The position numbers and the translations under genes were made by a program. The notes beneath the pieces are model-generated. The model made no database searches. It was not told where the DNA came from and saw only the letters and a program-made list of their open reading frames with translations. 64,000 nucleotides of DNA from an uncultured delta proteobacterium (GTDB lineage: Bacteria; Desulfobacterota; Desulfobacteria; Desulfobacterales; JAHEIW01). Within the stretch, counting starts at the first letter, position 1; every line of letters starts with the position of its first letter. The stretch is taken from assembly GCA_963706575.1 (NCBI GenBank), contig CAVPNL010000008.1:224001-288000 (forward strand), written 5' to 3'. Below are positions 1 through 64,000 of this stretch, piece after piece.

Positions 1-1303
1 TATCCCTGGCCAGCAGTTCCGCCCGCTGTGCGGCGGTGGCGGCCTTGTCCAGCGAATCTCGCCGGCGCTGCTCTTTGGCATAGGCGACTAACGCATTTTC
101 CACTTCCTCCTGGGCCTTGAGGACGGTTTGCTGATATTGAATCAGGGCTTGTTCCTGGCGAGCGGTCTGCACCTCGATGTTTTGGCGGATAGCCCCCGCA
201 TCAAATACATTCCAGGAGGCGCTCGGGCCGATGCGCCAAATCCGGCTGCCCCAATCCAGAAAATCACCGCTATCGACAGATTCAATGCCGATGGTGCCGG
301 TCAGCCGAAATTTGGGATACAGGTCTGCTGTGGCCACGCCGACCCTTGCGGTCTGGGCCGCTAGAAACCGCTCAGCGAGACGAATATCCGGGCGACGCCT
401 CAGGGTTTCCGCGGGAATCCCAATCGCAACGGTTACCGGAAGTACCGGTATTGCCTTTTCCGCGGCCAGCTCTTGTGCGAATTCGCCGGGCGGCCTGCCC
501 AGCAGCACCGCCAGACGATTTTTGGCCGCTGACAGGCGCGTCTCTATGGCCGGGATCTGAGACCGGGAACTTTCCAGAATTCGAAGGGATTCCTGTACGG
601 CAAGCTCGTCGATGATACCCGCCTGGTTTCGTGACCGGTTCAGTTTATACGTTTCTTCCTGGGTTTTGATGTTGGCGCGGGTGAGTGTCAGCTGGGCCTG
701 GTAAGTGCGCACATCCACATAGTTTAAAGCCACTTCCGCCATCAGGCTGATCAGCACGCCGTCTAAATTTACCCGGCTGGCTTCAAGATCGGCCTGGGAC
801 GCCTCGACGGATCGTCTCAGCCCACCGAAAATATCCAGTTCCCAGCCGGCGTCAAAGCCGGCTCTGTAAAGCTCGATCTCGGTTCCGCTACCGCCGGACT
901 CGCTGGTGCGCATTTTTGAAGCCGCCGCAGTCGCGTCCACGGCGGGGAAAAGCCTGGCCTGGCTGATCCCCCTCAGCGCCCTGGCCTCCCGGATTCGGGA
1001 CTGTGCTGTCTGTAATTCCAGATTACCGCTGACCGCCCGTTCCTCCAACCTGGACAGTTCAGGGTCGTTAAAGATCGTCCACCAGCGGGCAAGCATGCCC
1101 GTATCCGGTTGGGTGGCGCTGAGCCCGCCGGCCATTTCGGCACTCCATCGTTCCGGCGCATCGGGTTCGATCGGCGTATAGTCCGGTCCCACAGCCGCAC
1201 AGCCGGTCAACATCAGTCCGACGGCGATCGCCGGCAAAAGAAACCTGATGGTGCGTTTCGCGCTCGTGACGGGTTTTTCGCTGTTTCGATTGGGATACTT
1301 CAT
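1..1303 (-). CDS. Outer membrane efflux lipoprotein (TolC/NodT/OprM family), 3' end runs off the window
   Basis: Translated by hand; not in the ORF track because there is no stop in the window. ATG at 1303, MKYPNRN...LMLTGCAAVGPDY lipobox, WWTIFNDPEL, GFDAGWELDIFGG, RRRPDIRLAE motifs. Lies directly downstream of the RND permease. Confidence 0.92.
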   Translation of the reverse strand, partial: MKYPNRNSEKPVTSAKRTIRFLLPAIAVGLMLTGCAAVGPDYTPIEPDAPERWSAEMAGGLSATQPDTGMLARWWTIFNDPELSRLEERAVSGNLELQTAQSRIREARALRGISQARLFPAVDATAAASKMRTSESGGSGTEIELYRAGFDAGWELDIFGGLRRSVEASQADLEASRVNLDGVLISLMAEVALNYVDVRTYQAQLTLTRANIKTQEETYKLNRSRNQAGIIDELAVQESLRILESSRSQIPAIETRLSAAKNRLAVLLGRPPGEFAQELAAEKAIPVLPVTVAIGIPAETLRRRPDIRLAERFLAAQTARVGVATADLYPKFRLTGTIGIESVDSGDFLDWGSRIWRIGPSASWNVFDAGAIRQNIEVQTARQEQALIQYQQTVLKAQEEVENALVAYAKEQRRRDSLDKAATAAQRAELLARD

Positions 1304-1315
1304 GGTTTTCTTGCC

Positions 1316-4300
1316 TTATACGATCGGTTTTTTTTGCTCGCCGGTCGGTTCGGTGAATTCCTTTTTTTTGTGCCGCTGCCGCCAGGCATGCCCCTTTTCC
1401 CTGGCGGATTGGAAGATATAATACAGCACCGGGATCAGAAAAATACCGAAAGCGGTTGAGGCCAGCATGCCGCAAAAGACTGTTGTGCCGATAGCCCGGC
1501 GGCTGCCGGCACCGGCTCCGGTGGCTATGATCATGGGGACGACTCCGAGAATAAATGTTAACGATGTCATCATGACCGGCCGGAAACGGATTCGTCCGCC
1601 ATCCACTGCGGCGTCAACAACCGACAGGCCGTCTCTTCGGCGTTCCTGGGCAAACTCCACTATCAAGATGGCATTTTTGGCGGCCAGCCCGACCAGCAGC
1701 ACCAGACCGATCTGGGCGTAGATGGAAAGCGGCATGTGCAGAACCCACAGCCCGGCCAGGGCCCCCATAGTCGCCACCGGGATGGAGATGATGATGGCAA
1801 GGGGCAGATTCCAGCTCTCGTACTGGCCGACCAGAAAAAGGTAGGAAAAGATCACTGCCAGGGCAAACAGCCAAACCACCTGGCCGCCTGCTTCGCGCTC
1901 CTGATAGGAAATGGATGACCAGTCATAACCGAAGCCGGGCGGCAGCACCTTGGAAGCCACCTGCTCCATGGCCGCCATGGCCTGGTTGGAAGAAAAGCCC
2001 GGCGCAGCATTGCCGTTGAATTTGGCGCTGGGATACTGGTTGTAACGGCTGACGAGCTGTGGACCCAGAACCTGCTCCATGGTCATCAGCGTATTGAGGG
2101 GAACCATTTTGCCATTACTGCTGCGCACGTAAAGGCGCTCAATATCAGCGGTCGAATCACGGAAAGGGGCTTCGGCCTGAACCTTGACCTGGTAGGTTCT
2201 GCCCTTCAGGTTGAAATCGTTCACATAGGCCGAACCCAGTTGGGCGCGCAGGGTGGAAAAGATTCTGCCGACCGGCACGCCCAGATATTCAGTCCGGGTG
2301 CGGTCTATATTCAGAAAAATCTGCGGGGTGTTGGCCGTGTAAGTGGTAAAAACGCGCCGCAGCGCCGGGTCCTGATTGGCCGCCATCATCAGAGACATGG
2401 CTACGCCGAACAGTTCCTGAGGGCGCTGCCCTTCCCGGGCCTGGAGCTGAAAGTCAAAGCCGCCGGTGCTTCCCAGCCCGCGGATCGGTGGTGGCGCGAA
2501 TGCAAAGATGTTAGCGGTTGAAACTGCAGCTAATTTTTCTTGCGCCCGCCCGACGATCGCATCCAGCTGCAGGTCGGGACGTTTGCGTTCATCCCAGGGT
2601 TTAAGAATGGTGATGGCAAACCCCACATTGTCGGCGCTGCCACTGAGCAGACTGAAGCCCGAAACGCCGATAACGTTTTCGACGCCGTCGATTTTTTTGA
2701 TATCCGCTGTTGCCCTTTGCATCACCGTGTTGGTACGAAAAAGAGAAGCGGCCTCCGGCAACTGGACGTTGATGAAGAAATACCCCTGGTCTTCCTCCGG
2801 GAGAAAGCTGTTCGGGCTTCGGGAAAAGAGCAACCAGGTACTGCCCATAATGGCTGATTAGAAGCAGCAGTGCCAAGATGAGTCGCCGGATAAGCAGGGC
2901 AGAGCCCGCAACATAGCCCCGCCGGGCCAGCTCGAGAATGCGGTTGAACCAGCCGAAAGGTCCGCGCAGATGGGGTCGGGTCGGCAGAAGCACCGTGGCG
3001 CACATCGCCGGACTCAGCGTCAAGGCACAGATCGCGGAGAGCAGAACCGAGGTGCACATGGTTACCGCGAACTGCCGATAGAGCTGGCCTGTGATGCCGG
3101 GGATGAACCCGACCGGGATAAAGACGGCGAAGAGGACCAGGGTGGTGGCGATAATCGGCCCGGTGACCTGGCTCATGGCCTTGATGGAACCCGCTTTGGC
3201 GTCGAGACCTTCTTCGTGCATTACCCGGTACACATTTTCAACCACCAGGATAGCATCGTCCACCACCAGGCCGATGGCCATGATCAGGGCAAACAGGGAA
3301 ATTGTATTGGCGGTGTAACCCAATGCCAGCAACACCGCAAAGGTGCCGATCAACGACACCGGTATGGTCACCGCCGGAATCAGGGTCGCACGCCAGTTCT
3401 GTAAAAAAAGAAAGACAACGGCGATCACCAGAAAAGACACAAGGCCCAGGGTAAGGACGATTTCATCGATGGCCGCCGAAACATATTTGGTGGTGTCGAG
3501 GATGACCCGGTATTCTATATCTTCGGGCATCCAGGCTTCAAGTCGTTTGAGCTCGGCCTTCACCGTCGCCATGGTCTCCAGGGCATTCGCTTCGGATGAC
3601 TGGTAGACGGCCATCGTCGCCGCAGGGACGCCGTTTAACGCCGACTGGCTGCCGTAGGTTCTTGCGGCCAGCTCAACCCGGGCAATATCCCGCACCCGCA
3701 CAATACCTCCCTGACTGTTGCTGCGGATAACGATATTCTCAAACTCTTCAACATCTGTCAGCCTGCCCTTGGCTCGAAGCGTAAATTGAACCTGCTGACC
3801 GAGGGCCACCGGCTCCTGCCCGACAGCCCCCACCGAGGCCTGGACGTTCTGGCTGCGAACGGCGCCGATCACATCATCTGCGGTTAATCCCAGTGCCGTC
3901 AGCCGTTCGGGGTCCATCCAGATACGGAGGCTGTATTCCTTCTCTCCGAAGACAAAAACATCGCTGACGCCTTCCAGCCGCACCAGGGCATCCTTGATGT
4001 TATTGCTGACATAGTTGCTCAGAAAGAGCATATCCTGGCTCTTGCCCGGCGAATAAAAACTGATCGCCGCCATAATGTCGGCAGACCTTCTGCGGACATT
4101 GATTCCTTGCTCCACCACTTCCTGTGGGAGTTTTGAAGTCGCCAGCTGCACCCGGTTTTGCAGGTTGACCTGGTCGATATCGGGGTCGGTCCCCACCGCG
4201 AAGGTGACGCTTAGACTATAGGTGCCGGAATTGGAACAGGTCGATGACATATAGAGCATATTCTCGACGCCATTGACTTCCTTTTCGATCGGTGCGCCCA

Positions 4301-4484
4301 CGGTGTTGGCCAGGACTTCGGCGCTGGCACCCGGATAGGTGGCAGTCACCCTGATCTCCGGTGGGGTGATCTGCGGATACTGGGCGACAGGGATGTTCAG
4401 CAAAGCAATCAGTCCGGCCAGTGTAATGAAAATGGACACGACCGCCGCCAGGCGGGGCCGGTTGATAAAAATCTTTGAAATCAT
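1316..4484 (-). pseudogene. RND efflux permease (AcrB/HAE1 family), split by a single frameshift near 2856
   Basis: ORF 2601..4484 (MISKIFINRPRLAAV..., PVAQYPQITPP, GLVVDDAILVVENV) and ORF 1316..2848 (FLPEEDQG, GLAAKNAILIVEFA, RFRPVMMTS) are the two halves of one AcrB-like protein. Removing one base at CTA ATC A GCC ATT ATG restores the frame. Could be a sequencing error. Confidence 0.88.
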
Positions 4485-4487
4485 CTT

Positions 4488-5612
4488 TTATTTCTCCTGC
4501 GGCCGGCCGGGATTAATTTGTACCGGCTGGCCGGGCCGGACCTTCTGAATCCCCTCCACGATCACCAGTTCACCCTTGTTCAAACCGGATTCCACCGCCC
4601 ACATGGTGCCGACAGCTTGACCAAGCGAAATGGGGCGGACAGTGGCTATATTTTCTTTGTCAACAACCAGCGTGTAAGGGCCTTGCTGGTTTACCAGGAC
4701 TGCCGACTGGGGTAATACCGGGCGCAGTTTGGGCTGGGTCAATGTGACCAGCACGTTGACATACTGGCCTGGAATCAGTAAACCTTTCGAATTGTCAAAT
4801 TCAGCCCGTATCGCAATGGTGCCGGTGGCGGGATCCATCTCATTGTCTACAAAGTCGATCCGTCCTTGTGTTTCGAGAATAGTGCCGTTGGCTAACCGGA
4901 CTCGCGGAACCAGAGCGGGGCTTCGCCGGCCTTCAACCGCATCGTTCAGAGCCATCTGGATGGCTGCAAAATTATTATCGCTGATGGAGTAGACCACGCG
5001 GATAGGGTCCATCTGAACAATCCGGGCCAGGGGCTTGGATGCCGGGCCGACCAAATTTCCTTGAGTATAGGTGTTGCGCCCAATACGTCCGCTGATAGGC
5101 GCCTTGATGCTGGTGTATCCAAGGTCGAGCAGTGAGCGGTTCAAGTTTGCCTGAGCTATCGCTATTTGGGCCTCGGCGCGGAGTTGAGCGGCAACGGCAT
5201 CGTCAATGTCCGTGGCTGGAATGCTCGCCGACAGGACCGACCGAAGCCGCTTCAAATGCTGATTGGCACGGGTCAGTTCCGCCTCTGCCTGGACCACCTG
5301 CGCTTTATCGATAGCCACTTTGGCCAGATAAGGCGCCTGCTCGATAACGTAAAGCAACTTACCGGCAGGCATATTTTCGCCTTCATTGAAATTGATCTGC
5401 TCCAGAAATCCCTCGACCCGGGCCCTTAAGTCCACGGCCTGAATCGCCTCAACATGACCGATGTATTCAGTCGGAGGATTGATATTCTCAATTGAAACCG
5501 GCGCTACCGTCACCAGAGGGAGCAATTCACGTCCAGAACCTGGTGGAGCTGCGACCGCAACGGACGGAATTATAGGTAAAAGTAAAAGAATCAGAATAGG
5601 TAGAGATCGCAT
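4488..5612 (-). CDS. RND efflux periplasmic adaptor (membrane fusion protein)
   Basis: Signal peptide; VDLRARVEGFL, LGYTSIKAPISGRIG and VDNEMDPATGTI motifs; first gene of the MFP-RND-OMF operon. Confidence 0.95.
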   Translation of the reverse strand: MRSLPILILLLLPIIPSVAVAAPPGSGRELLPLVTVAPVSIENINPPTEYIGHVEAIQAVDLRARVEGFLEQINFNEGENMPAGKLLYVIEQAPYLAKVAIDKAQVVQAEAELTRANQHLKRLRSVLSASIPATDIDDAVAAQLRAEAQIAIAQANLNRSLLDLGYTSIKAPISGRIGRNTYTQGNLVGPASKPLARIVQMDPIRVVYSISDNNFAAIQMALNDAVEGRRSPALVPRVRLANGTILETQGRIDFVDNEMDPATGTIAIRAEFDNSKGLLIPGQYVNVLVTLTQPKLRPVLPQSAVLVNQQGPYTLVVDKENIATVRPISLGQAVGTMWAVESGLNKGELVIVEGIQKVRPGQPVQINPGRPQEK

Positions 5613-6172
5613 TAGATTTGCTCCTCCTGTTCGGCTTGTATGATTTTCTCATCTTCAAAACCCGGTACAATGGGAATTTGGCAAGTTTCAGCACATCTTT
5701 TAAATATTTGTAAAAGTAGGTAAAATAGCACATGAAAATGATTATTTCAATTTATTACATTGCCCGTGCCAATAGGTCAGGTCCTTTTTTAACGGCGGCA
5801 TTTTTGCAAAAAAATCCGGGAGAATGCAACGGCCATTCGTAAAGACGGCAAAAAAATCCGTGTGAGGCCGCTGAAGGCCGCATGTGCAGTTTTTGCTCAA
5901 AAAGGGTACTGAGACACAGCTTAGCTATCGTTCTTTGGAAATACCGAACTCCTGAGGAAATAAAACGTACCGCTGTGCACAGATCGAATAAAGTCTTTGA
6001 ACGATATTATTAAATTGAAAGCTAAGACATGCGAAGTATTTATGAGGAAACGCGAGGGGAGGGCAAAAGCATAAAAACGGTCAGGTCAATTAAATTCTCG
6101 AAGTGACAAAGCTGATAAAGATTTTAGGGGGTGTGGAATATCCATAACCCACTACAATCTTTATATATTTTA

Positions 6173-6229
6173 TGGTGCCGAAGGCCGGAATTGTAAAATT
6201 ATTTATAAAATCAAATAGTTAATAAAATA
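6173..6229 (-). repeat. att-like junction 5: tRNA-Leu 3' end copy plus truncated conserved arm
   Basis: TGGTGCCGAAGGCCGGA at 6173-6189 is identical to tRNA 23167-23183. It is followed by ATTGTAAAATT...AATCAAATAGTTAATAAAATA, with an IHF consensus at 6209-6221. Confidence 0.9.
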
Positions 6230-6251
6230 CCGTGCCCTGAACTCACAACCA

Positions 6252-7322
6252 TCAGTGCATAAAAAGCTCCGGCCTTCGCTCCTTCAAACTCAACATAAAC
6301 TGCTGGCCGTATTGACGGGCGTAGTTAAAATAATGCTCAATCCGATCTTGCGTGGAATCCAAGGGGATTTCACATCCGGATGATAGGATGTATCCGCTGC
6401 CCTCAGCCGCCTTATTAGTGCAATCACGGATGGCGTGCTCCATTTCCTCCCGGGTTCCGGAGCTGAACAGGGACGTTGGCACATTGCCCATCACGATTAA
6501 TTGGGCGGCCGACAGATCAATTAGTTTTTCCAGAGAAGAGGGGGCATCCAGGCTGAGCAAGCTGATTCCGGTTTCGACAATATCGGCCACTATGGGATCA
6601 ATATATCCGCATACATGCAGCGCCATAAGGGCTTTGCGGGAATTGAAATACTGGCAAAGCTCTTGATGATACGGCTTTATGAAATTCCGGTAAATCTCAG
6701 GTGAGATAAGGCTGCAGGAAGCAGCGGCCTCCCCTAGAGATGGTGAAAAGCCGGCTTCGATCAGGGTATCCCCCACCGTTCGAACCACCTCCGTGCTGAA
6801 TTTCATGAGTTCATGGACGAAGGCCGGGTCGTCGTAGGTGTCCATCAGAAGCGACTCGGTCCCCCTGAGGTGCACCGCGATATTCCAGGGGCCGGAATGT
6901 CCCAATCCCATGGTGGCCGTCTTTTTTATCTCCGAGGACACCCTTTGGCATAACTCGATGAAATAGGGTATGCGCCCGTCCCGGGCAGGATTCGGCACCT
7001 TCAGTTTGGCCAGGCGGGATTTTTCCTTCAGCAGAACTGATTTGGGATGCGAAGGACGATCATCAAAAAACTCCAGTTCACATCCGATAGCTTCTGCTTC
7101 CAGGTAGATATCGTTGTAAACGATAAGGCTGTCGGGTTCGAATCGATTGTAAAATGCCAGGTGTGCTTCAGCGCTTTTTTGTGGATCGGTCAGGATTTGC
7201 TTAACGCTATAACCGGTCATTTTACAACAGTAGGGGCCAATTAGTACCGTCGTGGGAATCCGGTCGGCATATTTCCGCTTTAAAGCAGAAAGCACATAAT
7301 ACTTCCCGCTGGTTCTTTCCAT
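6252..7322 (-). CDS. Uroporphyrinogen decarboxylase family protein (MtaA/CmuA-like methylcobamide methyltransferase)
   Basis: EAEAIGC, GPWNIAVHLRG, Zn-binding LHVCG and ILSSGCEIP motifs. Confidence 0.85.
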   Translation of the reverse strand: MERTSGKYYVLSALKRKYADRIPTTVLIGPYCCKMTGYSVKQILTDPQKSAEAHLAFYNRFEPDSLIVYNDIYLEAEAIGCELEFFDDRPSHPKSVLLKEKSRLAKLKVPNPARDGRIPYFIELCQRVSSEIKKTATMGLGHSGPWNIAVHLRGTESLLMDTYDDPAFVHELMKFSTEVVRTVGDTLIEAGFSPSLGEAAASCSLISPEIYRNFIKPYHQELCQYFNSRKALMALHVCGYIDPIVADIVETGISLLSLDAPSSLEKLIDLSAAQLIVMGNVPTSLFSSGTREEMEHAIRDCTNKAAEGSGYILSSGCEIPLDSTQDRIEHYFNYARQYGQQFMLSLKERRPELFMH

Positions 7323-7483
7323 AACACACCTCCTTTGTTGTTTTAAGGAATAGGGGATCGGGGCATGAATCGTAAATTATGGTGCGACCCGAAGATTACC
7401 GGATTCCAATATAATGTCTTATTGCAGTATAATTCATTTAACAAAAAAGGCACTTAGAATCAATCTAAGTGCCCATCAAAATT

Positions 7484-7525
7484 TGGTACCGAAGCCGGGT
7501 TTGCAAAATAAATTATGAAATCAAA
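7484..7525 (-). repeat. att-like junction 4 (degenerate copy of tRNA-Leu 3' end plus short arm)
   Basis: TGGTACCGAAGCCGGGTTTGCAAAATAAATTATGAAATCAAA resembles the other junctions. Preceded by the hairpin GGCACTTAGA-ATCAA-TCTAAGTGCC (7449-7473). Confidence 0.7.
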
Positions 7526-7531
7526 ATTTGC

Positions 7532-7969
7532 TTAGTCGAAAAATTTCAGCGTGTACATGCTTGAATGCCATTCCGGATGTCGCGCTTGATATTCAGCCGG
7601 GCACTTTCCGCTGCCATCGGTTACGTGGATAAGAATATTATCTCCATGTACGGAAAGGGTCCATGGATTTTTGATATGTTCTGTATGCGCTAAAGCCTCC
7701 GGCTTAATGTTAATGTCGTTGTGCGCGGGATTGGAAAAATAATTGGAGACAGCCGCTTTGATGTTCAATGCTTCGGATTCCACACGCCGACAATAGCTTT
7801 CCGGTCGATAGACAGGAATGCTCGGTATAACAATTCCCATAATTATTATTACAACAAAAAACAGCAGCAATATAACAACTAATCTTTTTATGTTTGTTTT
7901 TGGTTTTTCCTTAGTCTGCTCATCCATCACCATGGCCTCTTTGGGGCTTCCTGTTATGCTAGATAACAT
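7532..7969 (-). CDS. Pilin-like membrane-anchored hypothetical protein (true start probably ~7933)
   Basis: N-terminal hydrophobic helix ...IIIMGIVIPS followed by an amphipathic helix (RVESEALNIKAAVSNYF), as in type IV pilins. No G/F..E prepilin cleavage motif. Confidence 0.55.
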   Translation of the reverse strand: MLSSITGSPKEAMVMDEQTKEKPKTNIKRLVVILLLFFVVIIIMGIVIPSIPVYRPESYCRRVESEALNIKAAVSNYFSNPAHNDINIKPEALAHTEHIKNPWTLSVHGDNILIHVTDGSGKCPAEYQARHPEWHSSMYTLKFFD

Positions 7970-8227
7970 TCAACCCCTAAATTGCTTCACAAGCTATATC
8001 GGATTGATTGTCAAATTCCTTTAGAGGAATCAAACTGCCAGAAAGGGAAAGGGGGCGGGTCACGCTATGTTTTTTTGTAAAGTATAAACAGGGTCCATTT
8101 TTATCCTTAAACAGCTATTTTAAGAGTAAAAAATGACCATATAAGAAACAGACAAGCCGCAATCCATTCAGATTGCGGCTTGTTGGTTACAAAATTTTCT
8201 TCGGTCATTCACCAATCATCCATAAGA

Positions 8228-8250
8228 AAAGGGGCATTAGATGCCCCTTT
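8228..8250 (-). terminator. Rho-independent terminator-like hairpin
   Basis: AAAGGGGCAT-TAG-ATGCCCCTTT just downstream of the 8283 stop. A second hairpin lies at ~8152-8183. Confidence 0.6.
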
Positions 8251-8282
8251 GGTTATACTGGTAATACCTGCGATAGATCATC

Positions 8283-8567
8283 TTACTCGGCGGTCAGTGA
8301 TGTGATGACTCCCTTGCTATCGCATTCCACGTTGATGGAATCACCTTGTTTCAAATTCTTAAGGCTTTCCATATTTATTTCTGGACCTGCCTTAAGCTTT
8401 TTGACATCACCGGTATCATCCTTTATTGTTAACTCACCAGTAGCGGGATTGAAGAAATCAACTGTTCCGCTTATTTTTTGCATCTCATCGGCGAATACTG
8501 CCGCAACCGCGATAAAAGAGAATACAAAAAATACCATGACTACCATTGATATAGATTTTTTAAACAT
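8283..8567 (-). CDS. Small secreted beta-rich (possibly OB-fold) protein
   Basis: MFKKSISMVVMVFFVFSFIAVAAVFA signal peptide, then ISGTVDFFNPATGELTI...LKQGDSINVE. Confidence 0.7.
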   Translation of the reverse strand: MFKKSISMVVMVFFVFSFIAVAAVFADEMQKISGTVDFFNPATGELTIKDDTGDVKKLKAGPEINMESLKNLKQGDSINVECDSKGVITSLTAE

Positions 8568-8719
8568 TTTTAACTCCTTAGGGTTTTTAATGAATTCTGT
8601 TTGTTTTAATTCGCTTATCCGTGACAATCTACTATGGATCAATTCTTCGTTTCTCCTTAATTCACACCTCCTTTTTTCGTAGTTGGGCTTTCAATTCCTA
8701 GCCTACGTTTTATTCTCTG

Positions 8720-8735
8720 TGCAATCGGCATACCA
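8720..8735 (-). promoter_or_regulatory. Putative sigma54 -24/-12 promoter
   Basis: Minus strand reads TGGTAT-GCCGA-TTGCA, fitting TGGCAC-N5-TTGCW, upstream of the 8567 start. The genome encodes rpoN. Confidence 0.5.
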
Positions 8736-9180
8736 AAATCATCAGTTTCAATATCCAACTGATATTTAAAGATTTATTTTTGCTGGTACAGTTTTAAGCA
8801 TTTTATCTGTGTATGATTTACCTTACACAAGTAAAAAGGAAAGAGAATGAATTAAAGTTGTAACTAACCGAGTATTCTTTGTTTAATAAACATTTAAGGA
8901 TCTTTTTTACGGGGATACAAAATCATACTCACATCAAGCACTGCGGAGGATATTTTAAGGATAGGCGTTTTGTAGTTTCAAGATTTAGGAGGAAAAGCCT
9001 TAGCCAGCTTAAGCCGGAAAACGACAATTCATTTTCAAGGTATCTGGCATCAGTCGCGCGTTAAAGGGGTTGGACTTAAAACTGAAGGTTAGCTGGTGTG
9101 TGAAAGCGTTTACCGACTATCGCACATAATGCAAATGCGACTTCAGCAAGACACTGAAATCATTCTTGATATTATTTAGA

Positions 9181-9309
9181 TGGTGCCGAAGGCCGGAATT
9201 CAAAATTATAAATAATATCAAATAGTTAATAAAATAAATGATAGTTTAAGCGATATTAAGCCGGTTTTTGTACAGTCCTGGCTGCATATTGGCATATCAA
9301 TTGCGTATG
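9181..9309 (-). repeat. att-like junction 3: tRNA-Leu 3' end copy plus full ~130 bp arm
   Basis: Core at 9181-9197; IHF consensus TATCAAATAGTTA at 9216-9228; then AGTTTAAGCGATATTAAG...TGTACAGTCCTGGCTGCATATTGGCATATCAATTGCGTAT. Confidence 0.92.
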
Positions 9310-9323
9310 AATCCAATATCCCT

Positions 9324-9363
9324 TAAAACGCCCATTTTACCTCTAAAACGCCCATTTTACCTC
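9324..9363. repeat. Perfect 20 bp tandem duplication
   Basis: TAAAACGCCCATTTTACCTC twice. Confidence 0.85.
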
Positions 9364-9576
9364 CCCAATGCTAGTTCTAAGCCAAAAAACTTTTTAATTG
9401 GAAATTTTTATGAATTATCAGATAGTTACTGCGGTCCAACCCCTTATTTATCTCAAAATAGCATTCATTAATTTGAAAATATCGGCGATACTTGGTATAT
9501 ATTATTAGGTAGCGCGTTTTCGATCTTGCGATGGAATTGAGCCTTGCGCACCAATACGATCCAGTTTTGCTGAGAG

Positions 9577-10938
9577 ATGGTTTTCAATTTTTCTTTATCA
9601 AACAAGATAGTTTATATACCCCCGTGCCGACCTAGTGAGCTGTCACCCTTGTCCAACAGGCTTCATCTCATAATTCTATTGATATTCATTTTATCTTTCC
9701 ATGGCTGTGCTGATATGAGAGAAGTTGTTAAATCTCTGCCGCTTCATATCCACCCAGAGGAAAAGATCGAACGAAATGATTTTTTTGTTGCCAAAGAAGA
9801 TGACGTCATTGGCCGGTTGGCGGCCATCAGACTTCAAAAGGGGGATACGCTGCCGGATATTGCGAGACACTTCAGTCTGGGAATCAATACAGTCAGTGCA
9901 GCTAATCCGGGGGTAGATATATGGGTGCCTGAGGCCGGAAGGCGCATCCTGTTGCCGCTGAGTTTTATCCTGCCAGACACCCGCAGAAAAGGTATCGTGA
10001 TCAACTTAGCCGCCATGAGGCTCTTTTATTTTAGAAAAGATGGTAAACTATTGGTCGTGTCGACCTACCCGGTCGGTATCGGTACCACAGAGCAGCCCAC
10101 CCCCATGGGCCGAATGTATATAACGCGCAAGAAGTTGCGGCCGACCTGGTATGTGCCCGCCGTGATTGCTGAAGATCATCGGAAAAAGGGAGATCCTCTA
10201 CCGGCGAATGTACCACCGGGGCCTCTAAATCCTCTGGGAGAATACGCTCTCTATTTAAGCAAATCAGGCTATTTGGTCCATGGTACGAATAAACCGGCCA
10301 GTATCGGTCTCAGGGCAACCTATGGCTGCATAAGACTCTATCCGGAAGATATAAAGAGACTTTTCAAAAACACCCCGGTAAAAACACCTGTTCGCATTGT
10401 TAATCAGCCATATCTAGTCGGCCAGCGTGATGGAATAATTTACATAGAAGCGCATCGGCCCGTTGAACAATCAGGCACCGCTGAGTTGAAGAAGGCATAT
10501 GCAAAATTGAGAAATATTGAAAAGAAGTCAGGGCACGCGCTTGACTGGAAAAAGGTTGGGAAAGTAGTGGGGGAGGCCCGCGGGTTCCCAGTTCCCATAT
10601 TCGAGATCAATCAAGGAAGTGAAAAGGTTGTTGCGGAAACCATAAAGCTCTGGCATCCGCGCAAGTTGTATGGCAAACCGGAAATACCGGAACTCAAAAC
10701 GGACGCGTGGTATGTTCTGGCTGCTACTTTGCGTGACAAGGTTGACGCTCTGAGGCTTGCGGCAATTATTAATCATCAGGGTCCACAAATTCCCGCAAGG
10801 GTGTTGTCAACGAGCGATCGCTACCGTGTTCTCGCCGGTCCTTTCAATAATATGAGCGAGGCCAAAGATGCGGCAAAACGTTTGAAAATTGATTTGGAAA
10901 TAGACGGTATACTGGTTGAACCGATAAAGGAGAGTTAG
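9577..10938 (+). CDS. L,D-transpeptidase (ErfK/YbiS/YcfS type) with LysM and C-terminal SPOR domain
   Basis: GDTLPDIARHF LysM-like region, IVINLAAMRL, PPGPLNPLG, HGTNKPASIGLRATYGCIRL catalytic motif, C-terminal YRVLAGPF SPOR. The true start may be further downstream. Confidence 0.92.
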   Translation: MVFNFSLSNKIVYIPPCRPSELSPLSNRLHLIILLIFILSFHGCADMREVVKSLPLHIHPEEKIERNDFFVAKEDDVIGRLAAIRLQKGDTLPDIARHFSLGINTVSAANPGVDIWVPEAGRRILLPLSFILPDTRRKGIVINLAAMRLFYFRKDGKLLVVSTYPVGIGTTEQPTPMGRMYITRKKLRPTWYVPAVIAEDHRKKGDPLPANVPPGPLNPLGEYALYLSKSGYLVHGTNKPASIGLRATYGCIRLYPEDIKRLFKNTPVKTPVRIVNQPYLVGQRDGIIYIEAHRPVEQSGTAELKKAYAKLRNIEKKSGHALDWKKVGKVVGEARGFPVPIFEINQGSEKVVAETIKLWHPRKLYGKPEIPELKTDAWYVLAATLRDKVDALRLAAIINHQGPQIPARVLSTSDRYRVLAGPFNNMSEAKDAAKRLKIDLEIDGILVEPIKES

Positions 10939-11169
10939 CGAATTGCGCCCTTTTTTTCACGTTCAAGCCGTTGAAGTTATTTAAATATCTCTATCCAGAG
11001 CCTGAGCCGACCCTGCATTGAGAATTCAGGCAATGGTTGTACTTTAACTCCAAAAGAGGTACATTTTTTGCAGTAAGTAAATAACCAACGTGGATATTTT
11101 TGTGAAGTAACACGGAATTTTTCAGTCGTTGTTATGGAAAGGTAAACTGAACAGAAAGGAGGTGACGAC

Positions 11170-11517
11170 ATGATGAAGAAGAGCCATTTGGTGATCTCAA
11201 TAATGCTTGCTCTCGCTATTGCCGTAGGGGGTTGCGCCACAAAAGGTGACCTCGAGGAGGTGCAGGCCCGGGAAAAGGCGATTGGCGCTAAAGCTGATCA
11301 GGCGGCCCAGGATGCCGAGGCTGCCAAGGCATCAGCCGATGAGGCTGTGAGGAAAGCAAATGAAGCAATGGACCGCGCCGAGGAAGCTGAAAGGAGGGCA
11401 GAGGAAAGAGAGAGAATCGCAGCTGAAAAGGAGAGAATCGCAGAGGAAAAGGCGAGAATCGCAGAGGAAAAAGCAAAACAAGCTGAAGCTGCTTTTCAGA
11501 AATCAATGAAGAAGTAA
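11170..11517 (+). CDS. Lpp/OprI-like alanine-zipper lipoprotein
   Basis: RBS GGAGGT; lipobox VGGC; Ala/Glu-rich coiled coil; ends in ...FQKSMKK (C-terminal Lys). Confidence 0.85.
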   Translation: MMKKSHLVISIMLALAIAVGGCATKGDLEEVQAREKAIGAKADQAAQDAEAAKASADEAVRKANEAMDRAEEAERRAEERERIAAEKERIAEEKARIAEEKAKQAEAAFQKSMKK

Positions 11518-11522
11518 ATCAA

Positions 11523-11556
11523 AAGGAAGTGGCAGGGTTTGAGCCCCCCACTTCCT
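11523..11556 (+). terminator. Terminator-like hairpin after the lipoprotein gene
   Basis: AAGGAAGTGG...CCACTTCCTT followed by a T-rich stretch. Confidence 0.55.
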
Positions 11557-11631
11557 TCTATTTTCACCCTTTAGCATGATACGTATTGCAGATATATATG
11601 GAAGAGGTCCAGTTTGCGATTATCAGGCACA

Positions 11632-11785
11632 TTGTTAGAATCCATCTCAAAATTAGGATTTTGGTTCAAGATCGCGGCGGGGTCTAGTTTAAAACCGGAG
11701 GCATACTGTTGTATGTTGAGGATTTTAAACGAGGCGCCAACAAAGATATTGGGCCAAAAGACATTTTTGAGATGGGTTCTAACAA
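11632..11785. mobile_element. MITE (~150 bp) with terminal inverted repeats
   Basis: TTGTTAGAATCCATCTCAAAA ... TTTTGAGATGGGTTCTAACAA (one mismatch); no transposase inside. Confidence 0.8.
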
Positions 11786-12758
11786 GCACAAACACTTATA
11801 CGGGTTTAAGGCAGAGAAGGGAAGGCGTTTATCTTCGCCTTTTCTTCGTCTGCATCATCATAACACCATTTTTTATATTCGGATGCGGTGGGGGACACCA
11901 GGCCAGATCTCTCACCAAGGAAGCAAATGATTTTTTCAACCAGGGAAAATACCAGGCTTCTCTAAGCAAATACGAGCAAATTATTGAGAAAAGTCCAGCA
12001 GTAGCGGACAGAGTTCTCTTTGAGATGGGTATTATTTATGCCCATCCCAGGAACGAACAAAAAGACTATCAAAAGTCTCTCAATTGTTTTCAGAAAATCG
12101 TTAGGGATTACCCGGATAGTAAATTCAGACAGGATAGCCAGATGATGATACTTCAAATCCATAATGTCATCATCAAGAATAAAAAAATTGCTACGCAGCA
12201 AACACAGATTGAGACTTCCCGGCAGGAGGTTAAAGCCAAAGAGAACGAGATTATCACACTGCAAGAGATGATTGAAACGCTCGAATATAAAGATTGAATC
12301 GCTTGAACATAGAGATTTTTGCACTCCGGACGGAACCGGCAGATAAAGTTCTGATAGAAAAGAAAGAGCGACGATTGACGTTGCTCTCAAAGGGCGAGGT
12401 GATCAAAGCGTACAAAATAGCCCTGGGGGGCGACCCGATTGGCCCGAAAGAAAGGCAGGGCGATAACAAAACCCCGGAGGGAACCTACATAATCGATTCA
12501 AGAAACAACAACAGCGAATATCACCTGTCTCTTCATATTTCCTATCCTAACGAGAAAGACAAAATGCGAGCAAAAGAACTTGGTGTTTCTCCGGGCGGAA
12601 ACATAATGATCCATGGCATCAAAAATGGTCTCGCGTGGGTGGGTGCATCTCATGCAAAGTTTGACTGGACAAAAGGGTGTATTGCGGTTACAGACGAAGA
12701 GATGCAGGAAATCTACAGGCTGGTGCCAAATGGTACGATTGTTGAGATAAGGCCCTAG
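11786..12758 (+). pseudogene. TPR + coiled-coil + YkuD L,D-transpeptidase (YafK/DpaA-like) lipoprotein, frameshifted near 12290-12312
   Basis: ORF 11614..12297 (lipobox IFGC, TPR-like helices) and ORF 12294..12758 (GPKERQGDNKTPEG, SLHISYPN, IMIHG, WTKGCIAV) join if two single extra bases are removed. The 5' end abuts the MITE, so the start is uncertain. Confidence 0.75.
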
Positions 12759-12850
12759 AAAAATCGCACAACTTATCGTTAGACCAAATCGCTCTGATAA
12801 AAAAAAACGGATTCAGCCGTTTGCTGAATCCGTTTTTCATTATTTGCAAA

Positions 12851-12980
12851 TGGTGCCGAAGGCCGGAATTGAAAAATTAATAATGATATCAAATAGTTAA
12901 TAAAATCAATAGCTAGTTTAAGCGACATTAAGCTAGTTTTTGTACAGTCCTGGCTGCATATTCGCATATGAAATGCATAT
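12851..12980 (-). repeat. att-like junction 2: tRNA-Leu 3' end copy plus full arm
   Basis: Core at 12851-12867 (22/23 identity to the tRNA over TGG...TTGAA); IHF consensus at 12887-12899; TGCATATTCGCATATGAAATGCATAT. Preceded by the hairpin AAAAACGGATTCAGC...GCTGAATCCGTTTTT. Confidence 0.93.
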
Positions 12981-13004
12981 CATTTCCGACTCTTTCGTAT
13001 CGAG

Positions 13005-13313
13005 TTAAACAATCGCTTTTGCGATACCTTCTTTGTTAGCTCCCATGGCCAGCAAAGATTTGACAAGCAGATCCACAGATACGCTCGGATCTCCCTTCTC
13101 CATCTTGGCGACCCTTGATTGACTGGATTTCAGCATTTTGGCTAACTGTGCTTGCGTCAAATTGCTTTTTTTGCGGCGTTTTGCCAAAGCTTCGCTGAGC
13201 GCCAGTTTTAGCTCTATGTATTCCGATTCTTCAGTACTCAGTCCAAGAAACTCTTCAACAGTTCCGACTTTATAGCCTTTAGATTCTAAAACTTTCTTTT
13301 TTTTCGTATCCAT
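13005..13313 (-). CDS. XRE/HTH antitoxin-like transcriptional regulator
   Basis: LTQAQLAKMLKSSQSRVAKMEKGDPSVSVDLL HTH_3 motif. Confidence 0.88.
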   Translation of the reverse strand: MDTKKKKVLESKGYKVGTVEEFLGLSTEESEYIELKLALSEALAKRRKKSNLTQAQLAKMLKSSQSRVAKMEKGDPSVSVDLLVKSLLAMGANKEGIAKAIV

Positions 13314-13314
13314 T

Positions 13315-13737
13315 TTATTTTTTCCCTTCTAGGGTACTCTTGCTGGGCGTTATCGCATTTTGAGCAGCATGAACCAGGAAAGAAGATCGAGACATACCTC
13401 GTTTTCTTGCAATTGTATCGATTTTACGAAGCATATCTTCCGGGACAGTGATATTCACGCGAATGGATCGAGGTTTTGCGTCGGATACAGAAACAATGAG
13501 GATCGCGGCGGCATCAGCATAATCCGGATCGTCCATGATATCTTCAAGCTTTGAGGGAGTCGGTATATTTTCACCGTCTTCCATCATCCCCTTGATGTGT
13601 AGAGAAAGAGCATCATGAGCCATATCCTTGGCTTCATCAATGGAGCTGCCGGCGGTAATACATCCCGGAAAGTCAGGAAAAGATACACCGAAATCACTTT
13701 TGGGATCTTTATGGACCACGGCAATATAATTAGCCAT
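13315..13737 (-). CDS. hicB: HicB family antitoxin
   Basis: FGVSFPDFPGCITAGSSIDEA N-terminal motif; RVNITVP...ID...GMSRSSFL ribbon-helix-helix. Confidence 0.93.
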   Translation of the reverse strand: MANYIAVVHKDPKSDFGVSFPDFPGCITAGSSIDEAKDMAHDALSLHIKGMMEDGENIPTPSKLEDIMDDPDYADAAAILIVSVSDAKPRSIRVNITVPEDMLRKIDTIARKRGMSRSSFLVHAAQNAITPSKSTLEGKK

Positions 13738-13746
13738 TTTGCCCTC

Positions 13747-13935
13747 CTATTTGAACTGAATACCTGATTGGCGTTCAATACTTTTCAAAGTGCCAACAGG
13801 TATGTCTTTGTTAGGATGCGGAACTGTAACCCGTCCCTTTTTTGATGGATGTTTAAACTGAATGTGTGAACCGGATTGATCGACCTTATACCAGCCATCC
13901 TTTTGCAGAATTTTGATGATCACCCGGCTATCCAT
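13747..13935 (-). CDS. hicA: HicA family toxin (mRNA interferase)
   Basis: MDSRVIIKILQKDGW...GSHIQFKHP...RVTVPHP...GTLKSIERQSG. Confidence 0.93.
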   Translation of the reverse strand: MDSRVIIKILQKDGWYKVDQSGSHIQFKHPSKKGRVTVPHPNKDIPVGTLKSIERQSGIQFK

Positions 13936-13971
13936 GTGTGTATTTATACACACTAAATAGATTTGTGTCAA
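13936..13971 (-). promoter_or_regulatory. hicAB promoter with palindromic operator
   Basis: Minus strand TTGACA (13971-13966), 17 bp spacer, TATAAA (13948-13943). Palindrome GTGTGTAT-TT-ATACACAC (13936-13953) overlaps the -10. Confidence 0.7.
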
Positions 13972-14091
13972 ATATTATTTAATTCTAAGATAACAACGGC
14001 ATGAAAATGGGCGGGCAAGCTCCGTGACGTGTCGACCAATAAAAAGTGGGCCACAAATAATTTGCAACCCACTTAAAATATTATAAAAAAA

Positions 14092-14220
14092 TGGTGCCGA
14101 AGGCCGGAATTGTAAAATTTATAATTATATCAAATAGTTAATAAAATCAAAGCTAGTTTAAGCGACATTAAGCTAGTTTTTGTACTGTCCTGGCTGCCTA
14201 TTCGCATATCAATTGCATAT
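14092..14220 (-). repeat. att-like junction 1: tRNA-Leu 3' end copy plus full arm
   Basis: Core at 14092-14108; IHF consensus at 14128-14140; AGTTTAAGCGACATTAAGCTAGTTTTTGTACTGTCCTGGCTGCCTATTCGCATATCAATTGCATAT is nearly identical to the 12851 copy. Confidence 0.93.
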
Positions 14221-15047
14221 TTTTATGCTGATAAAAACTTTAATTTTAATTGATCCAACCAGTTTTTCCTAATTTTCTATAATTACATCATAGCACCATT
14301 TCTAATATAACTTCGGTTTTGAATTAAAGCGCATTTTTCCGAGTATTCCCCTTCATTATAAAGGTTTCATAATCAATTTATTGAAAATAAGCACATTGAT
14401 CTTTGATTTAGGTAGGCATTTAGCTAATGAAATCTATTTCATTAATTAGATATATATTATAAAAAATAATTTTGTCTCATTATAACGTTCTGTTTTTTAT
14501 ATAAGTTTCTTATTTTTTTCTTGACACTTGAAATCGCATTTCTATATAGAAGTATTGATAAATAGAAAATCGCCGAATTTGAACCATCCCCCCATTTTCT
14601 GACACTTAGGAGGTAAGAATGCTTTAACGCATCTAAAACTCCATTCATAGTTAGGGAATGGGGTTTTTTGTTTTTGAATGATTTTTTAATTATATTCAGA
14701 GATCTCATTCCTAATTCTTTTCTTTCTATCGCGCTAGATTCGCATTGTAGTATTTGTATCAAACCATTTGATTAGTTTATTCCGAATTTTTGCCGCTATC
14801 TGAGAGCTAGATTCTGATTTTCTCAAATATAAAGATCAAGATTTGTTCTTAATATACATAATCGGAAAGCCATAGCGTTTCTTGTTAAGGATTTTATAAA
14901 ATTTAAATTTTGCAGAGATAACGGAAATTCCATACTCATCCCAGACAGTATTTCCACAAACAAAGCATAACCTCTGCATGCACAAGACGCTTGTTTTCTC
15001 GCCTCTGTGATGTAGGGCGATAGGCATTATGAATCGGAGGGGACGTC

Positions 15048-18000
15048 ATGAAAGTTTTTAAAATTACAGGCAAGGTTGTCAGCAGTGATACAAAGGAAGG
15101 TATCAAGGGCTTTAGGGTAGAAGCCTGGGACAAAGATTTACTTGTGAATGACATGGTCGGCAGTGCCATTTCGGGTGACGGTGGGGTCTTTAGAATCCAA
15201 TTTGATAAGTCCTATTTTGAAGAGCTTTTCCTTGACCGCAGGCCCGATCTATTTTTCAAGGTGTTCAAAGGGTCCAGGCTTATCAAGAGTACTGAAGATT
15301 CAGTGATCTGGAATGTGGAGAGGGCGGACATTGAACAGGCTATTGAAGTAGAGGAGGTAAGCGACATGGCTACATCAACCAACAAAGCCGTCTTTGTTAG
15401 GCAGCGAGGAAGTGAAGTATTCAAATTTGTTACCTTGCGACCCTTCCAAAGACAGGATGAAACCACAGTCGAGAAAAGAAAGGTTTTGTGTTACAAACCG
15501 ATTGATGAAGAAAAATCGGAGTTTCATCAGGCGCTATTACATGCCAAAGAACACCTGCCTGAAGGGTCTGGCCCAAGGGAAGCCATGGTGGCTAAGGCCA
15601 AGGAATTTATCGAAACCGATGGGTCCACTTTTGTCCGAAACATTCATGACTTATCGAATCCACAAGCGCCCCGCTCCTCTCAATATACTGGTTATAAATC
15701 GTCTCTGGGCCTATTGGAAGAGTGGATCTTTAGGGGAAAAAATCCGATTTTACACGAAGACCTGCTGTCGGAAATTAAGAACGTATATAAAAAAGATAAC
15801 ATTAATGACATTGTGCAAAGCCCTGAGTTTCAGACAGACATATACAGGCTTCAAGACAGCATCATGGCTCTAGCCATCGTTCCATCCTATGTTCATAGTC
15901 AGCGGGATCGTCTGGTCAATGCCTTACGTATATGCAGAATCATCGAGAGGATGATCGAAAGTGACCCAGGACTGATGCAATCCTACGGTATTGACAAGGC
16001 TATGAAAGCCCCTGTGGTTTTACCCACGGATGTTTTTCCATTGCCACCTGCCAAATTATTAGAAGTCGAAGCCCCTACCGATCAAAATGGGGAACAGGAA
16101 GAAGAATTCGGACAACTGAGTGAAAAACGCATCGCTCTGAGGACAGCCATTGAGGAATTGGCTCATCTGAGACCTAACGATTACCTTCCGCCGTCACCAG
16201 CTACTGAGGAACCTCTTATCTCAAAATTAAAAAAGGAAGATATCAAAAAATTGAGCAACTCCACCAAGGCAGTCCTCAAAGAGCTCAGCATTGACCTGAC
16301 AAAAGAGACCATTCCTGAGGTGCTGGGTATACTCGAGGTAGAAATTGGTACGGCAGAAGAGGCAAAAGCATCTGAGCTTCAGTTGGTCGTGGAAGAATTC
16401 TTAGAACTTTCCTCTCCGCCTTTTCCGCCACTGGCTGAAAAGGAAATTGCAGCTGCTGTAGAGGAGTGGAAACCCTGGATGCTTAAGCAAGAAGCGATTG
16501 ACCAGCTTTGTGATACAACCAAGCAGGTCATACAGGGGCTTGGCTTTGACCTCAGCAGGGATCCGGTTCCCGTTGTGATGAATGCCCTTGAGAAAGAGCT
16601 TGTCAGTGTAGGGGCACAACTATACATACCGCCCAGGCGGAAAAGAATGATCCGCCACGGCACAAGTAGGTTGGAGTTCTTGCCGGGGCTCGAAGTTTTC
16701 TCCGCGGTCGCCAGAGGAACTTGAGCCGATTCGAGTGCCTCAGACTAAGGGTCTTGTTGTGCCTATAGGATTTGGTGAATATAACAGCGTTCGGCAGACC
16801 CTTTTGATGTATGAACCGGGCGAGATCGCTCATATTGAAAACGTTCTCAGGGGAGAACACAAGGAGCGGGTCCACCGGCGTCTTCGCCGTCTTGAAGAGG
16901 AGGTGACCTACGAGGAGGAGCGCAAGGCTGTTACAGAAAAAGACCTGCAGAGTACAGACAGATTCGAGCTTAAGCGGGAAGCATCCGAGACCATCAAGGA
17001 AGAGCACAAGGCAGAGGCAGGCGTTACCGTTAAATATGATGGCCCTTCTGTCGATGTCGAGGCAAAAGCAGGCTATACTTACACCCATGCTAAAGAACAG
17101 GCTAAGAAAACCTCGGTCTGCTATGCAAAGAATGTCACCGAACGCTCCCTGAGCCGACTGGAAGAGAAGGTCCGCGAGGTCAGGGTAGAAAAAACCATCG
17201 AGGAGTTTGAGGAGACCAATACTCATGGCATAGACAACAAAGACAAGCCCGACCATGCCGTTGGTATCTATCGCTGGGTGGACAAAATCTATGAGGCACA
17301 GGTCATCAACTACGGCCAGCGTCTGTTTTCGATTTCGTCGTTCCCGAGCCTGCCGCATTTTATCTCTACTCACTGACCCATGGTGCGACAACAGACCTGG
17401 AAGAACCTGTACCGCCGATGGTCGATGAAAATGGTGAACCATGTGAGGAGGATAATCCCAATGCGAGGTCATTAAGGCCTGATGATATTTTGCCAGATAA
17501 TTACATGATATGGATTGCGCAGTATGAGGTATCAGGTGCTAAGCCGCCGCCAACATTTGAAATAGTGAAAGGTCATTCTTTTTCAAAAGCACCGGAAAAG
17601 ACTGGCGAGGATGATAAGGAAGAAAAAGAAAAGTACCTGTTAAGCAATGAAACAATTCCAATTCCAAAAGGCTATCGACCATACTTTATTTCTGTCGATT
17701 TGTCGCATCCACGGTTTTTGGATACTTATTTAAGTATAGCGGGTGACAATAGCAAACCTAGTATTGACCATAACGAACCCAATATCCCTGTTCTGTATGA
17801 AGACAAAAACTACCATGGTAGAAGATTCCCGCTTCGAGAGTTAAGCATATTTCATCTGGGCGATTATCATTTTGATAATAAGAGTTTCTTCCATTAAAGT
17901 CCCTCCAGGCTGGGCGGTATTTGCAACCCAGCATCACAACTTTGGAGGAAGCCGATGGTACATCACAAGGAATGTTAATCATAATGAATTAAAGGCATTG

Positions 18001-19106
18001 AAGTTACACGACAATATCACTGGTGTGGAAGTTTATCCTCCAGCGGATTTTTATAAAAAGTACACAGGCCTCGGCCACTTAAACTATACAGGAGAGGATG
18101 GAGATCAAACTGGAATTCCAATTTCAGTTGCAATCAAAAGGTCTGACGGCTCTGTGATGAATGTGAATCTATGCTGTCGCAGGACTGATATGCATATGAA
18201 TGAATGGCAGCTCGAGACCTACGACGCCATCATGCAGGCCTATCAGAACAAAAAGGCTGTATACGAGGAAAAGTTGGCGATGGCGGCGATTCAAGAGGTA
18301 TCAGCATGTCAGCCGGAGTCCGGAGCAGAGCGCGAGATTGAAGAGATAGAACTAAAACGGTGGGCTCTTTCCATGATCACAGGGCAATACTTTGAAATCT
18401 TCAATGCCATGCAGACCGACCGCCAGGGGTATCCGGGCATCAACTTTGCCGAGGCAGAAGCGGAAGGCTCCTATATCCAGTTCTTCGAGCAGGTTTCGCA
18501 GGGCCCCTTATGACCTACCTCTTCTATCCCTATTTCTGGGGGAAGAGAAAGGCAACCTGGGAGGGGGTCACCTGGATCGACAAAATAACAGGCATCCAGG
18601 ATGTGGATCCGCTATTTGAAAAGTTCCTTAAGGCAGGCGCCGTCCGAGTCACAGTACCGGTGCGTCCTGGTTTTGAGGAAGCGATTCAGAATTACGTTTC
18701 TACAGGACAAATCTGGAACGGCGATGAGAAGCCCACGCTTGATGACCCCTTGTATGTCTCCATTGTGGAAGAGATTCAGCAACAGCAGGGCGCATACGTT
18801 GAAAAGTCCGAGGGAACGATATCTGTGGAGCTTGGCAATGCACAAGTTGTCGGCGCAGGAACAAATTTTGAAGAAAACGATGTTGACCGCGAGATCTACA
18901 TCGAAGGCAAGCGCTATGTCATCGCTGAGATTCAGGACGCAGCGCATCTCAACCTGACTGAACCCTACCGTGGTGAGACCAAACAGTATGCGCGTTATTA
19001 CATCGGTGCAAGACTGGTCGGTGGACCATGGGAAGTCAGGGTTCCCACCTCATTGGTATATCTACAGGAGGACGCCACCCTTCCCGACTTTAATGAAGAA
19101 GGGTAA
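15048..19106 (+). pseudogene. Large multidomain hypothetical protein (~1350 aa) split into five ORFs by frameshifts
   Basis: ORFs 15048..16724, 16735..17376, 17418..17897, 17872..18513 and 18510..19106 read continuously when small indels are corrected (e.g. CTG TTT T[T]C GAT TTC GTC GTT CCC GAG CCT GCC = LFFDFVVPEPA). RBS GGAGG lies upstream of 15048. Confidence 0.7.
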
Positions 19107-19111
19107 ATGTT

Positions 19112-20437
19112 ATGGGTTCCGTTCGCTTTGTAGATATACTATATGAAGCAAAAGATGGACTTCCGCAGCTTTTCGAGCTTGATCCCTCGATCTATGGGCG
19201 CACGCCATCAAATCTCCTTGATGAGGCTATCCGATTCTATAATTATCCTGCAGCAGGGCTCTATGCAACTGCAACTGCCTGGCAGGTTTTTCGTAATGAC
19301 CATGTCAACAAAGCCATCCTATTACTCCACGATGTCTTGAAGGAAGGTATCGTCACAATGGTTGGCAATCTTTATAAGGACATACTAGGGCATCTGGATA
19401 AGAAAAAGTGCGGAAATGTGGGTGGGTATCATAGTGAGCTTGGCTCCATGTGTGCCGAGCTCTTGGTCTCGCCTAAATGTCGAAGTCAGGAAAAGTTAAA
19501 GATGCTCGAAAGAAGCCCGAACTTAGTGCATTTCAGGGAGTTTGAGAGACTAATGGAAAGCCTTGGGCTCTTAAGAACATGGGGGGAAAGAATAGAGAAC
19601 ATTTATCAAGAGCGTTATTCAAACCTAATTGGAGGATCTGAATCTGAAATAAGACAGGCATTGTTTGAGCCCGCATGGGGTGGTTCATGGATTGTAAAGC
19701 CCAATGAATATCTTTGGAAAACCCGAGACAGGATTTGGAATCCAGAAAACCCTATTTGGCCGTATGCTCCGGGTAATGTTGGTCCAACTGAAAAATTGTA
19801 TTTTTCCCTATTGTCGGGTGTTTTTAAACGACAGCATAATATTCCTTTTTCACAGTCAAGAAATCATTTCGGCCAAACAAAGGACCCTTTTTTGCAGAGA
19901 GTGTATCAGCAATCCAAAACAATTAAGCAAATTATGCCGTCCTATGAGCCGAAAAACAAAAGAATAATTGTATGGAATCTTGGAAGAGAAATCTTGAGCA
20001 CCTCGCTTATATCTTTGAAAAAGCAATATCTGAAGTCAAACACGAGCCTGGGTAGAAGAAAAGAAGAAGAATGGACTTCTTGGATAAAAAGAAATGGTTG
20101 CGGTGTTAGGGTGGGTCTTCCTGCGGCATTGGGTTTGATTGGTATTCTCTATGCCTATATCACCGATCTTCAGGCACGAACCCTGATGGCAGCCCTCTCC
20201 AGTGCAATTATTGATATCTATGAGAAAATCAATGGTTACACCGCAGTGGGTTTGTGTGAGGCTTTGAGCAGGAAAGGTGCCATCGCAACTGTTGGAGACC
20301 AAACGGTGCTTGAGAAAGAGCTAGTCGGCATTCTGAGGCAGTGGCGAACCTTTCCCGCCGCAGAGGTTCAAGAGCTGAACCCTTGGGGAGATGCAAAGGT
20401 AGATAAATCGGTTAGAGAATGCTTAAGCAGCTTCTAA
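19112..20437 (+). CDS. Hypothetical protein, probably co-transcribed with the large gene
   Basis: 441 aa ORF starting 5 bp after the previous stop; no motif recognised. Confidence 0.65.
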   Translation: MGSVRFVDILYEAKDGLPQLFELDPSIYGRTPSNLLDEAIRFYNYPAAGLYATATAWQVFRNDHVNKAILLLHDVLKEGIVTMVGNLYKDILGHLDKKKCGNVGGYHSELGSMCAELLVSPKCRSQEKLKMLERSPNLVHFREFERLMESLGLLRTWGERIENIYQERYSNLIGGSESEIRQALFEPAWGGSWIVKPNEYLWKTRDRIWNPENPIWPYAPGNVGPTEKLYFSLLSGVFKRQHNIPFSQSRNHFGQTKDPFLQRVYQQSKTIKQIMPSYEPKNKRIIVWNLGREILSTSLISLKKQYLKSNTSLGRRKEEEWTSWIKRNGCGVRVGLPAALGLIGILYAYITDLQARTLMAALSSAIIDIYEKINGYTAVGLCEALSRKGAIATVGDQTVLEKELVGILRQWRTFPAAEVQELNPWGDAKVDKSVRECLSSF

Positions 20438-20877
20438 AAAGGCCTCTAATATCTGAGGATAGATGGGAAAAAACTCGATCTTTTAGAAAACAAAAGAGAG
20501 AAATCAGAGAATGTGTGAGTTTTGAGGATTTCCACCGAAACTATATCCCAAGATTTCCGATTATAACAAAAGGATTTTTCGATAATGTTCCTTTACCGAA
20601 AGAGCAGATTCATGGAGAAGATTTTGAGATTGACAAGTGGTATGCTGACGAGAAATTGTATGGAGCAACATTTGAATCCCAGGTTCATGTATTTATCGCG
20701 TTTCAATTTTTAGAAAGATCGAAAAAAATCTTAAAATGGAATTGGGAAAGCAAAAAGTACCGGTTTAAAGAAGACAAAAAGGTGCTAAAGAAAAAAAGAC
20801 ACCCATGTTTCTTTATTACGGCAGGGTTTTTTGTCTTTGGCGGAAGAAAGCGCCCGCATCTTACCCATCGTCATGGA

Positions 20878-21371
20878 ATGACAGATTCAATAACTATTGC
20901 TGTTCTAGAAGCTGCCTATGAAGCAGAAAAGGTGGCATCTGACCATTATGTTGGTTATTCCCGAAAAGCTGTTGAAGAAAGATATCCGAATATTGCCTAT
21001 CTTTTTAGCGCATATGCGGTTTCTGAAAAAATTCATGCAAAGAACTACAAAAGGATACTTGCCTCATTGAACGCAGGGTTTGAAGAGCCTGAATTTAATA
21101 TTTTTATATTAGACACTAAAGCAAATTTAATGAGTGCTTCAGAGGGTGAACTGAAAAGATGAAGGAAACCTATCCAGATTTCCTTGCGAAACTAAAAAAT
21201 GAATCGCATGACGAAGCTATTATCAATTGTATGTATTCTTAGAAATTCGATCGGCAACATAAACGGAAAATCAACGAAGTTCGGAATTATTCAAAATGGT
21301 TTTTTGGTTCAGTGGCAAAAAAAATTGAGGGAATGAAATTTGACTTTCATGTATGTGAGATTTGTGGATCT
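20878..21371 (+). pseudogene. Rubrerythrin/ferritin-like protein pseudogene
   Basis: MTDSITIAVLEAAYEAEKVASDHY...SEKIHAKNY diiron-type motifs. Frameshift near 21158, in-frame TAG near 21240, then FDFHVCEICGS (first rubredoxin CxxC) cut off by IS sequence. Confidence 0.7.
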
Positions 21372-21377
21372 AAACAA

Positions 21378-22971
21378 ATCCCGGTTTCATAGAGGAGCAA
21401 CTGGTGCCCGGCAGTTTGGAGTTTGCCATTCGATATGCTCATTGAGACGCGCATGGACATGTCGGTATTTGAGGGCAACTACAAAAATGACGAGACAGGC
21501 CGCAGTGCCTATGATCCTAAGATTTTGTTAAAAGTGGTATTGTTGGCTTACGCGCGGGGGCTGATATCCTCGCGGCAAATTGAAAGGGCCTGCTGTGAGA
21601 ACGTGACCTTTATGGCGCTGTCTGGCAACCAGCGGCCCGATCACAGTACCATTGCAACTTTTGTATCTTCGATGAAAGATCAGATATTGCCTTTGTTTTG
21701 CGACATTTTATTGGTCTGTGAGCAAGAAAACCTATTGGGCGGGACCTTTTTTGCCTTAGACGGGGTAAAGCTACCGGCTAACGCGTCCAAGGAGTGCAGC
21801 GGCACGATAGCAGAACTAAAAAAGAAAAAGGACAAAATACAACAAAAAGTCAAGCGCCTATTAAAAGATCAGATTGATGCGGATAAAGATGACGATGATG
21901 ATTTTCGCACTCCACCCAAAGTCGAGCAGCAAATTGAGAAGCTTAACAAGCAAGCCGATCGCATTGAAAAATGGCTCAAAAAAAATAATGCCAAGATCAG
22001 CTCAAATGGCAGAGAGCTCAAAAGCAATCTAACCGATAATGACTCGGCGTTAATGCTCACCTCCGGCGGCACCATCCAGGGCTACAATGGCCAGGCGCTG
22101 GTGGATGACAAGCACCAGATTATCGTTCATGGACAAGCCTTTGGCAGCGGACAGGATGCCAAACATCTTGATCCCATGGTTGATGGGGCTAAAGCCAATC
22201 TGGAAAAAATCGGTCAGAGTGCAGATTATTTTAAAGGCAAGATTTTAACTGCTGATACCAATTACCATAATCAAAGCAATTTAAAAAAGTGCCACGATGA
22301 ACAGCTTGATGCATATATACCGGATTTAAAATTTCGCAACCGCGATTCACGATTTGCTACCCGGCCAAGGAATAAACCCAAGAAGGGTAAAAAATTTGTA
22401 TTAGAAGATTTTAAGCACAACAAAGCTGCCGATCACTATATTTGTCCCAATGGTAAGGTGCTCAAGCTAAACGTAAAGCGCCACACCACAGATCACAATA
22501 TCTACCGCCGCTATATGGCCGATGAAGCCGATTGCAGCCGCTGTTCATTAACGCATCGATGTTTTTATCGCAAAAATACAAAACGTCGTTCACTGGATGT
22601 TCCCATCGGTGCAGCAAACACCAATTTTTCCAAAGCCATGCAGCACAAAGTTGATAGTGAGAAGGGACGCAAAATATATCCACAGCGCTTTGCCATTGTG
22701 GAGCCGGTTTTTGCCAATATTAAAACCCAAAAGCGCTTGAATCGATTTACGCTAAGAGGCAAGGTCAAAGCTAACATCCAATGGATGCTCTATTGCATGG
22801 TGCATAATATCGAAAAGATCATGAACTTTGCCACGGCATAAGCGGGATTATCAGCTCCAGGGCATACAAGCGGCATAATAAAACTTACCAGCAGCCCAAA
22901 ATACGACTTTAGAAATGTTTGAAGTTTGGCGCAACAGATGGATGTTTAAAAACAACTTATTCAACAACTTC
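21378..22971 (+). mobile_element. IS1182-family element, 5'-truncated; DDE transposase ORF 21423..22841
   Basis: GRSAYDPKILLKV, SSRQIERAC, RPDHSTIATF, ALDGVKLPANAS, GYNGQ, ADTNY and VEPVFANIK motifs. The upstream frameshifted piece reads IPVS.EEQLVPGSLEFAI. The right end is estimated (ACTTATTCAACAACTT). Confidence 0.85.
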
Positions 22972-23114
22972 CCAACATATCAGCACTTTTGAACTCCGAA
23001 AAAACCTGTGATACTTGTTTTATATCACAAATTATAGAGGCCTTAGACATTATCCCCACGATGTCTTGTCTCCAGTCTCACACAAGTGTTGACCATATCG
23101 TTGACCAAGCCAAA

Positions 23115-23144
23115 AGAAAAGCCCTTTTTAGATAAGGGCTTTTC
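23115..23144 (-). terminator. Terminator downstream of tRNA-Leu
   Basis: AGAAAAGCCCTT-N6-AAGGGCTTTTCT hairpin with an A-run on the left (U-tail on the minus strand). Confidence 0.75.
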
Positions 23145-23166
23145 TCATAACATATTGATATTATTA

Positions 23167-23253
23167 TGGTGCCGAAGGCCGGACTTGAACCGGCACGGCT
23201 TTTGGCCACTACCCCCTCAAGATAGCGTGTCTACCAAGTTCCACCACTTCGGC
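23167..23253 (-). tRNA. tRNA-Leu (anticodon GAG)
   Basis: Minus strand GCCGAAGTGGTGGAACTTGGTAGACACGCTATCTTGAGGGGGTAGTGGCCAAAAGCCGTGCCGGTTCAAGTCCGGCCTTCGGCACCA: acceptor stem, long variable arm, T-loop and CCA. Canonical position after secG. Confidence 0.97.
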
Positions 23254-23286
23254 TTATATGAAATACGCGGTTGAATGAAATACTGA

Positions 23287-23688
23287 TTATTCGCTTTTCG
23301 CCGGTGCGTTGCTTTCCTGCGGAGCGGTCTGCTCTTGGGTTGCAGGCGCTGATTGGGCCGGAGCTGTACTCTCTTGCGTTGCAGTCCCGCCCTGGGCTGC
23401 CGGTGCTGGCTGTTCAATCGGCGCCGGGGTTGACTGAATGATCGAGTCTGCCGTTCGATGGCTGGACAGGTAGGCCAACGCCAGGGACGTGAGCATAAAA
23501 ATAATGGCCGCGCCGGTCGTGGCCTTGCTTAAAAAAGTTGAGGCCCCTGTGCTGCCGAACAGCGTTTGACTGCCTCCACCGCCAAAAGCGGCCCCCATAT
23601 CGGCCCCCTTGCCGGTTTGAAGCAGTACAATCATGATCAGGGCGACACATACGATAACATGAACAATGATCAGTATGGTGGACATCAT
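23287..23688 (-). CDS. secG: Preprotein translocase subunit SecG
   Basis: VLLQTGKGADMGAAFGGGGSQTLFGS motif. Confidence 0.97.
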   Translation of the reverse strand: MMSTILIIVHVIVCVALIMIVLLQTGKGADMGAAFGGGGSQTLFGSTGASTFLSKATTGAAIIFMLTSLALAYLSSHRTADSIIQSTPAPIEQPAPAAQGGTATQESTAPAQSAPATQEQTAPQESNAPAKSE

Positions 23689-23709
23689 ATTTTTTCTTTA
23701 AACCTCGAT

Positions 23710-24465
23710 TTAATATCTTACAATTTTGCTGAAAGATTCGGCGTCAAGACTTGCGCCGCCGACCAGGGCGCCGTCAATGTCGGGCATCGACATTAAACCC
23801 GCGATATTATCCGGTTTGACACTGCCGCCGTATAAAATCCTGATGGAGTCGGACAGTGCATTGCCAAAATTTTTCTCCACCAGAGAACGAATAAACTGAT
23901 GGACTTCCTGGGCTTGATCATCGGTAGCGGTTTTGCCGGTTCCGATGGCCCATACCGGTTCATAGGCAATAATCAGCATATCCAGCTGTTCTGAAACCAA
24001 ACTCTCTAACCCTTTTTTGACCTGTTTGTCAAGTACCGAAAATGTTTGTTCAGACTCACGCTCTTTTTCGGTTTCACCGACACAGAAAACCGGTTTAAGG
24101 CCAACCTGGATGGCGGCCTGAATCTTTTTGTTTACGGTTTCATCGGTTTCGCCGAAGTATTGCCGGCGTTCGGAATGGCCGATGATGCCATACTCGCAGC
24201 CCACGGACTTCAGCATGGGGGCGGAGATCTCTCCGGTATAGGCACCTTCATTTTCCCAGAAAAGATTCTGGGCGCCCAGGGCAACCGGGCTGTTTTGGAT
24301 GACCTTGAATACCGGCCCAAGGGCCGTATAGGTCGGGGCGATCATGATGTCGACATCGGTAACCCCGGTCACGCCTTCAACCAGCTGGCTCGCGGTTTCT
24401 GCAGCTTCCTCCGGTGTTTTATACATTTTCCAGTTCCCCGCAATCAGCGGTCTGCGGTTTTTCAT
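23710..24465 (-). CDS. tpiA: Triosephosphate isomerase
   Basis: AGNWKM, GHSERR, AYEPVWAIGTG and LVGGASL motifs. Confidence 0.99.
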   Translation of the reverse strand: MKNRRPLIAGNWKMYKTPEEAAETASQLVEGVTGVTDVDIMIAPTYTALGPVFKVIQNSPVALGAQNLFWENEGAYTGEISAPMLKSVGCEYGIIGHSERRQYFGETDETVNKKIQAAIQVGLKPVFCVGETEKERESEQTFSVLDKQVKKGLESLVSEQLDMLIIAYEPVWAIGTGKTATDDQAQEVHQFIRSLVEKNFGNALSDSIRILYGGSVKPDNIAGLMSMPDIDGALVGGASLDAESFSKIVRY

Positions 24466-24483
24466 CGCAAGCTCCTTTTTCTC

Positions 24484-24617
24484 AAAGGTTCAAGGTTCAA
24501 CGTTAAAAGGTTCAAGGGTTTAGATACCAAATAATAGCAGAAAAAGCAGGAGGCCAGTTACAAGAGGCCTGATGATTAAAGATCAGAAAACTTTGAACCC
24601 TGAACCCTTGAACCTTA
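24484..24617. repeat. Inverted tandem-repeat element (AGGTTCA arrays / TGAACC arrays)
   Basis: AAGGTTCAAGGTTCAACGTTAAAAGGTTCAAGGGTT ... AACTTTGAACCCTGAACCCTTGAACCTT. Confidence 0.8.
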
Positions 24618-24621
24618 GGTG

Positions 24622-25626
24622 TTATAATTGCGATCCCACCATCGCTGCCAGGTCCACCATTCGATGGGAGTAACCGGACTCATTATCATACCAGGAAAGC
24701 ACTTTTACCATATTGCCGACAACATAGGTTGTGGGGGCATCGACAACTGAAGAAAGTGAGCATCCGTTGTAATCAACCGAAACCAGTGGTTCTTCACTAT
24801 ATCCAAGAATACCGGCCAGGGATTCTTCCGATGCGGCCTTGAGGGCCGAATTTATTTCTGAGATGGTAATATCGGGTTTTTCGACAGTTGCCACAAAATC
24901 CACCAGAGAAACATTGGGCGTTGGGACCCGGATGGCCAGACCATTGAGCTTTCCGTCTAGTTCCGGCAGCACCAGTGATACGGCCTTGGCTGCACCGGTG
25001 GTGGTGGGCACCATCGAAAGGGCAGCTGCTCTAGCTCGGCGCAGATCCTTGTGCGGGAAATCCAGCAGTCGCTGGTCACCGGTGTAGGCATGGATGGTGG
25101 TCATCAATCCGGTCTTTAAGCCAAAATTTTCCAAAATCACTTTAGCTACCGGCGCCAGGCAGTTTGTGGTGCATGAGGCATTCGAGATAATATGATGCTG
25201 GCGTGGATCATACTGATTTGAGTTAACGCCCATCACAATGGTGATGTCCGGATCTCCGGCCGGTGCCGAAATGATGACTTTACGGGCTCCGGCGGCCAGG
25301 TGCCGGGAAGCGTCTTCACGGTCGCGAAACAATCCGGTGCATTCCGCTACAATATCAACACCCAGTTTACGCCAGTCAATTTTATCGGGCTCCTTGATGG
25401 ACCGGATGGCAACCGAATTGCCGTTAACCTGCAACCGGTCATTTTCAGCTCTAATCTCTGGTTCGAATCTGCCGTGCACCGAATCATATTTAAGTAAATG
25501 GGCAATCGTGGCGCTATCGGCAAGGTCATTGATCGCGACAACTTCAACCTCGGGATGATTCCATGCTGCTCGAAAGACCAGACGCCCAATCCTGCCAAAC
25601 CCATTAATGCCGACTTTTACCGTCAT
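24622..25626 (-). CDS. gap: Glyceraldehyde-3-phosphate dehydrogenase (type I)
   Basis: GINGFGRIGR, SNASCTTNCLAP and WYDNE motifs. Confidence 0.99.
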   Translation of the reverse strand: MTVKVGINGFGRIGRLVFRAAWNHPEVEVVAINDLADSATIAHLLKYDSVHGRFEPEIRAENDRLQVNGNSVAIRSIKEPDKIDWRKLGVDIVAECTGLFRDREDASRHLAAGARKVIISAPAGDPDITIVMGVNSNQYDPRQHHIISNASCTTNCLAPVAKVILENFGLKTGLMTTIHAYTGDQRLLDFPHKDLRRARAAALSMVPTTTGAAKAVSLVLPELDGKLNGLAIRVPTPNVSLVDFVATVEKPDITISEINSALKAASEESLAGILGYSEEPLVSVDYNGCSLSSVVDAPTTYVVGNMVKVLSWYDNESGYSHRMVDLAAMVGSQL

Positions 25627-25780
25627 AGGTGCTCCTTTAAATGTTTTGCAATCACCATTGCATCTGCGCCGGTTTCTGGATAGTAATGAGATCTTCTACC
25701 CAGCAGCTAAAAACCCGACTTCCGATAAAGGGCGATCGCTGTTTTATTGGTGGGACGTGCTTCAATGTAAACCGAATGGA

Positions 25781-26194
25781 CTAACTCCGCTTATTCCCTT
25801 TTAATATACTGCTTGCTAGAGAAATACTTTTTTTACCGAACTCCTCCAGTTTGACTGCCAGCTTTTCAAGCTCCATTTTGTTCCGGATATTATCGGCCTG
25901 GATCAAAATGGGAAGGTTGACGCCGGAGATGACCTCAATATGTCCTTCTTCCAAAAACGAATAGCTTAAATTCGACGGGGTTCCGCCAAACATGTCGGTT
26001 AATATCAGTACACCATCTTCTGAACTGACCGATTTGATACCAGCGGCAATCTTTGCACGCAGCACATCTGTGCTTTCGTTCAAGTCAATCGATACGGATA
26101 CCAGCGCTTCGGGCCTTTTGCCGATAATAAATTCAGCGGCTTCAATTAGCGCATCCCCTAACTGACGATGCGTTACAATTACAATACCGATCAT
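25781..26194 (-). CDS. PTS mannose/fructose-type EIIA component
   Basis: MIGIVIVTH, LTDMFGGTPSN and GVNLP motifs. Confidence 0.93.
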   Translation of the reverse strand: MIGIVIVTHRQLGDALIEAAEFIIGKRPEALVSVSIDLNESTDVLRAKIAAGIKSVSSEDGVLILTDMFGGTPSNLSYSFLEEGHIEVISGVNLPILIQADNIRNKMELEKLAVKLEEFGKKSISLASSILKGNKRS

Positions 26195-26213
26195 AATTCA
26201 CCTTTAAAAAAAC

Positions 26214-26370
26214 AAGTGAGCTAAAGTTATGATGATCTCTCGTGCCTCAGGCGCTTGGCCGGTGGGCTTCATCTTTTTTTATTAAATGATCGATGGACCC
26301 AGAGGCTCTCGACGGGCAGACATTCATCAATTTTAGGCATTTTAGATCATTTTAACATTTTAGCTCATTT
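26214..26370. repeat. CTAAAATG/CATTTTAG inverted-array element, copy 1
   Basis: AAGTGAGCTAAAGTTATGATG ... GCTTCATCTTTTTT ... TTTTAGGCATTTTAGATCATTTTAACATTTTAGCTCATTT; homologous to the copies at 47.5 kb and 62.2 kb. Confidence 0.75.
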
Positions 26371-26393
26371 CCCTTTTTTTAGAAAGCTTGAAG

Positions 26394-27263
26394 CTAGGCC
26401 GACTGATCGATATCCCGATGCGCAATTTCGGTTTGTTTTCTGGTTTTTCGAATGTGATCAAAAATGGTGCGCGCGATGGTTACGGATCGGTGTCGACCGC
26501 CAGTGCAACCGATGGCAACCGTTAAATATGCTTTGCCTTCCTTTTCATACATTGGGATCAAATAGTCAAGTAGATCCAGATATTTATTGAGAAAGGTCTG
26601 GGTGTCTTCATGGCTTAAGATGAAATCTTGAATTTTTGCATCCTCGCCATCCAAATGTTTTAATTCTGCAACGAAATAGGGGTTGATCAGAAAGCGTACA
26701 TCGATGATTAGATCAGCGTCGAGCGGCACACCGTATTTAAAGCCGAAAGAAACAATTTGGATCCGCATCGCGACAATTTTTTTGCTTTTGCGGGCTACCT
26801 CTGAAATTTTAGCCTTGAGTTCATGAACATTGTAATTGGAGGTATCGATGATTTTATCGGAAACTGTGCGCAGATCTTCCAATTGTTGCCTTTCGGCCCT
26901 AATACCCTCTAAAAGGCTTTTACCCTGCGAAAGTGGATGTTGCCTTCGCGTGGCGCTGTAACGTTGGACCAGAACATCTTCTTTGGCTTCAAGAAAAAGG
27001 ATTTCGAACTGGTACCCTTTTTTTTTGAGAGATTTAAAAATCTTACTGTATTTTAAAAGAAATCCCTTTTCCCGTAAGTCCATTACGAGCGCAATTCCGG
27101 CGATTTCTGTATTGCTTTCAATTGGTAATTGGAGGAATTTGGGAAGGAGGGCGACCGGCATATTGTCAACGCAATAAAAACCGGCGTCTTCTAATGCTGC
27201 CATGGCCGTACTTTTTCCAGAGCCCGCTAGGCCGGTAATAATGATGATGGTTAAATGTTTCAC
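26394..27263 (-). CDS. rapZ: RNase adapter RapZ
   Basis: ITGLAGSGKS, CVDNMP, SFGFKYG and GCTGGRHRSV motifs. Confidence 0.97.
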   Translation of the reverse strand: MKHLTIIIITGLAGSGKSTAMAALEDAGFYCVDNMPVALLPKFLQLPIESNTEIAGIALVMDLREKGFLLKYSKIFKSLKKKGYQFEILFLEAKEDVLVQRYSATRRQHPLSQGKSLLEGIRAERQQLEDLRTVSDKIIDTSNYNVHELKAKISEVARKSKKIVAMRIQIVSFGFKYGVPLDADLIIDVRFLINPYFVAELKHLDGEDAKIQDFILSHEDTQTFLNKYLDLLDYLIPMYEKEGKAYLTVAIGCTGGRHRSVTIARTIFDHIRKTRKQTEIAHRDIDQSA

Positions 27264-27322
27264 TTTAGAGAATTAAGGGGTTGCACCCCAATTGGAATGT
27301 TGGAATACTGGAACGCTGCGGC

Positions 27323-27781
27323 CTAAAATTCTTCATCCTCTTCTTTGATAACCTCGAATATTTCCTGGCGGTCGGCCGCATTCAGCAACCGGTCTTTGAA
27401 GTGGTCATTTTTTAGAATTCTTGAAATTCGGGCTAAAAGCTTCAAATGAAGACCGGTTGAATTCTCAGGGGTTATCAGGACAAAGAAGATATGGGTGGGT
27501 TGCCCGTCAATCGATTCAAAATCGATGCCCTTACGGCTGAGACCAAAACCCAGAACAAGCGTTTCAAGGTCCTTAATTTTGCCATGCGGAATTCCAATCC
27601 CGCCGCCGATACCGGTACTGCCAAGTCGTTCTCTTTCCATCAGCACCCGGGCCAGATTCTCCTGACTCATGCCGGTAATTCCGACCAGAGGGACCACCAA
27701 TTCCTCCAGAACACCTTTTTTATTCTGCGATTTTAAATCATCTAAAATCGCTTCTTTTTGCATAACTTCAAGAATCTTCAT
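27323..27781 (-). CDS. ptsN: PTS nitrogen-regulatory EIIA
   Basis: RERLGSTGIGGGIGIPHGK motif; located in the rpoN cluster. Confidence 0.93.
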   Translation of the reverse strand: MKILEVMQKEAILDDLKSQNKKGVLEELVVPLVGITGMSQENLARVLMERERLGSTGIGGGIGIPHGKIKDLETLVLGFGLSRKGIDFESIDGQPTHIFFVLITPENSTGLHLKLLARISRILKNDHFKDRLLNAADRQEIFEVIKEEDEEF

Positions 27782-28009
27782 AATTTCATAATTTTTAATA
27801 AAAATCGATTAAAGGGCTCCCGGGGTAAACCGCCGGGCGCAACGTAAATGTAATTCCAAAAATTAAACCTGCAAGCTTATTTTTACGCGTAAAGGTCTTT
27901 GCGTAAATTGCGTGTGAGAATAGGATTTATTTTAAAAAAAAGAATCGGGTAGCGTGTTATACCACCTTTGAACTTTTGCGGCAATCTAAACCCGCTACCC
28001 GCTAAAGGA

Positions 28010-28543
28010 TTAGCTGTTCGGTTGTATCAACCCATAATGGCCGTCTTTACGTCGATACAAAACATTGACCCGATCTGAACGGGCGTTTGTAAATACCAGA
28101 AAATTATCATCTAGCAGGTCCATCTGTAATGCCGCTTCTTCAACATGCATCGGTTTATATTCGATATATTTTATTTTAATTTGCCGTTCCAACTCCTCTT
28201 CGGGCAGGTTCATCTCCTCTGCCAGCATGTCCCTGTTGCGGGCTTTGGCACCGCTGCGGCGCTCCCTGATCTTTTCTTTGCTCTTTTTTATTTGTTTTTC
28301 AAGTTTATCAAGAACCATATCGATGGCCGAGTACATATCGATAGTTTCTTCTTTGCCGTTTATTGTCAGACGGTCTCCGCTAATATTGATTTCAGCCATA
28401 TGGCGGAATTTTTCAACTGATAAAACGACATTGGCCTCTGCGGGATTATCCAGTAGGCGATCAAATCGATCGAGTTTTTCCTGGACATATGATCTTAAGG
28501 TATCGGAAGAATCGAGGTTCTTAAACGTAACCGATGTCTGCAT
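28010..28543 (-). CDS. hpf: Ribosome hibernation promoting factor (long HPF)
   Basis: DMYSAIDMVLDKLEKQ and C-terminal KPMHVEEAALQM...VLYRRKDGHYGLI. Confidence 0.95.
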   Translation of the reverse strand: MQTSVTFKNLDSSDTLRSYVQEKLDRFDRLLDNPAEANVVLSVEKFRHMAEINISGDRLTINGKEETIDMYSAIDMVLDKLEKQIKKSKEKIRERRSGAKARNRDMLAEEMNLPEEELERQIKIKYIEYKPMHVEEAALQMDLLDDNFLVFTNARSDRVNVLYRRKDGHYGLIQPNS

Positions 28544-28556
28544 ACTTACTCCCCCC

Positions 28557-29993
28557 CTAAATCTGTTTGCGCTTGTTTGAAGGTAAGACTTTCAGCATTT
28601 CACGATATTTCGCAACCGTGCGACGTGCGATGTGAATGTGATGATCCTGTTTTAAAAGCTGCGAAATTTTATCATCACTGTACGGCTTTTTCGGATCTTC
28701 GTTTAAAATAATCTGTCTGATGTTTTCCTGAACGCTGGCAGATGCAATATTTCCACCGTGGGCCCGCCTGATTGAACTGTTGAAAAAGTATTTGAGCTCA
28801 AAGATACCCTGCGGTGTGTAAGCATATTTATTGGTCGTAACCCGGCTGATTGTGGATTCATGCATCCCAATATCCTGAGCAACATCCCGCAGCACCATCG
28901 GTTTCAAATAGGCAATTCCTTTTTCGAAAAATTCCCTTTGAAATCCCAAAATGCTCTCCATGACCTTATAAATGGTTTTTTGACGTTGATGGATGCTTTT
29001 AATCAGCCAGGCAGCTGACCGGATTTTGTCCTGGATGTAATCTTCGGCTTCCCCGGAAATTTTTTTGCCCTGGCTGATGGTGCTTTTATAAAAGGAATTG
29101 ACGCGAAGTTTGGGCATGCCGTCGTCATTGAGCATGATCACAAAATCGTCTTCCAATTTATAGACATGGATGTCCGGATTGATATATTGCGGTGTTTCCT
29201 CGCTAAACTGCCGGCCGGGTTTGGGTTCGAATGCCTTGATGACATTGACCGCCGATACCACCTCATCCATGCTTATTTTTAATGCCTTGCAGATGCCTTT
29301 ATAATTTTTCTTTTCAAGGTCATGCAGGTGGTTGCTGATGATCTCGCTGATAATCGTATTTTCGAATCCAAAATGGGCGGCCTGAATGAGCAAGCACTCT
29401 TTTAAATCTCTGGCGCATACGCCGATCGGGTCAAAGGATTGCATTCTGGCAAGAAGATTTTCAACCGTCTCCACAGAACTGTAAGATTCCATGGCAATTT
29501 CTTCAACGCTACCATCTAAAAACCCGTCGTTGTTGAGGTTGCCGACAATGAGGCTGGCGATGGATTCTTCCTGCCTGGATGGTTTGGTCATCAAAAACTG
29601 CCACAACAGGTGATCGCGTAAGGACTTTTTAGGGGCGATAAAGGCTTCAAAACGCGGCGCATCTCTATCTTCGGACTCATAGCTGGTCCTGCCGGGTGTA
29701 TTGTATTCACCCAGATAATTGCTCCAGTCGATGTCGTCATGAATTTTTTCTTCGATCTTGACTTCTTCTGTCTTGGGGTTGTCCTCAGCTGGTTTTTCAG
29801 ACTGCTCCGCCAAATTTTCATCGGCGGCACTTTCCTGAACTTCCTCTAGTGCCGGATTTTCCTCAAGCTCCTGTCGAATGGTGTCCAGCATTTCTAAGCG
29901 GGACAGCTGCAGCAGTTTTATGGCCATTTGCAGCTGAGGGGTCATGATAAGCTGCTGCGTTAATTTGAGTTGTTGTCTTAGTTCAAGTGCCAT
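28557..29993 (-). CDS. rpoN: RNA polymerase sigma-54 factor
   Basis: MTPQLQMAIKLLQLS, HESTISRVT and RpoN box ARRTVAKYRE. Confidence 0.99.
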   Translation of the reverse strand: MALELRQQLKLTQQLIMTPQLQMAIKLLQLSRLEMLDTIRQELEENPALEEVQESAADENLAEQSEKPAEDNPKTEEVKIEEKIHDDIDWSNYLGEYNTPGRTSYESEDRDAPRFEAFIAPKKSLRDHLLWQFLMTKPSRQEESIASLIVGNLNNDGFLDGSVEEIAMESYSSVETVENLLARMQSFDPIGVCARDLKECLLIQAAHFGFENTIISEIISNHLHDLEKKNYKGICKALKISMDEVVSAVNVIKAFEPKPGRQFSEETPQYINPDIHVYKLEDDFVIMLNDDGMPKLRVNSFYKSTISQGKKISGEAEDYIQDKIRSAAWLIKSIHQRQKTIYKVMESILGFQREFFEKGIAYLKPMVLRDVAQDIGMHESTISRVTTNKYAYTPQGIFELKYFFNSSIRRAHGGNIASASVQENIRQIILNEDPKKPYSDDKISQLLKQDHHIHIARRTVAKYREMLKVLPSNKRKQI

Positions 29994-29994
29994 A

Positions 29995-30717
29995 TTATAA
30001 TTCGAATTCGTCCCCTAAATAAGCGCGGCAGGCAGCTTCACTGTTGGCAATCTTTTGCGGAGATCCCGATTCAATTACCTGTCCGTCACACAATATGTAT
30101 GCCCTATCACAGACACCCAATGTGTCTCTAACGTTATGATCCGAAATTAGGATCCCGATACCGCGTCGTTTTAGATGCTTGATTATATTTTTAATATCGT
30201 TGACCGCCAGGGGGTCAACTCCGGCAAACGGTTCGTCCAGGAGGATAAATGAAGGATTGGTGGCAAGCGATCGTGAAATTTCAAGCCGCCTTTTTTCCCC
30301 ACCAGATAACAGGCTGGCTCTTTGTTCGGAGAGATGTTTAATGCCGAGCTCTTCAAGAAGCATGTCAGCCTGATCTCCCCGATTTGCATCCGAGTTTGGC
30401 AAAATTTCAAGAATTGCCATTATGTTTTGCTTTACCGTGAGCTTTCGGAAGATAGATGTGTCTTGGGGAAGATATCCGACACCTTTGCGTGAACGAATGT
30501 GCATAGGGTAATCAGTTATATCCTCATCGTCAAGCAACACATTGCCACCGTCAGGCTTCACCATCCCTACCGTCATGTAGAAGGTTGTCGTCTTGCCCGC
30601 CCCATTTGGCCCCAGTAAGCCGACAACATCGCCGCTTTTTACATCCAGGCTGACAGAATTTACCACCTGTCGTCTGCCATATTTTTTAATAAGGTTTTGA
30701 AGATACAATGTTGTCAT
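29995..30717 (-). CDS. lptB: LPS export ABC transporter ATPase
   Basis: GPNGAGKTTTFY, LSGGEKRRLEI, LLDEPFAGVDP and DHNVRDTL motifs. Confidence 0.97.
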   Translation of the reverse strand: MTTLYLQNLIKKYGRRQVVNSVSLDVKSGDVVGLLGPNGAGKTTTFYMTVGMVKPDGGNVLLDDEDITDYPMHIRSRKGVGYLPQDTSIFRKLTVKQNIMAILEILPNSDANRGDQADMLLEELGIKHLSEQRASLLSGGEKRRLEISRSLATNPSFILLDEPFAGVDPLAVNDIKNIIKHLKRRGIGILISDHNVRDTLGVCDRAYILCDGQVIESGSPQKIANSEAACRAYLGDEFEL

Positions 30718-30832
30718 TTGTTTGGTTTTAATATACGCGAATAGGTTTTCTTAAATTGAGCGTTTCAAATAACTTATTTTAAATGAGATGATCGAAAAAT
30801 GCAACCATTTCAACGGGTCCGGATGGAACGAA

Positions 30833-31375
30833 TTAGGGTTGCAATGTGGCCTTGATGCGCTTTTGCCCGCTGCCTTCTACAATTAATTTTCCTTGGCTGC
30901 GATGCAGTGTAAATTTTGTCCCGGTAATCGAATGGCCTCCTTGGTTGACCCTGGATTGTTCGCCCAGCAAAACAAGAACCTCTGATTTTATTGTATATTC
31001 AGCTCTATCTGTTTCGGCGATGATATCGGCGGTTACAATTTTTACATGTCCCTTTGCGATGATTTTTTCGATGGATACGCTATTAATGTCAGGGGTCTTA
31101 TTTTTTATAGAATCCGGAGCGTAAATAATTTTAAGGCGATCCGAAGTGACCACGGCATCCGCCTGGGTGGCTTTGACGTTTCCGACAAATTCAATTTCTC
31201 GGGCATTCACTTCGGCATTGAGCTTATCGGACGTAATCCGAATTCGTTTGCTTTCATTATTTATATCTTTTGTATCAATGGCTTCAGATGCCGCAATGGC
31301 TGTATGTGCGCCGGTAAACACCGTTAACATGATGAATGCCTGCAGGGTACAGATGAATAAGAGCCGTTTACTCAT
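30833..31375 (-). CDS. lptA: LptA/OstA family LPS transport periplasmic protein
   Basis: Signal peptide, FVGNVKATQ, IIAKGHVKI; lies between lptC and lptB. Confidence 0.88.
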   Translation of the reverse strand: MSKRLLFICTLQAFIMLTVFTGAHTAIAASEAIDTKDINNESKRIRITSDKLNAEVNAREIEFVGNVKATQADAVVTSDRLKIIYAPDSIKNKTPDINSVSIEKIIAKGHVKIVTADIIAETDRAEYTIKSEVLVLLGEQSRVNQGGHSITGTKFTLHRSQGKLIVEGSGQKRIKATLQP

Positions 31376-31376
31376 T

Positions 31377-31958
31377 CTATAGTGCAAAATTATTCGCAAG
31401 CGTGGTTTCAACGTTTCCTTCCAGGGTGACTTTTTTCGTATTTAGATCAAATGATATGGTATCCGCTGCCAGATGCGCTTCGGGCCCGGAAATCGTAACC
31501 GGCGCTGTCGAATACAGCACGCGTTTATCGTGGGCGTAATTCAGTCCTTTGGTCAGCAGCTTGTATTCTCTGTTTATTACCACGACATTACCGGATACTT
31601 CAATATCATTTGAGTCGGTGTTCAATATGCCCTTATCAGCTGTAAGGGTAATTTCACTTGCATCATCGAGAAAAAAGGTGACCATCAGGTCGTCTAAGAC
31701 CATTTGACTGGTCTTGCCGATATAATTGGCCGAAGCGGCTTCAAGACTCCATTCCTTTTTTCCTTTGCGGGTAGCGGTATGATGGATTTTACCGATTGAC
31801 AGGGTCGCATCCGGCTCAACCGTCTCCGGGATCGGCTCGGTGACCGTTGAGTCCTGTTGAAAACCGATGTAAATCCAGATGACGCCACCGAGTGTAATGC
31901 AGATGGTCATCAGTAGAAATATTTTTAATTTTTTAGGTTTTCTATAATCAGTTGCCAT
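31377..31958 (-). CDS. lptC: LPS export periplasmic protein LptC
   Basis: N-terminal TM helix, KEWSLEAASA, beta-jellyroll-like repeats; synteny with lptA/lptB. Confidence 0.88.
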   Translation of the reverse strand: MATDYRKPKKLKIFLLMTICITLGGVIWIYIGFQQDSTVTEPIPETVEPDATLSIGKIHHTATRKGKKEWSLEAASANYIGKTSQMVLDDLMVTFFLDDASEITLTADKGILNTDSNDIEVSGNVVVINREYKLLTKGLNYAHDKRVLYSTAPVTISGPEAHLAADTISFDLNTKKVTLEGNVETTLANNFAL

Positions 31959-32031
31959 GGATATTCTTTCTTCCAGATAAAATGCCGGACTCAATTCCGC
32001 ACCGCGCCCAAGCTTATCAATCAGATTATTT

Positions 32032-32123
32032 ATCCGCAGATTTCGCAGATTTACACAGATTTAAAAAATTATAAAGCAATTCTTGAACATTTATTTCTGT
32101 GTAATCTGCGTAATCTGTGGATT
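32032..32123. repeat. Inverted tandem-repeat element (CGCAGATT / AATCTGCG)
   Basis: ATCCGCAGATTTCGCAGATTTACACAGATT ... TCTGTGTAATCTGCGTAATCTGTGGAT. Confidence 0.8.
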
Positions 32124-32273
32124 ATGAATGCAGATTTCACTGCCGGGAGGAAACACAGGAGTTTTCAAAATTGGGAAAAAATATTTATCCTGTGCCCCGT
32201 TAAAAGTCAAGAAACGAAAAGAGGCCTTGATTCTCTATGGATGAACTGTTATTAAAACAAGTTTGATTGTTGT

Positions 32274-33680
32274 ATGGGAATGGAGTGTAACCCTTTGAAA
32301 GAAAAAAGTAAAAATACAAAACGATGGATTGCGGGCATCGCCGTTGCCATCCTTTTACTGCCGGTTCTATGGCTCTTGCTGGTTCGGCTGGAAGGTCAAA
32401 AACCCGAAATCATTTTTGAGCAGGCATCGCCCTTTATTGGGAAGTCTCATGATTTTTCTATTTCGATAACGGATCAGAATAGCGGGCTGCGCAAAATTTG
32501 GGTGGCGATGATCCAAAATGGAAAAGAGGTTATCCTGACCGAGCAAGATTTTCCCTCAGCCGGAATTTTTGGCGGTGGGGAAATTAAATCCAAATCGCTG
32601 AACATCCCATTTGAGCCTCAAAAATATCAATTCTCTGACGGAAAGGCCATATTGCGCCTGGCGGTATGGGATTATTCATGGCGCGGGTGGTGGCAGGGAA
32701 ATCAGGTCTATGTAGAAAAGAACCTGACCATTGATAGGCAACCACCGGAGATTGAAATGATCAGCACGGTTCACAACCTGACTCAGGGCGGGGCCGGGCT
32801 TGTGATCTACCGTACTTCAGAGGATTGTCGCCATACAGGCGTTCAAGTGGGCGACAATTTTTTCCCCGCTCATGCCGGCTATTATAAAGACCCCCGGATT
32901 CGACTGGCATTTATCGGGCTCGGCTACCAGCAGGGCCCGGGAACCCAGATTTGGGTCAAAGCCGTCGATGAAGCCCAAAACAGCGCCAAGGCCGGGGTCA
33001 AGCATTATATTCGCAAAAAAGTTTTTAAAAACGATAACATCCGGATTTCGGAGCGGTTTTTGAACTCGAAAGTGCCCGAATTTGAGAACACGATTGCGCT
33101 GGATTCGAGCGGATCGCTGGTGGATAAATTTTTAAAGATCAACCGGGATTTACGCAACGCCAATTATCAGCAAATAAGCGAACTGGCGCAAACAACAGGC
33201 ACCACCAGACGCTGGAAAGGCAAGTTTCTGCGAATGACCGGAGCGGCGAATCAGGCGGGATTTGCCGACCATCGCACCTATAAATACAACGGTAAAATAA
33301 TTGACCGTCAGGTTCATCTGGGGTTGGATCTGGCCTCGGTAACCCATGCGCCGGTACCGGCTGCCAACAGCGGAGTCGTTGCCTTTAGCGGGCCCTTAGG
33401 CATTTATGGGAAAACCGTTCTGATCGATCACGGATTCGGCCTGTTCAGTATGTATGCCCACTTAAATCGCAGCGATGTCAGCAAAGGGCAGGAGGTGTCA
33501 AAAGGCGATATACTGGGCCGTACCGGCAGCACCGGGCTTGCGGGCGGTGACCATTTGCATTTTAGCATTCTGATTCATAACACCTTTGTCAATCCAATCG
33601 AATGGTGGGATGCGGCCTGGATAAAGAACAATATTACATCCAAGATTGACGCGGTGCCGTCGGCCCCGGCTCTCAAATAA
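32274..33680 (+). CDS. M23 family metallopeptidase
   Basis: HLGLDLAS, IDHGFGLFSMYAHL and TGLAGGDHLHFS motifs. Confidence 0.95.
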   Translation: MGMECNPLKEKSKNTKRWIAGIAVAILLLPVLWLLLVRLEGQKPEIIFEQASPFIGKSHDFSISITDQNSGLRKIWVAMIQNGKEVILTEQDFPSAGIFGGGEIKSKSLNIPFEPQKYQFSDGKAILRLAVWDYSWRGWWQGNQVYVEKNLTIDRQPPEIEMISTVHNLTQGGAGLVIYRTSEDCRHTGVQVGDNFFPAHAGYYKDPRIRLAFIGLGYQQGPGTQIWVKAVDEAQNSAKAGVKHYIRKKVFKNDNIRISERFLNSKVPEFENTIALDSSGSLVDKFLKINRDLRNANYQQISELAQTTGTTRRWKGKFLRMTGAANQAGFADHRTYKYNGKIIDRQVHLGLDLASVTHAPVPAANSGVVAFSGPLGIYGKTVLIDHGFGLFSMYAHLNRSDVSKGQEVSKGDILGRTGSTGLAGGDHLHFSILIHNTFVNPIEWWDAAWIKNNITSKIDAVPSAPALK

Positions 33681-33689
33681 TTATAAAGC

Positions 33690-33822
33690 GGGTTATTGGG
33701 TATTTTGAACTGGTTATTCGGTATTCGGTATTGGGTATTTGGTATTGGTTTGAATATTGAGAAAAGAATCTGTTTTTAAGACTATAATCTAATACCTAAT
33801 ACCCATTATCTAATACCTAAAT
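33690..33822. repeat. Inverted heptamer-array element (GGTATTC/G // TAATACC)
   Basis: GGTTATTCGGTATTCGGTATTGGGTATTTGGTATTGG ... CTAATACCTAATACCCATTATCTAATACCTAA. Confidence 0.8.
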
Positions 33823-33827
33823 TAATT

Positions 33828-34415
33828 ATGCCAGAAACTTTTCGCGCCTTTATCGCAATTGATCTGCCCGAAAGCGTCAAGTCCTTTCTGAGCGAGGCTC
33901 AGGAGGCACTCAAGTTGCATAGGTTTCGGGTCAAATGGGTCCGGCCGCAAAACATTCATCTGACGCTTAAATTTTTGGGGGATACGGCGACAGCCGATAC
34001 CGATAAAATCGTTGAGGCGATGACGCTGGCAGCAAAGAACTGTCCAATCGTGGCCCTGACGGCTAAAGGTATCGGGGTTTTCCCGAATGTGAGACGGCCG
34101 CGGGTCATATGGGCGGGACTCAAAGGACAGCTTGAGACGCTGGCAAATTTGCAGCAGACGCTCGACGCTCATTTGGCGGATTTGGGTTTTGCCGGAGATA
34201 CCCGGGCGTTTAAATCCCATTTGACATTGGGGCGCGTTAAAGGAAAAATCGCCTCTGACCGGATGAAAGCTGCGATTGATAAACTAAATGAATTCGAATC
34301 TGAACCGTTTGAAGCCAACCGGGTCATTTTGTTTAAAAGCGAGTTGCGGCCTAGCGGGGCGGTTTATACCAAGGTGCACGGGATTGCCTTCCAGGGGCAA
34401 TCGAAATTATGTTGA
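33828..34415 (+). CDS. thpR: RNA 2',3'-cyclic phosphodiesterase
   Basis: Two HxT motifs (HLTLKFLG, HLTLGR); upstream of recA. Confidence 0.95.
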   Translation: MPETFRAFIAIDLPESVKSFLSEAQEALKLHRFRVKWVRPQNIHLTLKFLGDTATADTDKIVEAMTLAAKNCPIVALTAKGIGVFPNVRRPRVIWAGLKGQLETLANLQQTLDAHLADLGFAGDTRAFKSHLTLGRVKGKIASDRMKAAIDKLNEFESEPFEANRVILFKSELRPSGAVYTKVHGIAFQGQSKLC

Positions 34416-34445
34416 CAATTGGCATTAATTTAAGAGGAGGGCTTT

Positions 34446-35492
34446 ATGACTATTTCACCGGATAAGGAAAAAGCATTAGAAACGGCGATGACCCAGGTCG
34501 AGCGTCAGTTTGGTAAAGGTTCCATTATGAAACTGGGAAGCCGTCCGGTAGTCGATGTGCCGGTTATTTCTACCAGTTCGCTTGCCCTTGATAAGGCGCT
34601 GGGAATCGGTGGGTTGCCCCGGGGAAGAGTTATTGAAATATATGGCCCCGAAGCTTCCGGTAAAACCACGCTTGCGCTGCACGCGGTGGCCGAAGCCCAG
34701 AAGAAAGACGGCATAGCCGCCTTTATTGATGCGGAACATGCGCTTGATACCGCTTATGCCAAAAGACTCGGGGTCAATTGTGACGATCTGCTCGTTGCTC
34801 AGCCGGATACCGGCGAACAGGCGCTGGAAATTGCGGATATGCTGGTTAGAAGCGGTGCCATCGACGTCCTGGTGATTGACTCGGTGGCCGCCCTCGTGCC
34901 GCGTGCAGAAATTGAAGGCGAGATGGGTGACTCCCATATGGGCCTTCAAGCCCGGCTGATGTCACAGGCGATGCGCAAGCTGACCGGCACCATCAGCAAA
35001 ACCATGACTTCGATCATTTTTATCAACCAGATCCGGATGAAAATCGGCGTGATGTTCGGAAATCCCGAAACCACTACCGGCGGCAATGCGTTGAAATTTT
35101 ATTCCTCCGTCAGACTCGACATCCGACGAATTGGACAGATCAAAGACGGGCAGGAGGTGGTCGGAAACCGCACCCGGGTTCGGGTGGTTAAAAATAAAAT
35201 GGCACCGCCGTTTACCGAGGCTGAGTTTGACATCATGTACGGGGAAGGCATTTCAAAACACGGGGATTTAATCGATGTGGGCGTTGAAGCCGGCATTATT
35301 GAAAAAAGCGGGTCATGGTATTCCCATGGCGGTGAACGCATCGGGCAGGGGCGGGAGAATGTCAAAAAATTTCTAAAAGACAATCCCGATCTTTACGAAT
35401 CCATGTACCTTAGGGCCAGAGAGTCACTGGGGCTGTCCGGTTCGGCAAAAGCGGAAACCGAGGACGAGGACAAAAAGGAGAAAAAGGTTTGA
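34446..35492 (+). CDS. recA: Recombinase A
   Basis: [16 protein letters not shown] and GGNALKFY motifs. Confidence 0.99.
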
Positions 35493-35505
35493 AGTGGAGA
35501 GACCA

Positions 35506-38133
35506 ATGACCGGCAATGAGATTCGCACCCAATTTTTAAAATATTTTGAAAAACATCACCACCGGATTGTTCGCAGTTCATCACTGGTGCCTCAGGATGA
35601 TCCCACGCTGCTGTTTATCAACGCAGGAATGGTACAGTTTAAACGGGTATTCCTTGGTGAAGACAAAAGGGAATATATAAGGGCAACCACATCCCAGAAA
35701 TGTGTGCGTGCCGGAGGCAAGCACAATGATCTTGAAAATGTCGGTTATACCGCACGACATCATACCTTTTTTGAGATGCTGGGCAACTTTTCCTTTGGAG
35801 ATTATTTTAAAGAGGGTGCCATTGATTTTGCCTGGGATTTGTTAACCAATGGTTATGGGCTGCCGGGAGACAAATTGTACGGTTCCATTTATCTTGATGA
35901 CGATGAAGCTTACGAACTGTGGCGAAAAAACATCGGCCTGCCGGATGACCGCATTGCAAGATTCGGCGAAGAAGACAATTTTTGGTCTATGGGAGATACG
36001 GGTCCCTGCGGTCCCTGTTCGGAAATTCTGATCGACCGTGGTGAACAATATGGATGCGATCGGCCGGATTGTGCGGTGGGTTGCGAGTGCGATCGCTATC
36101 TGGAGATCTGGAACCTGGTGTTTATGCAATTTAATCGGGATGCCTCCGGCAAGATGACACCGCTGCCCAAACCCAGCATCGACACCGGCATGGGGCTCGA
36201 GCGCATCGTTTCGATCATTCAGGACGTACCGACCAATTTTGATACGGACCTCATCCTGCCCATCATCCAAAAGACTGAGGACCTGGCGCAACAGCGCTTC
36301 GGTGAAACCCGCGAAACCGATGTGGCCATGAAAGTCATTGCCGATCACAGCCGGGCGGCTGCGTTTCTGATCGGTGACGGCATTATGCCCGCCAACGAGG
36401 GCCGGGGATACGTGCTGCGCCGCATTTTGCGCCGGGCCATTCGCTACGGGCGCAATATCGGCCTGGACAAGCCGTTTCTGCATAAAACCGCGGGCGTGGT
36501 GTTCGATATCATGAAGCCGGCCTATCCCGAACTTTCCGAGGCCGCTGCCTTTATCACCAATATCATCGAGAACGAAGAGGTGCGATTCCTTGAGACGTTG
36601 GATACGGGTCTGAAACTGTTAAACGATACCCTGTCCGAGATCAAGGCCAAGGGGGAGACCCGGGTGCCCGGCGATGTTATTTTCAAACTCTATGATACCT
36701 TTGGTTTTCCGGTGGATATCGTGCGGGATGTGGTTCGCGATGAAAACATGAGTCTCGACATGGAAGGATTTGACAGCGCCATGGACGCGCAGCGTGCCAG
36801 ATCCCGTTCCGTGGCCACTTTTGCGAGCATCAGCGATGCCTATAAAAAATTGTCGGCCCGGGGATTCAAACCCGAGTTTCGTGGTTACGAGATGCTTGTC
36901 ACCGATTCCAAAGTCAAGCTCATCGTTGAAGGGGAAAAGGAAATTTCTGAGGCTGGCGCGGGCCAATCCATTGAACTGGTGACGGATGAAACACCGTTCT
37001 ATGCGGAGTCCGGCGGCCAGGTCGGTGACTCGGGTAAAATCAGCGCCAAGAATTTTGAAATGGAAGTGTTGGATACGATTAAGGACCCCACCGGGCTTGT
37101 CATCCATAGAGGCAATGTCACGGCCGGGAAAATAAAAAAGGGTCAAAAAGTGACTCTTAGTGTCGATGGGGCCAAACGCAAAGCAACCGAGTTGAATCAT
37201 ACGGCCACGCACATTCTGCATGCCGTTTTGCGCGAGGTTCTCGGAGAGCACGTTAAACAGGCCGGCTCGCTGGTTGCGCCGGATCGATTGCGCTTTGATT
37301 TTACCCACTTTTCACATGTGGACCCGGAGATCCTTGCGAAAATCGAAACCCGTGTCAATCGCCGCATCCGGGAGAACGTTCCGACCGAAACGGAAGAGAT
37401 GGAAGCCGATGCGGCTTTTGAATCAGGGGCCACGGCACTTTTTGAAGAAAAATACGGCGATCGGGTTCGGGTTATTTCTTTATCCGATTTCAGCAAAGAG
37501 CTTTGCGGCGGGACGCATACCGGCAAAACCGGTGATATCGGGCTTTTTATAATTGTCAACGAAGCCAGCATTGCCTCCGGTGTCCGGCGTATCGAAGCGT
37601 TAACCGGCCAAGGCGCACTCGAATATGTACAGAGGAGGTCCAGGCTGCTGGAGGACAGCGCTCATCTGGTCAAAGAAAAACCCGACGCCTTAGCCTCTAA
37701 AATAAAAAAAATGATAGGCGATTTAAAGGCGCTCGAAAAAGAGACCGATCATCTCAAGGCTAAAATGGCCACCGAGTCGGCCGAAGCCGAAGGCAAAGCC
37801 GTTCAAACGATCAACAACATAAAGGTTTTGATCCAAAAAGTAACGGTGGATAATCCTGCTGCGCTGCGAGATCTGGCGGACAGGCTCAAAGAAAAAATTA
37901 AATCCGGTATTGTGGTGCTGGGAAGCGTTAGCGGCGCTAAAGTGTTTTTGATCGTGGGGGTGACCAAAGATCTAACAGATCGCTTTCATGCCGGAAATGT
38001 GGTTAAGCAAATCGCCGAAACTGTTGGCGGCAGCGGTGGGGGGCGGCCGGATATGGCCCAGGCCGGCGGCACGCTGCCTGAAAATCTGGATCAAGCCTTA
38101 AAAAAGGCTTACGAAGTCATCGAAAACATATAA
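35506..38133 (+). CDS. alaS: Alanine--tRNA ligase
   Basis: HHTFFEMLGNFSFGDYFK, ELCGGTH and GGGRPDMAQAGG motifs. Confidence 0.99.
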   Translation: MTGNEIRTQFLKYFEKHHHRIVRSSSLVPQDDPTLLFINAGMVQFKRVFLGEDKREYIRATTSQKCVRAGGKHNDLENVGYTARHHTFFEMLGNFSFGDYFKEGAIDFAWDLLTNGYGLPGDKLYGSIYLDDDEAYELWRKNIGLPDDRIARFGEEDNFWSMGDTGPCGPCSEILIDRGEQYGCDRPDCAVGCECDRYLEIWNLVFMQFNRDASGKMTPLPKPSIDTGMGLERIVSIIQDVPTNFDTDLILPIIQKTEDLAQQRFGETRETDVAMKVIADHSRAAAFLIGDGIMPANEGRGYVLRRILRRAIRYGRNIGLDKPFLHKTAGVVFDIMKPAYPELSEAAAFITNIIENEEVRFLETLDTGLKLLNDTLSEIKAKGETRVPGDVIFKLYDTFGFPVDIVRDVVRDENMSLDMEGFDSAMDAQRARSRSVATFASISDAYKKLSARGFKPEFRGYEMLVTDSKVKLIVEGEKEISEAGAGQSIELVTDETPFYAESGGQVGDSGKISAKNFEMEVLDTIKDPTGLVIHRGNVTAGKIKKGQKVTLSVDGAKRKATELNHTATHILHAVLREVLGEHVKQAGSLVAPDRLRFDFTHFSHVDPEILAKIETRVNRRIRENVPTETEEMEADAAFESGATALFEEKYGDRVRVISLSDFSKELCGGTHTGKTGDIGLFIIVNEASIASGVRRIEALTGQGALEYVQRRSRLLEDSAHLVKEKPDALASKIKKMIGDLKALEKETDHLKAKMATESAEAEGKAVQTINNIKVLIQKVTVDNPAALRDLADRLKEKIKSGIVVLGSVSGAKVFLIVGVTKDLTDRFHAGNVVKQIAETVGGSGGGRPDMAQAGGTLPENLDQALKKAYEVIENI

Positions 38134-38193
38134 AATTGGAATCCCCGGTTTTATTCGGCGGCTGTGATACCGTCGCTTATTTTTTCATAATTG

Positions 38194-38283
38194 CTCACGC
38201 AAAGCCGCAAAGCCGCTAAGCTCGAAAAGCGTTATAAGTTAAACCCTAAAAATGCTCTTGGCGCCTTTGCGTCTTGGCGTGAG
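38194..38283. repeat. Inverted tandem-repeat element (CGCAAAG / CTTTGCG)
   Basis: CTCACGCAAAGCCGCAAAGCCGCTAAG ... CTTGGCGCCTTTGCGTCTTGGCGTGAG. Confidence 0.8.
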
Positions 38284-38318
38284 GCCTAAAGTCTATCCGA
38301 TGTGCTTTTTAATGGGAT

Positions 38319-39599
38319 TTATTGATTGCGGGAGCTGATGGCTATCGTTGATGCATCGATTAAGCCCATCACGTGCTTGACCAGTGCCTGATAGCGCGTG
38401 TCCTGGTGCAATTCCACAAATTGATCCTGACGGTTTTTAACCTCATCCAGCAGCGACACATCTGATTGACGCCCCAATCGACCCCATCCGCGGATTACGG
38501 CAGCCAGATGCGACAGGAGGGGTATCATCTGACCGGGGCTTTCTTTCAGGTGGTAAATTTGTGAAGCCGGGTTGCCGTAGTCATTTAAGGCACTGCGCAT
38601 GACTTCGAAAGCAGTCTTGCCGCCCACGAGTGCTAAAAAGATATGCACCTCCCTTTCCAGCGCCAGCAGAAATCGAATAGGCAAAAGTGGCTCTTCTGAA
38701 AGATGGCAGCCCAATGTTTCAGCAATTTTTTTACGAATGGTATTAATTTTTTGTAGAAAAGGTTTTTGTTGCCCGTCAACTTTCCAGGCGACATAGTTGA
38801 CAACGTTTTCATCCAGACCGCCCTTTACCAGCAAAACTTCCTCAGGCGTCATTTCGATATCCATGATCACTTCTTTGTTGTAATCACGCAGAAACTGGTT
38901 AACCAGCATCATGGCATGCCGGTCCGAATAAGATACGCCTTCAGGGTTCTGGGTAAAATCCGTCAGAAGAACCTTGATTGCCCGGATCGGCTGTTTTATC
39001 TCCCCGACCAGAAGCTGAAGCGAATTTAAAAAGGGCAGGCGGTTGCTGCGCCGCGGCGTTTCTTTCAAGAATTCCCATAAAATTTCAAAAACTTTTTTTT
39101 CATGGCGTGCAAACCCTGGAACATTTTTCTCAAAGGCTGTTCTTAGAAAGTTGCCCCGGCCGTCAAAGCAATTTTGATAAAGCTGGATCATTTCGTGAGC
39201 GTCGCGGACTGAGATTTCAAAATCCGCGGCAATGGCTTCAAAATCCTGATCGCTGAAATTCTTGTCCGGACTGAGCTGAATGTGCTTTTTTTTGCGCGCG
39301 CCGGCCCGGATTTTAGAAACATCAAGAATTTTTATAAGATTTTTATCAACTTTGCCAAGCGGCGGCCCGGCGCCTTCGGGCCAGAATTTCAGCTCCTCAT
39401 CCCAGACGACAAAATCCTTGAGGATTTCACCGGGTACCTGATCCATTCTGGACTGAATTCTGTTTAATACTTCATTCGCTAAATTTTGATCGATAGGGCT
39501 TTTATGCATATGCATTCGCAGATCAGTGATCAGCTTAGGCCGTTTGCTCAGCCCCTGAGGCTTGATGCCGGTGTAATCCTTGCCATAAATGTTTTTCAT
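38319..39599 (-). CDS. Hypothetical protein
   Basis: 426 aa ORF whose start overlaps the dapB stop (ATGA); no motif recognised. Confidence 0.75.
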   Translation of the reverse strand: MKNIYGKDYTGIKPQGLSKRPKLITDLRMHMHKSPIDQNLANEVLNRIQSRMDQVPGEILKDFVVWDEELKFWPEGAGPPLGKVDKNLIKILDVSKIRAGARKKKHIQLSPDKNFSDQDFEAIAADFEISVRDAHEMIQLYQNCFDGRGNFLRTAFEKNVPGFARHEKKVFEILWEFLKETPRRSNRLPFLNSLQLLVGEIKQPIRAIKVLLTDFTQNPEGVSYSDRHAMMLVNQFLRDYNKEVIMDIEMTPEEVLLVKGGLDENVVNYVAWKVDGQQKPFLQKINTIRKKIAETLGCHLSEEPLLPIRFLLALEREVHIFLALVGGKTAFEVMRSALNDYGNPASQIYHLKESPGQMIPLLSHLAAVIRGWGRLGRQSDVSLLDEVKNRQDQFVELHQDTRYQALVKHVMGLIDASTIAISSRNQ

Positions 39600-40423
39600 T
39601 TTTTCAATACATCGATCATCGTGTAAACATTTCCCTGAGCTCCCTCGCTGACCCTGGCTGCTAAGAACAGCACAGCATCCAGGGTGCCTCGGGCGTAAAC
39701 GTCTCGGCCGTTGACATTGTGAGAAAACTCGAAGCGAACGGTTTTATCGCCGGAAGTCAAGGCATAGGTGTGCCAGCCATGGCCCGCCAGGTATTGTTGC
39801 GGAATGCCCCATTGGTCGGTTTGAATTTTGGGCTCCCGCTCTTTAATAATTTGATCCTCGCTGAAGTCAAGACCCATTTGATTGAAGTATCGAACCATGG
39901 CTTTGGCTGTACCGCTGGTGTCGGCCTTTCCTTTTTGATGGCTTTCTTTTATTTCCAGTGCATAGCCCTTGAAAAGGTCCGGAAAGGTTTGGGCGGCATA
40001 TTCCATCATGGCCTGAAAACCGACAATTTGCTTTGCCATATTTGGCGCAATAACAGCCGAAATGGATGATGCTCGCACGCAAGCTTCAAGATCAGAGCGA
40101 TCGCCGCCGGTGGTGCCCATGACAAACGGCAACTGGTATTTGCAATAAAACGCTGCATTGGCGTTTACCGCCGCAGGATGGGTATAATCAACACTGAGAA
40201 ATTCCCCCTCTTTTTGCTTTAAATCATCAATGGCCTGTTCCCGCTCTTCCGGCTTTAGCAGACGTATGGCGATCGTTTCGATTTTATGCTCGGCTTCCTC
40301 GATTTCCGGGCCGGTCAGCGAAAAGGGCACGAGCGCGAAGCGGCCGTCAGCTGCCATATGCCGGGCGACATTTACGGCCATATTTCCGGGAATCCCATTG
40401 ACCATTACTTTTATGTGGCTCAT
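39596..40423 (-). CDS. dapB: 4-hydroxy-tetrahydrodipicolinate reductase (plant-type)
   Basis: VNGIPGNM, VMGTTGG, IAPNM and ESHQKGKADTSGTAK motifs. Confidence 0.93.
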   Translation of the reverse strand: MSHIKVMVNGIPGNMAVNVARHMAADGRFALVPFSLTGPEIEEAEHKIETIAIRLLKPEEREQAIDDLKQKEGEFLSVDYTHPAAVNANAAFYCKYQLPFVMGTTGGDRSDLEACVRASSISAVIAPNMAKQIVGFQAMMEYAAQTFPDLFKGYALEIKESHQKGKADTSGTAKAMVRYFNQMGLDFSEDQIIKEREPKIQTDQWGIPQQYLAGHGWHTYALTSGDKTVRFEFSHNVNGRDVYARGTLDAVLFLAARVSEGAQGNVYTMIDVLKK

Positions 40424-42141
40424 TTTTGCCTCCCTAAGGTTTTAATTTGATCATGCGCAATAACCGTATCTGCCAGCACACTGAGCATTGGCAATTTGCC
40501 GTCTTCATGATCCTTAAGGTTGTACTCGAGCGTTCGGACAGCTGCCGGGATATATTTTTCAAAATGCATCTTTCCTTTAACGCGGGTCAAATGCCCAAAA
40601 GCACCCAAAATCTGAAGGTTGCGGGTCAAACAGCAATAGTGATAGCAGCGCTTGAAATTGTCGGCATCCAGTCTCATTTGACCTTGCAGTTTTTCCACCG
40701 CGTATGCCAGCAGCTGAGTCTGGATGTCTTGCGGCAAATCGACATAAGGATCAATCAGCAACGACGCCAGATCGTATTGGATGGGGCCCATGCGAGCCCC
40801 CTGAAAATCGATAAAAAAAATCTGATCTTTTTTAATCATAATATTGCGGGACTGAAAATCCCGATGCATAAGGCCCGGCAGCGCGTGTTTCAAGGCATTT
40901 TCAGCCAGATATTCAAATTCTTTTTTAAAATCCGCATACTTAATTTTTAAGCCCAGATATGTATTTAAGAAAGCATCCACAAAATAGCGGCATTCTTTTT
41001 CCAGAATCAGGCTTTTACCATAACGGGGTGTCTGGTAGCACCATGCGGTATCAAATTGATCGACACCGGATGCGGCAAATTTTGTGAGCAAATGAATCAC
41101 TCGTTGGTATAGGCCGATAACCTTTTCAAAAGGGTCGGTTTGCCGCACCGCCCCCTGCAAGTCAAGATTTCCAAGATCTTCCAGAAACACATAACCGGCA
41201 AAGGTGTCCGCCTCATAGATTTGCGGTACCGGCAAGCCCCTGTCAAAAAGATATCGGCCGATGTTTACAAAGGCATCGGCCTCATCGATCTGATCCGATT
41301 CCTTAATGCCGTGATCAACCAGAATCATTGATTTTTGGCCCATTTTTAAACGATACCATTGCCGGTCCGAGCCATCGCCTTTGAGATGCTCACGGCTGGC
41401 TGCCTGGATACGGTTGTCGGGAAAGGCCCGCTGAAACGTCTGCTGGGTCATGGTTTCAAACACGGTTAACTTATAGCGCTCGGGCGTACCGATATCTTTC
41501 CAATCGGCGTTGTGGGAGATATACGCTTTTATATTTTTCCCTTTTGCGAGCATACGGGCATAGGCATCAATACTGCTCGCCGGCATCTCGGGTGCGATGA
41601 ATTTTAGAATCTCCCGATCCAGCACCTGGATGCCGGTAAAGGTGAGCGCGGATTGCCTGGACCGATCGGGCGTGGTTGCGGGTTGATAAAATTTTGCGAC
41701 AAAACCATCGGCGTCGGTTATTATGCAGTTGAATTCGGGGTCGTCCGCCAGAACGAGGGTTACCGGATGTCCATGCTGAAGGTGAAAATCATAAACCGCT
41801 CTAAAATCGATTGCGGTGACAATGTCGGCGTTAATCACCATAAAGGGGTGATCATTCCAGAAATCTTTCACATTTATGATAGCACCGCCGGTTCCAAGGA
41901 TCTGGGGCTCATATCGGGTTTCTACCGGAATGGCATAGGTTTGTCGGGCGACAAACGCTTCAATTTGCGCATGCAGGTGATGGGTGTTGATCATAATTGA
42001 CTCACAGCCGGCCTCGATCAGTTTGGTGATCGTGATATCCAGCAGGGGCCTGCCGCAAATTGTGAAGAGGGGTTTAGGGGTGTGGTCTGTGTAAGGGCGC
42101 AGCCGTGTGCCCAGGCCTGCTGACAGAATCAATGCTTTCAT
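40420..42141 (-). CDS. Nucleotidyltransferase-phosphotransferase fusion (MurU-AmgK-like)
   Basis: N-terminal LSAGLGTRLRPYT..PKPL; C-terminal GDGSDRQWYR, EDLG, HRDFQSRN, IDFQGARMGP..YDLASLL. Confidence 0.88.
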   Translation of the reverse strand: MKALILSAGLGTRLRPYTDHTPKPLFTICGRPLLDITITKLIEAGCESIMINTHHLHAQIEAFVARQTYAIPVETRYEPQILGTGGAIINVKDFWNDHPFMVINADIVTAIDFRAVYDFHLQHGHPVTLVLADDPEFNCIITDADGFVAKFYQPATTPDRSRQSALTFTGIQVLDREILKFIAPEMPASSIDAYARMLAKGKNIKAYISHNADWKDIGTPERYKLTVFETMTQQTFQRAFPDNRIQAASREHLKGDGSDRQWYRLKMGQKSMILVDHGIKESDQIDEADAFVNIGRYLFDRGLPVPQIYEADTFAGYVFLEDLGNLDLQGAVRQTDPFEKVIGLYQRVIHLLTKFAASGVDQFDTAWCYQTPRYGKSLILEKECRYFVDAFLNTYLGLKIKYADFKKEFEYLAENALKHALPGLMHRDFQSRNIMIKKDQIFFIDFQGARMGPIQYDLASLLIDPYVDLPQDIQTQLLAYAVEKLQGQMRLDADNFKRCYHYCCLTRNLQILGAFGHLTRVKGKMHFEKYIPAAVRTLEYNLKDHEDGKLPMLSVLADTVIAHDQIKTLGRQK

Positions 42142-44756
42142 TGCAGTGTCTTTAATGATTTTTGAATGGCTTCATCGTAGAATTCGATTTTCTCAGAACT
42201 GTCGGATCCTTTTATGCCCTTGTTGGTGAAATAATCGATTGCATTTTGGTAACTGACTTTTGAAAGTGCTTCCGGACAATCAATTTCATGTCGTTTATAC
42301 ATATGTTTTCCGCTGGCCTCGATTTTTTTCAGGCGATCTTTCGCCGCCATCGAGTCTTGCGAGTTGTTCTGAAAAAAGCGTAATACGATCCAGTAGGATT
42401 CAAAATAGGTTTTTAGGAAAATGCAGTATAGTCTAAGCTTGCGAAAACCGGATGAGGTGACATTGTAGGTGTCAGGGATCGTTTGGTGCGGCATTAAAAT
42501 GGCGTCATCGATAAAGGCTTTGATGCTTTTGCGGACATAAAATTCAGGTGCTTTATCGATATCGTAGGCAAATTCAAATTTAAAGAGGTTTTGCAGAAAT
42601 CTGTAATTGGCATGCAGATCGGAAGCCGAAAATTGAAAGGCGTCTTTTTCAAGAATTGCCAGGGCCGTGAAGGCCGCCGGAATGAAAAACGCAATGCAAC
42701 TGTTTTTGTAGTATTCCAAAAACGGTCGTCGGGAAGCATTGATTAAATAACTTCTTTGGGAATACGGCAGATCCTTTTCTTTTGAAATCGGCTCTATAAA
42801 CTTGCTCTGGACAAATGCGTCCAGCGCATGTTGAATTGCACGCACATGGTCTAACATCAGTGTATCGGCCAGTTTGGCCTCCTGTGTCGCTAAATGGTTC
42901 AAGTAGGTTTCGGCAATCGACCTGATCTGGCTGTATGAAAACCGATCCCGGCCGCAGTTTAAAATCGCACCGGCGAGCAACCCATAGGCTGTAACAACCG
43001 CCGAGCGGTTGATCGCGTTGATGACCCGGTAGCCGAGATTGCGGCACAGTATATTTTGTTCCTTAGGCTTCATCTCTGCCAGGGGGGTTCCGAATTTTGC
43101 AGTCAATTCATTCATCGACAAGGGCTCGTCAAATTGGATGTAAATTTTACCGTAGCGCTTTTTTAAAAACTTTGTGGCGTTGAGAACGCCTTTCAGCGTT
43201 TCGGGTTCTTTTTTCCCGCCCTCGAGCTCCTGTAAATAAGACTTTTCCTCCAGAACGCGGTCATACCCGATATAAATCGGTACAATAATCATATCCTCGC
43301 AGGCGCCGCCTTTATAGGCATTGATGAGAATGGACAGCAAGCCCAGTTTGGGCATCAGCAATTTGCCGGTGCGGCTGCGGCCCCCCTCGATGAACTGTTC
43401 GATGTTATGTCCTTCTTCCAGCAGTTTGTAGATATATTCAGCAAAAACTTTTGAATACAGGACAGCACCGCGAAATGTCCGCCGGATGAAAAAAGCACCG
43501 CCGCTGCGGAATATCGGACCCATGGGCCAGAATGATAGATTTTTCCCTGCTGCCACCAGGGGAACCGGCATATTATTGTGATACAACAGGTAGGACAAAA
43601 TCAGATAATCGATATGGCTTTTATGACAAGGAATAAGAATTAACGGCCCTTTTAGAGCCAGCCGTTTGATTTTGTTCAGGGCATTATTGTTGACAGTGAC
43701 TCCGTCAAACATTGTGCGAATAATCCATCCGACCAGGGCCGAGAAAATTTTTATATAAGCCGGGTTATAGCCGGCGGCAATCTCCTCGATATATCCATCC
43801 GCTTTTTTGCGGACTTCGTGAATCGGAGTGTCCCGGCTCGTAGCGTATTTTTCCATAAATTCCTGAAACCGCTGGCCGGTCAGAATGCTTTCCTTTAATT
43901 CCTGTCTGGTTTTGAGGATCGGACCGGTAATCGTTTGGCGGTGGCGGTTCAGCTGAACCAATAAATTACGCCTCAATACCAGAGATTGATACTCAACCGG
44001 CTGGTTTCGGATAGATTCATCTTGCAGATACGTTTTAAGATTCACCGGCTCGGAGACCTCGAAAAAGACTTTGCCAGGATTTTTAAACAATCCAAACAGG
44101 CGTCGGAGTCTGCCCGGGTTGTCCTCAGGCCCGAATAAAATGTCGGTCAGGGTCGGAATCGACCGATGGGGGTTTTTGCTGAAAAACATGAGTTGTGGGA
44201 TGATATATACCGGATGCTCGGTCGTTTTTTGCAATTCGATCAGGTATTGAATGGGATCTGTTTTGGCTTTGATAAAGCGACGATAAAAGCCTTTTCGGCT
44301 GACCAGTGAAAGCATACCGGCCTTTCCCTCTAACAGGGTCTGAGCGACATAACCGCTTTTATAGGGGTTGGGAAAGGTCCGCTTGTGAATAAAGTAATCA
44401 ATGTGCGCCAGCATCATTTTAATAAGACGGGAAACTGGCTGCCAGAGATAGACTTGATAGTCAAAACCGATTTGCGGGCACGGCAGGTTGCTTTTCTGAT
44501 AGCGGCTGTAATAAAACAAATATTCAAAATAGCTTCTAAATTTGGTAGCGTAAACGACAACCGCATCGTCTTCAATTTGCTGTAAAACTGCGATCTGATC
44601 TTTGGTGGTTTTGATACCGGAATAGAATAATTTAAGAATGAGCGATGATAATGTGCCGAGTTTATCAGGCAGGTAGCAGCTGTAGTGGTTGTGGGTCCCG
44701 TTTAGTACTCGATGGATCCAATTGCTTGAATTTCGGCTTTGTTTTGCTGCCATCAA
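42138..44756 (-). CDS. plsB: Glycerol-3-phosphate acyltransferase
   Basis: PCHKSHIDY, GAFFIRR and FIEGGRSRTGK motifs. Confidence 0.92.
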   Translation of the reverse strand: MMAAKQSRNSSNWIHRVLNGTHNHYSCYLPDKLGTLSSLILKLFYSGIKTTKDQIAVLQQIEDDAVVVYATKFRSYFEYLFYYSRYQKSNLPCPQIGFDYQVYLWQPVSRLIKMMLAHIDYFIHKRTFPNPYKSGYVAQTLLEGKAGMLSLVSRKGFYRRFIKAKTDPIQYLIELQKTTEHPVYIIPQLMFFSKNPHRSIPTLTDILFGPEDNPGRLRRLFGLFKNPGKVFFEVSEPVNLKTYLQDESIRNQPVEYQSLVLRRNLLVQLNRHRQTITGPILKTRQELKESILTGQRFQEFMEKYATSRDTPIHEVRKKADGYIEEIAAGYNPAYIKIFSALVGWIIRTMFDGVTVNNNALNKIKRLALKGPLILIPCHKSHIDYLILSYLLYHNNMPVPLVAAGKNLSFWPMGPIFRSGGAFFIRRTFRGAVLYSKVFAEYIYKLLEEGHNIEQFIEGGRSRTGKLLMPKLGLLSILINAYKGGACEDMIIVPIYIGYDRVLEEKSYLQELEGGKKEPETLKGVLNATKFLKKRYGKIYIQFDEPLSMNELTAKFGTPLAEMKPKEQNILCRNLGYRVINAINRSAVVTAYGLLAGAILNCGRDRFSYSQIRSIAETYLNHLATQEAKLADTLMLDHVRAIQHALDAFVQSKFIEPISKEKDLPYSQRSYLINASRRPFLEYYKNSCIAFFIPAAFTALAILEKDAFQFSASDLHANYRFLQNLFKFEFAYDIDKAPEFYVRKSIKAFIDDAILMPHQTIPDTYNVTSSGFRKLRLYCIFLKTYFESYWIVLRFFQNNSQDSMAAKDRLKKIEASGKHMYKRHEIDCPEALSKVSYQNAIDYFTNKGIKGSDSSEKIEFYDEAIQKSLKTLQ

Positions 44757-45074
44757 ATTAACCTTTTTCTTGTTTAAACATCTGCTGCCCTGGATTTCGA
44801 GCTCAAGATTACGGTGATCGAATTTGGGTGAAGACCCATTTGTTTTACATGGATTTTGGAGGATTAAATGCTGGAGTCTGTCATCGTAATTAAAATTTTA
44901 TAAGATTTGAAATTAACAGAATAAATGATGCTTTGCAATATTTTATTCGAAACGCTAGTTTTTATTTGACGCCATAAACGAATCATATTAATAATACTAT
45001 GATATTCATCTGAAAAGCCAATCTCATCTTTGGAACTGATTTTAAGTCTTAAGTGAAAGGAGGTTAATGCGAAT

Positions 45075-45359
45075 ATGAAAACTTTAATTGGTGGCGCGAT
45101 TGCAGCGGCACTGGGTCTCGTTGGCCTTGTCATTTGGTGGGGACAGTTTTTAATGGTTCTGGCCGGCATAATCCCTGCGATGCTTCTGCTGGGCGGAGCT
45201 TTAGCCATTTATCTCGGCTTTGACGAACTCAAAGATAGCTGGAAAGACGATGAAACTCCCGAAGCCCCCCCTGAAAGCAGTGAAGGTGAAGAAGTAGAAA
45301 AATATAAAAAAGAAATTGATGATCTCAAAGAGGAGATCGAAACGCTTAAGAAAGATTAG
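45075..45359 (+). CDS. Small membrane protein with acidic coiled-coil tail
   Basis: RBS AGGAGG; two hydrophobic helices. Confidence 0.8.
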   Translation: MKTLIGGAIAAALGLVGLVIWWGQFLMVLAGIIPAMLLLGGALAIYLGFDELKDSWKDDETPEAPPESSEGEEVEKYKKEIDDLKEEIETLKKD

Positions 45360-45446
45360 CTGCTTTTGTTTTGAGAACCGATCAGGGCCCGGCAAGCGGA
45401 GATGCCGGGCTCTATTTGTACTCACAATGAAAATCCGGCCCCCGGG

Positions 45447-46097
45447 CTATGGAGACTTGTTTTTTGTGGAATCCTTGATAGCGGATGTCGCTAAGAAATC
45501 TGCCCGTTCATTGCCTTCATCGCCGGCGTGACCTTTGACCTTGACGATTTTTAAATTTTTAAACTTCACCATCGTTTTTTTTATCGATTGCACCATTTCA
45601 CGATTGGCTTTGGCCTTCCAGCCAAGTGTCAGAACCCCATAAGCATACTTGCTGTCTGTGAAAATCCTCACCGGAAGATCGGTTTTTTTCACTGCCAGCA
45701 ATCCCACCTGTATGGCCTTAAGTTCGGCGATATTGTTGGTTGCCAGGCCGATATATTCTGATATTTCTTTTTCATATTTGCCGAAGCGCATGACCACACC
45801 GATACCTGCCGGCCCCGGGTTGCCGGAAGAAGCACCGTCCGTAAAAATAAGAATTCCTTCCTTATCGCCGGTTTGAGCCATCGTCGTATTCTTTTCGATC
45901 TCTTTAGTTTTTGCCGAATCGGAATCGAGGGATTTTATATTGCTTTTGCGGACCCAGTATTCGTGAGTTTGATCGAGTTGATATTTGATCAAGACCTTGC
46001 CGTTTTCTTCAATAGGCTTTCCGGCACGATCGACGGCCAGCCAGACCTTGTTTTTTTTAAAACGCATTCGCTTCCATTCCGGCTTGGAGGGTTCCAC
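45447..46097 (-). CDS. rnhA: Ribonuclease HI with N-terminal extension
   Basis: FTDGASSGNPG, TNNIAEL, TDSKY and VKGHAG..GNERAD motifs. Confidence 0.95.
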   Translation of the reverse strand: MEPSKPEWKRMRFKKNKVWLAVDRAGKPIEENGKVLIKYQLDQTHEYWVRKSNIKSLDSDSAKTKEIEKNTTMAQTGDKEGILIFTDGASSGNPGPAGIGVVMRFGKYEKEISEYIGLATNNIAELKAIQVGLLAVKKTDLPVRIFTDSKYAYGVLTLGWKAKANREMVQSIKKTMVKFKNLKIVKVKGHAGDEGNERADFLATSAIKDSTKNKSP

Positions 46098-46156
46098 TTA
46101 TGGTTTCTCCCAAAGCTTTTTTTGGTGGCTTCAATTAGTCTTCTGGTTTTCGTCAT

Positions 46157-46248
46157 CAGGTTCAAAGGTTCAGAGGTTAAAAGATCTGAGAAAGAGGGCG
46201 GGTGTCATAAGTAACTTCTGAACCCTGAACCTCTGAACCTTTGAACCG
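46157..46248. repeat. Inverted tandem-repeat element (AGGTTCA / TGAACC), same family as 24.5 kb
   Basis: CAGGTTCAAAGGTTCAGAGGTT ... AACTTCTGAACCCTGAACCTCTGAACCTTTGAACC. Confidence 0.8.
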
Positions 46249-46251
46249 GTT

Positions 46252-47517
46252 TCACCTGTACAGGTGAAACCTTTTGCTGATTTCAGAAAATTCATCCAAT
46301 TCAGCTTGCCAGGATTCTACAATGTTCTCAACCGGTTCAAGGCTTTCAAGCCGATTTCGAATTTTCTGATTCCCGATAATCAGATCAATCGGCAGTCGCT
46401 GGGTTTCATATTCATAGGGCGGCTGTTTCCATTCGAAATCTTTTTTGTGATGCTTGATGACCGCCTGAAGCAGCCGCAGGCTGGTCTCATACGGCCGGAA
46501 TTCAACCGGGTCGGTGACATGAATCTGAAATCCCCTGCACGGGTGGGCCTGCCATTTGTTTGCGGTGGGCTCGAAGACAACCTCTCTGAGGATAATGCCC
46601 GGGATCGATTCGGCGTGAATCGTGGCAGCAATTTTTTCTGGACTTATATAAGGGGCGCCAAAAAGCTCAAAGGGCTGGGTCGTCCCACGGCCTTCAGAAA
46701 CATTGGTCCCTTCCCATATGACCTGGCCCGGATAAACCATGGTTGAAAAAGGGCTGGGAAGATTGGGTGAGGGTGGCACCCATGGAAGTCCTGTCTGCCC
46801 GTAAAACATCGGGCGCCGCCAGCCTTCCATTTGAATGACCTCAAGGCTACAGCCAAGCCCAAAGTGCTCATTGAAAAGATGCGCCAGTTCTCCGATGGTC
46901 AGCCCATGGCGCATGGGCAGTGGAAAGCGTCCGACAAACGAACGCCAGTCAGGTTTAAGGCAGTTCCCCTCGATGGTTAAGCCGTTAATCGGATTGGGAC
47001 GGTCAAGAACTACCACTTTCTTATTCAATGCTTCAGCGGCTTCGAGGCAGTAGGATAATGTGTATATAAAGGTGTAGACGCGGGTGCCGACATCCTGTAG
47101 ATCGACCAAAAGCACATCAATGGGGGCGAGCATTTCTTCGGTGGGAATACGGGTTTTGCCGTAAAGACTATACACCGGTATCTTTAAAACCGGCTCCTTC
47201 ATATCTGCGGATTCAATCATGTTGTCCTGTTTTTCGGCGAAAAAGCCGTGTTGCGGGGAATAAAGGGCCGTCAGCTTGCCCGGCAAGCGGCGATTTACCA
47301 GAAAGCGTGCATGATTGAGTCCCGGGTCTACTGAAGCCGGATTGCATAATAGCCCCAGACGGCTGCCCCCAACCCATTTTGGCGGCGATTCTAAGAATCG
47401 TTCCAATCCGGTACGTACGTTTCGCCAAAGTCCTCTCCTTTTTTTGGGCGGGTTCATAACCTCTTGTAATGACTCATAACTTTTTTGCGAATCGATACAA
47501 AGTGCCCGCAAAAGCAA
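46252..47517 (-). CDS. namZ: Exo-beta-N-acetylmuramidase NamZ (DUF1343); true start probably downstream (~47457)
   Basis: SPQHG, DLQDVGTRVYTF, LDRPNPI, RHGLTIGELA and SEGRGTT motifs. Confidence 0.9.
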   Translation of the reverse strand: MLLRALCIDSQKSYESLQEVMNPPKKRRGLWRNVRTGLERFLESPPKWVGGSRLGLLCNPASVDPGLNHARFLVNRRLPGKLTALYSPQHGFFAEKQDNMIESADMKEPVLKIPVYSLYGKTRIPTEEMLAPIDVLLVDLQDVGTRVYTFIYTLSYCLEAAEALNKKVVVLDRPNPINGLTIEGNCLKPDWRSFVGRFPLPMRHGLTIGELAHLFNEHFGLGCSLEVIQMEGWRRPMFYGQTGLPWVPPSPNLPSPFSTMVYPGQVIWEGTNVSEGRGTTQPFELFGAPYISPEKIAATIHAESIPGIILREVVFEPTANKWQAHPCRGFQIHVTDPVEFRPYETSLRLLQAVIKHHKKDFEWKQPPYEYETQRLPIDLIIGNQKIRNRLESLEPVENIVESWQAELDEFSEISKRFHLYR

Positions 47518-47685
47518 GTGCGCTAAAGTGCCTAAAATGTTCTAAAATGCCTAAAATTATGGTGTCGCTACGCTCCATCTTTTTTAATAAAATGGACAGA
47601 ATTCCTCAACTTTAGGCATTTTAGCTCATTTTTAAATTTAGATCATTTGCTTTTGTAGGCACTTTAGATCACTTTAGGCACTTTT
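47492..47685. repeat. CTAAAATG/CATTTTAG inverted-array element, copy 2
   Basis: AAAGTGCCTAAAATGTTCTAAAATGCCTAAAA-core-TTTAGGCATTTTAGCTCATT...GGCACTTTAGATCACTTTAGGCACTTT. Confidence 0.85.
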
Positions 47686-47725
47686 TTTATTATCACATTG
47701 CCGGGTGCATCAAAAGTGAAAAAGC

Positions 47726-47854
47726 TTGACATCACAGACAATAATTCATACAACATCAGGCTATTTTTGGTTTGGTTACCTGAATGGTTTGTCTTTTCTT
47801 AATCATATGGGAACGATTTTATCACGGCAACCCCAATTGAGTTAAAACTCAATT
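47726..47854 (+). promoter_or_regulatory. Putative sigma70 promoter and palindromic operator
   Basis: TTGACA-17bp-TACAAC at 47726-47754; perfect palindrome AATTGAGTT-AA-AACTCAATT at 47835-47854. Confidence 0.45.
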
Positions 47855-47875
47855 AGGATATTGAGTTGACATCCG

Positions 47876-48589
47876 GTGGAAATTAATTTGACAGGAATTG
47901 TTATTGTCGTCGGCAATTACGGCAGCGGTAAAACCGAGGTGTGTATTAACCTGGCGGTGCACCGTAAACTTGGCGGGATCGACGTTCGAATCGCTGATCT
48001 TGACCTGGTGAATCCGTATTTTCGAACGCGCGAAGCCAGAGGAGCCCTATCGGAGTTGGGAATTGAAATCGTCCTTCCACCGGAGCAATATTTGCATGCC
48101 GATCTTCCGATACTTAGCCCACGGGTAGCCGGGTTGATACGCCGACCCAGCCAGTTGGCACTGCTGGATGTTGGCGGTGATGATGTGGGTGCGACCATAC
48201 TGGCGACACTTGAGGACGAGCTTAAGGGAAAACCCCTTAGAGTTCTGCAGGTTATCAATCCGTTAAGACCATTTACCGAAACGGTTGAAGGCTGCCTCAA
48301 AATTCGCAACGAAATCGAACAGGCTTCCAGGCTGTCGATTGACGGTATTATCGGCAATGCGAATCTAATTGATGAAACCACCGTGGATGATATTAATGAC
48401 GGCTATGATTTTGTTAATGGCTTGTGCGAATCCAGCGGGTTGCCGCTTGAATTTATTACCGTCTCGCGAGAATTATTGTCGATCGTCGATTCCCGGCAAT
48501 TTGCCTGTCCGGTGCTGGCGATAGAGCGGCAACTGGTTCCGCCGTGGCAAAAACCTGTTCCGCTCGGGAAAACGGGCCCCTCGCAGTGA
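47876..48589 (+). CDS. P-loop ATP-binding protein preceding the 2-oxoacid oxidoreductase operon
   Basis: VGNYGSGKTE, DLDLVNPYFR and LDVGGD motifs. Confidence 0.85.
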   Translation: MEINLTGIVIVVGNYGSGKTEVCINLAVHRKLGGIDVRIADLDLVNPYFRTREARGALSELGIEIVLPPEQYLHADLPILSPRVAGLIRRPSQLALLDVGGDDVGATILATLEDELKGKPLRVLQVINPLRPFTETVEGCLKIRNEIEQASRLSIDGIIGNANLIDETTVDDINDGYDFVNGLCESSGLPLEFITVSRELLSIVDSRQFACPVLAIERQLVPPWQKPVPLGKTGPSQ

Positions 48590-48651
48590 CGCTTGCACTT
48601 TAATGCTTACGGCGCTATTATCGATCGGCGCGAGAAGTGTTATTGATTTTG

Positions 48652-48738
48652 TTCACCACAAAGCGCACAAAGTGCACGAAGATCAATGCAATATTTTTTT
48701 TACTTTCTACTTTGTGCCCTTCGTGAACTTCGTGGTAA
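48652..48738. repeat. Inverted 9-mer array element (CACAAAG/CACGAAG // CTTCGTG)
   Basis: TTCACCACAAAGCGCACAAAGTGCACGAAG ... CTTTGTGCCCTTCGTGAACTTCGTGGTAA. Confidence 0.8.
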
Positions 48739-48820
48739 AATTTCAATATGTAAACAGCCTATGTTGTTCAATATAGGTTACAAAGAACGGTATACAAACC
48801 TAGTGGAGGAGTTCTGATTT

Positions 48821-49054
48821 ATGGCTTATGAGCATTTTATCGACAAAGATCGATGCAAGGGTTGCGGTCTATGCGTAACCGTATGCCCTAAAAATGTCCT
48901 GGAAATTTCTAATGCGATCAACACCAAAGGCTATTTTCCGGCATTTCAGGCGCGCCCCGAGGATTGCATTTTTTGTGCATTATGCTGCACGATGTGCCCG
49001 GATGTTGCCATAACCATCAGCGAAATTGAAGCGGAAGCGGCAGGTGGTAAATGA
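48821..49054 (+). CDS. 2x[4Fe-4S] ferredoxin (delta subunit of 2-oxoacid:ferredoxin oxidoreductase)
   Basis: CKGCGLCVTVCP and CIFCALCCTMCP. Confidence 0.95.
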   Translation: MAYEHFIDKDRCKGCGLCVTVCPKNVLEISNAINTKGYFPAFQARPEDCIFCALCCTMCPDVAITISEIEAEAAGGK

Positions 49055-49131
49055 ATTTTGCACGAGTCAGAGGTTTTCATATTCGCATTAATTTTTATGC
49101 AAGATTCAGGTAAAAATAATTGGAGGAATAT

Positions 49132-50202
49132 ATGGGGAAAGTATTAATGAAAGGCAATGAAGCCATTGGCGAGGCTGCGATTCGGGCCGGCTGCTTGAAT
49201 TATTTTGCCTATCCAATCACGCCGCAATCTGAGGTTGCTGAATATCTCGCCCGGCGTCTACCGGAAGCCGGCGGCGTGTTTTTACAGGGCGAAAGCGAAG
49301 TTGCGGTATCCTATATGATTTTTGGTGCAGCGGCTAGCGGAGAACGGGTTTTTACGACTTCTTCCAGCCCCGGCGTCAGTCTGATGAGTGAAGGCATCAG
49401 CTATATTACCGCGGCCCAGTGTCCGGCGGTGTTTGTCAATATCATGCGCGGTGGGCCGGGACTGGGTGGTATCCTTCCTTCCCAGGCGGACTATATGCAA
49501 TCCGTAAAAGGCGGAGGGCATGGAGACTATAAACTGCTGGTCATGGCCCCGGCCAGTGTCCAGGAAGCCGTTGAGATGATGATGGGCGCATTTGCGCTGG
49601 CCGAAAAATACCGCAATCCGGTCATGATCCTTGGCGACGGGCTAATCGGCCAGATGATGGAGCCGGTGGAATTTCCGGATTCGCTCAAAGCCCAACCCAC
49701 CAACAAAGATGAATGGGCCACCAACGGCATGGACACCCGAAAAAGCAAGCAGCGCAATCTGGTTAAAACCCTTTATCTGGACCCGGAGGAGCTCAACGCC
49801 CACAATTTGATGTTAAAGGCCAAGTATGAGCAAATGGAACGGGAAGATGTGCGCTATGAGGCTTACAATGTGGATAAAGACTACAGCGTGCTCCTTGTCA
49901 GCTACGGTACCATGAGCCGTGTATGCCGTACCGCCATTGATAATTTGAAAGATCAGGGCTTGGAAGTCGGCATGATTCGCCCCCAGACATTGTTTCCATA
50001 TCCGAAAACCGCGATTTACGATGCAGCCGGCAAGCAAGGTTGCCGGGCGGTATTGTGTGTGGAAATGTGCATGGGACAAATGGTGGAGGATGTCGAGCGC
50101 AGCGTGGCCGGTCAGCTGCCGGTGCACTGGTACGGCAAATGCGGTGGCGAAGTTCCCACACCGGAAGAGGTGATGGAGGAAATTCGCAAAATAGTCGAAT
50201 AG
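49132..50202 (+). CDS. vorB: 2-oxoisovalerate-type 2-oxoacid:ferredoxin oxidoreductase alpha subunit
   Basis: LMKGNEAIGEAA, YPITPQSE, TTSSSPG and RGGPGLG motifs. Confidence 0.88.
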   Translation: MGKVLMKGNEAIGEAAIRAGCLNYFAYPITPQSEVAEYLARRLPEAGGVFLQGESEVAVSYMIFGAAASGERVFTTSSSPGVSLMSEGISYITAAQCPAVFVNIMRGGPGLGGILPSQADYMQSVKGGGHGDYKLLVMAPASVQEAVEMMMGAFALAEKYRNPVMILGDGLIGQMMEPVEFPDSLKAQPTNKDEWATNGMDTRKSKQRNLVKTLYLDPEELNAHNLMLKAKYEQMEREDVRYEAYNVDKDYSVLLVSYGTMSRVCRTAIDNLKDQGLEVGMIRPQTLFPYPKTAIYDAAGKQGCRAVLCVEMCMGQMVEDVERSVAGQLPVHWYGKCGGEVPTPEEVMEEIRKIVE

Positions 50203-50298
50203 TCAAATAGTCGATTGGTTGAATAGTTTTAAGGTTTAGCCGCAAGTCTTTTTTTCATCTAACCAATCATCCGATTAGCCATTCAACAAATCGACCAA
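50189..50298. repeat. Inverted octamer-array element (AATAGTCG // AACCAATC-like)
   Basis: AATAGTCGAATAGTCAAATAGTCGATTGGTTGAATAGTT ... AACCAATCATCCGATTAGCCATTCAACAAATCGACCAA. Confidence 0.65.
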
Positions 50299-50314
50299 AA
50301 ACAGGAGAACACCA

Positions 50315-51088
50315 ATGGGAAAAACATTTCAGAAACCCGAGGCCTTGGCCGATACGATTACCCACTATTGCCCGGGTTGCACCCATGGAGTGGCTCACCG
50401 GCTGGTAGCCGAAGTTATCGATGAACTCGGTATCCGCGGCAAAACCGTTGGCGTTGCGCCGGTGGGTTGTGCCGTTATGATGTATAATTATTTTACATTT
50501 GATTTTCAGGAGGCAGCCCATGGGCGTGCGCCGGCAATGGCCACCGGCATTAAGCGCGTTCGGCCGGATCTGATGGTATTTACCTATCAGGGCGACGGAG
50601 ATCTGGCCAGCATCGGCATGGGAGAGATTGTGCATGCCGCCAACCGCGGAGAAAAATTTACAGTGATCTTTATCAATAATGCGGTTTATGGCATGACCGG
50701 CGGGCAAATGGCACCGACAACCATGCCAGGACAGCGGACGACCACCTCACCATTCGGCCGTAAAATTCTGGATACCGGGATGCCGATAAAAATGTCGGAG
50801 ATGTTGGCCGCACTTGAGACACCGGCTTATATTACCCGCCAGACATTACTAAATCCGAAATATATCAATAAGGCCAAAAAAGCGATCAAGAAGGCCTTTA
50901 CCTATCAGATGCAAAACACATGCTTCAGTTTTGTCGAACTGGTCAGTACCTGCCCGACGAACTGGGGAATGACCCCGCTGGATGCGATCAAGTGGGCTGA
51001 GGAAGAAATGCTTCCGTATTTTGCGATAGGTGTGTTCAAAACACCTGAAGAAAGCACTGAGGCGCAAACCGTAAGCACAGAACAGTAA
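50315..51088 (+). CDS. 2-oxoacid:ferredoxin oxidoreductase beta (TPP-binding) subunit
   Basis: YCPGCTHG, GDGDLASIG and NNAVYGMTGGQ motifs. Confidence 0.95.
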   Translation: MGKTFQKPEALADTITHYCPGCTHGVAHRLVAEVIDELGIRGKTVGVAPVGCAVMMYNYFTFDFQEAAHGRAPAMATGIKRVRPDLMVFTYQGDGDLASIGMGEIVHAANRGEKFTVIFINNAVYGMTGGQMAPTTMPGQRTTTSPFGRKILDTGMPIKMSEMLAALETPAYITRQTLLNPKYINKAKKAIKKAFTYQMQNTCFSFVELVSTCPTNWGMTPLDAIKWAEEEMLPYFAIGVFKTPEESTEAQTVSTEQ

Positions 51089-51190
51089 GCAGAATGCAGG
51101 AAACAGTGAACCGTAAGCAGTAGGCAGTGTATCGTGATTGGGGATCAGGACAAAAGACTGCTTTCATGTGCTTACGCTTTGTTGCCTATT
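51068..51190. repeat. Degenerate inverted heptamer-array element (CAGTAAG // CTTAC/CTGC)
   Basis: CCGTAAGCACAGAACAGTAAGCAGAATGCAGG...CCGTAAGCAGTAGGCAGTG ... ACTGCTTTCATGTGCTTACG. Confidence 0.55.
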
Positions 51191-51205
51191 GAGGAGGGAA
51201 GGATA

Positions 51206-51745
51206 ATGCAAAACGAAGTTCAATTTGCCGGGTTCGGCGGCCAGGGAATTATGCTAATGGGCCAGATAATGGCTGAGGCGGCGATGCAACAGGGCCACGA
51301 GGTGGTCTGGATTCCGTCTTACGGCCCGGAAATGCGTGGCGGCACGGCCTATTGTACGGTGGTTATCAGTGATCGGCCAATCGGCTCTCCGATTATTCGA
51401 AATCCGAAGCACCTGGTGGCCATGAATCGGCCTTCTCTTGAAAAATTCGCACCCTCTGTCAAATCCGGCGGCACCATTTTCATCAACAGCTCCATCATAT
51501 CGATCGATGCCGGTCGGGATGATGTGGACGTTATTAAAGTTCCGATTATCGAAATTGCCAAGGAATTGGGAAATGTGAGAACCGCCAATATCATCGCTCT
51601 GGCGGCATTCGTGAGTCGCAGCCAGGTGGTTGACTTTGAACTGCTGCGCGAATCGGTAAAGGCCAAATTTGCGAATAAAGAAAAACTGATTCCCATCAAC
51701 ATGAAAGCGCTTGAGGAAGGCAAAAAAGCCGCGAGCAGAGAATAA
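51206..51745 (+). CDS. 2-oxoacid:ferredoxin oxidoreductase gamma subunit
   Basis: AGFGGQG and SYGPEMRGG motifs. Confidence 0.95.
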
Positions 51746-51850
51746 GATTACGAGCGCGCCATAGATAAAGCGCGGAGCAATATTAACTCGCCCTGGTTGG
51801 ATGAATATCGAATATCTTGAACAGGTAATGTGTACGCTTAGAACATCAAA

Positions 51851-52945
51851 ATGAAACTTACCATTCCCGACAATCTACGAGCGATCAATCCTTATGTTCC
51901 CGGCAAGCCGATTGAGGAGGTTCAACGGGAATATGGGATTGATCATTCCATCAAGCTGGCTTCCAATGAAAACCCGTTCGGTCCTTCACCAATGGCCCTG
52001 GCGGCGATACAGCAGGTACTGGGCAACCTGCATCGATATCCGGATGCACGTGGCTACGAGTTGACCCATTCGATTGCTGAAAAATTTAATATCGATCCCG
52101 GCCACATTGTTTTGGGAAACGGTTCTGACGATATCATTGCATTGCTTGCCGCTGTTTTGTTGAATCCGGGCGATGAGGTTGTTTTGCCGCAACCTTCCTT
52201 TCTTTTTTACGAGATTTCAATTCTAGGCGCTGGTGCCCTTCCGATTTGGGTTCCTTTAAAATCGTTTAAAACGGATCTGGCGGGTATGATCCGTAAAATC
52301 AGCCCCAAGACCCGTATGATTTTTTTAAATGTTCCCCACAATCCCACCGGAACCATCATTTCTAAATCCGATTTTGACGATTTTATCGCTGAGATACCCC
52401 CGCAAATCATTATTGTCCTGGATGAAGCCTATATCGAATTTATTACAGATTCGAATTGCGCAAACAGTTTCGACTATTTGAAGACCGATAACGCGATTGT
52501 TGGGATGCGAACCTTTTCAAAGGCGTTCGGGTTGGCCGGGCTGCGGGTGGGTTATGGTGTGATGCCGGTGGTTTTGGCGGAACTGCTTCACCGGGTCCGG
52601 CAACCGTTTAATGTCAATACACTGGCACAGGTAGCTGCAACAGCTGCACTAAATGATGCTGAGTTTCTGAAAAAAACCCTCGATCTGGTGCATGATGAAC
52701 TTCAATTCATTTACGCTGCCCTGGACAGACTCGAGCTGCCTTATATCCGATCCCAGGCCAATTTTCTTATGATCGAAATTAGCGCTGGGCCAAGCGCGGA
52801 TGAAATCGCTGAAAAATTGCTGATGCAAGGTGTCATTGTGCGTGCTATGACCGCCTACGGATACCCGCAACACATACGGGTAACGATAGGACAGCGTGCT
52901 GAGAATATGCGATTTCTAGAAGCGATCGAAAGGGTAGTTAAATAA
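51851..52945 (+). CDS. hisC: Histidinol-phosphate aminotransferase
   Basis: KLASNENP, GNGSD, DEAY and RTFSKAFGLAGLRVGY motifs. Confidence 0.97.
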   Translation: MKLTIPDNLRAINPYVPGKPIEEVQREYGIDHSIKLASNENPFGPSPMALAAIQQVLGNLHRYPDARGYELTHSIAEKFNIDPGHIVLGNGSDDIIALLAAVLLNPGDEVVLPQPSFLFYEISILGAGALPIWVPLKSFKTDLAGMIRKISPKTRMIFLNVPHNPTGTIISKSDFDDFIAEIPPQIIIVLDEAYIEFITDSNCANSFDYLKTDNAIVGMRTFSKAFGLAGLRVGYGVMPVVLAELLHRVRQPFNVNTLAQVAATAALNDAEFLKKTLDLVHDELQFIYAALDRLELPYIRSQANFLMIEISAGPSADEIAEKLLMQGVIVRAMTAYGYPQHIRVTIGQRAENMRFLEAIERVVK

Positions 52946-53108
52946 GTCAGAGAACAGGTGTCAGGTTTCGGGTGTCTATCAGTTGCCAGGCTTTACATCT
53001 GTTTAATTTGGTTCGGTTGATGCCAACCAATTCAACCAATGAAACAAATAAAACCAATCCAACAGTTCATTGAACCCCCGAACCTCTGAACCCAGAACCC
53101 TGAACCCG
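52945..53108. repeat. Composite inverted tandem-repeat element (CAGGTGT / AACCAAT / TGAACCC arrays)
   Basis: CAGGTGTCAGGTTTCGGGTGTC ... CAACCAATTCAACCAATGAAACAAATAAAACCAAT ... GAACCTCTGAACCCAGAACCCTGAACCC. Confidence 0.7.
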
Positions 53109-53115
53109 AGCGACA

Positions 53116-53781
53116 ATGAAGAAACTTCTGATAACGATTGACGGTCCGGCCGGTGCCGGCAAAACAACCGTCAGCCGTACGCTTGCCGACCGGCTGGGAT
53201 ATCGTTATATCGACACCGGCGCACTTTATCGCGGGGTTGCCTATGAAGTAAAAAGCCAGGGGGTCAATCCCGAAAGCGAGACAGAACTGTCCGAACTTTG
53301 CAGCCGGCTTCAGCTTAGTTTCAAAACAGAGGCGCAGGGGCTGCGTCTTTATTCCGGCGAAACGGACATCTCCGACCGCATCCGTACCCCTGAAATTAGT
53401 ATGCTGGCATCGTCTGTTTCTGCCATCGCGGTGGTGCGCGAGTATCTTCTGGATGTGCAAAGGGATATTGGTCTCCGCAAAGCAGCGGTCTTCGAAGGAC
53501 GCGATATGGGGACGGTTGTATTTCCGGAGGCGGACGTTAAATTTTTTTTGGATGCATCTTTAACCACCCGGGCGCTGCGACGGTATGAGGAACTCGAGTC
53601 CGAATCCGATCAATCACTGGCTACGGTTGAAAAAGACATGCAGCGCAGAGATACCAATGACAGTACCCGAAGCCTGGCGCCACTCAAACCGGCCGGTGAT
53701 GCCATTGTGATTGATTCCACGGACTTATCCGTTCAGGAAGTGGTAGATCGAATGCTTTCGCGCATCTCTGAAAAAGGATAG
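53116..53781 (+). CDS. cmk: Cytidylate kinase
   Basis: IDGPAGAGKTT, DTGALYR and EGRDMGTVVFP motifs. Confidence 0.98.
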   Translation: MKKLLITIDGPAGAGKTTVSRTLADRLGYRYIDTGALYRGVAYEVKSQGVNPESETELSELCSRLQLSFKTEAQGLRLYSGETDISDRIRTPEISMLASSVSAIAVVREYLLDVQRDIGLRKAAVFEGRDMGTVVFPEADVKFFLDASLTTRALRRYEELESESDQSLATVEKDMQRRDTNDSTRSLAPLKPAGDAIVIDSTDLSVQEVVDRMLSRISEKG

Positions 53782-53947
53782 TGAAGCGAAATTAATAGTA
53801 GCCATTCTTAACAATTTTAATTATTTGTCTGAAATTAATAAAAATTCAAATAAAATATTGCATTTTTCTTTCAGTCTGGTAAACATACGGGATTGCACTA
53901 ACGCCCATGGCGTAGCAATAATATTGGCTAAGGGGGATTAATTATTC

Positions 53948-55792
53948 ATGGTTGACGAAACAAACAAGGATGAAACCCAAAATGAGGCGCAAGCTGAGGT
54001 TTCCGATGGTAGTGCTGCTGAGCAGGTGAATACCGAAAATGAACCGCAAAACGAAGAGTTGAAAGCAGATCAGTCATTGACGGGTCCATCCGAAGACAGT
54101 CCACAAGATCCGGGCGACAGCATGGAAAGCGTGATGGACATGTACGAAGAGAGTTTCAAACGCTTTGCTGAAGGGGAAGTCGTCACCGGTCGGGTTATTT
54201 CTATAGATAAAGATCATGTTCTGGTGGACATCGGCTACAAATCTGAAGGTCAGGTAAGAATTCAAGAGTTTACAGATCAAAGCGGCAATGTTACCGCTAA
54301 AGTCGGAGATGCCATCGAAGTCATGGTAGAATGGTGGGACGATGAAGACGAGCGTGTCCTGTTGTCCAAAGATAAAGCGGCCAACATTAAAGTCTGGGAA
54401 GCGGTTAAAAAATCTTACGATGAAGAGGGTACCGTCAAAGGGACCATTACCAACCGGGTTAAAGGCGGATTTTCAGTTGACATCGGCGTCCCGGGCTTTC
54501 TACCCGGATCCCAGGCGGATCTGCGACCGATTCGGAATCTGGATGATATGGTCGGCAAAGAATTTGATTTCAAGATTCTAAAATATAATCGCAAGCGCAG
54601 TAATATTGTTCTTTCCCGAAGGGCTATCCTGGAAAAAGAACTGGAGCAAAAGCGCTCAGCAACCCTGGAGACTATTAATGAAGGCAAGGTTGTCGAAGGC
54701 GCCGTAAAAAATATCACCGAGTATGGTGTTTTTGTTGACCTGGGCGGTGTTGATGGTCTGCTCCACATTACCGATATTTCCTGGGGAAGGGTAAAACACC
54801 CCTCGGAGCTTTTTTCAATCGGGGATCCCATCACCGTCAAGATTTTAAATCTGGATTTAGAAAACGAAAGAGTCTCATTGGGGATGAAACAGCTCAATGA
54901 GGATCCGTGGACCACCGCTTCTAAAAAATATGCCGTGGGTTCTCGTGTGACGGGAAAAGTTGTCAGCCTCACCGATTATGGGGCTTTCATTGAGCTGGAA
55001 GAAGGCATCGAGGGGCTGATCCATGTGTCTGAGATGTCCTGGACCCGCAAAATCCGGCATCCGTCCAAAGTTGTATCCGTCGGAGAAGAAGTGGAAGCCG
55101 TTGTGCTGGATATAAAACCCGAAAGCCGTAGAATTTCCATGGGCATGAAGCAGGTCGTTCCGAATCCCTGGGATGTGATCAGTGAAAAATATCCGATCGG
55201 TACCACCATCGAAGGGAAAATTAAAAATATCACCGATTTCGGATTGTTTATCGGTATTGATGAAGGTATTGATGGGCTGGTTCATATTTCTGATATTTCC
55301 TGGACCCGAAGAATCAAACACCCATCCGAGCTCTTTAAAAAAGGAGATGTTGTTCAGGCCATCGTGCTGGATATTGAAAAAGAAAATGAGCGGTTTTCAC
55401 TCGGTATCAAGCAGTTGCAGGACGATCCCTGGGCATCGGTGGCTCATAGATATGAAGTCGGTAAGGAGATTACCGGAACCATCACCAACCTGACGGATTT
55501 TGGGATTTTCGTTGAGCTGGAAGAAGGAATTGAGGGGCTTGTTCACGTGTCTGAAATCAGCAAAGAAAAGATAAAAACACCGACCGAAAAATTTAAGATT
55601 GGCGATGTCATTTCGGCCCGGGTGATGAACATTAACAGTGATGAAAGGCGCATCGGCCTTTCCATCAAACGACTTGAAATGGAAGACGAACAAAACTTAC
55701 TCAGCGAGTACGTCAACAATATGGGGCAGGCCACGTCTACGTTTGGAGAAATATTACGCGAGAATCTACAGGAGAAGCTGAACGAGGATTAA
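53948..55792 (+). CDS. rpsA: 30S ribosomal protein S1
   Basis: Multiple S1 repeats (YGVFVDLGGVDGLLH, GIEGLIHVSE); follows cmk. Confidence 0.99.
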   Translation: MVDETNKDETQNEAQAEVSDGSAAEQVNTENEPQNEELKADQSLTGPSEDSPQDPGDSMESVMDMYEESFKRFAEGEVVTGRVISIDKDHVLVDIGYKSEGQVRIQEFTDQSGNVTAKVGDAIEVMVEWWDDEDERVLLSKDKAANIKVWEAVKKSYDEEGTVKGTITNRVKGGFSVDIGVPGFLPGSQADLRPIRNLDDMVGKEFDFKILKYNRKRSNIVLSRRAILEKELEQKRSATLETINEGKVVEGAVKNITEYGVFVDLGGVDGLLHITDISWGRVKHPSELFSIGDPITVKILNLDLENERVSLGMKQLNEDPWTTASKKYAVGSRVTGKVVSLTDYGAFIELEEGIEGLIHVSEMSWTRKIRHPSKVVSVGEEVEAVVLDIKPESRRISMGMKQVVPNPWDVISEKYPIGTTIEGKIKNITDFGLFIGIDEGIDGLVHISDISWTRRIKHPSELFKKGDVVQAIVLDIEKENERFSLGIKQLQDDPWASVAHRYEVGKEITGTITNLTDFGIFVELEEGIEGLVHVSEISKEKIKTPTEKFKIGDVISARVMNINSDERRIGLSIKRLEMEDEQNLLSEYVNNMGQATSTFGEILRENLQEKLNED

Positions 55793-56008
55793 AACCCATC
55801 TCGAAAAGACGTTTCACACCAATGGCTGTGTTGCCCCGCTAAAGCGGGATCTCACGGCCATTTTTATAAATATTAAGGGGTTCGTCAAATCGATTCAAAA
55901 TATTCGCATAGCGCGGCAAGATGTCGCTCCCACTGTTGATATTGAGAAGTGGGAGTGGCTTCCAGCCACGAATAATTGGCGTGAGTTACTATTTTTGAGA
56001 TGGGTTTT
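55790..56008. mobile_element. MITE (~220 bp) with ends related to the 11.6 kb MITE
   Basis: AAAACCCATCTCGAAAA ... TTTTGAGATGGGTTTT; internal REP-like inverted pair GCTCCCAC...GTGGGAGT. Confidence 0.7.
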
Positions 56009-56016
56009 TGGTTTTT

Positions 56017-56625
56017 TTATTGAAAAATACTGACATCCCCCATCCCCTTGCGAATAACTTCCGGCATGTCATCTATCAGGGAAATGACGCTCGAAGGCTT
56101 TCCCGACACAAACTCCCCGTCAATCACCAGATCAAGGCGGTTTTTAAATACGTCATGGATCAGTGAAGCGTCGTTTAGGATGCTGCCGTCCGGCAATGTG
56201 GCGCTGGTGGTAATGATGGGATTTCCCAGCCCTGCTACCAGCTCGAGACATATTTTGTGATCCGGCACCCGAATTCCAGCGGTTTTACGTTTGGTCAGCA
56301 TAATCTTGGGTACCAGTTTGGAGCCCTCAAGGATAAAGGTATAGGGGCCGGGTAATAACCTTTTCATAGTTTTATAGGCATAATTGGATACCTTGGCGTA
56401 ATGACTGATGTTTTTAAGCCCCGAACAAATAAAACTGAAAGGTTTGTTTCTATTGCGTTGTTTCAACTGGTAAATACGTTCAATGGCTTTTTTATTCAGT
56501 ATGTCACAGCCAATGCCGTAATGGGTGTCGGTTGGATAGACAACGATGCCGCCTTTTGTCAGGATGTCGACCGCTTTTTGAATGAGTCGACTCTGGGGGT
56601 TGTTTGGATTTACCTTAATCAGCAT
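56017..56625 (-). CDS. Sua5/YciO/YrdC family protein
   Basis: YPTDTHYGIGC, LLPGPYTFIL, GIRVPD and TTSA motifs. Confidence 0.93.
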   Translation of the reverse strand: MLIKVNPNNPQSRLIQKAVDILTKGGIVVYPTDTHYGIGCDILNKKAIERIYQLKQRNRNKPFSFICSGLKNISHYAKVSNYAYKTMKRLLPGPYTFILEGSKLVPKIMLTKRKTAGIRVPDHKICLELVAGLGNPIITTSATLPDGSILNDASLIHDVFKNRLDLVIDGEFVSGKPSSVISLIDDMPEVIRKGMGDVSIFQ

Positions 56626-56878
56626 GTGTTTGCGACTTTGTCCGTTTAGCCGGTTGAGCCAGTTGTGCCCGTTAAAAAATGAATACCGTCTGATTTTATT
56701 TAACAAGACAACGCGCAAACGGGCAACAGAACAAGGCGCTCAACCATTATGTTTTAGATGCATTTAGGAAATAGCTTCTATTATGGTATGGACCATAATG
56801 TCAAGGTGGCAAATAAAAGATTGCTAAAGACGATGGGTTTTGCTATTCGGATGCCTAAAAGTTTAACGGAGGGAGTAC

Positions 56879-58342
56879 ATGGCAAAAATACCACCCGAAG
56901 AGGCCTATTCCTTTGATGATGTCCTGCTTATCCCTAATTATTCTGATGTGTTGCCCAAGGATGTCAAAGTCAGCACCCGGCTGACCCAGAATATTACGCT
57001 GAACATACCGATTGTCAGTGCCGCCATGGACACCGTGACGGAAGCTGACACTGCCATCAGCATTGCACGGGAAGGCGGTGTGGGATTTATCCACCGCAAT
57101 ATGAGCATCGAGAGCCAGGCCGTGGAAGTCGATAAGGTCAAAAAATCTGAAAGCGGGATGATTGTCGATCCGGTTACGATACACCCTGAGCAGAAAGTGG
57201 CGGAAGTGCTGACCTTGATGGAAAAATACCGCATTTCTGGGTTGCCGGTGACCAAAGGAGATCAACTGGTGGGGATTGTCACCAACCGGGATCTGCGATT
57301 TGAAACCGATCTTGAAAAAAGTGTTTCGGATGTAATGACCAAAGAAAATCTGGTAACGGTTACCGAAGGAATCTCTCTGGAGGACTCCAAAAAACTGCTG
57401 CACCAGCACCGCATTGAAAAGCTGCTGGTGGTCGACAATAAAGGCCGCCTGACCGGCCTGATTACGATTAAAGATATAGAAAAACTTAAAAAATACCCCG
57501 ATGCCTGTAAGGATCGGATGGGGCGGCTTCGGGTTGGCGCGGCGGTGGGCGTCGGCCCGGATATGGAAGAGCGCACCGAAGCCCTCTTAACAGCGGGTGC
57601 TGACGTGGTTCTGATTGATACCTCCCACGGGCATACGGAAAATGTGATCAGCGCCGTTAAAACGCTTAAAAGCAACCATGAGAACCTCGAGCTTATCGCC
57701 GGCAACGTGGGCACGGGCAAAGGCGCAGAAGATTTGATCAATGCCGGCGTCGACGGCGTAAAAATCGGCATTGGCCCGGGTTCCATCTGCACTACGCGGA
57801 TCGTTGCCGGGATCGGTGTGCCTCAATTTACAGCCATTATGAACTGTCGGTCTGTATCCGCTAAAACCGGCATCCCGTTGATTGCAGACGGCGGCATCCG
57901 GTTTTCAGGGGATATTACCAAAGCCATCGGTGCCGGCGCCCATGTGGTTATGATCGGGGGCCTATTTGCCGGTACAGAGGAGACTCCGGGAGAGCAGATT
58001 TTTTTTCAGGGCCGCAGCTATAAAGTATACCGCGGAATGGGATCGATTGAGGCCATGAAAAAAGGGAGCAAAGATCGTTACTACCAGAGCGAAAAAGCCG
58101 ATGAGGACAAGCTGGTTCCGGAAGGTATTGTCGGTCGCGTACCGTACCGTGGATCGCTTTCAGCAACACTTTTTCAAATGGTCGGTGGATTAAAGGCCGG
58201 TATGGGGTACCTCGGCTGCCGCACCCTGGATGAGCTTCGCGAAAAGGCCCGTTTCGTAAAAGTCAGCGCCGCCGGCATGCGCGAAAGTCATGTGCATGAT
58301 GTGATTATCACCAAGGAGGCGCCGAACTATAGTCTCGAATAA
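56879..58342 (+). CDS. guaB: IMP dehydrogenase
   Basis: [12 protein letters not shown] pair, [11 protein letters not shown] and YRGMGS motifs. Confidence 0.99.
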
Positions 58343-58592
58343 TTCGACGTGTCTCATAAATATTGTCAATATTATTAAGTCTGCGGTGTTATCCTCGCAT
58401 CCGCGCAGCTCCAGGTTTGAACTGGCTCCGCCTGCGCGTGACAATCATAATTGTTTGAAGGATCACAATAAAACCTGAAAAATTTCTCGTTTATGGTATA
58501 AATAGAAACCTTGCCCATTTTCCCTCACATATGATTGACCTTTTTTACGCTTTAAGTTTTCGATTTAAATTCAATTTTGAAACGAGTAATTT

Positions 58593-61500
58593 ATGACCGA
58601 AACCGTTCCTGATTTTGTTCATCTGCATGTCCACACCCAGTACAGCCTTTTAGACGGCGCCATCCGCATTGATGATCTTTTGCGGCGCGCGGCCGAGTTT
58701 GATATGCAGGCCGCCACCGTTACCGATCATGGAACGATGTTTGGCGCTGTAGAATTTTTTGAAAAGGCCAAAGCGGCGGGGATAAAGCCGATTATCGGCT
58801 GTGAGATCTATGTTGCGCCCAAAACCCGTTTTGATAAAACCCCGCTGGACAACAAAGAACTTTCGCACCTCATTTTGCTGGTTAAAAATGCAGAAGGTTA
58901 CCGCAATCTGTGCAAGCTGGCCACGGCTGCGCAACTTGAGGGATTTTATTACAAACCCCGTATTGACAAAGAAATCCTTAAAGAATGCAGCCAGGGCCTG
59001 ATCGGCCTAAGTGCCTGTCTGCACGGCGAGGTCCCGCGTCGCATTCAGCAGGGCCGCATCGAACAGGCTGACGAAGTGGCCAATGGGTATCGTGAAATTT
59101 TTGGTGAGAACAATTTTTTCCTGGAAGTGCAAAACAACGGCATCGAAGAACAGGAACGGGTCAATCAAGCATTGCTGGACATCAGTCAACGACTATCCAT
59201 TCCCCTGGTGGCGAGCAATGATTGCCATTACCTGGACAAAGAGCATGTCAGGGCCCATGATGTGCTGCTGTGCATTCAAACCGGTAAAACCATCCATGAT
59301 AACCAGCGTCTTAAGTTTCGTACCGACCAGCTCTATTTTAAATCCAAAGCCGAAATGTATGCTGCCTTTAAAGACTATCCGGGAGCACTCAGCAACACCG
59401 TCGATATTGCCGCTCGCTGCAACATCGATTTTGATTTTAAAACATATCACTTTCCCCGCTTTGCCGATGAGTCAGAGCTGAGCAGTAATGAGCTGTTTAC
59501 GCGCAGAGTCCGACAGGGATTTCAGATGCGCATGCAGCGCCTGAAAGAGAAAAATCCGCAAATTGACGAAGCCCTTTATCAAGACCGCCTGGACTATGAA
59601 ATCTCGGTCATACACGATATGGGATTTTCGGGTTATTTTTTAATCGTGGCTGATTTTATTCATTATGCCAAGGAACACAACGTGCCGGTCGGCCCCGGTC
59701 GGGGTTCGGCCGCCGGCAGCCTGGTGGCTTACAGCCTGGAAATTACCGATCTGGACCCCATTGCCCACGGGCTGATCTTTGAGCGATTTCTAAATCCGGA
59801 CCGCAAGAGCATGCCCGATATTGATGTTGATTTTTGCATCGACGGTCGGGAAGATGTTTACAAATATGTTGCCCACAAATACGGGGGCGGCGATTATGTT
59901 GCCCAGATCATCACCTTCGGAAAACTCAAAACCCGGGCGGTCATACGGGATGTCGGCCGGGCACTGGATATACCCCTGGCCGAGGTTGATGCCATCGCCA
60001 AAATGGTCCCCGATATCCTCAACATCAGTCTTGACGAGGCACTGGAACGTGAGCCCCGGCTGGTCGAACTGGCCAACCAAAAGCCCGAAATCGGCGATCT
60101 CATCGAAATCTGCCGGGTACTGGAGGGGCTGCCGCGGCACGCGTCGACCCACGCCGCCGGCGTAGTTATCGCCGACGAGCCTTTGGTCAATTATATGCCG
60201 CTTTACCGCGGGAAAAAGGGTGAAGTGGTCACCCAGTACGATATGAAGGTCGTTGAAAAAATCGGACTGGTAAAGTTTGATTTTCTGGGTCTGCGCAACC
60301 TGACGGTGATCGCCAATACGATATCCCTCATTGCCAGCCAGGGCCATGCGCCGCCGGATCTCGATAATATTGAATTGACCGATGAAGACACCTATCGCCT
60401 CTTGTCCGCCGGTGACACCACCGGGGTTTTTCAGCTTGAAAGTTCCGGCATGAAAGATTTGCTGGTGCGACTCAAACCTGAAACTTTTGACGATGTAATT
60501 GCTCTGGTGGCTCTCTACCGGCCCGGACCCATGGAAAGCGGCATGATTGACGACTACGTTGATCGCAAGCACGGCCGCAAGAAGGTGGAGTATCTTTTAC
60601 CGCAGCTGGAGCCGATCTTGAAAGAAACCTACGGCGTGATCGTCTATCAGGAGCAGGTGATGAAAATTGCCAATGATCTCGCCAATTATTCCATGGCGGA
60701 AGCCGATGATCTGCGCAAGGCCATGGGCAAAAAGATTCCGGCGATCATGGAAAAGCACCGGGAGCGCTTTGTGAGCGGCGCGGCCGAAAACACGATTGCC
60801 GCTGAGCAGGCCGCACCGATATTCAGCCTGATGGAGAAATTCGGCGGATACGGGTTCAACAAATCCCACAGCGCGGCCTATGCCCTGATTGCCTATCAAA
60901 CGGCATACCTCAAAGCCCACTATCCGGTCGAATTTATGGCCTCCTTGTTGACCAGTGAAATGCATTCCACCGATGGTGTGGTCAAATACATTGCGGAGTG
61001 CCGCAGTCACGGCATTGCCGTTCTGCCGCCGGATATTAATTATTCCGATAAAGCCTTTACTGTTTATCGCGATAAGATCCGGTTTGGTCTGGTTGCCGTG
61101 AAAAATGTGGGTGAAGCCGCGATTGAAGCCATCATTGATGCCCGCAGCGAGGAAAAGTTCGCGTCTCTTTTTGTTTTTTGTGAGCGGGTCGATTTGAAAA
61201 AAGTAAATAAACGCGTCATTGAGTCTTTGATAAAATGCGGTGCCTTTGATGGCACCGGCGCCAAACGTTCTCAAATGATGGCGGCTCTGGAAGATACACT
61301 GGATTACGGGCAGCGCGTGCAAAAGGAACGGCTGGATCCTCAGATCGGTTTGTTTGACGGTTCGGTAAATCCGCAGGTCATCAATGCGCCGGTGCTGCCA
61401 GACATCGAAGAGTGGTCGGACAGACAGCGTCTGGCATTTGAAAAAGAATCCCTGGGGTTTTACGTCAGCGGGCATCCGCTGAAGCGCTATGAGGATTTAA

Positions 61501-62093
61501 TTGACAAGTTTACCAATGCCAATGCGGTTTCCATCAAAGAAAAGAATAACGGCGCTGCCGTTCGAATCGGCGGGCTGATTCGCGGCAGCAAGATTATTAA
61601 AACCAAAAGGGGAGACCTGATGGCCTTTACGACCATCGAAGATCTCCACGGCGCGGTTGAAGCGACCGTGTTTTCGCGGGTCTACACCAGTGTAAGTGAT
61701 CTGCTGGTTGAGGATAACCTTGTTTTTATTCAGGGGCAGGTGCAAAAGGATGAGCAATCCGTAAAAATCCTGGCCGAAAAAGTGGTTGCCATGGATAAAG
61801 CTGAGGAAACCTGGACGGCCAGCATCCATTTTAATGTGGAGATGTCGCGAACAGACCGCGATGCACTCGAACAACTTAACGCAATTTTAAAGAAACACAG
61901 CGGGACATGCCGGGCCTACCTGCATTTGCACAGCCCCGAAAAGACCGATTCCATTATCGCTCTGCCGGATTCAATGAGGCTGAAAGCCGGTGGTGCCCTG
62001 GTCCGGGAAGTGAATGAGTTGCTGGGTTACAACGCCGTTGAAACCCTGTGCATGGCGGCACAGACGGAGCCCCGGCCAAACAAGTATCGTTAG
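58593..62093 (+). CDS. dnaE: DNA polymerase III alpha subunit
   Basis: HLHVHTQYSLLDG, GPGRGSAAGS, MPDIDVDF and GFNKSHSAAY motifs; no intein seen. Confidence 0.99.
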   Translation: MTETVPDFVHLHVHTQYSLLDGAIRIDDLLRRAAEFDMQAATVTDHGTMFGAVEFFEKAKAAGIKPIIGCEIYVAPKTRFDKTPLDNKELSHLILLVKNAEGYRNLCKLATAAQLEGFYYKPRIDKEILKECSQGLIGLSACLHGEVPRRIQQGRIEQADEVANGYREIFGENNFFLEVQNNGIEEQERVNQALLDISQRLSIPLVASNDCHYLDKEHVRAHDVLLCIQTGKTIHDNQRLKFRTDQLYFKSKAEMYAAFKDYPGALSNTVDIAARCNIDFDFKTYHFPRFADESELSSNELFTRRVRQGFQMRMQRLKEKNPQIDEALYQDRLDYEISVIHDMGFSGYFLIVADFIHYAKEHNVPVGPGRGSAAGSLVAYSLEITDLDPIAHGLIFERFLNPDRKSMPDIDVDFCIDGREDVYKYVAHKYGGGDYVAQIITFGKLKTRAVIRDVGRALDIPLAEVDAIAKMVPDILNISLDEALEREPRLVELANQKPEIGDLIEICRVLEGLPRHASTHAAGVVIADEPLVNYMPLYRGKKGEVVTQYDMKVVEKIGLVKFDFLGLRNLTVIANTISLIASQGHAPPDLDNIELTDEDTYRLLSAGDTTGVFQLESSGMKDLLVRLKPETFDDVIALVALYRPGPMESGMIDDYVDRKHGRKKVEYLLPQLEPILKETYGVIVYQEQVMKIANDLANYSMAEADDLRKAMGKKIPAIMEKHRERFVSGAAENTIAAEQAAPIFSLMEKFGGYGFNKSHSAAYALIAYQTAYLKAHYPVEFMASLLTSEMHSTDGVVKYIAECRSHGIAVLPPDINYSDKAFTVYRDKIRFGLVAVKNVGEAAIEAIIDARSEEKFASLFVFCERVDLKKVNKRVIESLIKCGAFDGTGAKRSQMMAALEDTLDYGQRVQKERLDPQIGLFDGSVNPQVINAPVLPDIEEWSDRQRLAFEKESLGFYVSGHPLKRYEDLIDKFTNANAVSIKEKNNGAAVRIGGLIRGSKIIKTKRGDLMAFTTIEDLHGAVEATVFSRVYTSVSDLLVEDNLVFIQGQVQKDEQSVKILAEKVVAMDKAEETWTASIHFNVEMSRTDRDALEQLNAILKKHSGTCRAYLHLHSPEKTDSIIALPDSMRLKAGGALVREVNELLGYNAVETLCMAAQTEPRPNKYR

Positions 62094-62138
62094 GAGAGGC
62101 TTCATAGCATACATAACGTCCCGTGGTCGTGTGCTGAT

Positions 62139-62325
62139 TCGATACAAGGTGCCCGCAAAGGCGAATGCCTAAAATGCCTAAAATGATCTAAAGTGCCTAA
62201 AATTAAGGAATTCTGTCCATTTTATTAAAAAAGATGGAGCATCACGCGGCGCAAGCGCCTGCGCTGTGCGAGCGGCACCATAACTTTAGTCATTTTAGCT
62301 CATTTTAGCTCATTTTAGGCATTTT
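62139..62325. repeat. CTAAAATG/CATTTTAG inverted-array element, copy 3 (core inverted relative to copies 1 and 2)
   Basis: ATGCCTAAAATGCCTAAAATGATCTAAAGTGCCTAAAA-TTAAGGAATTCTGTCCATTTTATTAAAAAAGATGGAGC...-CATTTTAGCTCATTTTAGCTCATTTTAGGCATTTT. Confidence 0.85.
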
Positions 62326-62379
62326 TTTTGCCTGATTATCCAACCGGGTTCAAGCATTTAACATTTTCAGATAGAGGGC

Positions 62380-63756
62380 ATGATGACGGATCCAGACCTG
62401 AAAGTTTATCCGATTTTACTGGCGGGGGGTACCGGTACCCGTCTGTGGCCGGTTTCCAGAGAGCTGTATCCCAAACAGCTGGTAAATTTCGTCGGTGAAG
62501 ACTCCCTGCTGCAGGATACGATCAAGCGGTTGTCGCCGGTGCTGAATCCGGAGAATGTCAAAGTCGTTTGCGGTGAGCAGCATTTCCATGAAACCGCAAG
62601 ACAGATTGAAAATCTCGGTCTTGCGCCGCAAGGAAAACTGATATGTGAGCCCAGCGGCCGCAATACGGCGCCGGCAATTCTGCTGGCCGTGCTGCACATT
62701 CTGGCTATTGATCAGGATGCGGTTTTATGTGTTTTTCCGGCCGATCATGTCATCCAGGATCTGGATGGCTTCCACGACAGACTCAGAGCAGCCACTGCGC
62801 TGGCCAGCGATGGCTATATCGTTACCTTTGGCATTCAGCCCCATTATCCCGAGACAGGATACGGGTATGTCGAGTGCGGCAAAAAACTGTCTCACGGCGC
62901 CCGGGTGCTCAAACGCTTTGTTGAAAAGCCGGATCTGGCCACCGCCCAAAAATACATTAAGGCCGGTAATTTTTTCTGGAACAGCGGCATGTTTGCCTTC
63001 AAGGCCTCGGTAATCCTTGCGGAATTCAAAAGCCACCAGCCGGATTTATTGAAAAAAATGAAATCGATTTTTAAGGTGGATAAACCGATCGCCCGCAAAG
63101 ATTATGATCAACTCAGCGATATCTCCATCGATTATGCCATCATGGAAAAAACCGCAAAAGGGGTCGTGCTGCCCTCTGATTTCGGCTGGAGCGATATCGG
63201 CTCCTGGAAATCCCTTTATGATTTTCTGAAAAAAGATGACGATAGCAACGTCATCGATGGTGACGTCATCGCGCAAGACACCCGCAATTGCCTGATCCTC
63301 GGGCATGATCGCCTGATCGCGACCAATCGCCTGCGGGGTATGGTTGTGGTCGAAACCCCGGATTCCGTTTTTGTCTCCGACCTTGAACACAGCCGCGAGG
63401 TGAAATCCATTGTTACTGAATTGAAGGAGAAGCAGCGCCGAGAGCATCAGCAGCATCGCAGCGTGTATCACCCCTGGGGCATATCAAAGCTCCTCGAGCA
63501 CAAAGACAATTATGCTTCAGCCGAGTTGACGGTGTATCCGCATTCTTCACTTGAGCTGCCGGCGCAGACAGACACGGTGTATCATCTTTTTATTTTAAAA
63601 GGTCGGGTGAAGATCATCACCGGCTCTGAAGAAAAAACCATGGGTTCCGGAGAAGCGATCACCTGGTGTGCAGAAGAACAGGCGAGTATCGAGAATGCCG
63701 CAAAAACTGAACTTTCTCTGATTCAGATAGAGCTGAAAAATCAAATGGATAATTAG
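62380..63756 (+). CDS. manC: Mannose-1-phosphate guanylyltransferase with degenerate cupin domain
   Basis: LAGGTGTRLWPVSR..PKQ, EPSGRNTAPA, FVEKPD, WNSGMF and GWSDIGSW motifs. Confidence 0.95.
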   Translation: MMTDPDLKVYPILLAGGTGTRLWPVSRELYPKQLVNFVGEDSLLQDTIKRLSPVLNPENVKVVCGEQHFHETARQIENLGLAPQGKLICEPSGRNTAPAILLAVLHILAIDQDAVLCVFPADHVIQDLDGFHDRLRAATALASDGYIVTFGIQPHYPETGYGYVECGKKLSHGARVLKRFVEKPDLATAQKYIKAGNFFWNSGMFAFKASVILAEFKSHQPDLLKKMKSIFKVDKPIARKDYDQLSDISIDYAIMEKTAKGVVLPSDFGWSDIGSWKSLYDFLKKDDDSNVIDGDVIAQDTRNCLILGHDRLIATNRLRGMVVVETPDSVFVSDLEHSREVKSIVTELKEKQRREHQQHRSVYHPWGISKLLEHKDNYASAELTVYPHSSLELPAQTDTVYHLFILKGRVKIITGSEEKTMGSGEAITWCAEEQASIENAAKTELSLIQIELKNQMDN

Positions 63757-63878
63757 CGCGTTATCCTGAAATATCCATATCATATTGGTACAATTGCCAA
63801 AATTGTGTTATTCGCAATATATCAAAAGATGGAAAATTTTCCATCTACTAAAAATGCAAGAATTATTAAAGGGGAAAC

Positions 63879-64000
63879 ATGTTAGACGAAAAAATGGAAA
63901 AATTGGCCGTATTAATAGATGCAGACAACGCTCAACCTTCTATTGTTGACGGACTACTATCGGAAATCGCAAAATATGGAACAGCTAATGTAAAAAGGAT
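63879..64000 (+). CDS. NYN domain protein, 5' part only
   Basis: Translated by hand: MLDEKMEKLAVLIDADNAQPSIVDGLLSEIAKYGTANVKR; LIDADN is the typical NYN motif. Confidence 0.8.
   Translation, partial: MLDEKMEKLAVLIDADNAQPSIVDGLLSEIAKYGTANVKR

Follow-up and report, generated by a model that had tools for sequence, protein, structure and literature searches.

The DNA analysed here (the window, 64,000 nucleotides of contig C8, CAVPNL010000008.1, of the uncultured bacterium designated G000) raises an old question about integrase-less gene arrays, namely whether these are dead scars, passengers mobilised in cis or cassettes served in trans. In this sediment sulfate-reducing bacterium, a stack of six small gene packets, none of them with an integrase, follows tRNA-Leu(GAG). 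The preliminary description of the locus had assigned them to an integron-like system in which one integrase acts on tRNA-derived, attP-like junctions.

The 17-nt core, identical with the 3' end of the tRNA gene, recurs exactly at positions 6173, 9181, 12851 and 14092 and in degenerate form at 7484, as had been described, and the unit sizes formerly given as about 9.1, 1.2, 3.7, 1.7 and 1.3 kb were computed as 9075, 1241, 3670, 1697 (707+990) and 1311 nt. The genome contains six exact core copies, all of them on C8, whereas about 0.0007 are expected by chance. A sixth junction with a full arm was detected at C8:221900, approximately 2.1 kb to the left of the window, and the sequence of its arm is 91-92% identical to the copies at 12851 and 14092. 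Since this full-arm junction closes the RND operon, which had been named as a possible unit, the operon represents the sixth unit (8273 nt). The array is thus composed of tandem units at a single target that are separated by copies of the att core, with an additional core-less remnant of a seventh junction near 8125-8190, for which BLAST gave 14 matches among other unit ends (best E 5e-19). The units contain neither integrase nor transfer genes, and the earlier statement that no recombinase gene is visible is in line with the lack of any match to a tyrosine-recombinase profile below E 0.8 in the six frames of the array; an IS1182 transposase gene is present. In two other genomes, G026 and G468, the core matches the variant of the host tRNA. 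The features of the array are compiled in the table.

Features of the tRNA-Leu(GAG) array, with positions numbered from the first letter of the window
Feature	Position	Strand	Method or score
tRNA-Leu(GAG), target; its 3' 17 nt are the core	23167..23253	-	ARAGORN
End of unit 1 facing the tRNA: 3' stub, with hairpin, from a second, non-Int-P family of integrases (P0002/P0123 type)	23084..23166	+	
IS1182 transposase within unit 1	21423..22841	+	NF033551, above cut-off
Unit 1 cargo: ORFs without known family, 441-aa unknown protein, rubrerythrin-domain protein	15048..21162	+	
Junction 1: core and full Int-P-type arm, putative distal att of unit 1	14092..14220	+	
Unit 2 cargo: HicA, HicB, orphan HTH antitoxin	13005..13971	-	
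Junction 2: core and full arm	12851..12980	+	
End of unit 3 facing the tRNA: eroded 3' stub of Int-P, hairpin present	12760..12850	+	16.4 bits
Unit 3 cargo: YkuD-SPOR L,D-transpeptidase, alanine-zipper lipoprotein, TPR plus YkuD protein (split)	9577..12758	+	
Junction 3: core and full arm	9181..9308	+	
End of unit 4 facing the tRNA: eroded 3' stub of Int-P	9090..9180	+	18.5 bits
Remnant of a junction: hairpin from a recurring family of unit ends, no core or arm; divides unit 4	8125..8190	+	
Junction 4: core degenerate, arm reduced to a short remnant	7484..7530	+	
Unit 5: URO-D/MtaA-type gene and tRNA-side hairpin end	6252..7483	-	
Junction 5: exact core, arm cut past the IHF-like site	6173..6228	+	
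Unit 6: RND pump genes and AI-2E transporter; extends 2.1 kb left of the window	1..6172	-	

The cargo genes are partly damaged. The ORF run at 15048-19106 in unit 1 apparently represents one or two genes in pieces, and the RND genes of unit 6, closed on the left by junction 6, comprise an HlyD-type gene, a split AcrB-type gene and a further gene of 497 aa. The HTH gene of unit 2 is paired with a Gp49/RelE-type toxin gene in relatives.

The module that separates the units covers about 128 bp and consists of the core and an arm of about 111 nt, which contains an IHF-like site and has three repeats at its end. The arm is present at full length at four of the six junctions of this genome, with pairwise identities of 84-94%, and it ends after about 56 nt at 6173 and after about 43 nt at 7484, so that the reported attachment of one arm to every core was borne out. 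Of 600 close arm pairs, 74.5% lose their homology at the terminal repeats or inside them, and 246 do so exactly at the last repeat. The IHF-like site, searched with a motif consensus, was detected in 72 of 96 arms and in 11 after shuffling. The conservation of the arm outside this genome is partly a selection effect because the 41 two-ended units considered below were located via the arm.

On the sequence level, the module is the predicted distal att site of one family of tyrosine integrases, termed Int-P. The genome G418 contains on a single contig the tRNA core, an intact Int-P gene of 420 aa and a second core with arm at a distance of 56.8 kb. The same layout is found in G468 with a distance of 22.9 kb and a 5'-truncated Int-P gene, and here both ends of the element share an identical two-base variant of the core. 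The suggested search for an integrase whose att site shares the arm was therefore successful in these two genomes. Moreover, seven of the nine best Int-P matches end beside tRNA-Leu(GAG), and the repeat pair of the arm is found again in the 3' end of the integrase gene. A 19-nt motif of the arm occurs in inverted orientation in the integrase leader of three of five genes (2, 2 and 4 mismatches; 0/2000 shuffles each), while G081 fails the ungapped test (62/2000 shuffles) and the motif is absent in G206. The enriched IHF-like motif and the repeats common to the end and the leader of the integrase gene would be features of a lambda-type att site, and arm-type sites in an integrase promoter have a precedent in the available text of PMC2951348. 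In G081, a core with arm is located on a different contig in compatible orientation, and in G029, G210, G249, G035 and G304 no distal att was found on the Int-P contigs, which are short. The elements carrying Int-P, which would act as helpers, encode their own site-specific integrase, which is missing from the units, along with a D5-type primase/helicase in G418 and a DNA polymerase A and a DnaB-type helicase in G081. A candidate excisionase gene is located upstream of the intact Int-P gene of G418. No capsid, conjugation or transfer genes were detected among 46 helper ORFs, with G081, G029 and G468 scanned in part.

With respect to the host of the array, the notion of one integrase for all cassettes agrees with the existence of a cognate family, but Int-P was not found in this genome (92% complete), where the queries reach only E 1e-6. 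No tyrosine recombinase was matched on contig C8, and none of the ten PF00589 matches of the genome lies there; two of them were read as XerD- and XerC-like and two pairs as RIT-like (labels from sequence and context), the others are fragments or distant, and none was accepted as the cognate enzyme. Of 21 other genomes of the genus that were searched, 11 contain the module, and no Int-P-bearing element was detected in the same-genus genomes searched; only 7 genomes out of 401 in the class have a strong Int-P match. No genome was found in which an intact Int-P element sits on top of several of these cassettes. Two further recombinases near arms were rejected as the cognate enzyme: L095 as part of an IS91-type element, and L140 as a short enzyme of a separate type, 6 kb from the arm. 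Searches for phage or plasmid carriers, which covered close relatives, yielded the arm pattern in 0 viral contigs, no Int-P relative in viral contigs and none on plasmids at E 1e-30. Three of 34 pattern matches in GTDB, with alphaproteobacterial, verrucomicrobial and Chitinispirillaceae labels, scored 14-16 bits and were taken as chance hits. Additionally, a full arm is present on a 2-kb contig labelled Eudoraea, which may be misbinned.

The ends facing the tRNA have a different composition. The 41 two-ended units have a median size of 2.5 kb (325-9075 nt); their proximal end is derived from Int-P in 16 cases, and both binding repeats are retained in 1, with the proximal bases required for recombination being deduced ones. 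None of the units of G000 retains both repeats. A whole integrase gene is present in 0 of the 41 units and C-terminal fragments in two. Altogether, the tRNA-side ends trace to several integrase families, and their hairpins, considered apart from attC-model scoring, are heterogeneous and terminator-like. In the array, the end of unit 3 gave an Int-P end score far above the maximum of 2.4 bits in 612 shuffles and has 0 intact repeats, while the end of unit 1 gave no Int-P end score; it aligns with a stub in G026 and, in G012, with the end of an integrase gene located at this tRNA. Recognisable integrase 3' stubs were identified on the DNA level at three of eight scored tRNA-side ends and not at the others, so that the expectation for decayed ordinary islands, integrase remnants in each unit, applies to a part of them. 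As read from these ends, the units are one-armed, with the distal arm kept and the proximal sites eroded. The view that the junctions are attP-like had to be abandoned, as the paired integrase-binding repeats are missing at the tRNA-side ends of 40 of the 41 units and the ends belong to several families.

A comparison with relatives indicated that cassette order and neighbours vary. The same cassettes occur beside different neighbours and the switch point is the core; in a set of 101 junctions, both sides were common to a pair in 2 cases and a single side in 98. The cargo of unit 3 is present in several relatives beside other neighbours, and at four YkuD junctions the identity drops to 0.38-0.62 immediately to the left of the core. 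In G004 the YkuD end adjoins the tRNA directly, and the tRNA-side end of unit 5 is elsewhere joined to other arms or straight to the tRNA. The units thus proved, as proposed, to be non-autonomous, to have a common att arm and to be reassorted between genomes at the core, as far as sequence comparison tells. No circles, empty sites or excision were seen; the circular junctions that had been predicted were sought in contigs of four runs, the best of which contained at most 28% of the words, and a search for a source run found none. A single back-joint (7473 to 6171, one run, short side) could equally be an ordinary junction whose arm is similar. Arms downstream of tRNA-Phe (L062) and tRNA-Pro (L063) bear Leu-type cores and therefore do not demonstrate retargeting.

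An integron-like reading would have Int-P supplied from elsewhere, recombining the junctions together with IHF, and circles of single units re-entering at the tRNA or at another junction, with no need for a helper integrated beside them. Integrons likewise are arrays of small, reassorted cargo units that enter at one end, and the small size of the units, the exchange of neighbours at the core and the Int-P-derived ends on both sides in 16 of 41 units fit this reading. Lambda Int also has an IHF-dependent side pathway by which two half sites of the P' type can be recombined. On the other hand, excised circles would be devoid of a complete attP because only one unit keeps both proximal repeats; the scarcity of Int-P and its apparent absence from this genome, the missing circles and the missing polarity of the cargo (31 directed away from the arm, 29 toward it) also argue against it, and it is considered unlikely. 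In contrast to integrons, there is no adjacent IntI or attI and no common cassette orientation, the arm contains no attC-type folded site, the units are multi-gene with an IHF-type arm, and Int-P scores far below the cut-off for integron integrases (39.8 versus 265 bits). It is equally doubtful that Int-P joins one-armed junctions in trans, that the arm is a universal cassette site capturing island ends of any family at this tRNA, and that a true integron analogue extends across the Desulfobacterales, in which a unit with primase-helicase and AbiE but no integrase would be a replicating satellite.

The array might instead consist of inert scars, that is of ordinary islands that were stacked, decayed and fixed, with arms that are alike through recent repeated insertion by one family. 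The stubs and fragments of integrase genes that lie at the ends of many units, the broken cargo genes (split AcrB-type, split TPR-YkuD, ORF pieces of unit 1), the two truncated junctions and the core-less remnant point in this direction, and decay would also fit the divergence of the arms of the shared YkuD unit, which are only 75-87% identical to one another. The sharp stop of the homology at the last arm repeat, the occurrence of the same units in different order and at the tRNA itself, and the arm at 12851, which is 95-97% identical to arms joined to other cargo, speak against such scars. Moreover, decay had been thought to increase with distance from the tRNA, and this gradient fails because the most distal junction, C8:221900, is intact; inert scars are accordingly given a low probability. 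Homologous recombination by RecA with incoming DNA, shuffling cassettes between the 130-bp modules and homogenising the arms after an integrase acted as founder only, would account for the similarity of the modules within the genome and for the arm at 9181, which resembles arms joined to other cargo (87-90%) more than it does the other arms of YkuD units (80-84%). Mean arm identities of 0.80 for a common proximal unit, 0.76 for a common distal unit and 0.70 for unrelated pairs are confounded by kinship, and the arm tree is too poorly resolved to distinguish travel with the cargo from homogenisation. Nevertheless, mismatched modules of 130 bp are a short substrate for homologous recombination, the conservation is concentrated in site-like motifs, and units also adjoin the tRNA, where the common stretch is only about 20 nt, which makes RecA a quite improbable agent. 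That the arm is kept as an RNA or as a promoter for the cargo would explain its sharp conservation without a resident integrase and is highly improbable, as Rfam gave no match across the arms, the consensus fold of 15 arms has three pairs and no compensatory change (one strand), the cargo direction is balanced and the arm closes integrase-bearing elements.

The most probable explanation is that the units are passengers resembling cis-mobilizable elements (CIMEs), excised in cis by a visiting Int-P element. The stack would descend from islands targeting the 3' end of tRNA-Leu(GAG). An intact Int-P element would arrive and integrate at the tRNA, which, with the binding repeats of the stub gone, offers an open target without an arm. 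On excision, the fresh att site on the tRNA side could pair with the distal att of the element or with any older junction, and this free choice of the partner would allow the element to depart with zero, one or several cassettes, which it would stack in the next host onto the array present there. New passive units would arise when the integrase and the replication part are subsequently deleted, and deletions across junctions would fuse ends of different origin. The cassettes probably move with the visiting element because each of them ends in the arm of that element; the visit itself is assumed because the same-genus genomes searched yielded no Int-P-bearing element. Copies of core and arm distant from the tRNA in G108, G088 and G274 are left unaccounted for by this explanation.

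The array shares with CIMEs and tandem accretion, as presented in the available part of a review (PMC5704250), integrase-less units at one target, core repeats between them and, under the proposed mechanism, the movement with an accreting element, and the retained distal att matches related autonomous elements in G418 and G468. However, the CIMEs of the ICESt1/ICESt3 family are defined there as keeping both attL and attR (PMC5704250), whereas the tRNA-side repeats are lost here in 40 of 41 units, with ends from several families, and the helpers show no conjugation genes among the scanned ORFs; the accessible part of PMC5812530 contains nothing on CIMEs. The ssrA islands of Dehalococcoides, 15 of which lack an integration module and were proposed to be mobilisable in cis, are tandem islands as well, with direct repeats of the target 3' end, a conserved adjacent motif and an identity that starts at the T-loop (PMC3146451, as far as available). 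They use a tmRNA target and a serine recombinase, and the module is still present in many units (PMC3146451, same portion), in contrast to the tRNA target, the tyrosine integrase, the 111-nt arm and the lack of a detected helper in the genome described here. According to the portion available of a preprint on Prochlorococcus (bioRxiv 10.1101/2020.12.28.424599), tycheposons are rare elements with integrase, replication and cargo genes at tRNAs, and the tRNA islands contain partial tRNAs between neighbours and mostly integrase-less material. The helpers described here resemble tycheposons in combining an integrase, a primase/helicase or DNA polymerase and cargo. Tycheposons possess their own integrase and repeats of about 40 nt, unlike the units here, and a shared arm on integrase-less units is not described in this portion of the preprint, supplement aside (bioRxiv 10.1101/2020.12.28.424599). 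The Klebsiella asn-tRNA islands include integrase-less islands for which a related integrase was proposed to act in trans, and composites formed by accretion; according to the text available (PMC4891358), their helper integrase resides at a sister tRNA locus, whereas none was found in this genome. A literature search that covered few subscription journals, supplements aside, revealed no paper on the array or on Int-P in Desulfobacterales.

The array is therefore a variant of a known route of genomic-island growth rather than a new integron, and since the general architecture is already known, the gain is a well-resolved example and not a new class. For a hotspot of gene exchange in uncultured sediment sulfate reducers, the likely enzyme, the target and both ends can now be named. 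The asymmetry of the units, which keep the distal arm and have lost the proximal sites, provides a direct test of the question whether integrase-less arrays are dead, moved in cis or served in trans, and for this test an intact integrase is available, together with the att pair that naturally belongs to it and six junctions that occur in nature.

In the source genome (G000), the last 17 nt of the tRNA-Leu(GAG) gene, termed the core, recur at the positions named in the preliminary description (see table); the genome holds six exact copies, where 0.0007 would be expected. The segments between successive cores (units, numbered from the tRNA) carry cargo that is unrelated from unit to unit. The earlier impression that no recombinase gene is visible in any unit was upheld, with no integrase trace detectable at the protein level within the array, and none of the ten tyrosine-recombinase matches in the genome lies on the same contig (C8). 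A sixth junction of core and arm, the latter being the approximately 111 nt attached to the core, lay outside the earlier field of view; since its arm is complete, the RND operon, formerly a possible further unit, is a unit of 8273 nt. The proposal that the most decayed junctions lie farthest from the tRNA had to be given up, as the two damaged junctions are internal rather than terminal and the farthest one is intact. All six junctions bear the arm of one integrase family, designated Int-P, in a genome that was not chosen by its arm, so that this count is free of selection bias.

Features of the array and further observations in the source genome (window positions unless a contig is named)
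Feature	Position	Strand	Remarks
tRNA-Leu(GAG) gene	23167-23253	minus	
Exact core copies	14092, 12851, 9181, 6173		
Altered core copy	7484		
Sixth junction	C8:221900		2.1 kb left of the window; full arm, 91-92% identity with the 12851 and 14092 arms
Core-less junction remnant	near 8125-8190		aligns with 14 other unit ends
Five consecutive ORFs	15048-19106		no Pfam or NCBIfam match; apparently fragments of a large gene; one fragment hits unnamed Atlas clusters (0.96-0.97), the closest clusters with a name (aerolysin type) scoring 0.80-0.81, too weak for a lead
HicAB pair	13005-13971		replaces the Gp49/RelE-type toxin of relatives, HTH antitoxin orphaned; sequence indicates exchange inside a unit
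TPR-YkuD gene	11614-12758		split into two ORFs (frameshift or assembly error)
Element of about 150 bp in the YkuD unit	11632-11785		21-nt terminal inverted repeats; looks like a MITE-type repeat; 119 BLAST segments in the genome, contigs of very high depth in runs from sediment
Tandem duplication of about 20 nt	9325-9364		in an extension beyond the 9181 arm common to 14 of 138 arms, partly on other cargo
AcrB-type gene	1316-4484		split into two ORFs (frameshift or assembly error)
tRNA-Pyl	C15:118432-118505		
tRNA-Sec	C3:141925-142022		

At several junctions a tyrosine-integrase gene is directed at the core and reaches it with its 3' end from the side opposite the arm. In one family of these integrases, Int-P, the proteins mostly comprise 410-450 amino acids with the domain PF00589 and usually PF22022, and the terminal codons of the gene spell the repeat pair of the arm. 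Few genomes contain the family (7 of 401 at E 1e-80), and it was not found in the source genome; among its nine best genomic matches, seven adjoin tRNA-Leu(GAG), one adjoins tRNA-Leu(CAG) and one lies at a locus without a tRNA. Both ends of an Int-P element are visible on a single contig in two genomes, providing the tyrosine integrase with an arm-sharing att site that had been anticipated: G418 contains an intact gene at the tRNA, with core plus arm following at 56.8 kb, and G468 a 5'-truncated gene at the tRNA, with core plus arm at 22.9 kb and the same two-base host variant in both cores. A shared core variant was detected in G026 as well. Moreover, a 19-nt motif of the arm is located in inverted orientation 17-21 nt ahead of the integrase start in G210, G418 and G029 (0/2000 shuffles each). 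It occurs at the integrase leader of G081 only with a one-base gap, is absent at the internally deleted integrase gene of G206 and is confined in the source genome to the four full arms. The Int-P-bearing elements of other genomes (helpers) combine genes for replication with a mixed cargo. In the G029 helper the integrase is additionally preceded by an excisionase-like HTH gene, and no capsid or conjugation families were found among the helper ORFs scanned. A recurring integrase-less unit with the same arm end, often beside the tRNA (L045:8096-10555 and L034:6643-9099, also loci L050, L062, L075, L091 and L116), encodes an often broken AEP-TOTE primase/SF2 helicase, in most cases accompanied by an AbiEi/AbiEii or Gp49-HTH pair. 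Such units may replicate as satellites of Int-P elements.

A profile made from seven Int-P gene ends yielded 18.5 bits for the tRNA-side end at 9181 and 16.4 bits for that at 12851 (maximum of 2.4 in 612 shuffles) and no score at the other six array ends of the window. The array end adjoining the tRNA aligns with the 3' terminus of another integrase gene, which occupies the same tRNA in G012, and the remaining ends are members of recurring hairpin families. Both ends are visible in 41 distinct units (five from the source genome; median 2470 nt). In 16 of them the proximal, that is tRNA-side, end derives from Int-P, and one keeps both repeats; C-terminal integrase fragments occur in two and a whole integrase gene in none, in a set that excludes units with a proximal junction unmatched from the core start, including one with an IS91-linked recombinase, and under-counts long units, as most contigs are short.

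The module of core and arm was detected in 15 of 40 relatives, and in 11 of 21 within the genus. A 21-nt pattern of the arm matched 34 stretches of GTDB genomes, some of them overlapping, and at least 128 metagenome stretches, with no match in viral contigs; since most named records are labelled Desulfobacterales or deltaproteobacteria, these probably represent the host group. One full arm (L076:651-780) comes from a contig of 2.1 kb assigned to Eudoraea (Bacteroidota), reflecting misbinning or transfer. Across 123 distinct arms, conservation is highest in the core, in an IHF-like site and in a terminal block that contains three short repeats. By the IHF consensus, the IHF-like site is present in 72 of 96 arms versus a shuffle mean of 11. 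Of 600 close arm pairs, 74.5% lose homology within or at the terminal block, 246 of the pairs precisely at the last repeat. An Rfam search over the arm gave no match, and no conserved fold was detected on the one strand tested. The examined loci, which were selected by arm, rarely contain a core with another type of arm; one clear case is in G023.

Cassette content and order differ among relatives, as shown by the YkuD unit (unit 3): its end adjoins the tRNA directly in G004, two units intervene in the source genome, seven of its junctions lead to six different distal neighbours and four to four different proximal neighbours, and identity drops sharply exactly at the core. Comparison of 101 junctions with enough flank yielded, in pairs that are not independent, two with both sides shared, 19 with only the distal and 79 with only the proximal side shared. 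The end of unit 5 was joined directly to the tRNA in contigs of all four runs (four studies) and to other arms in three of the four, the sides of these joints being about 30 nt and derived from other organisms or strains. A unit that begins at tRNA-Phe and terminates in a core and arm of Leu type (L062:5172-10116) is, judging by its sequence, a chimera of two island families.

The kept distal and lost proximal arm are most simply read as mobilisation in cis. A tRNA bearing a stub would be an open target, and a visiting Int-P element would bring the missing att site and the enzyme and could excise to any older junction, taking cassettes along. Mobilisation of this kind would account for the intact farthest junction, for deep units at the tRNA in other genomes and for proximal ends from any integrase family. 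The earlier model of integron-like cassettes served in trans by one integrase is less probable and would require recombination between one-armed sites; further alternatives are inert decay and homologous exchange. No circles were observed in the contigs of four runs, and no helper element was found in the searched genomes of the genus. The cis reading does not account for copies of core and arm that lie, in G108 and in G274, hundreds of kb from the tRNA-type core, nor for two copies in G088, in which no exact core was found. Long contigs carry core and arm distant from any tRNA-Leu (L306/L307, L308-L311 and L314/L315), and a 4.8-kb unit of G274, flanked by a short direct repeat, terminates in the decayed 3' half of a tRNA.

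A literature search whose coverage left out most subscription journals yielded no paper on the array locus or the Int-P integrase. Related reports describe island decay that yields an integrase-less CIME, with subsequent accretion (PMC5704250), tandem ssrA islands with 15 members without a module (PMC3146451), asn-tRNA islands without integrase (PMC4891358) and tRNA islands supplied by rare elements (tycheposon preprint, bioRxiv 10.1101/2020.12.28.424599). The array resembles CIMEs, as characterised there, in its working, whereas its units, as far as sequence could tell, do not keep both att sites of a CIME; it differs from integrons in the features tested. These data indicate that the array is real, well bounded and active on an evolutionary time scale.
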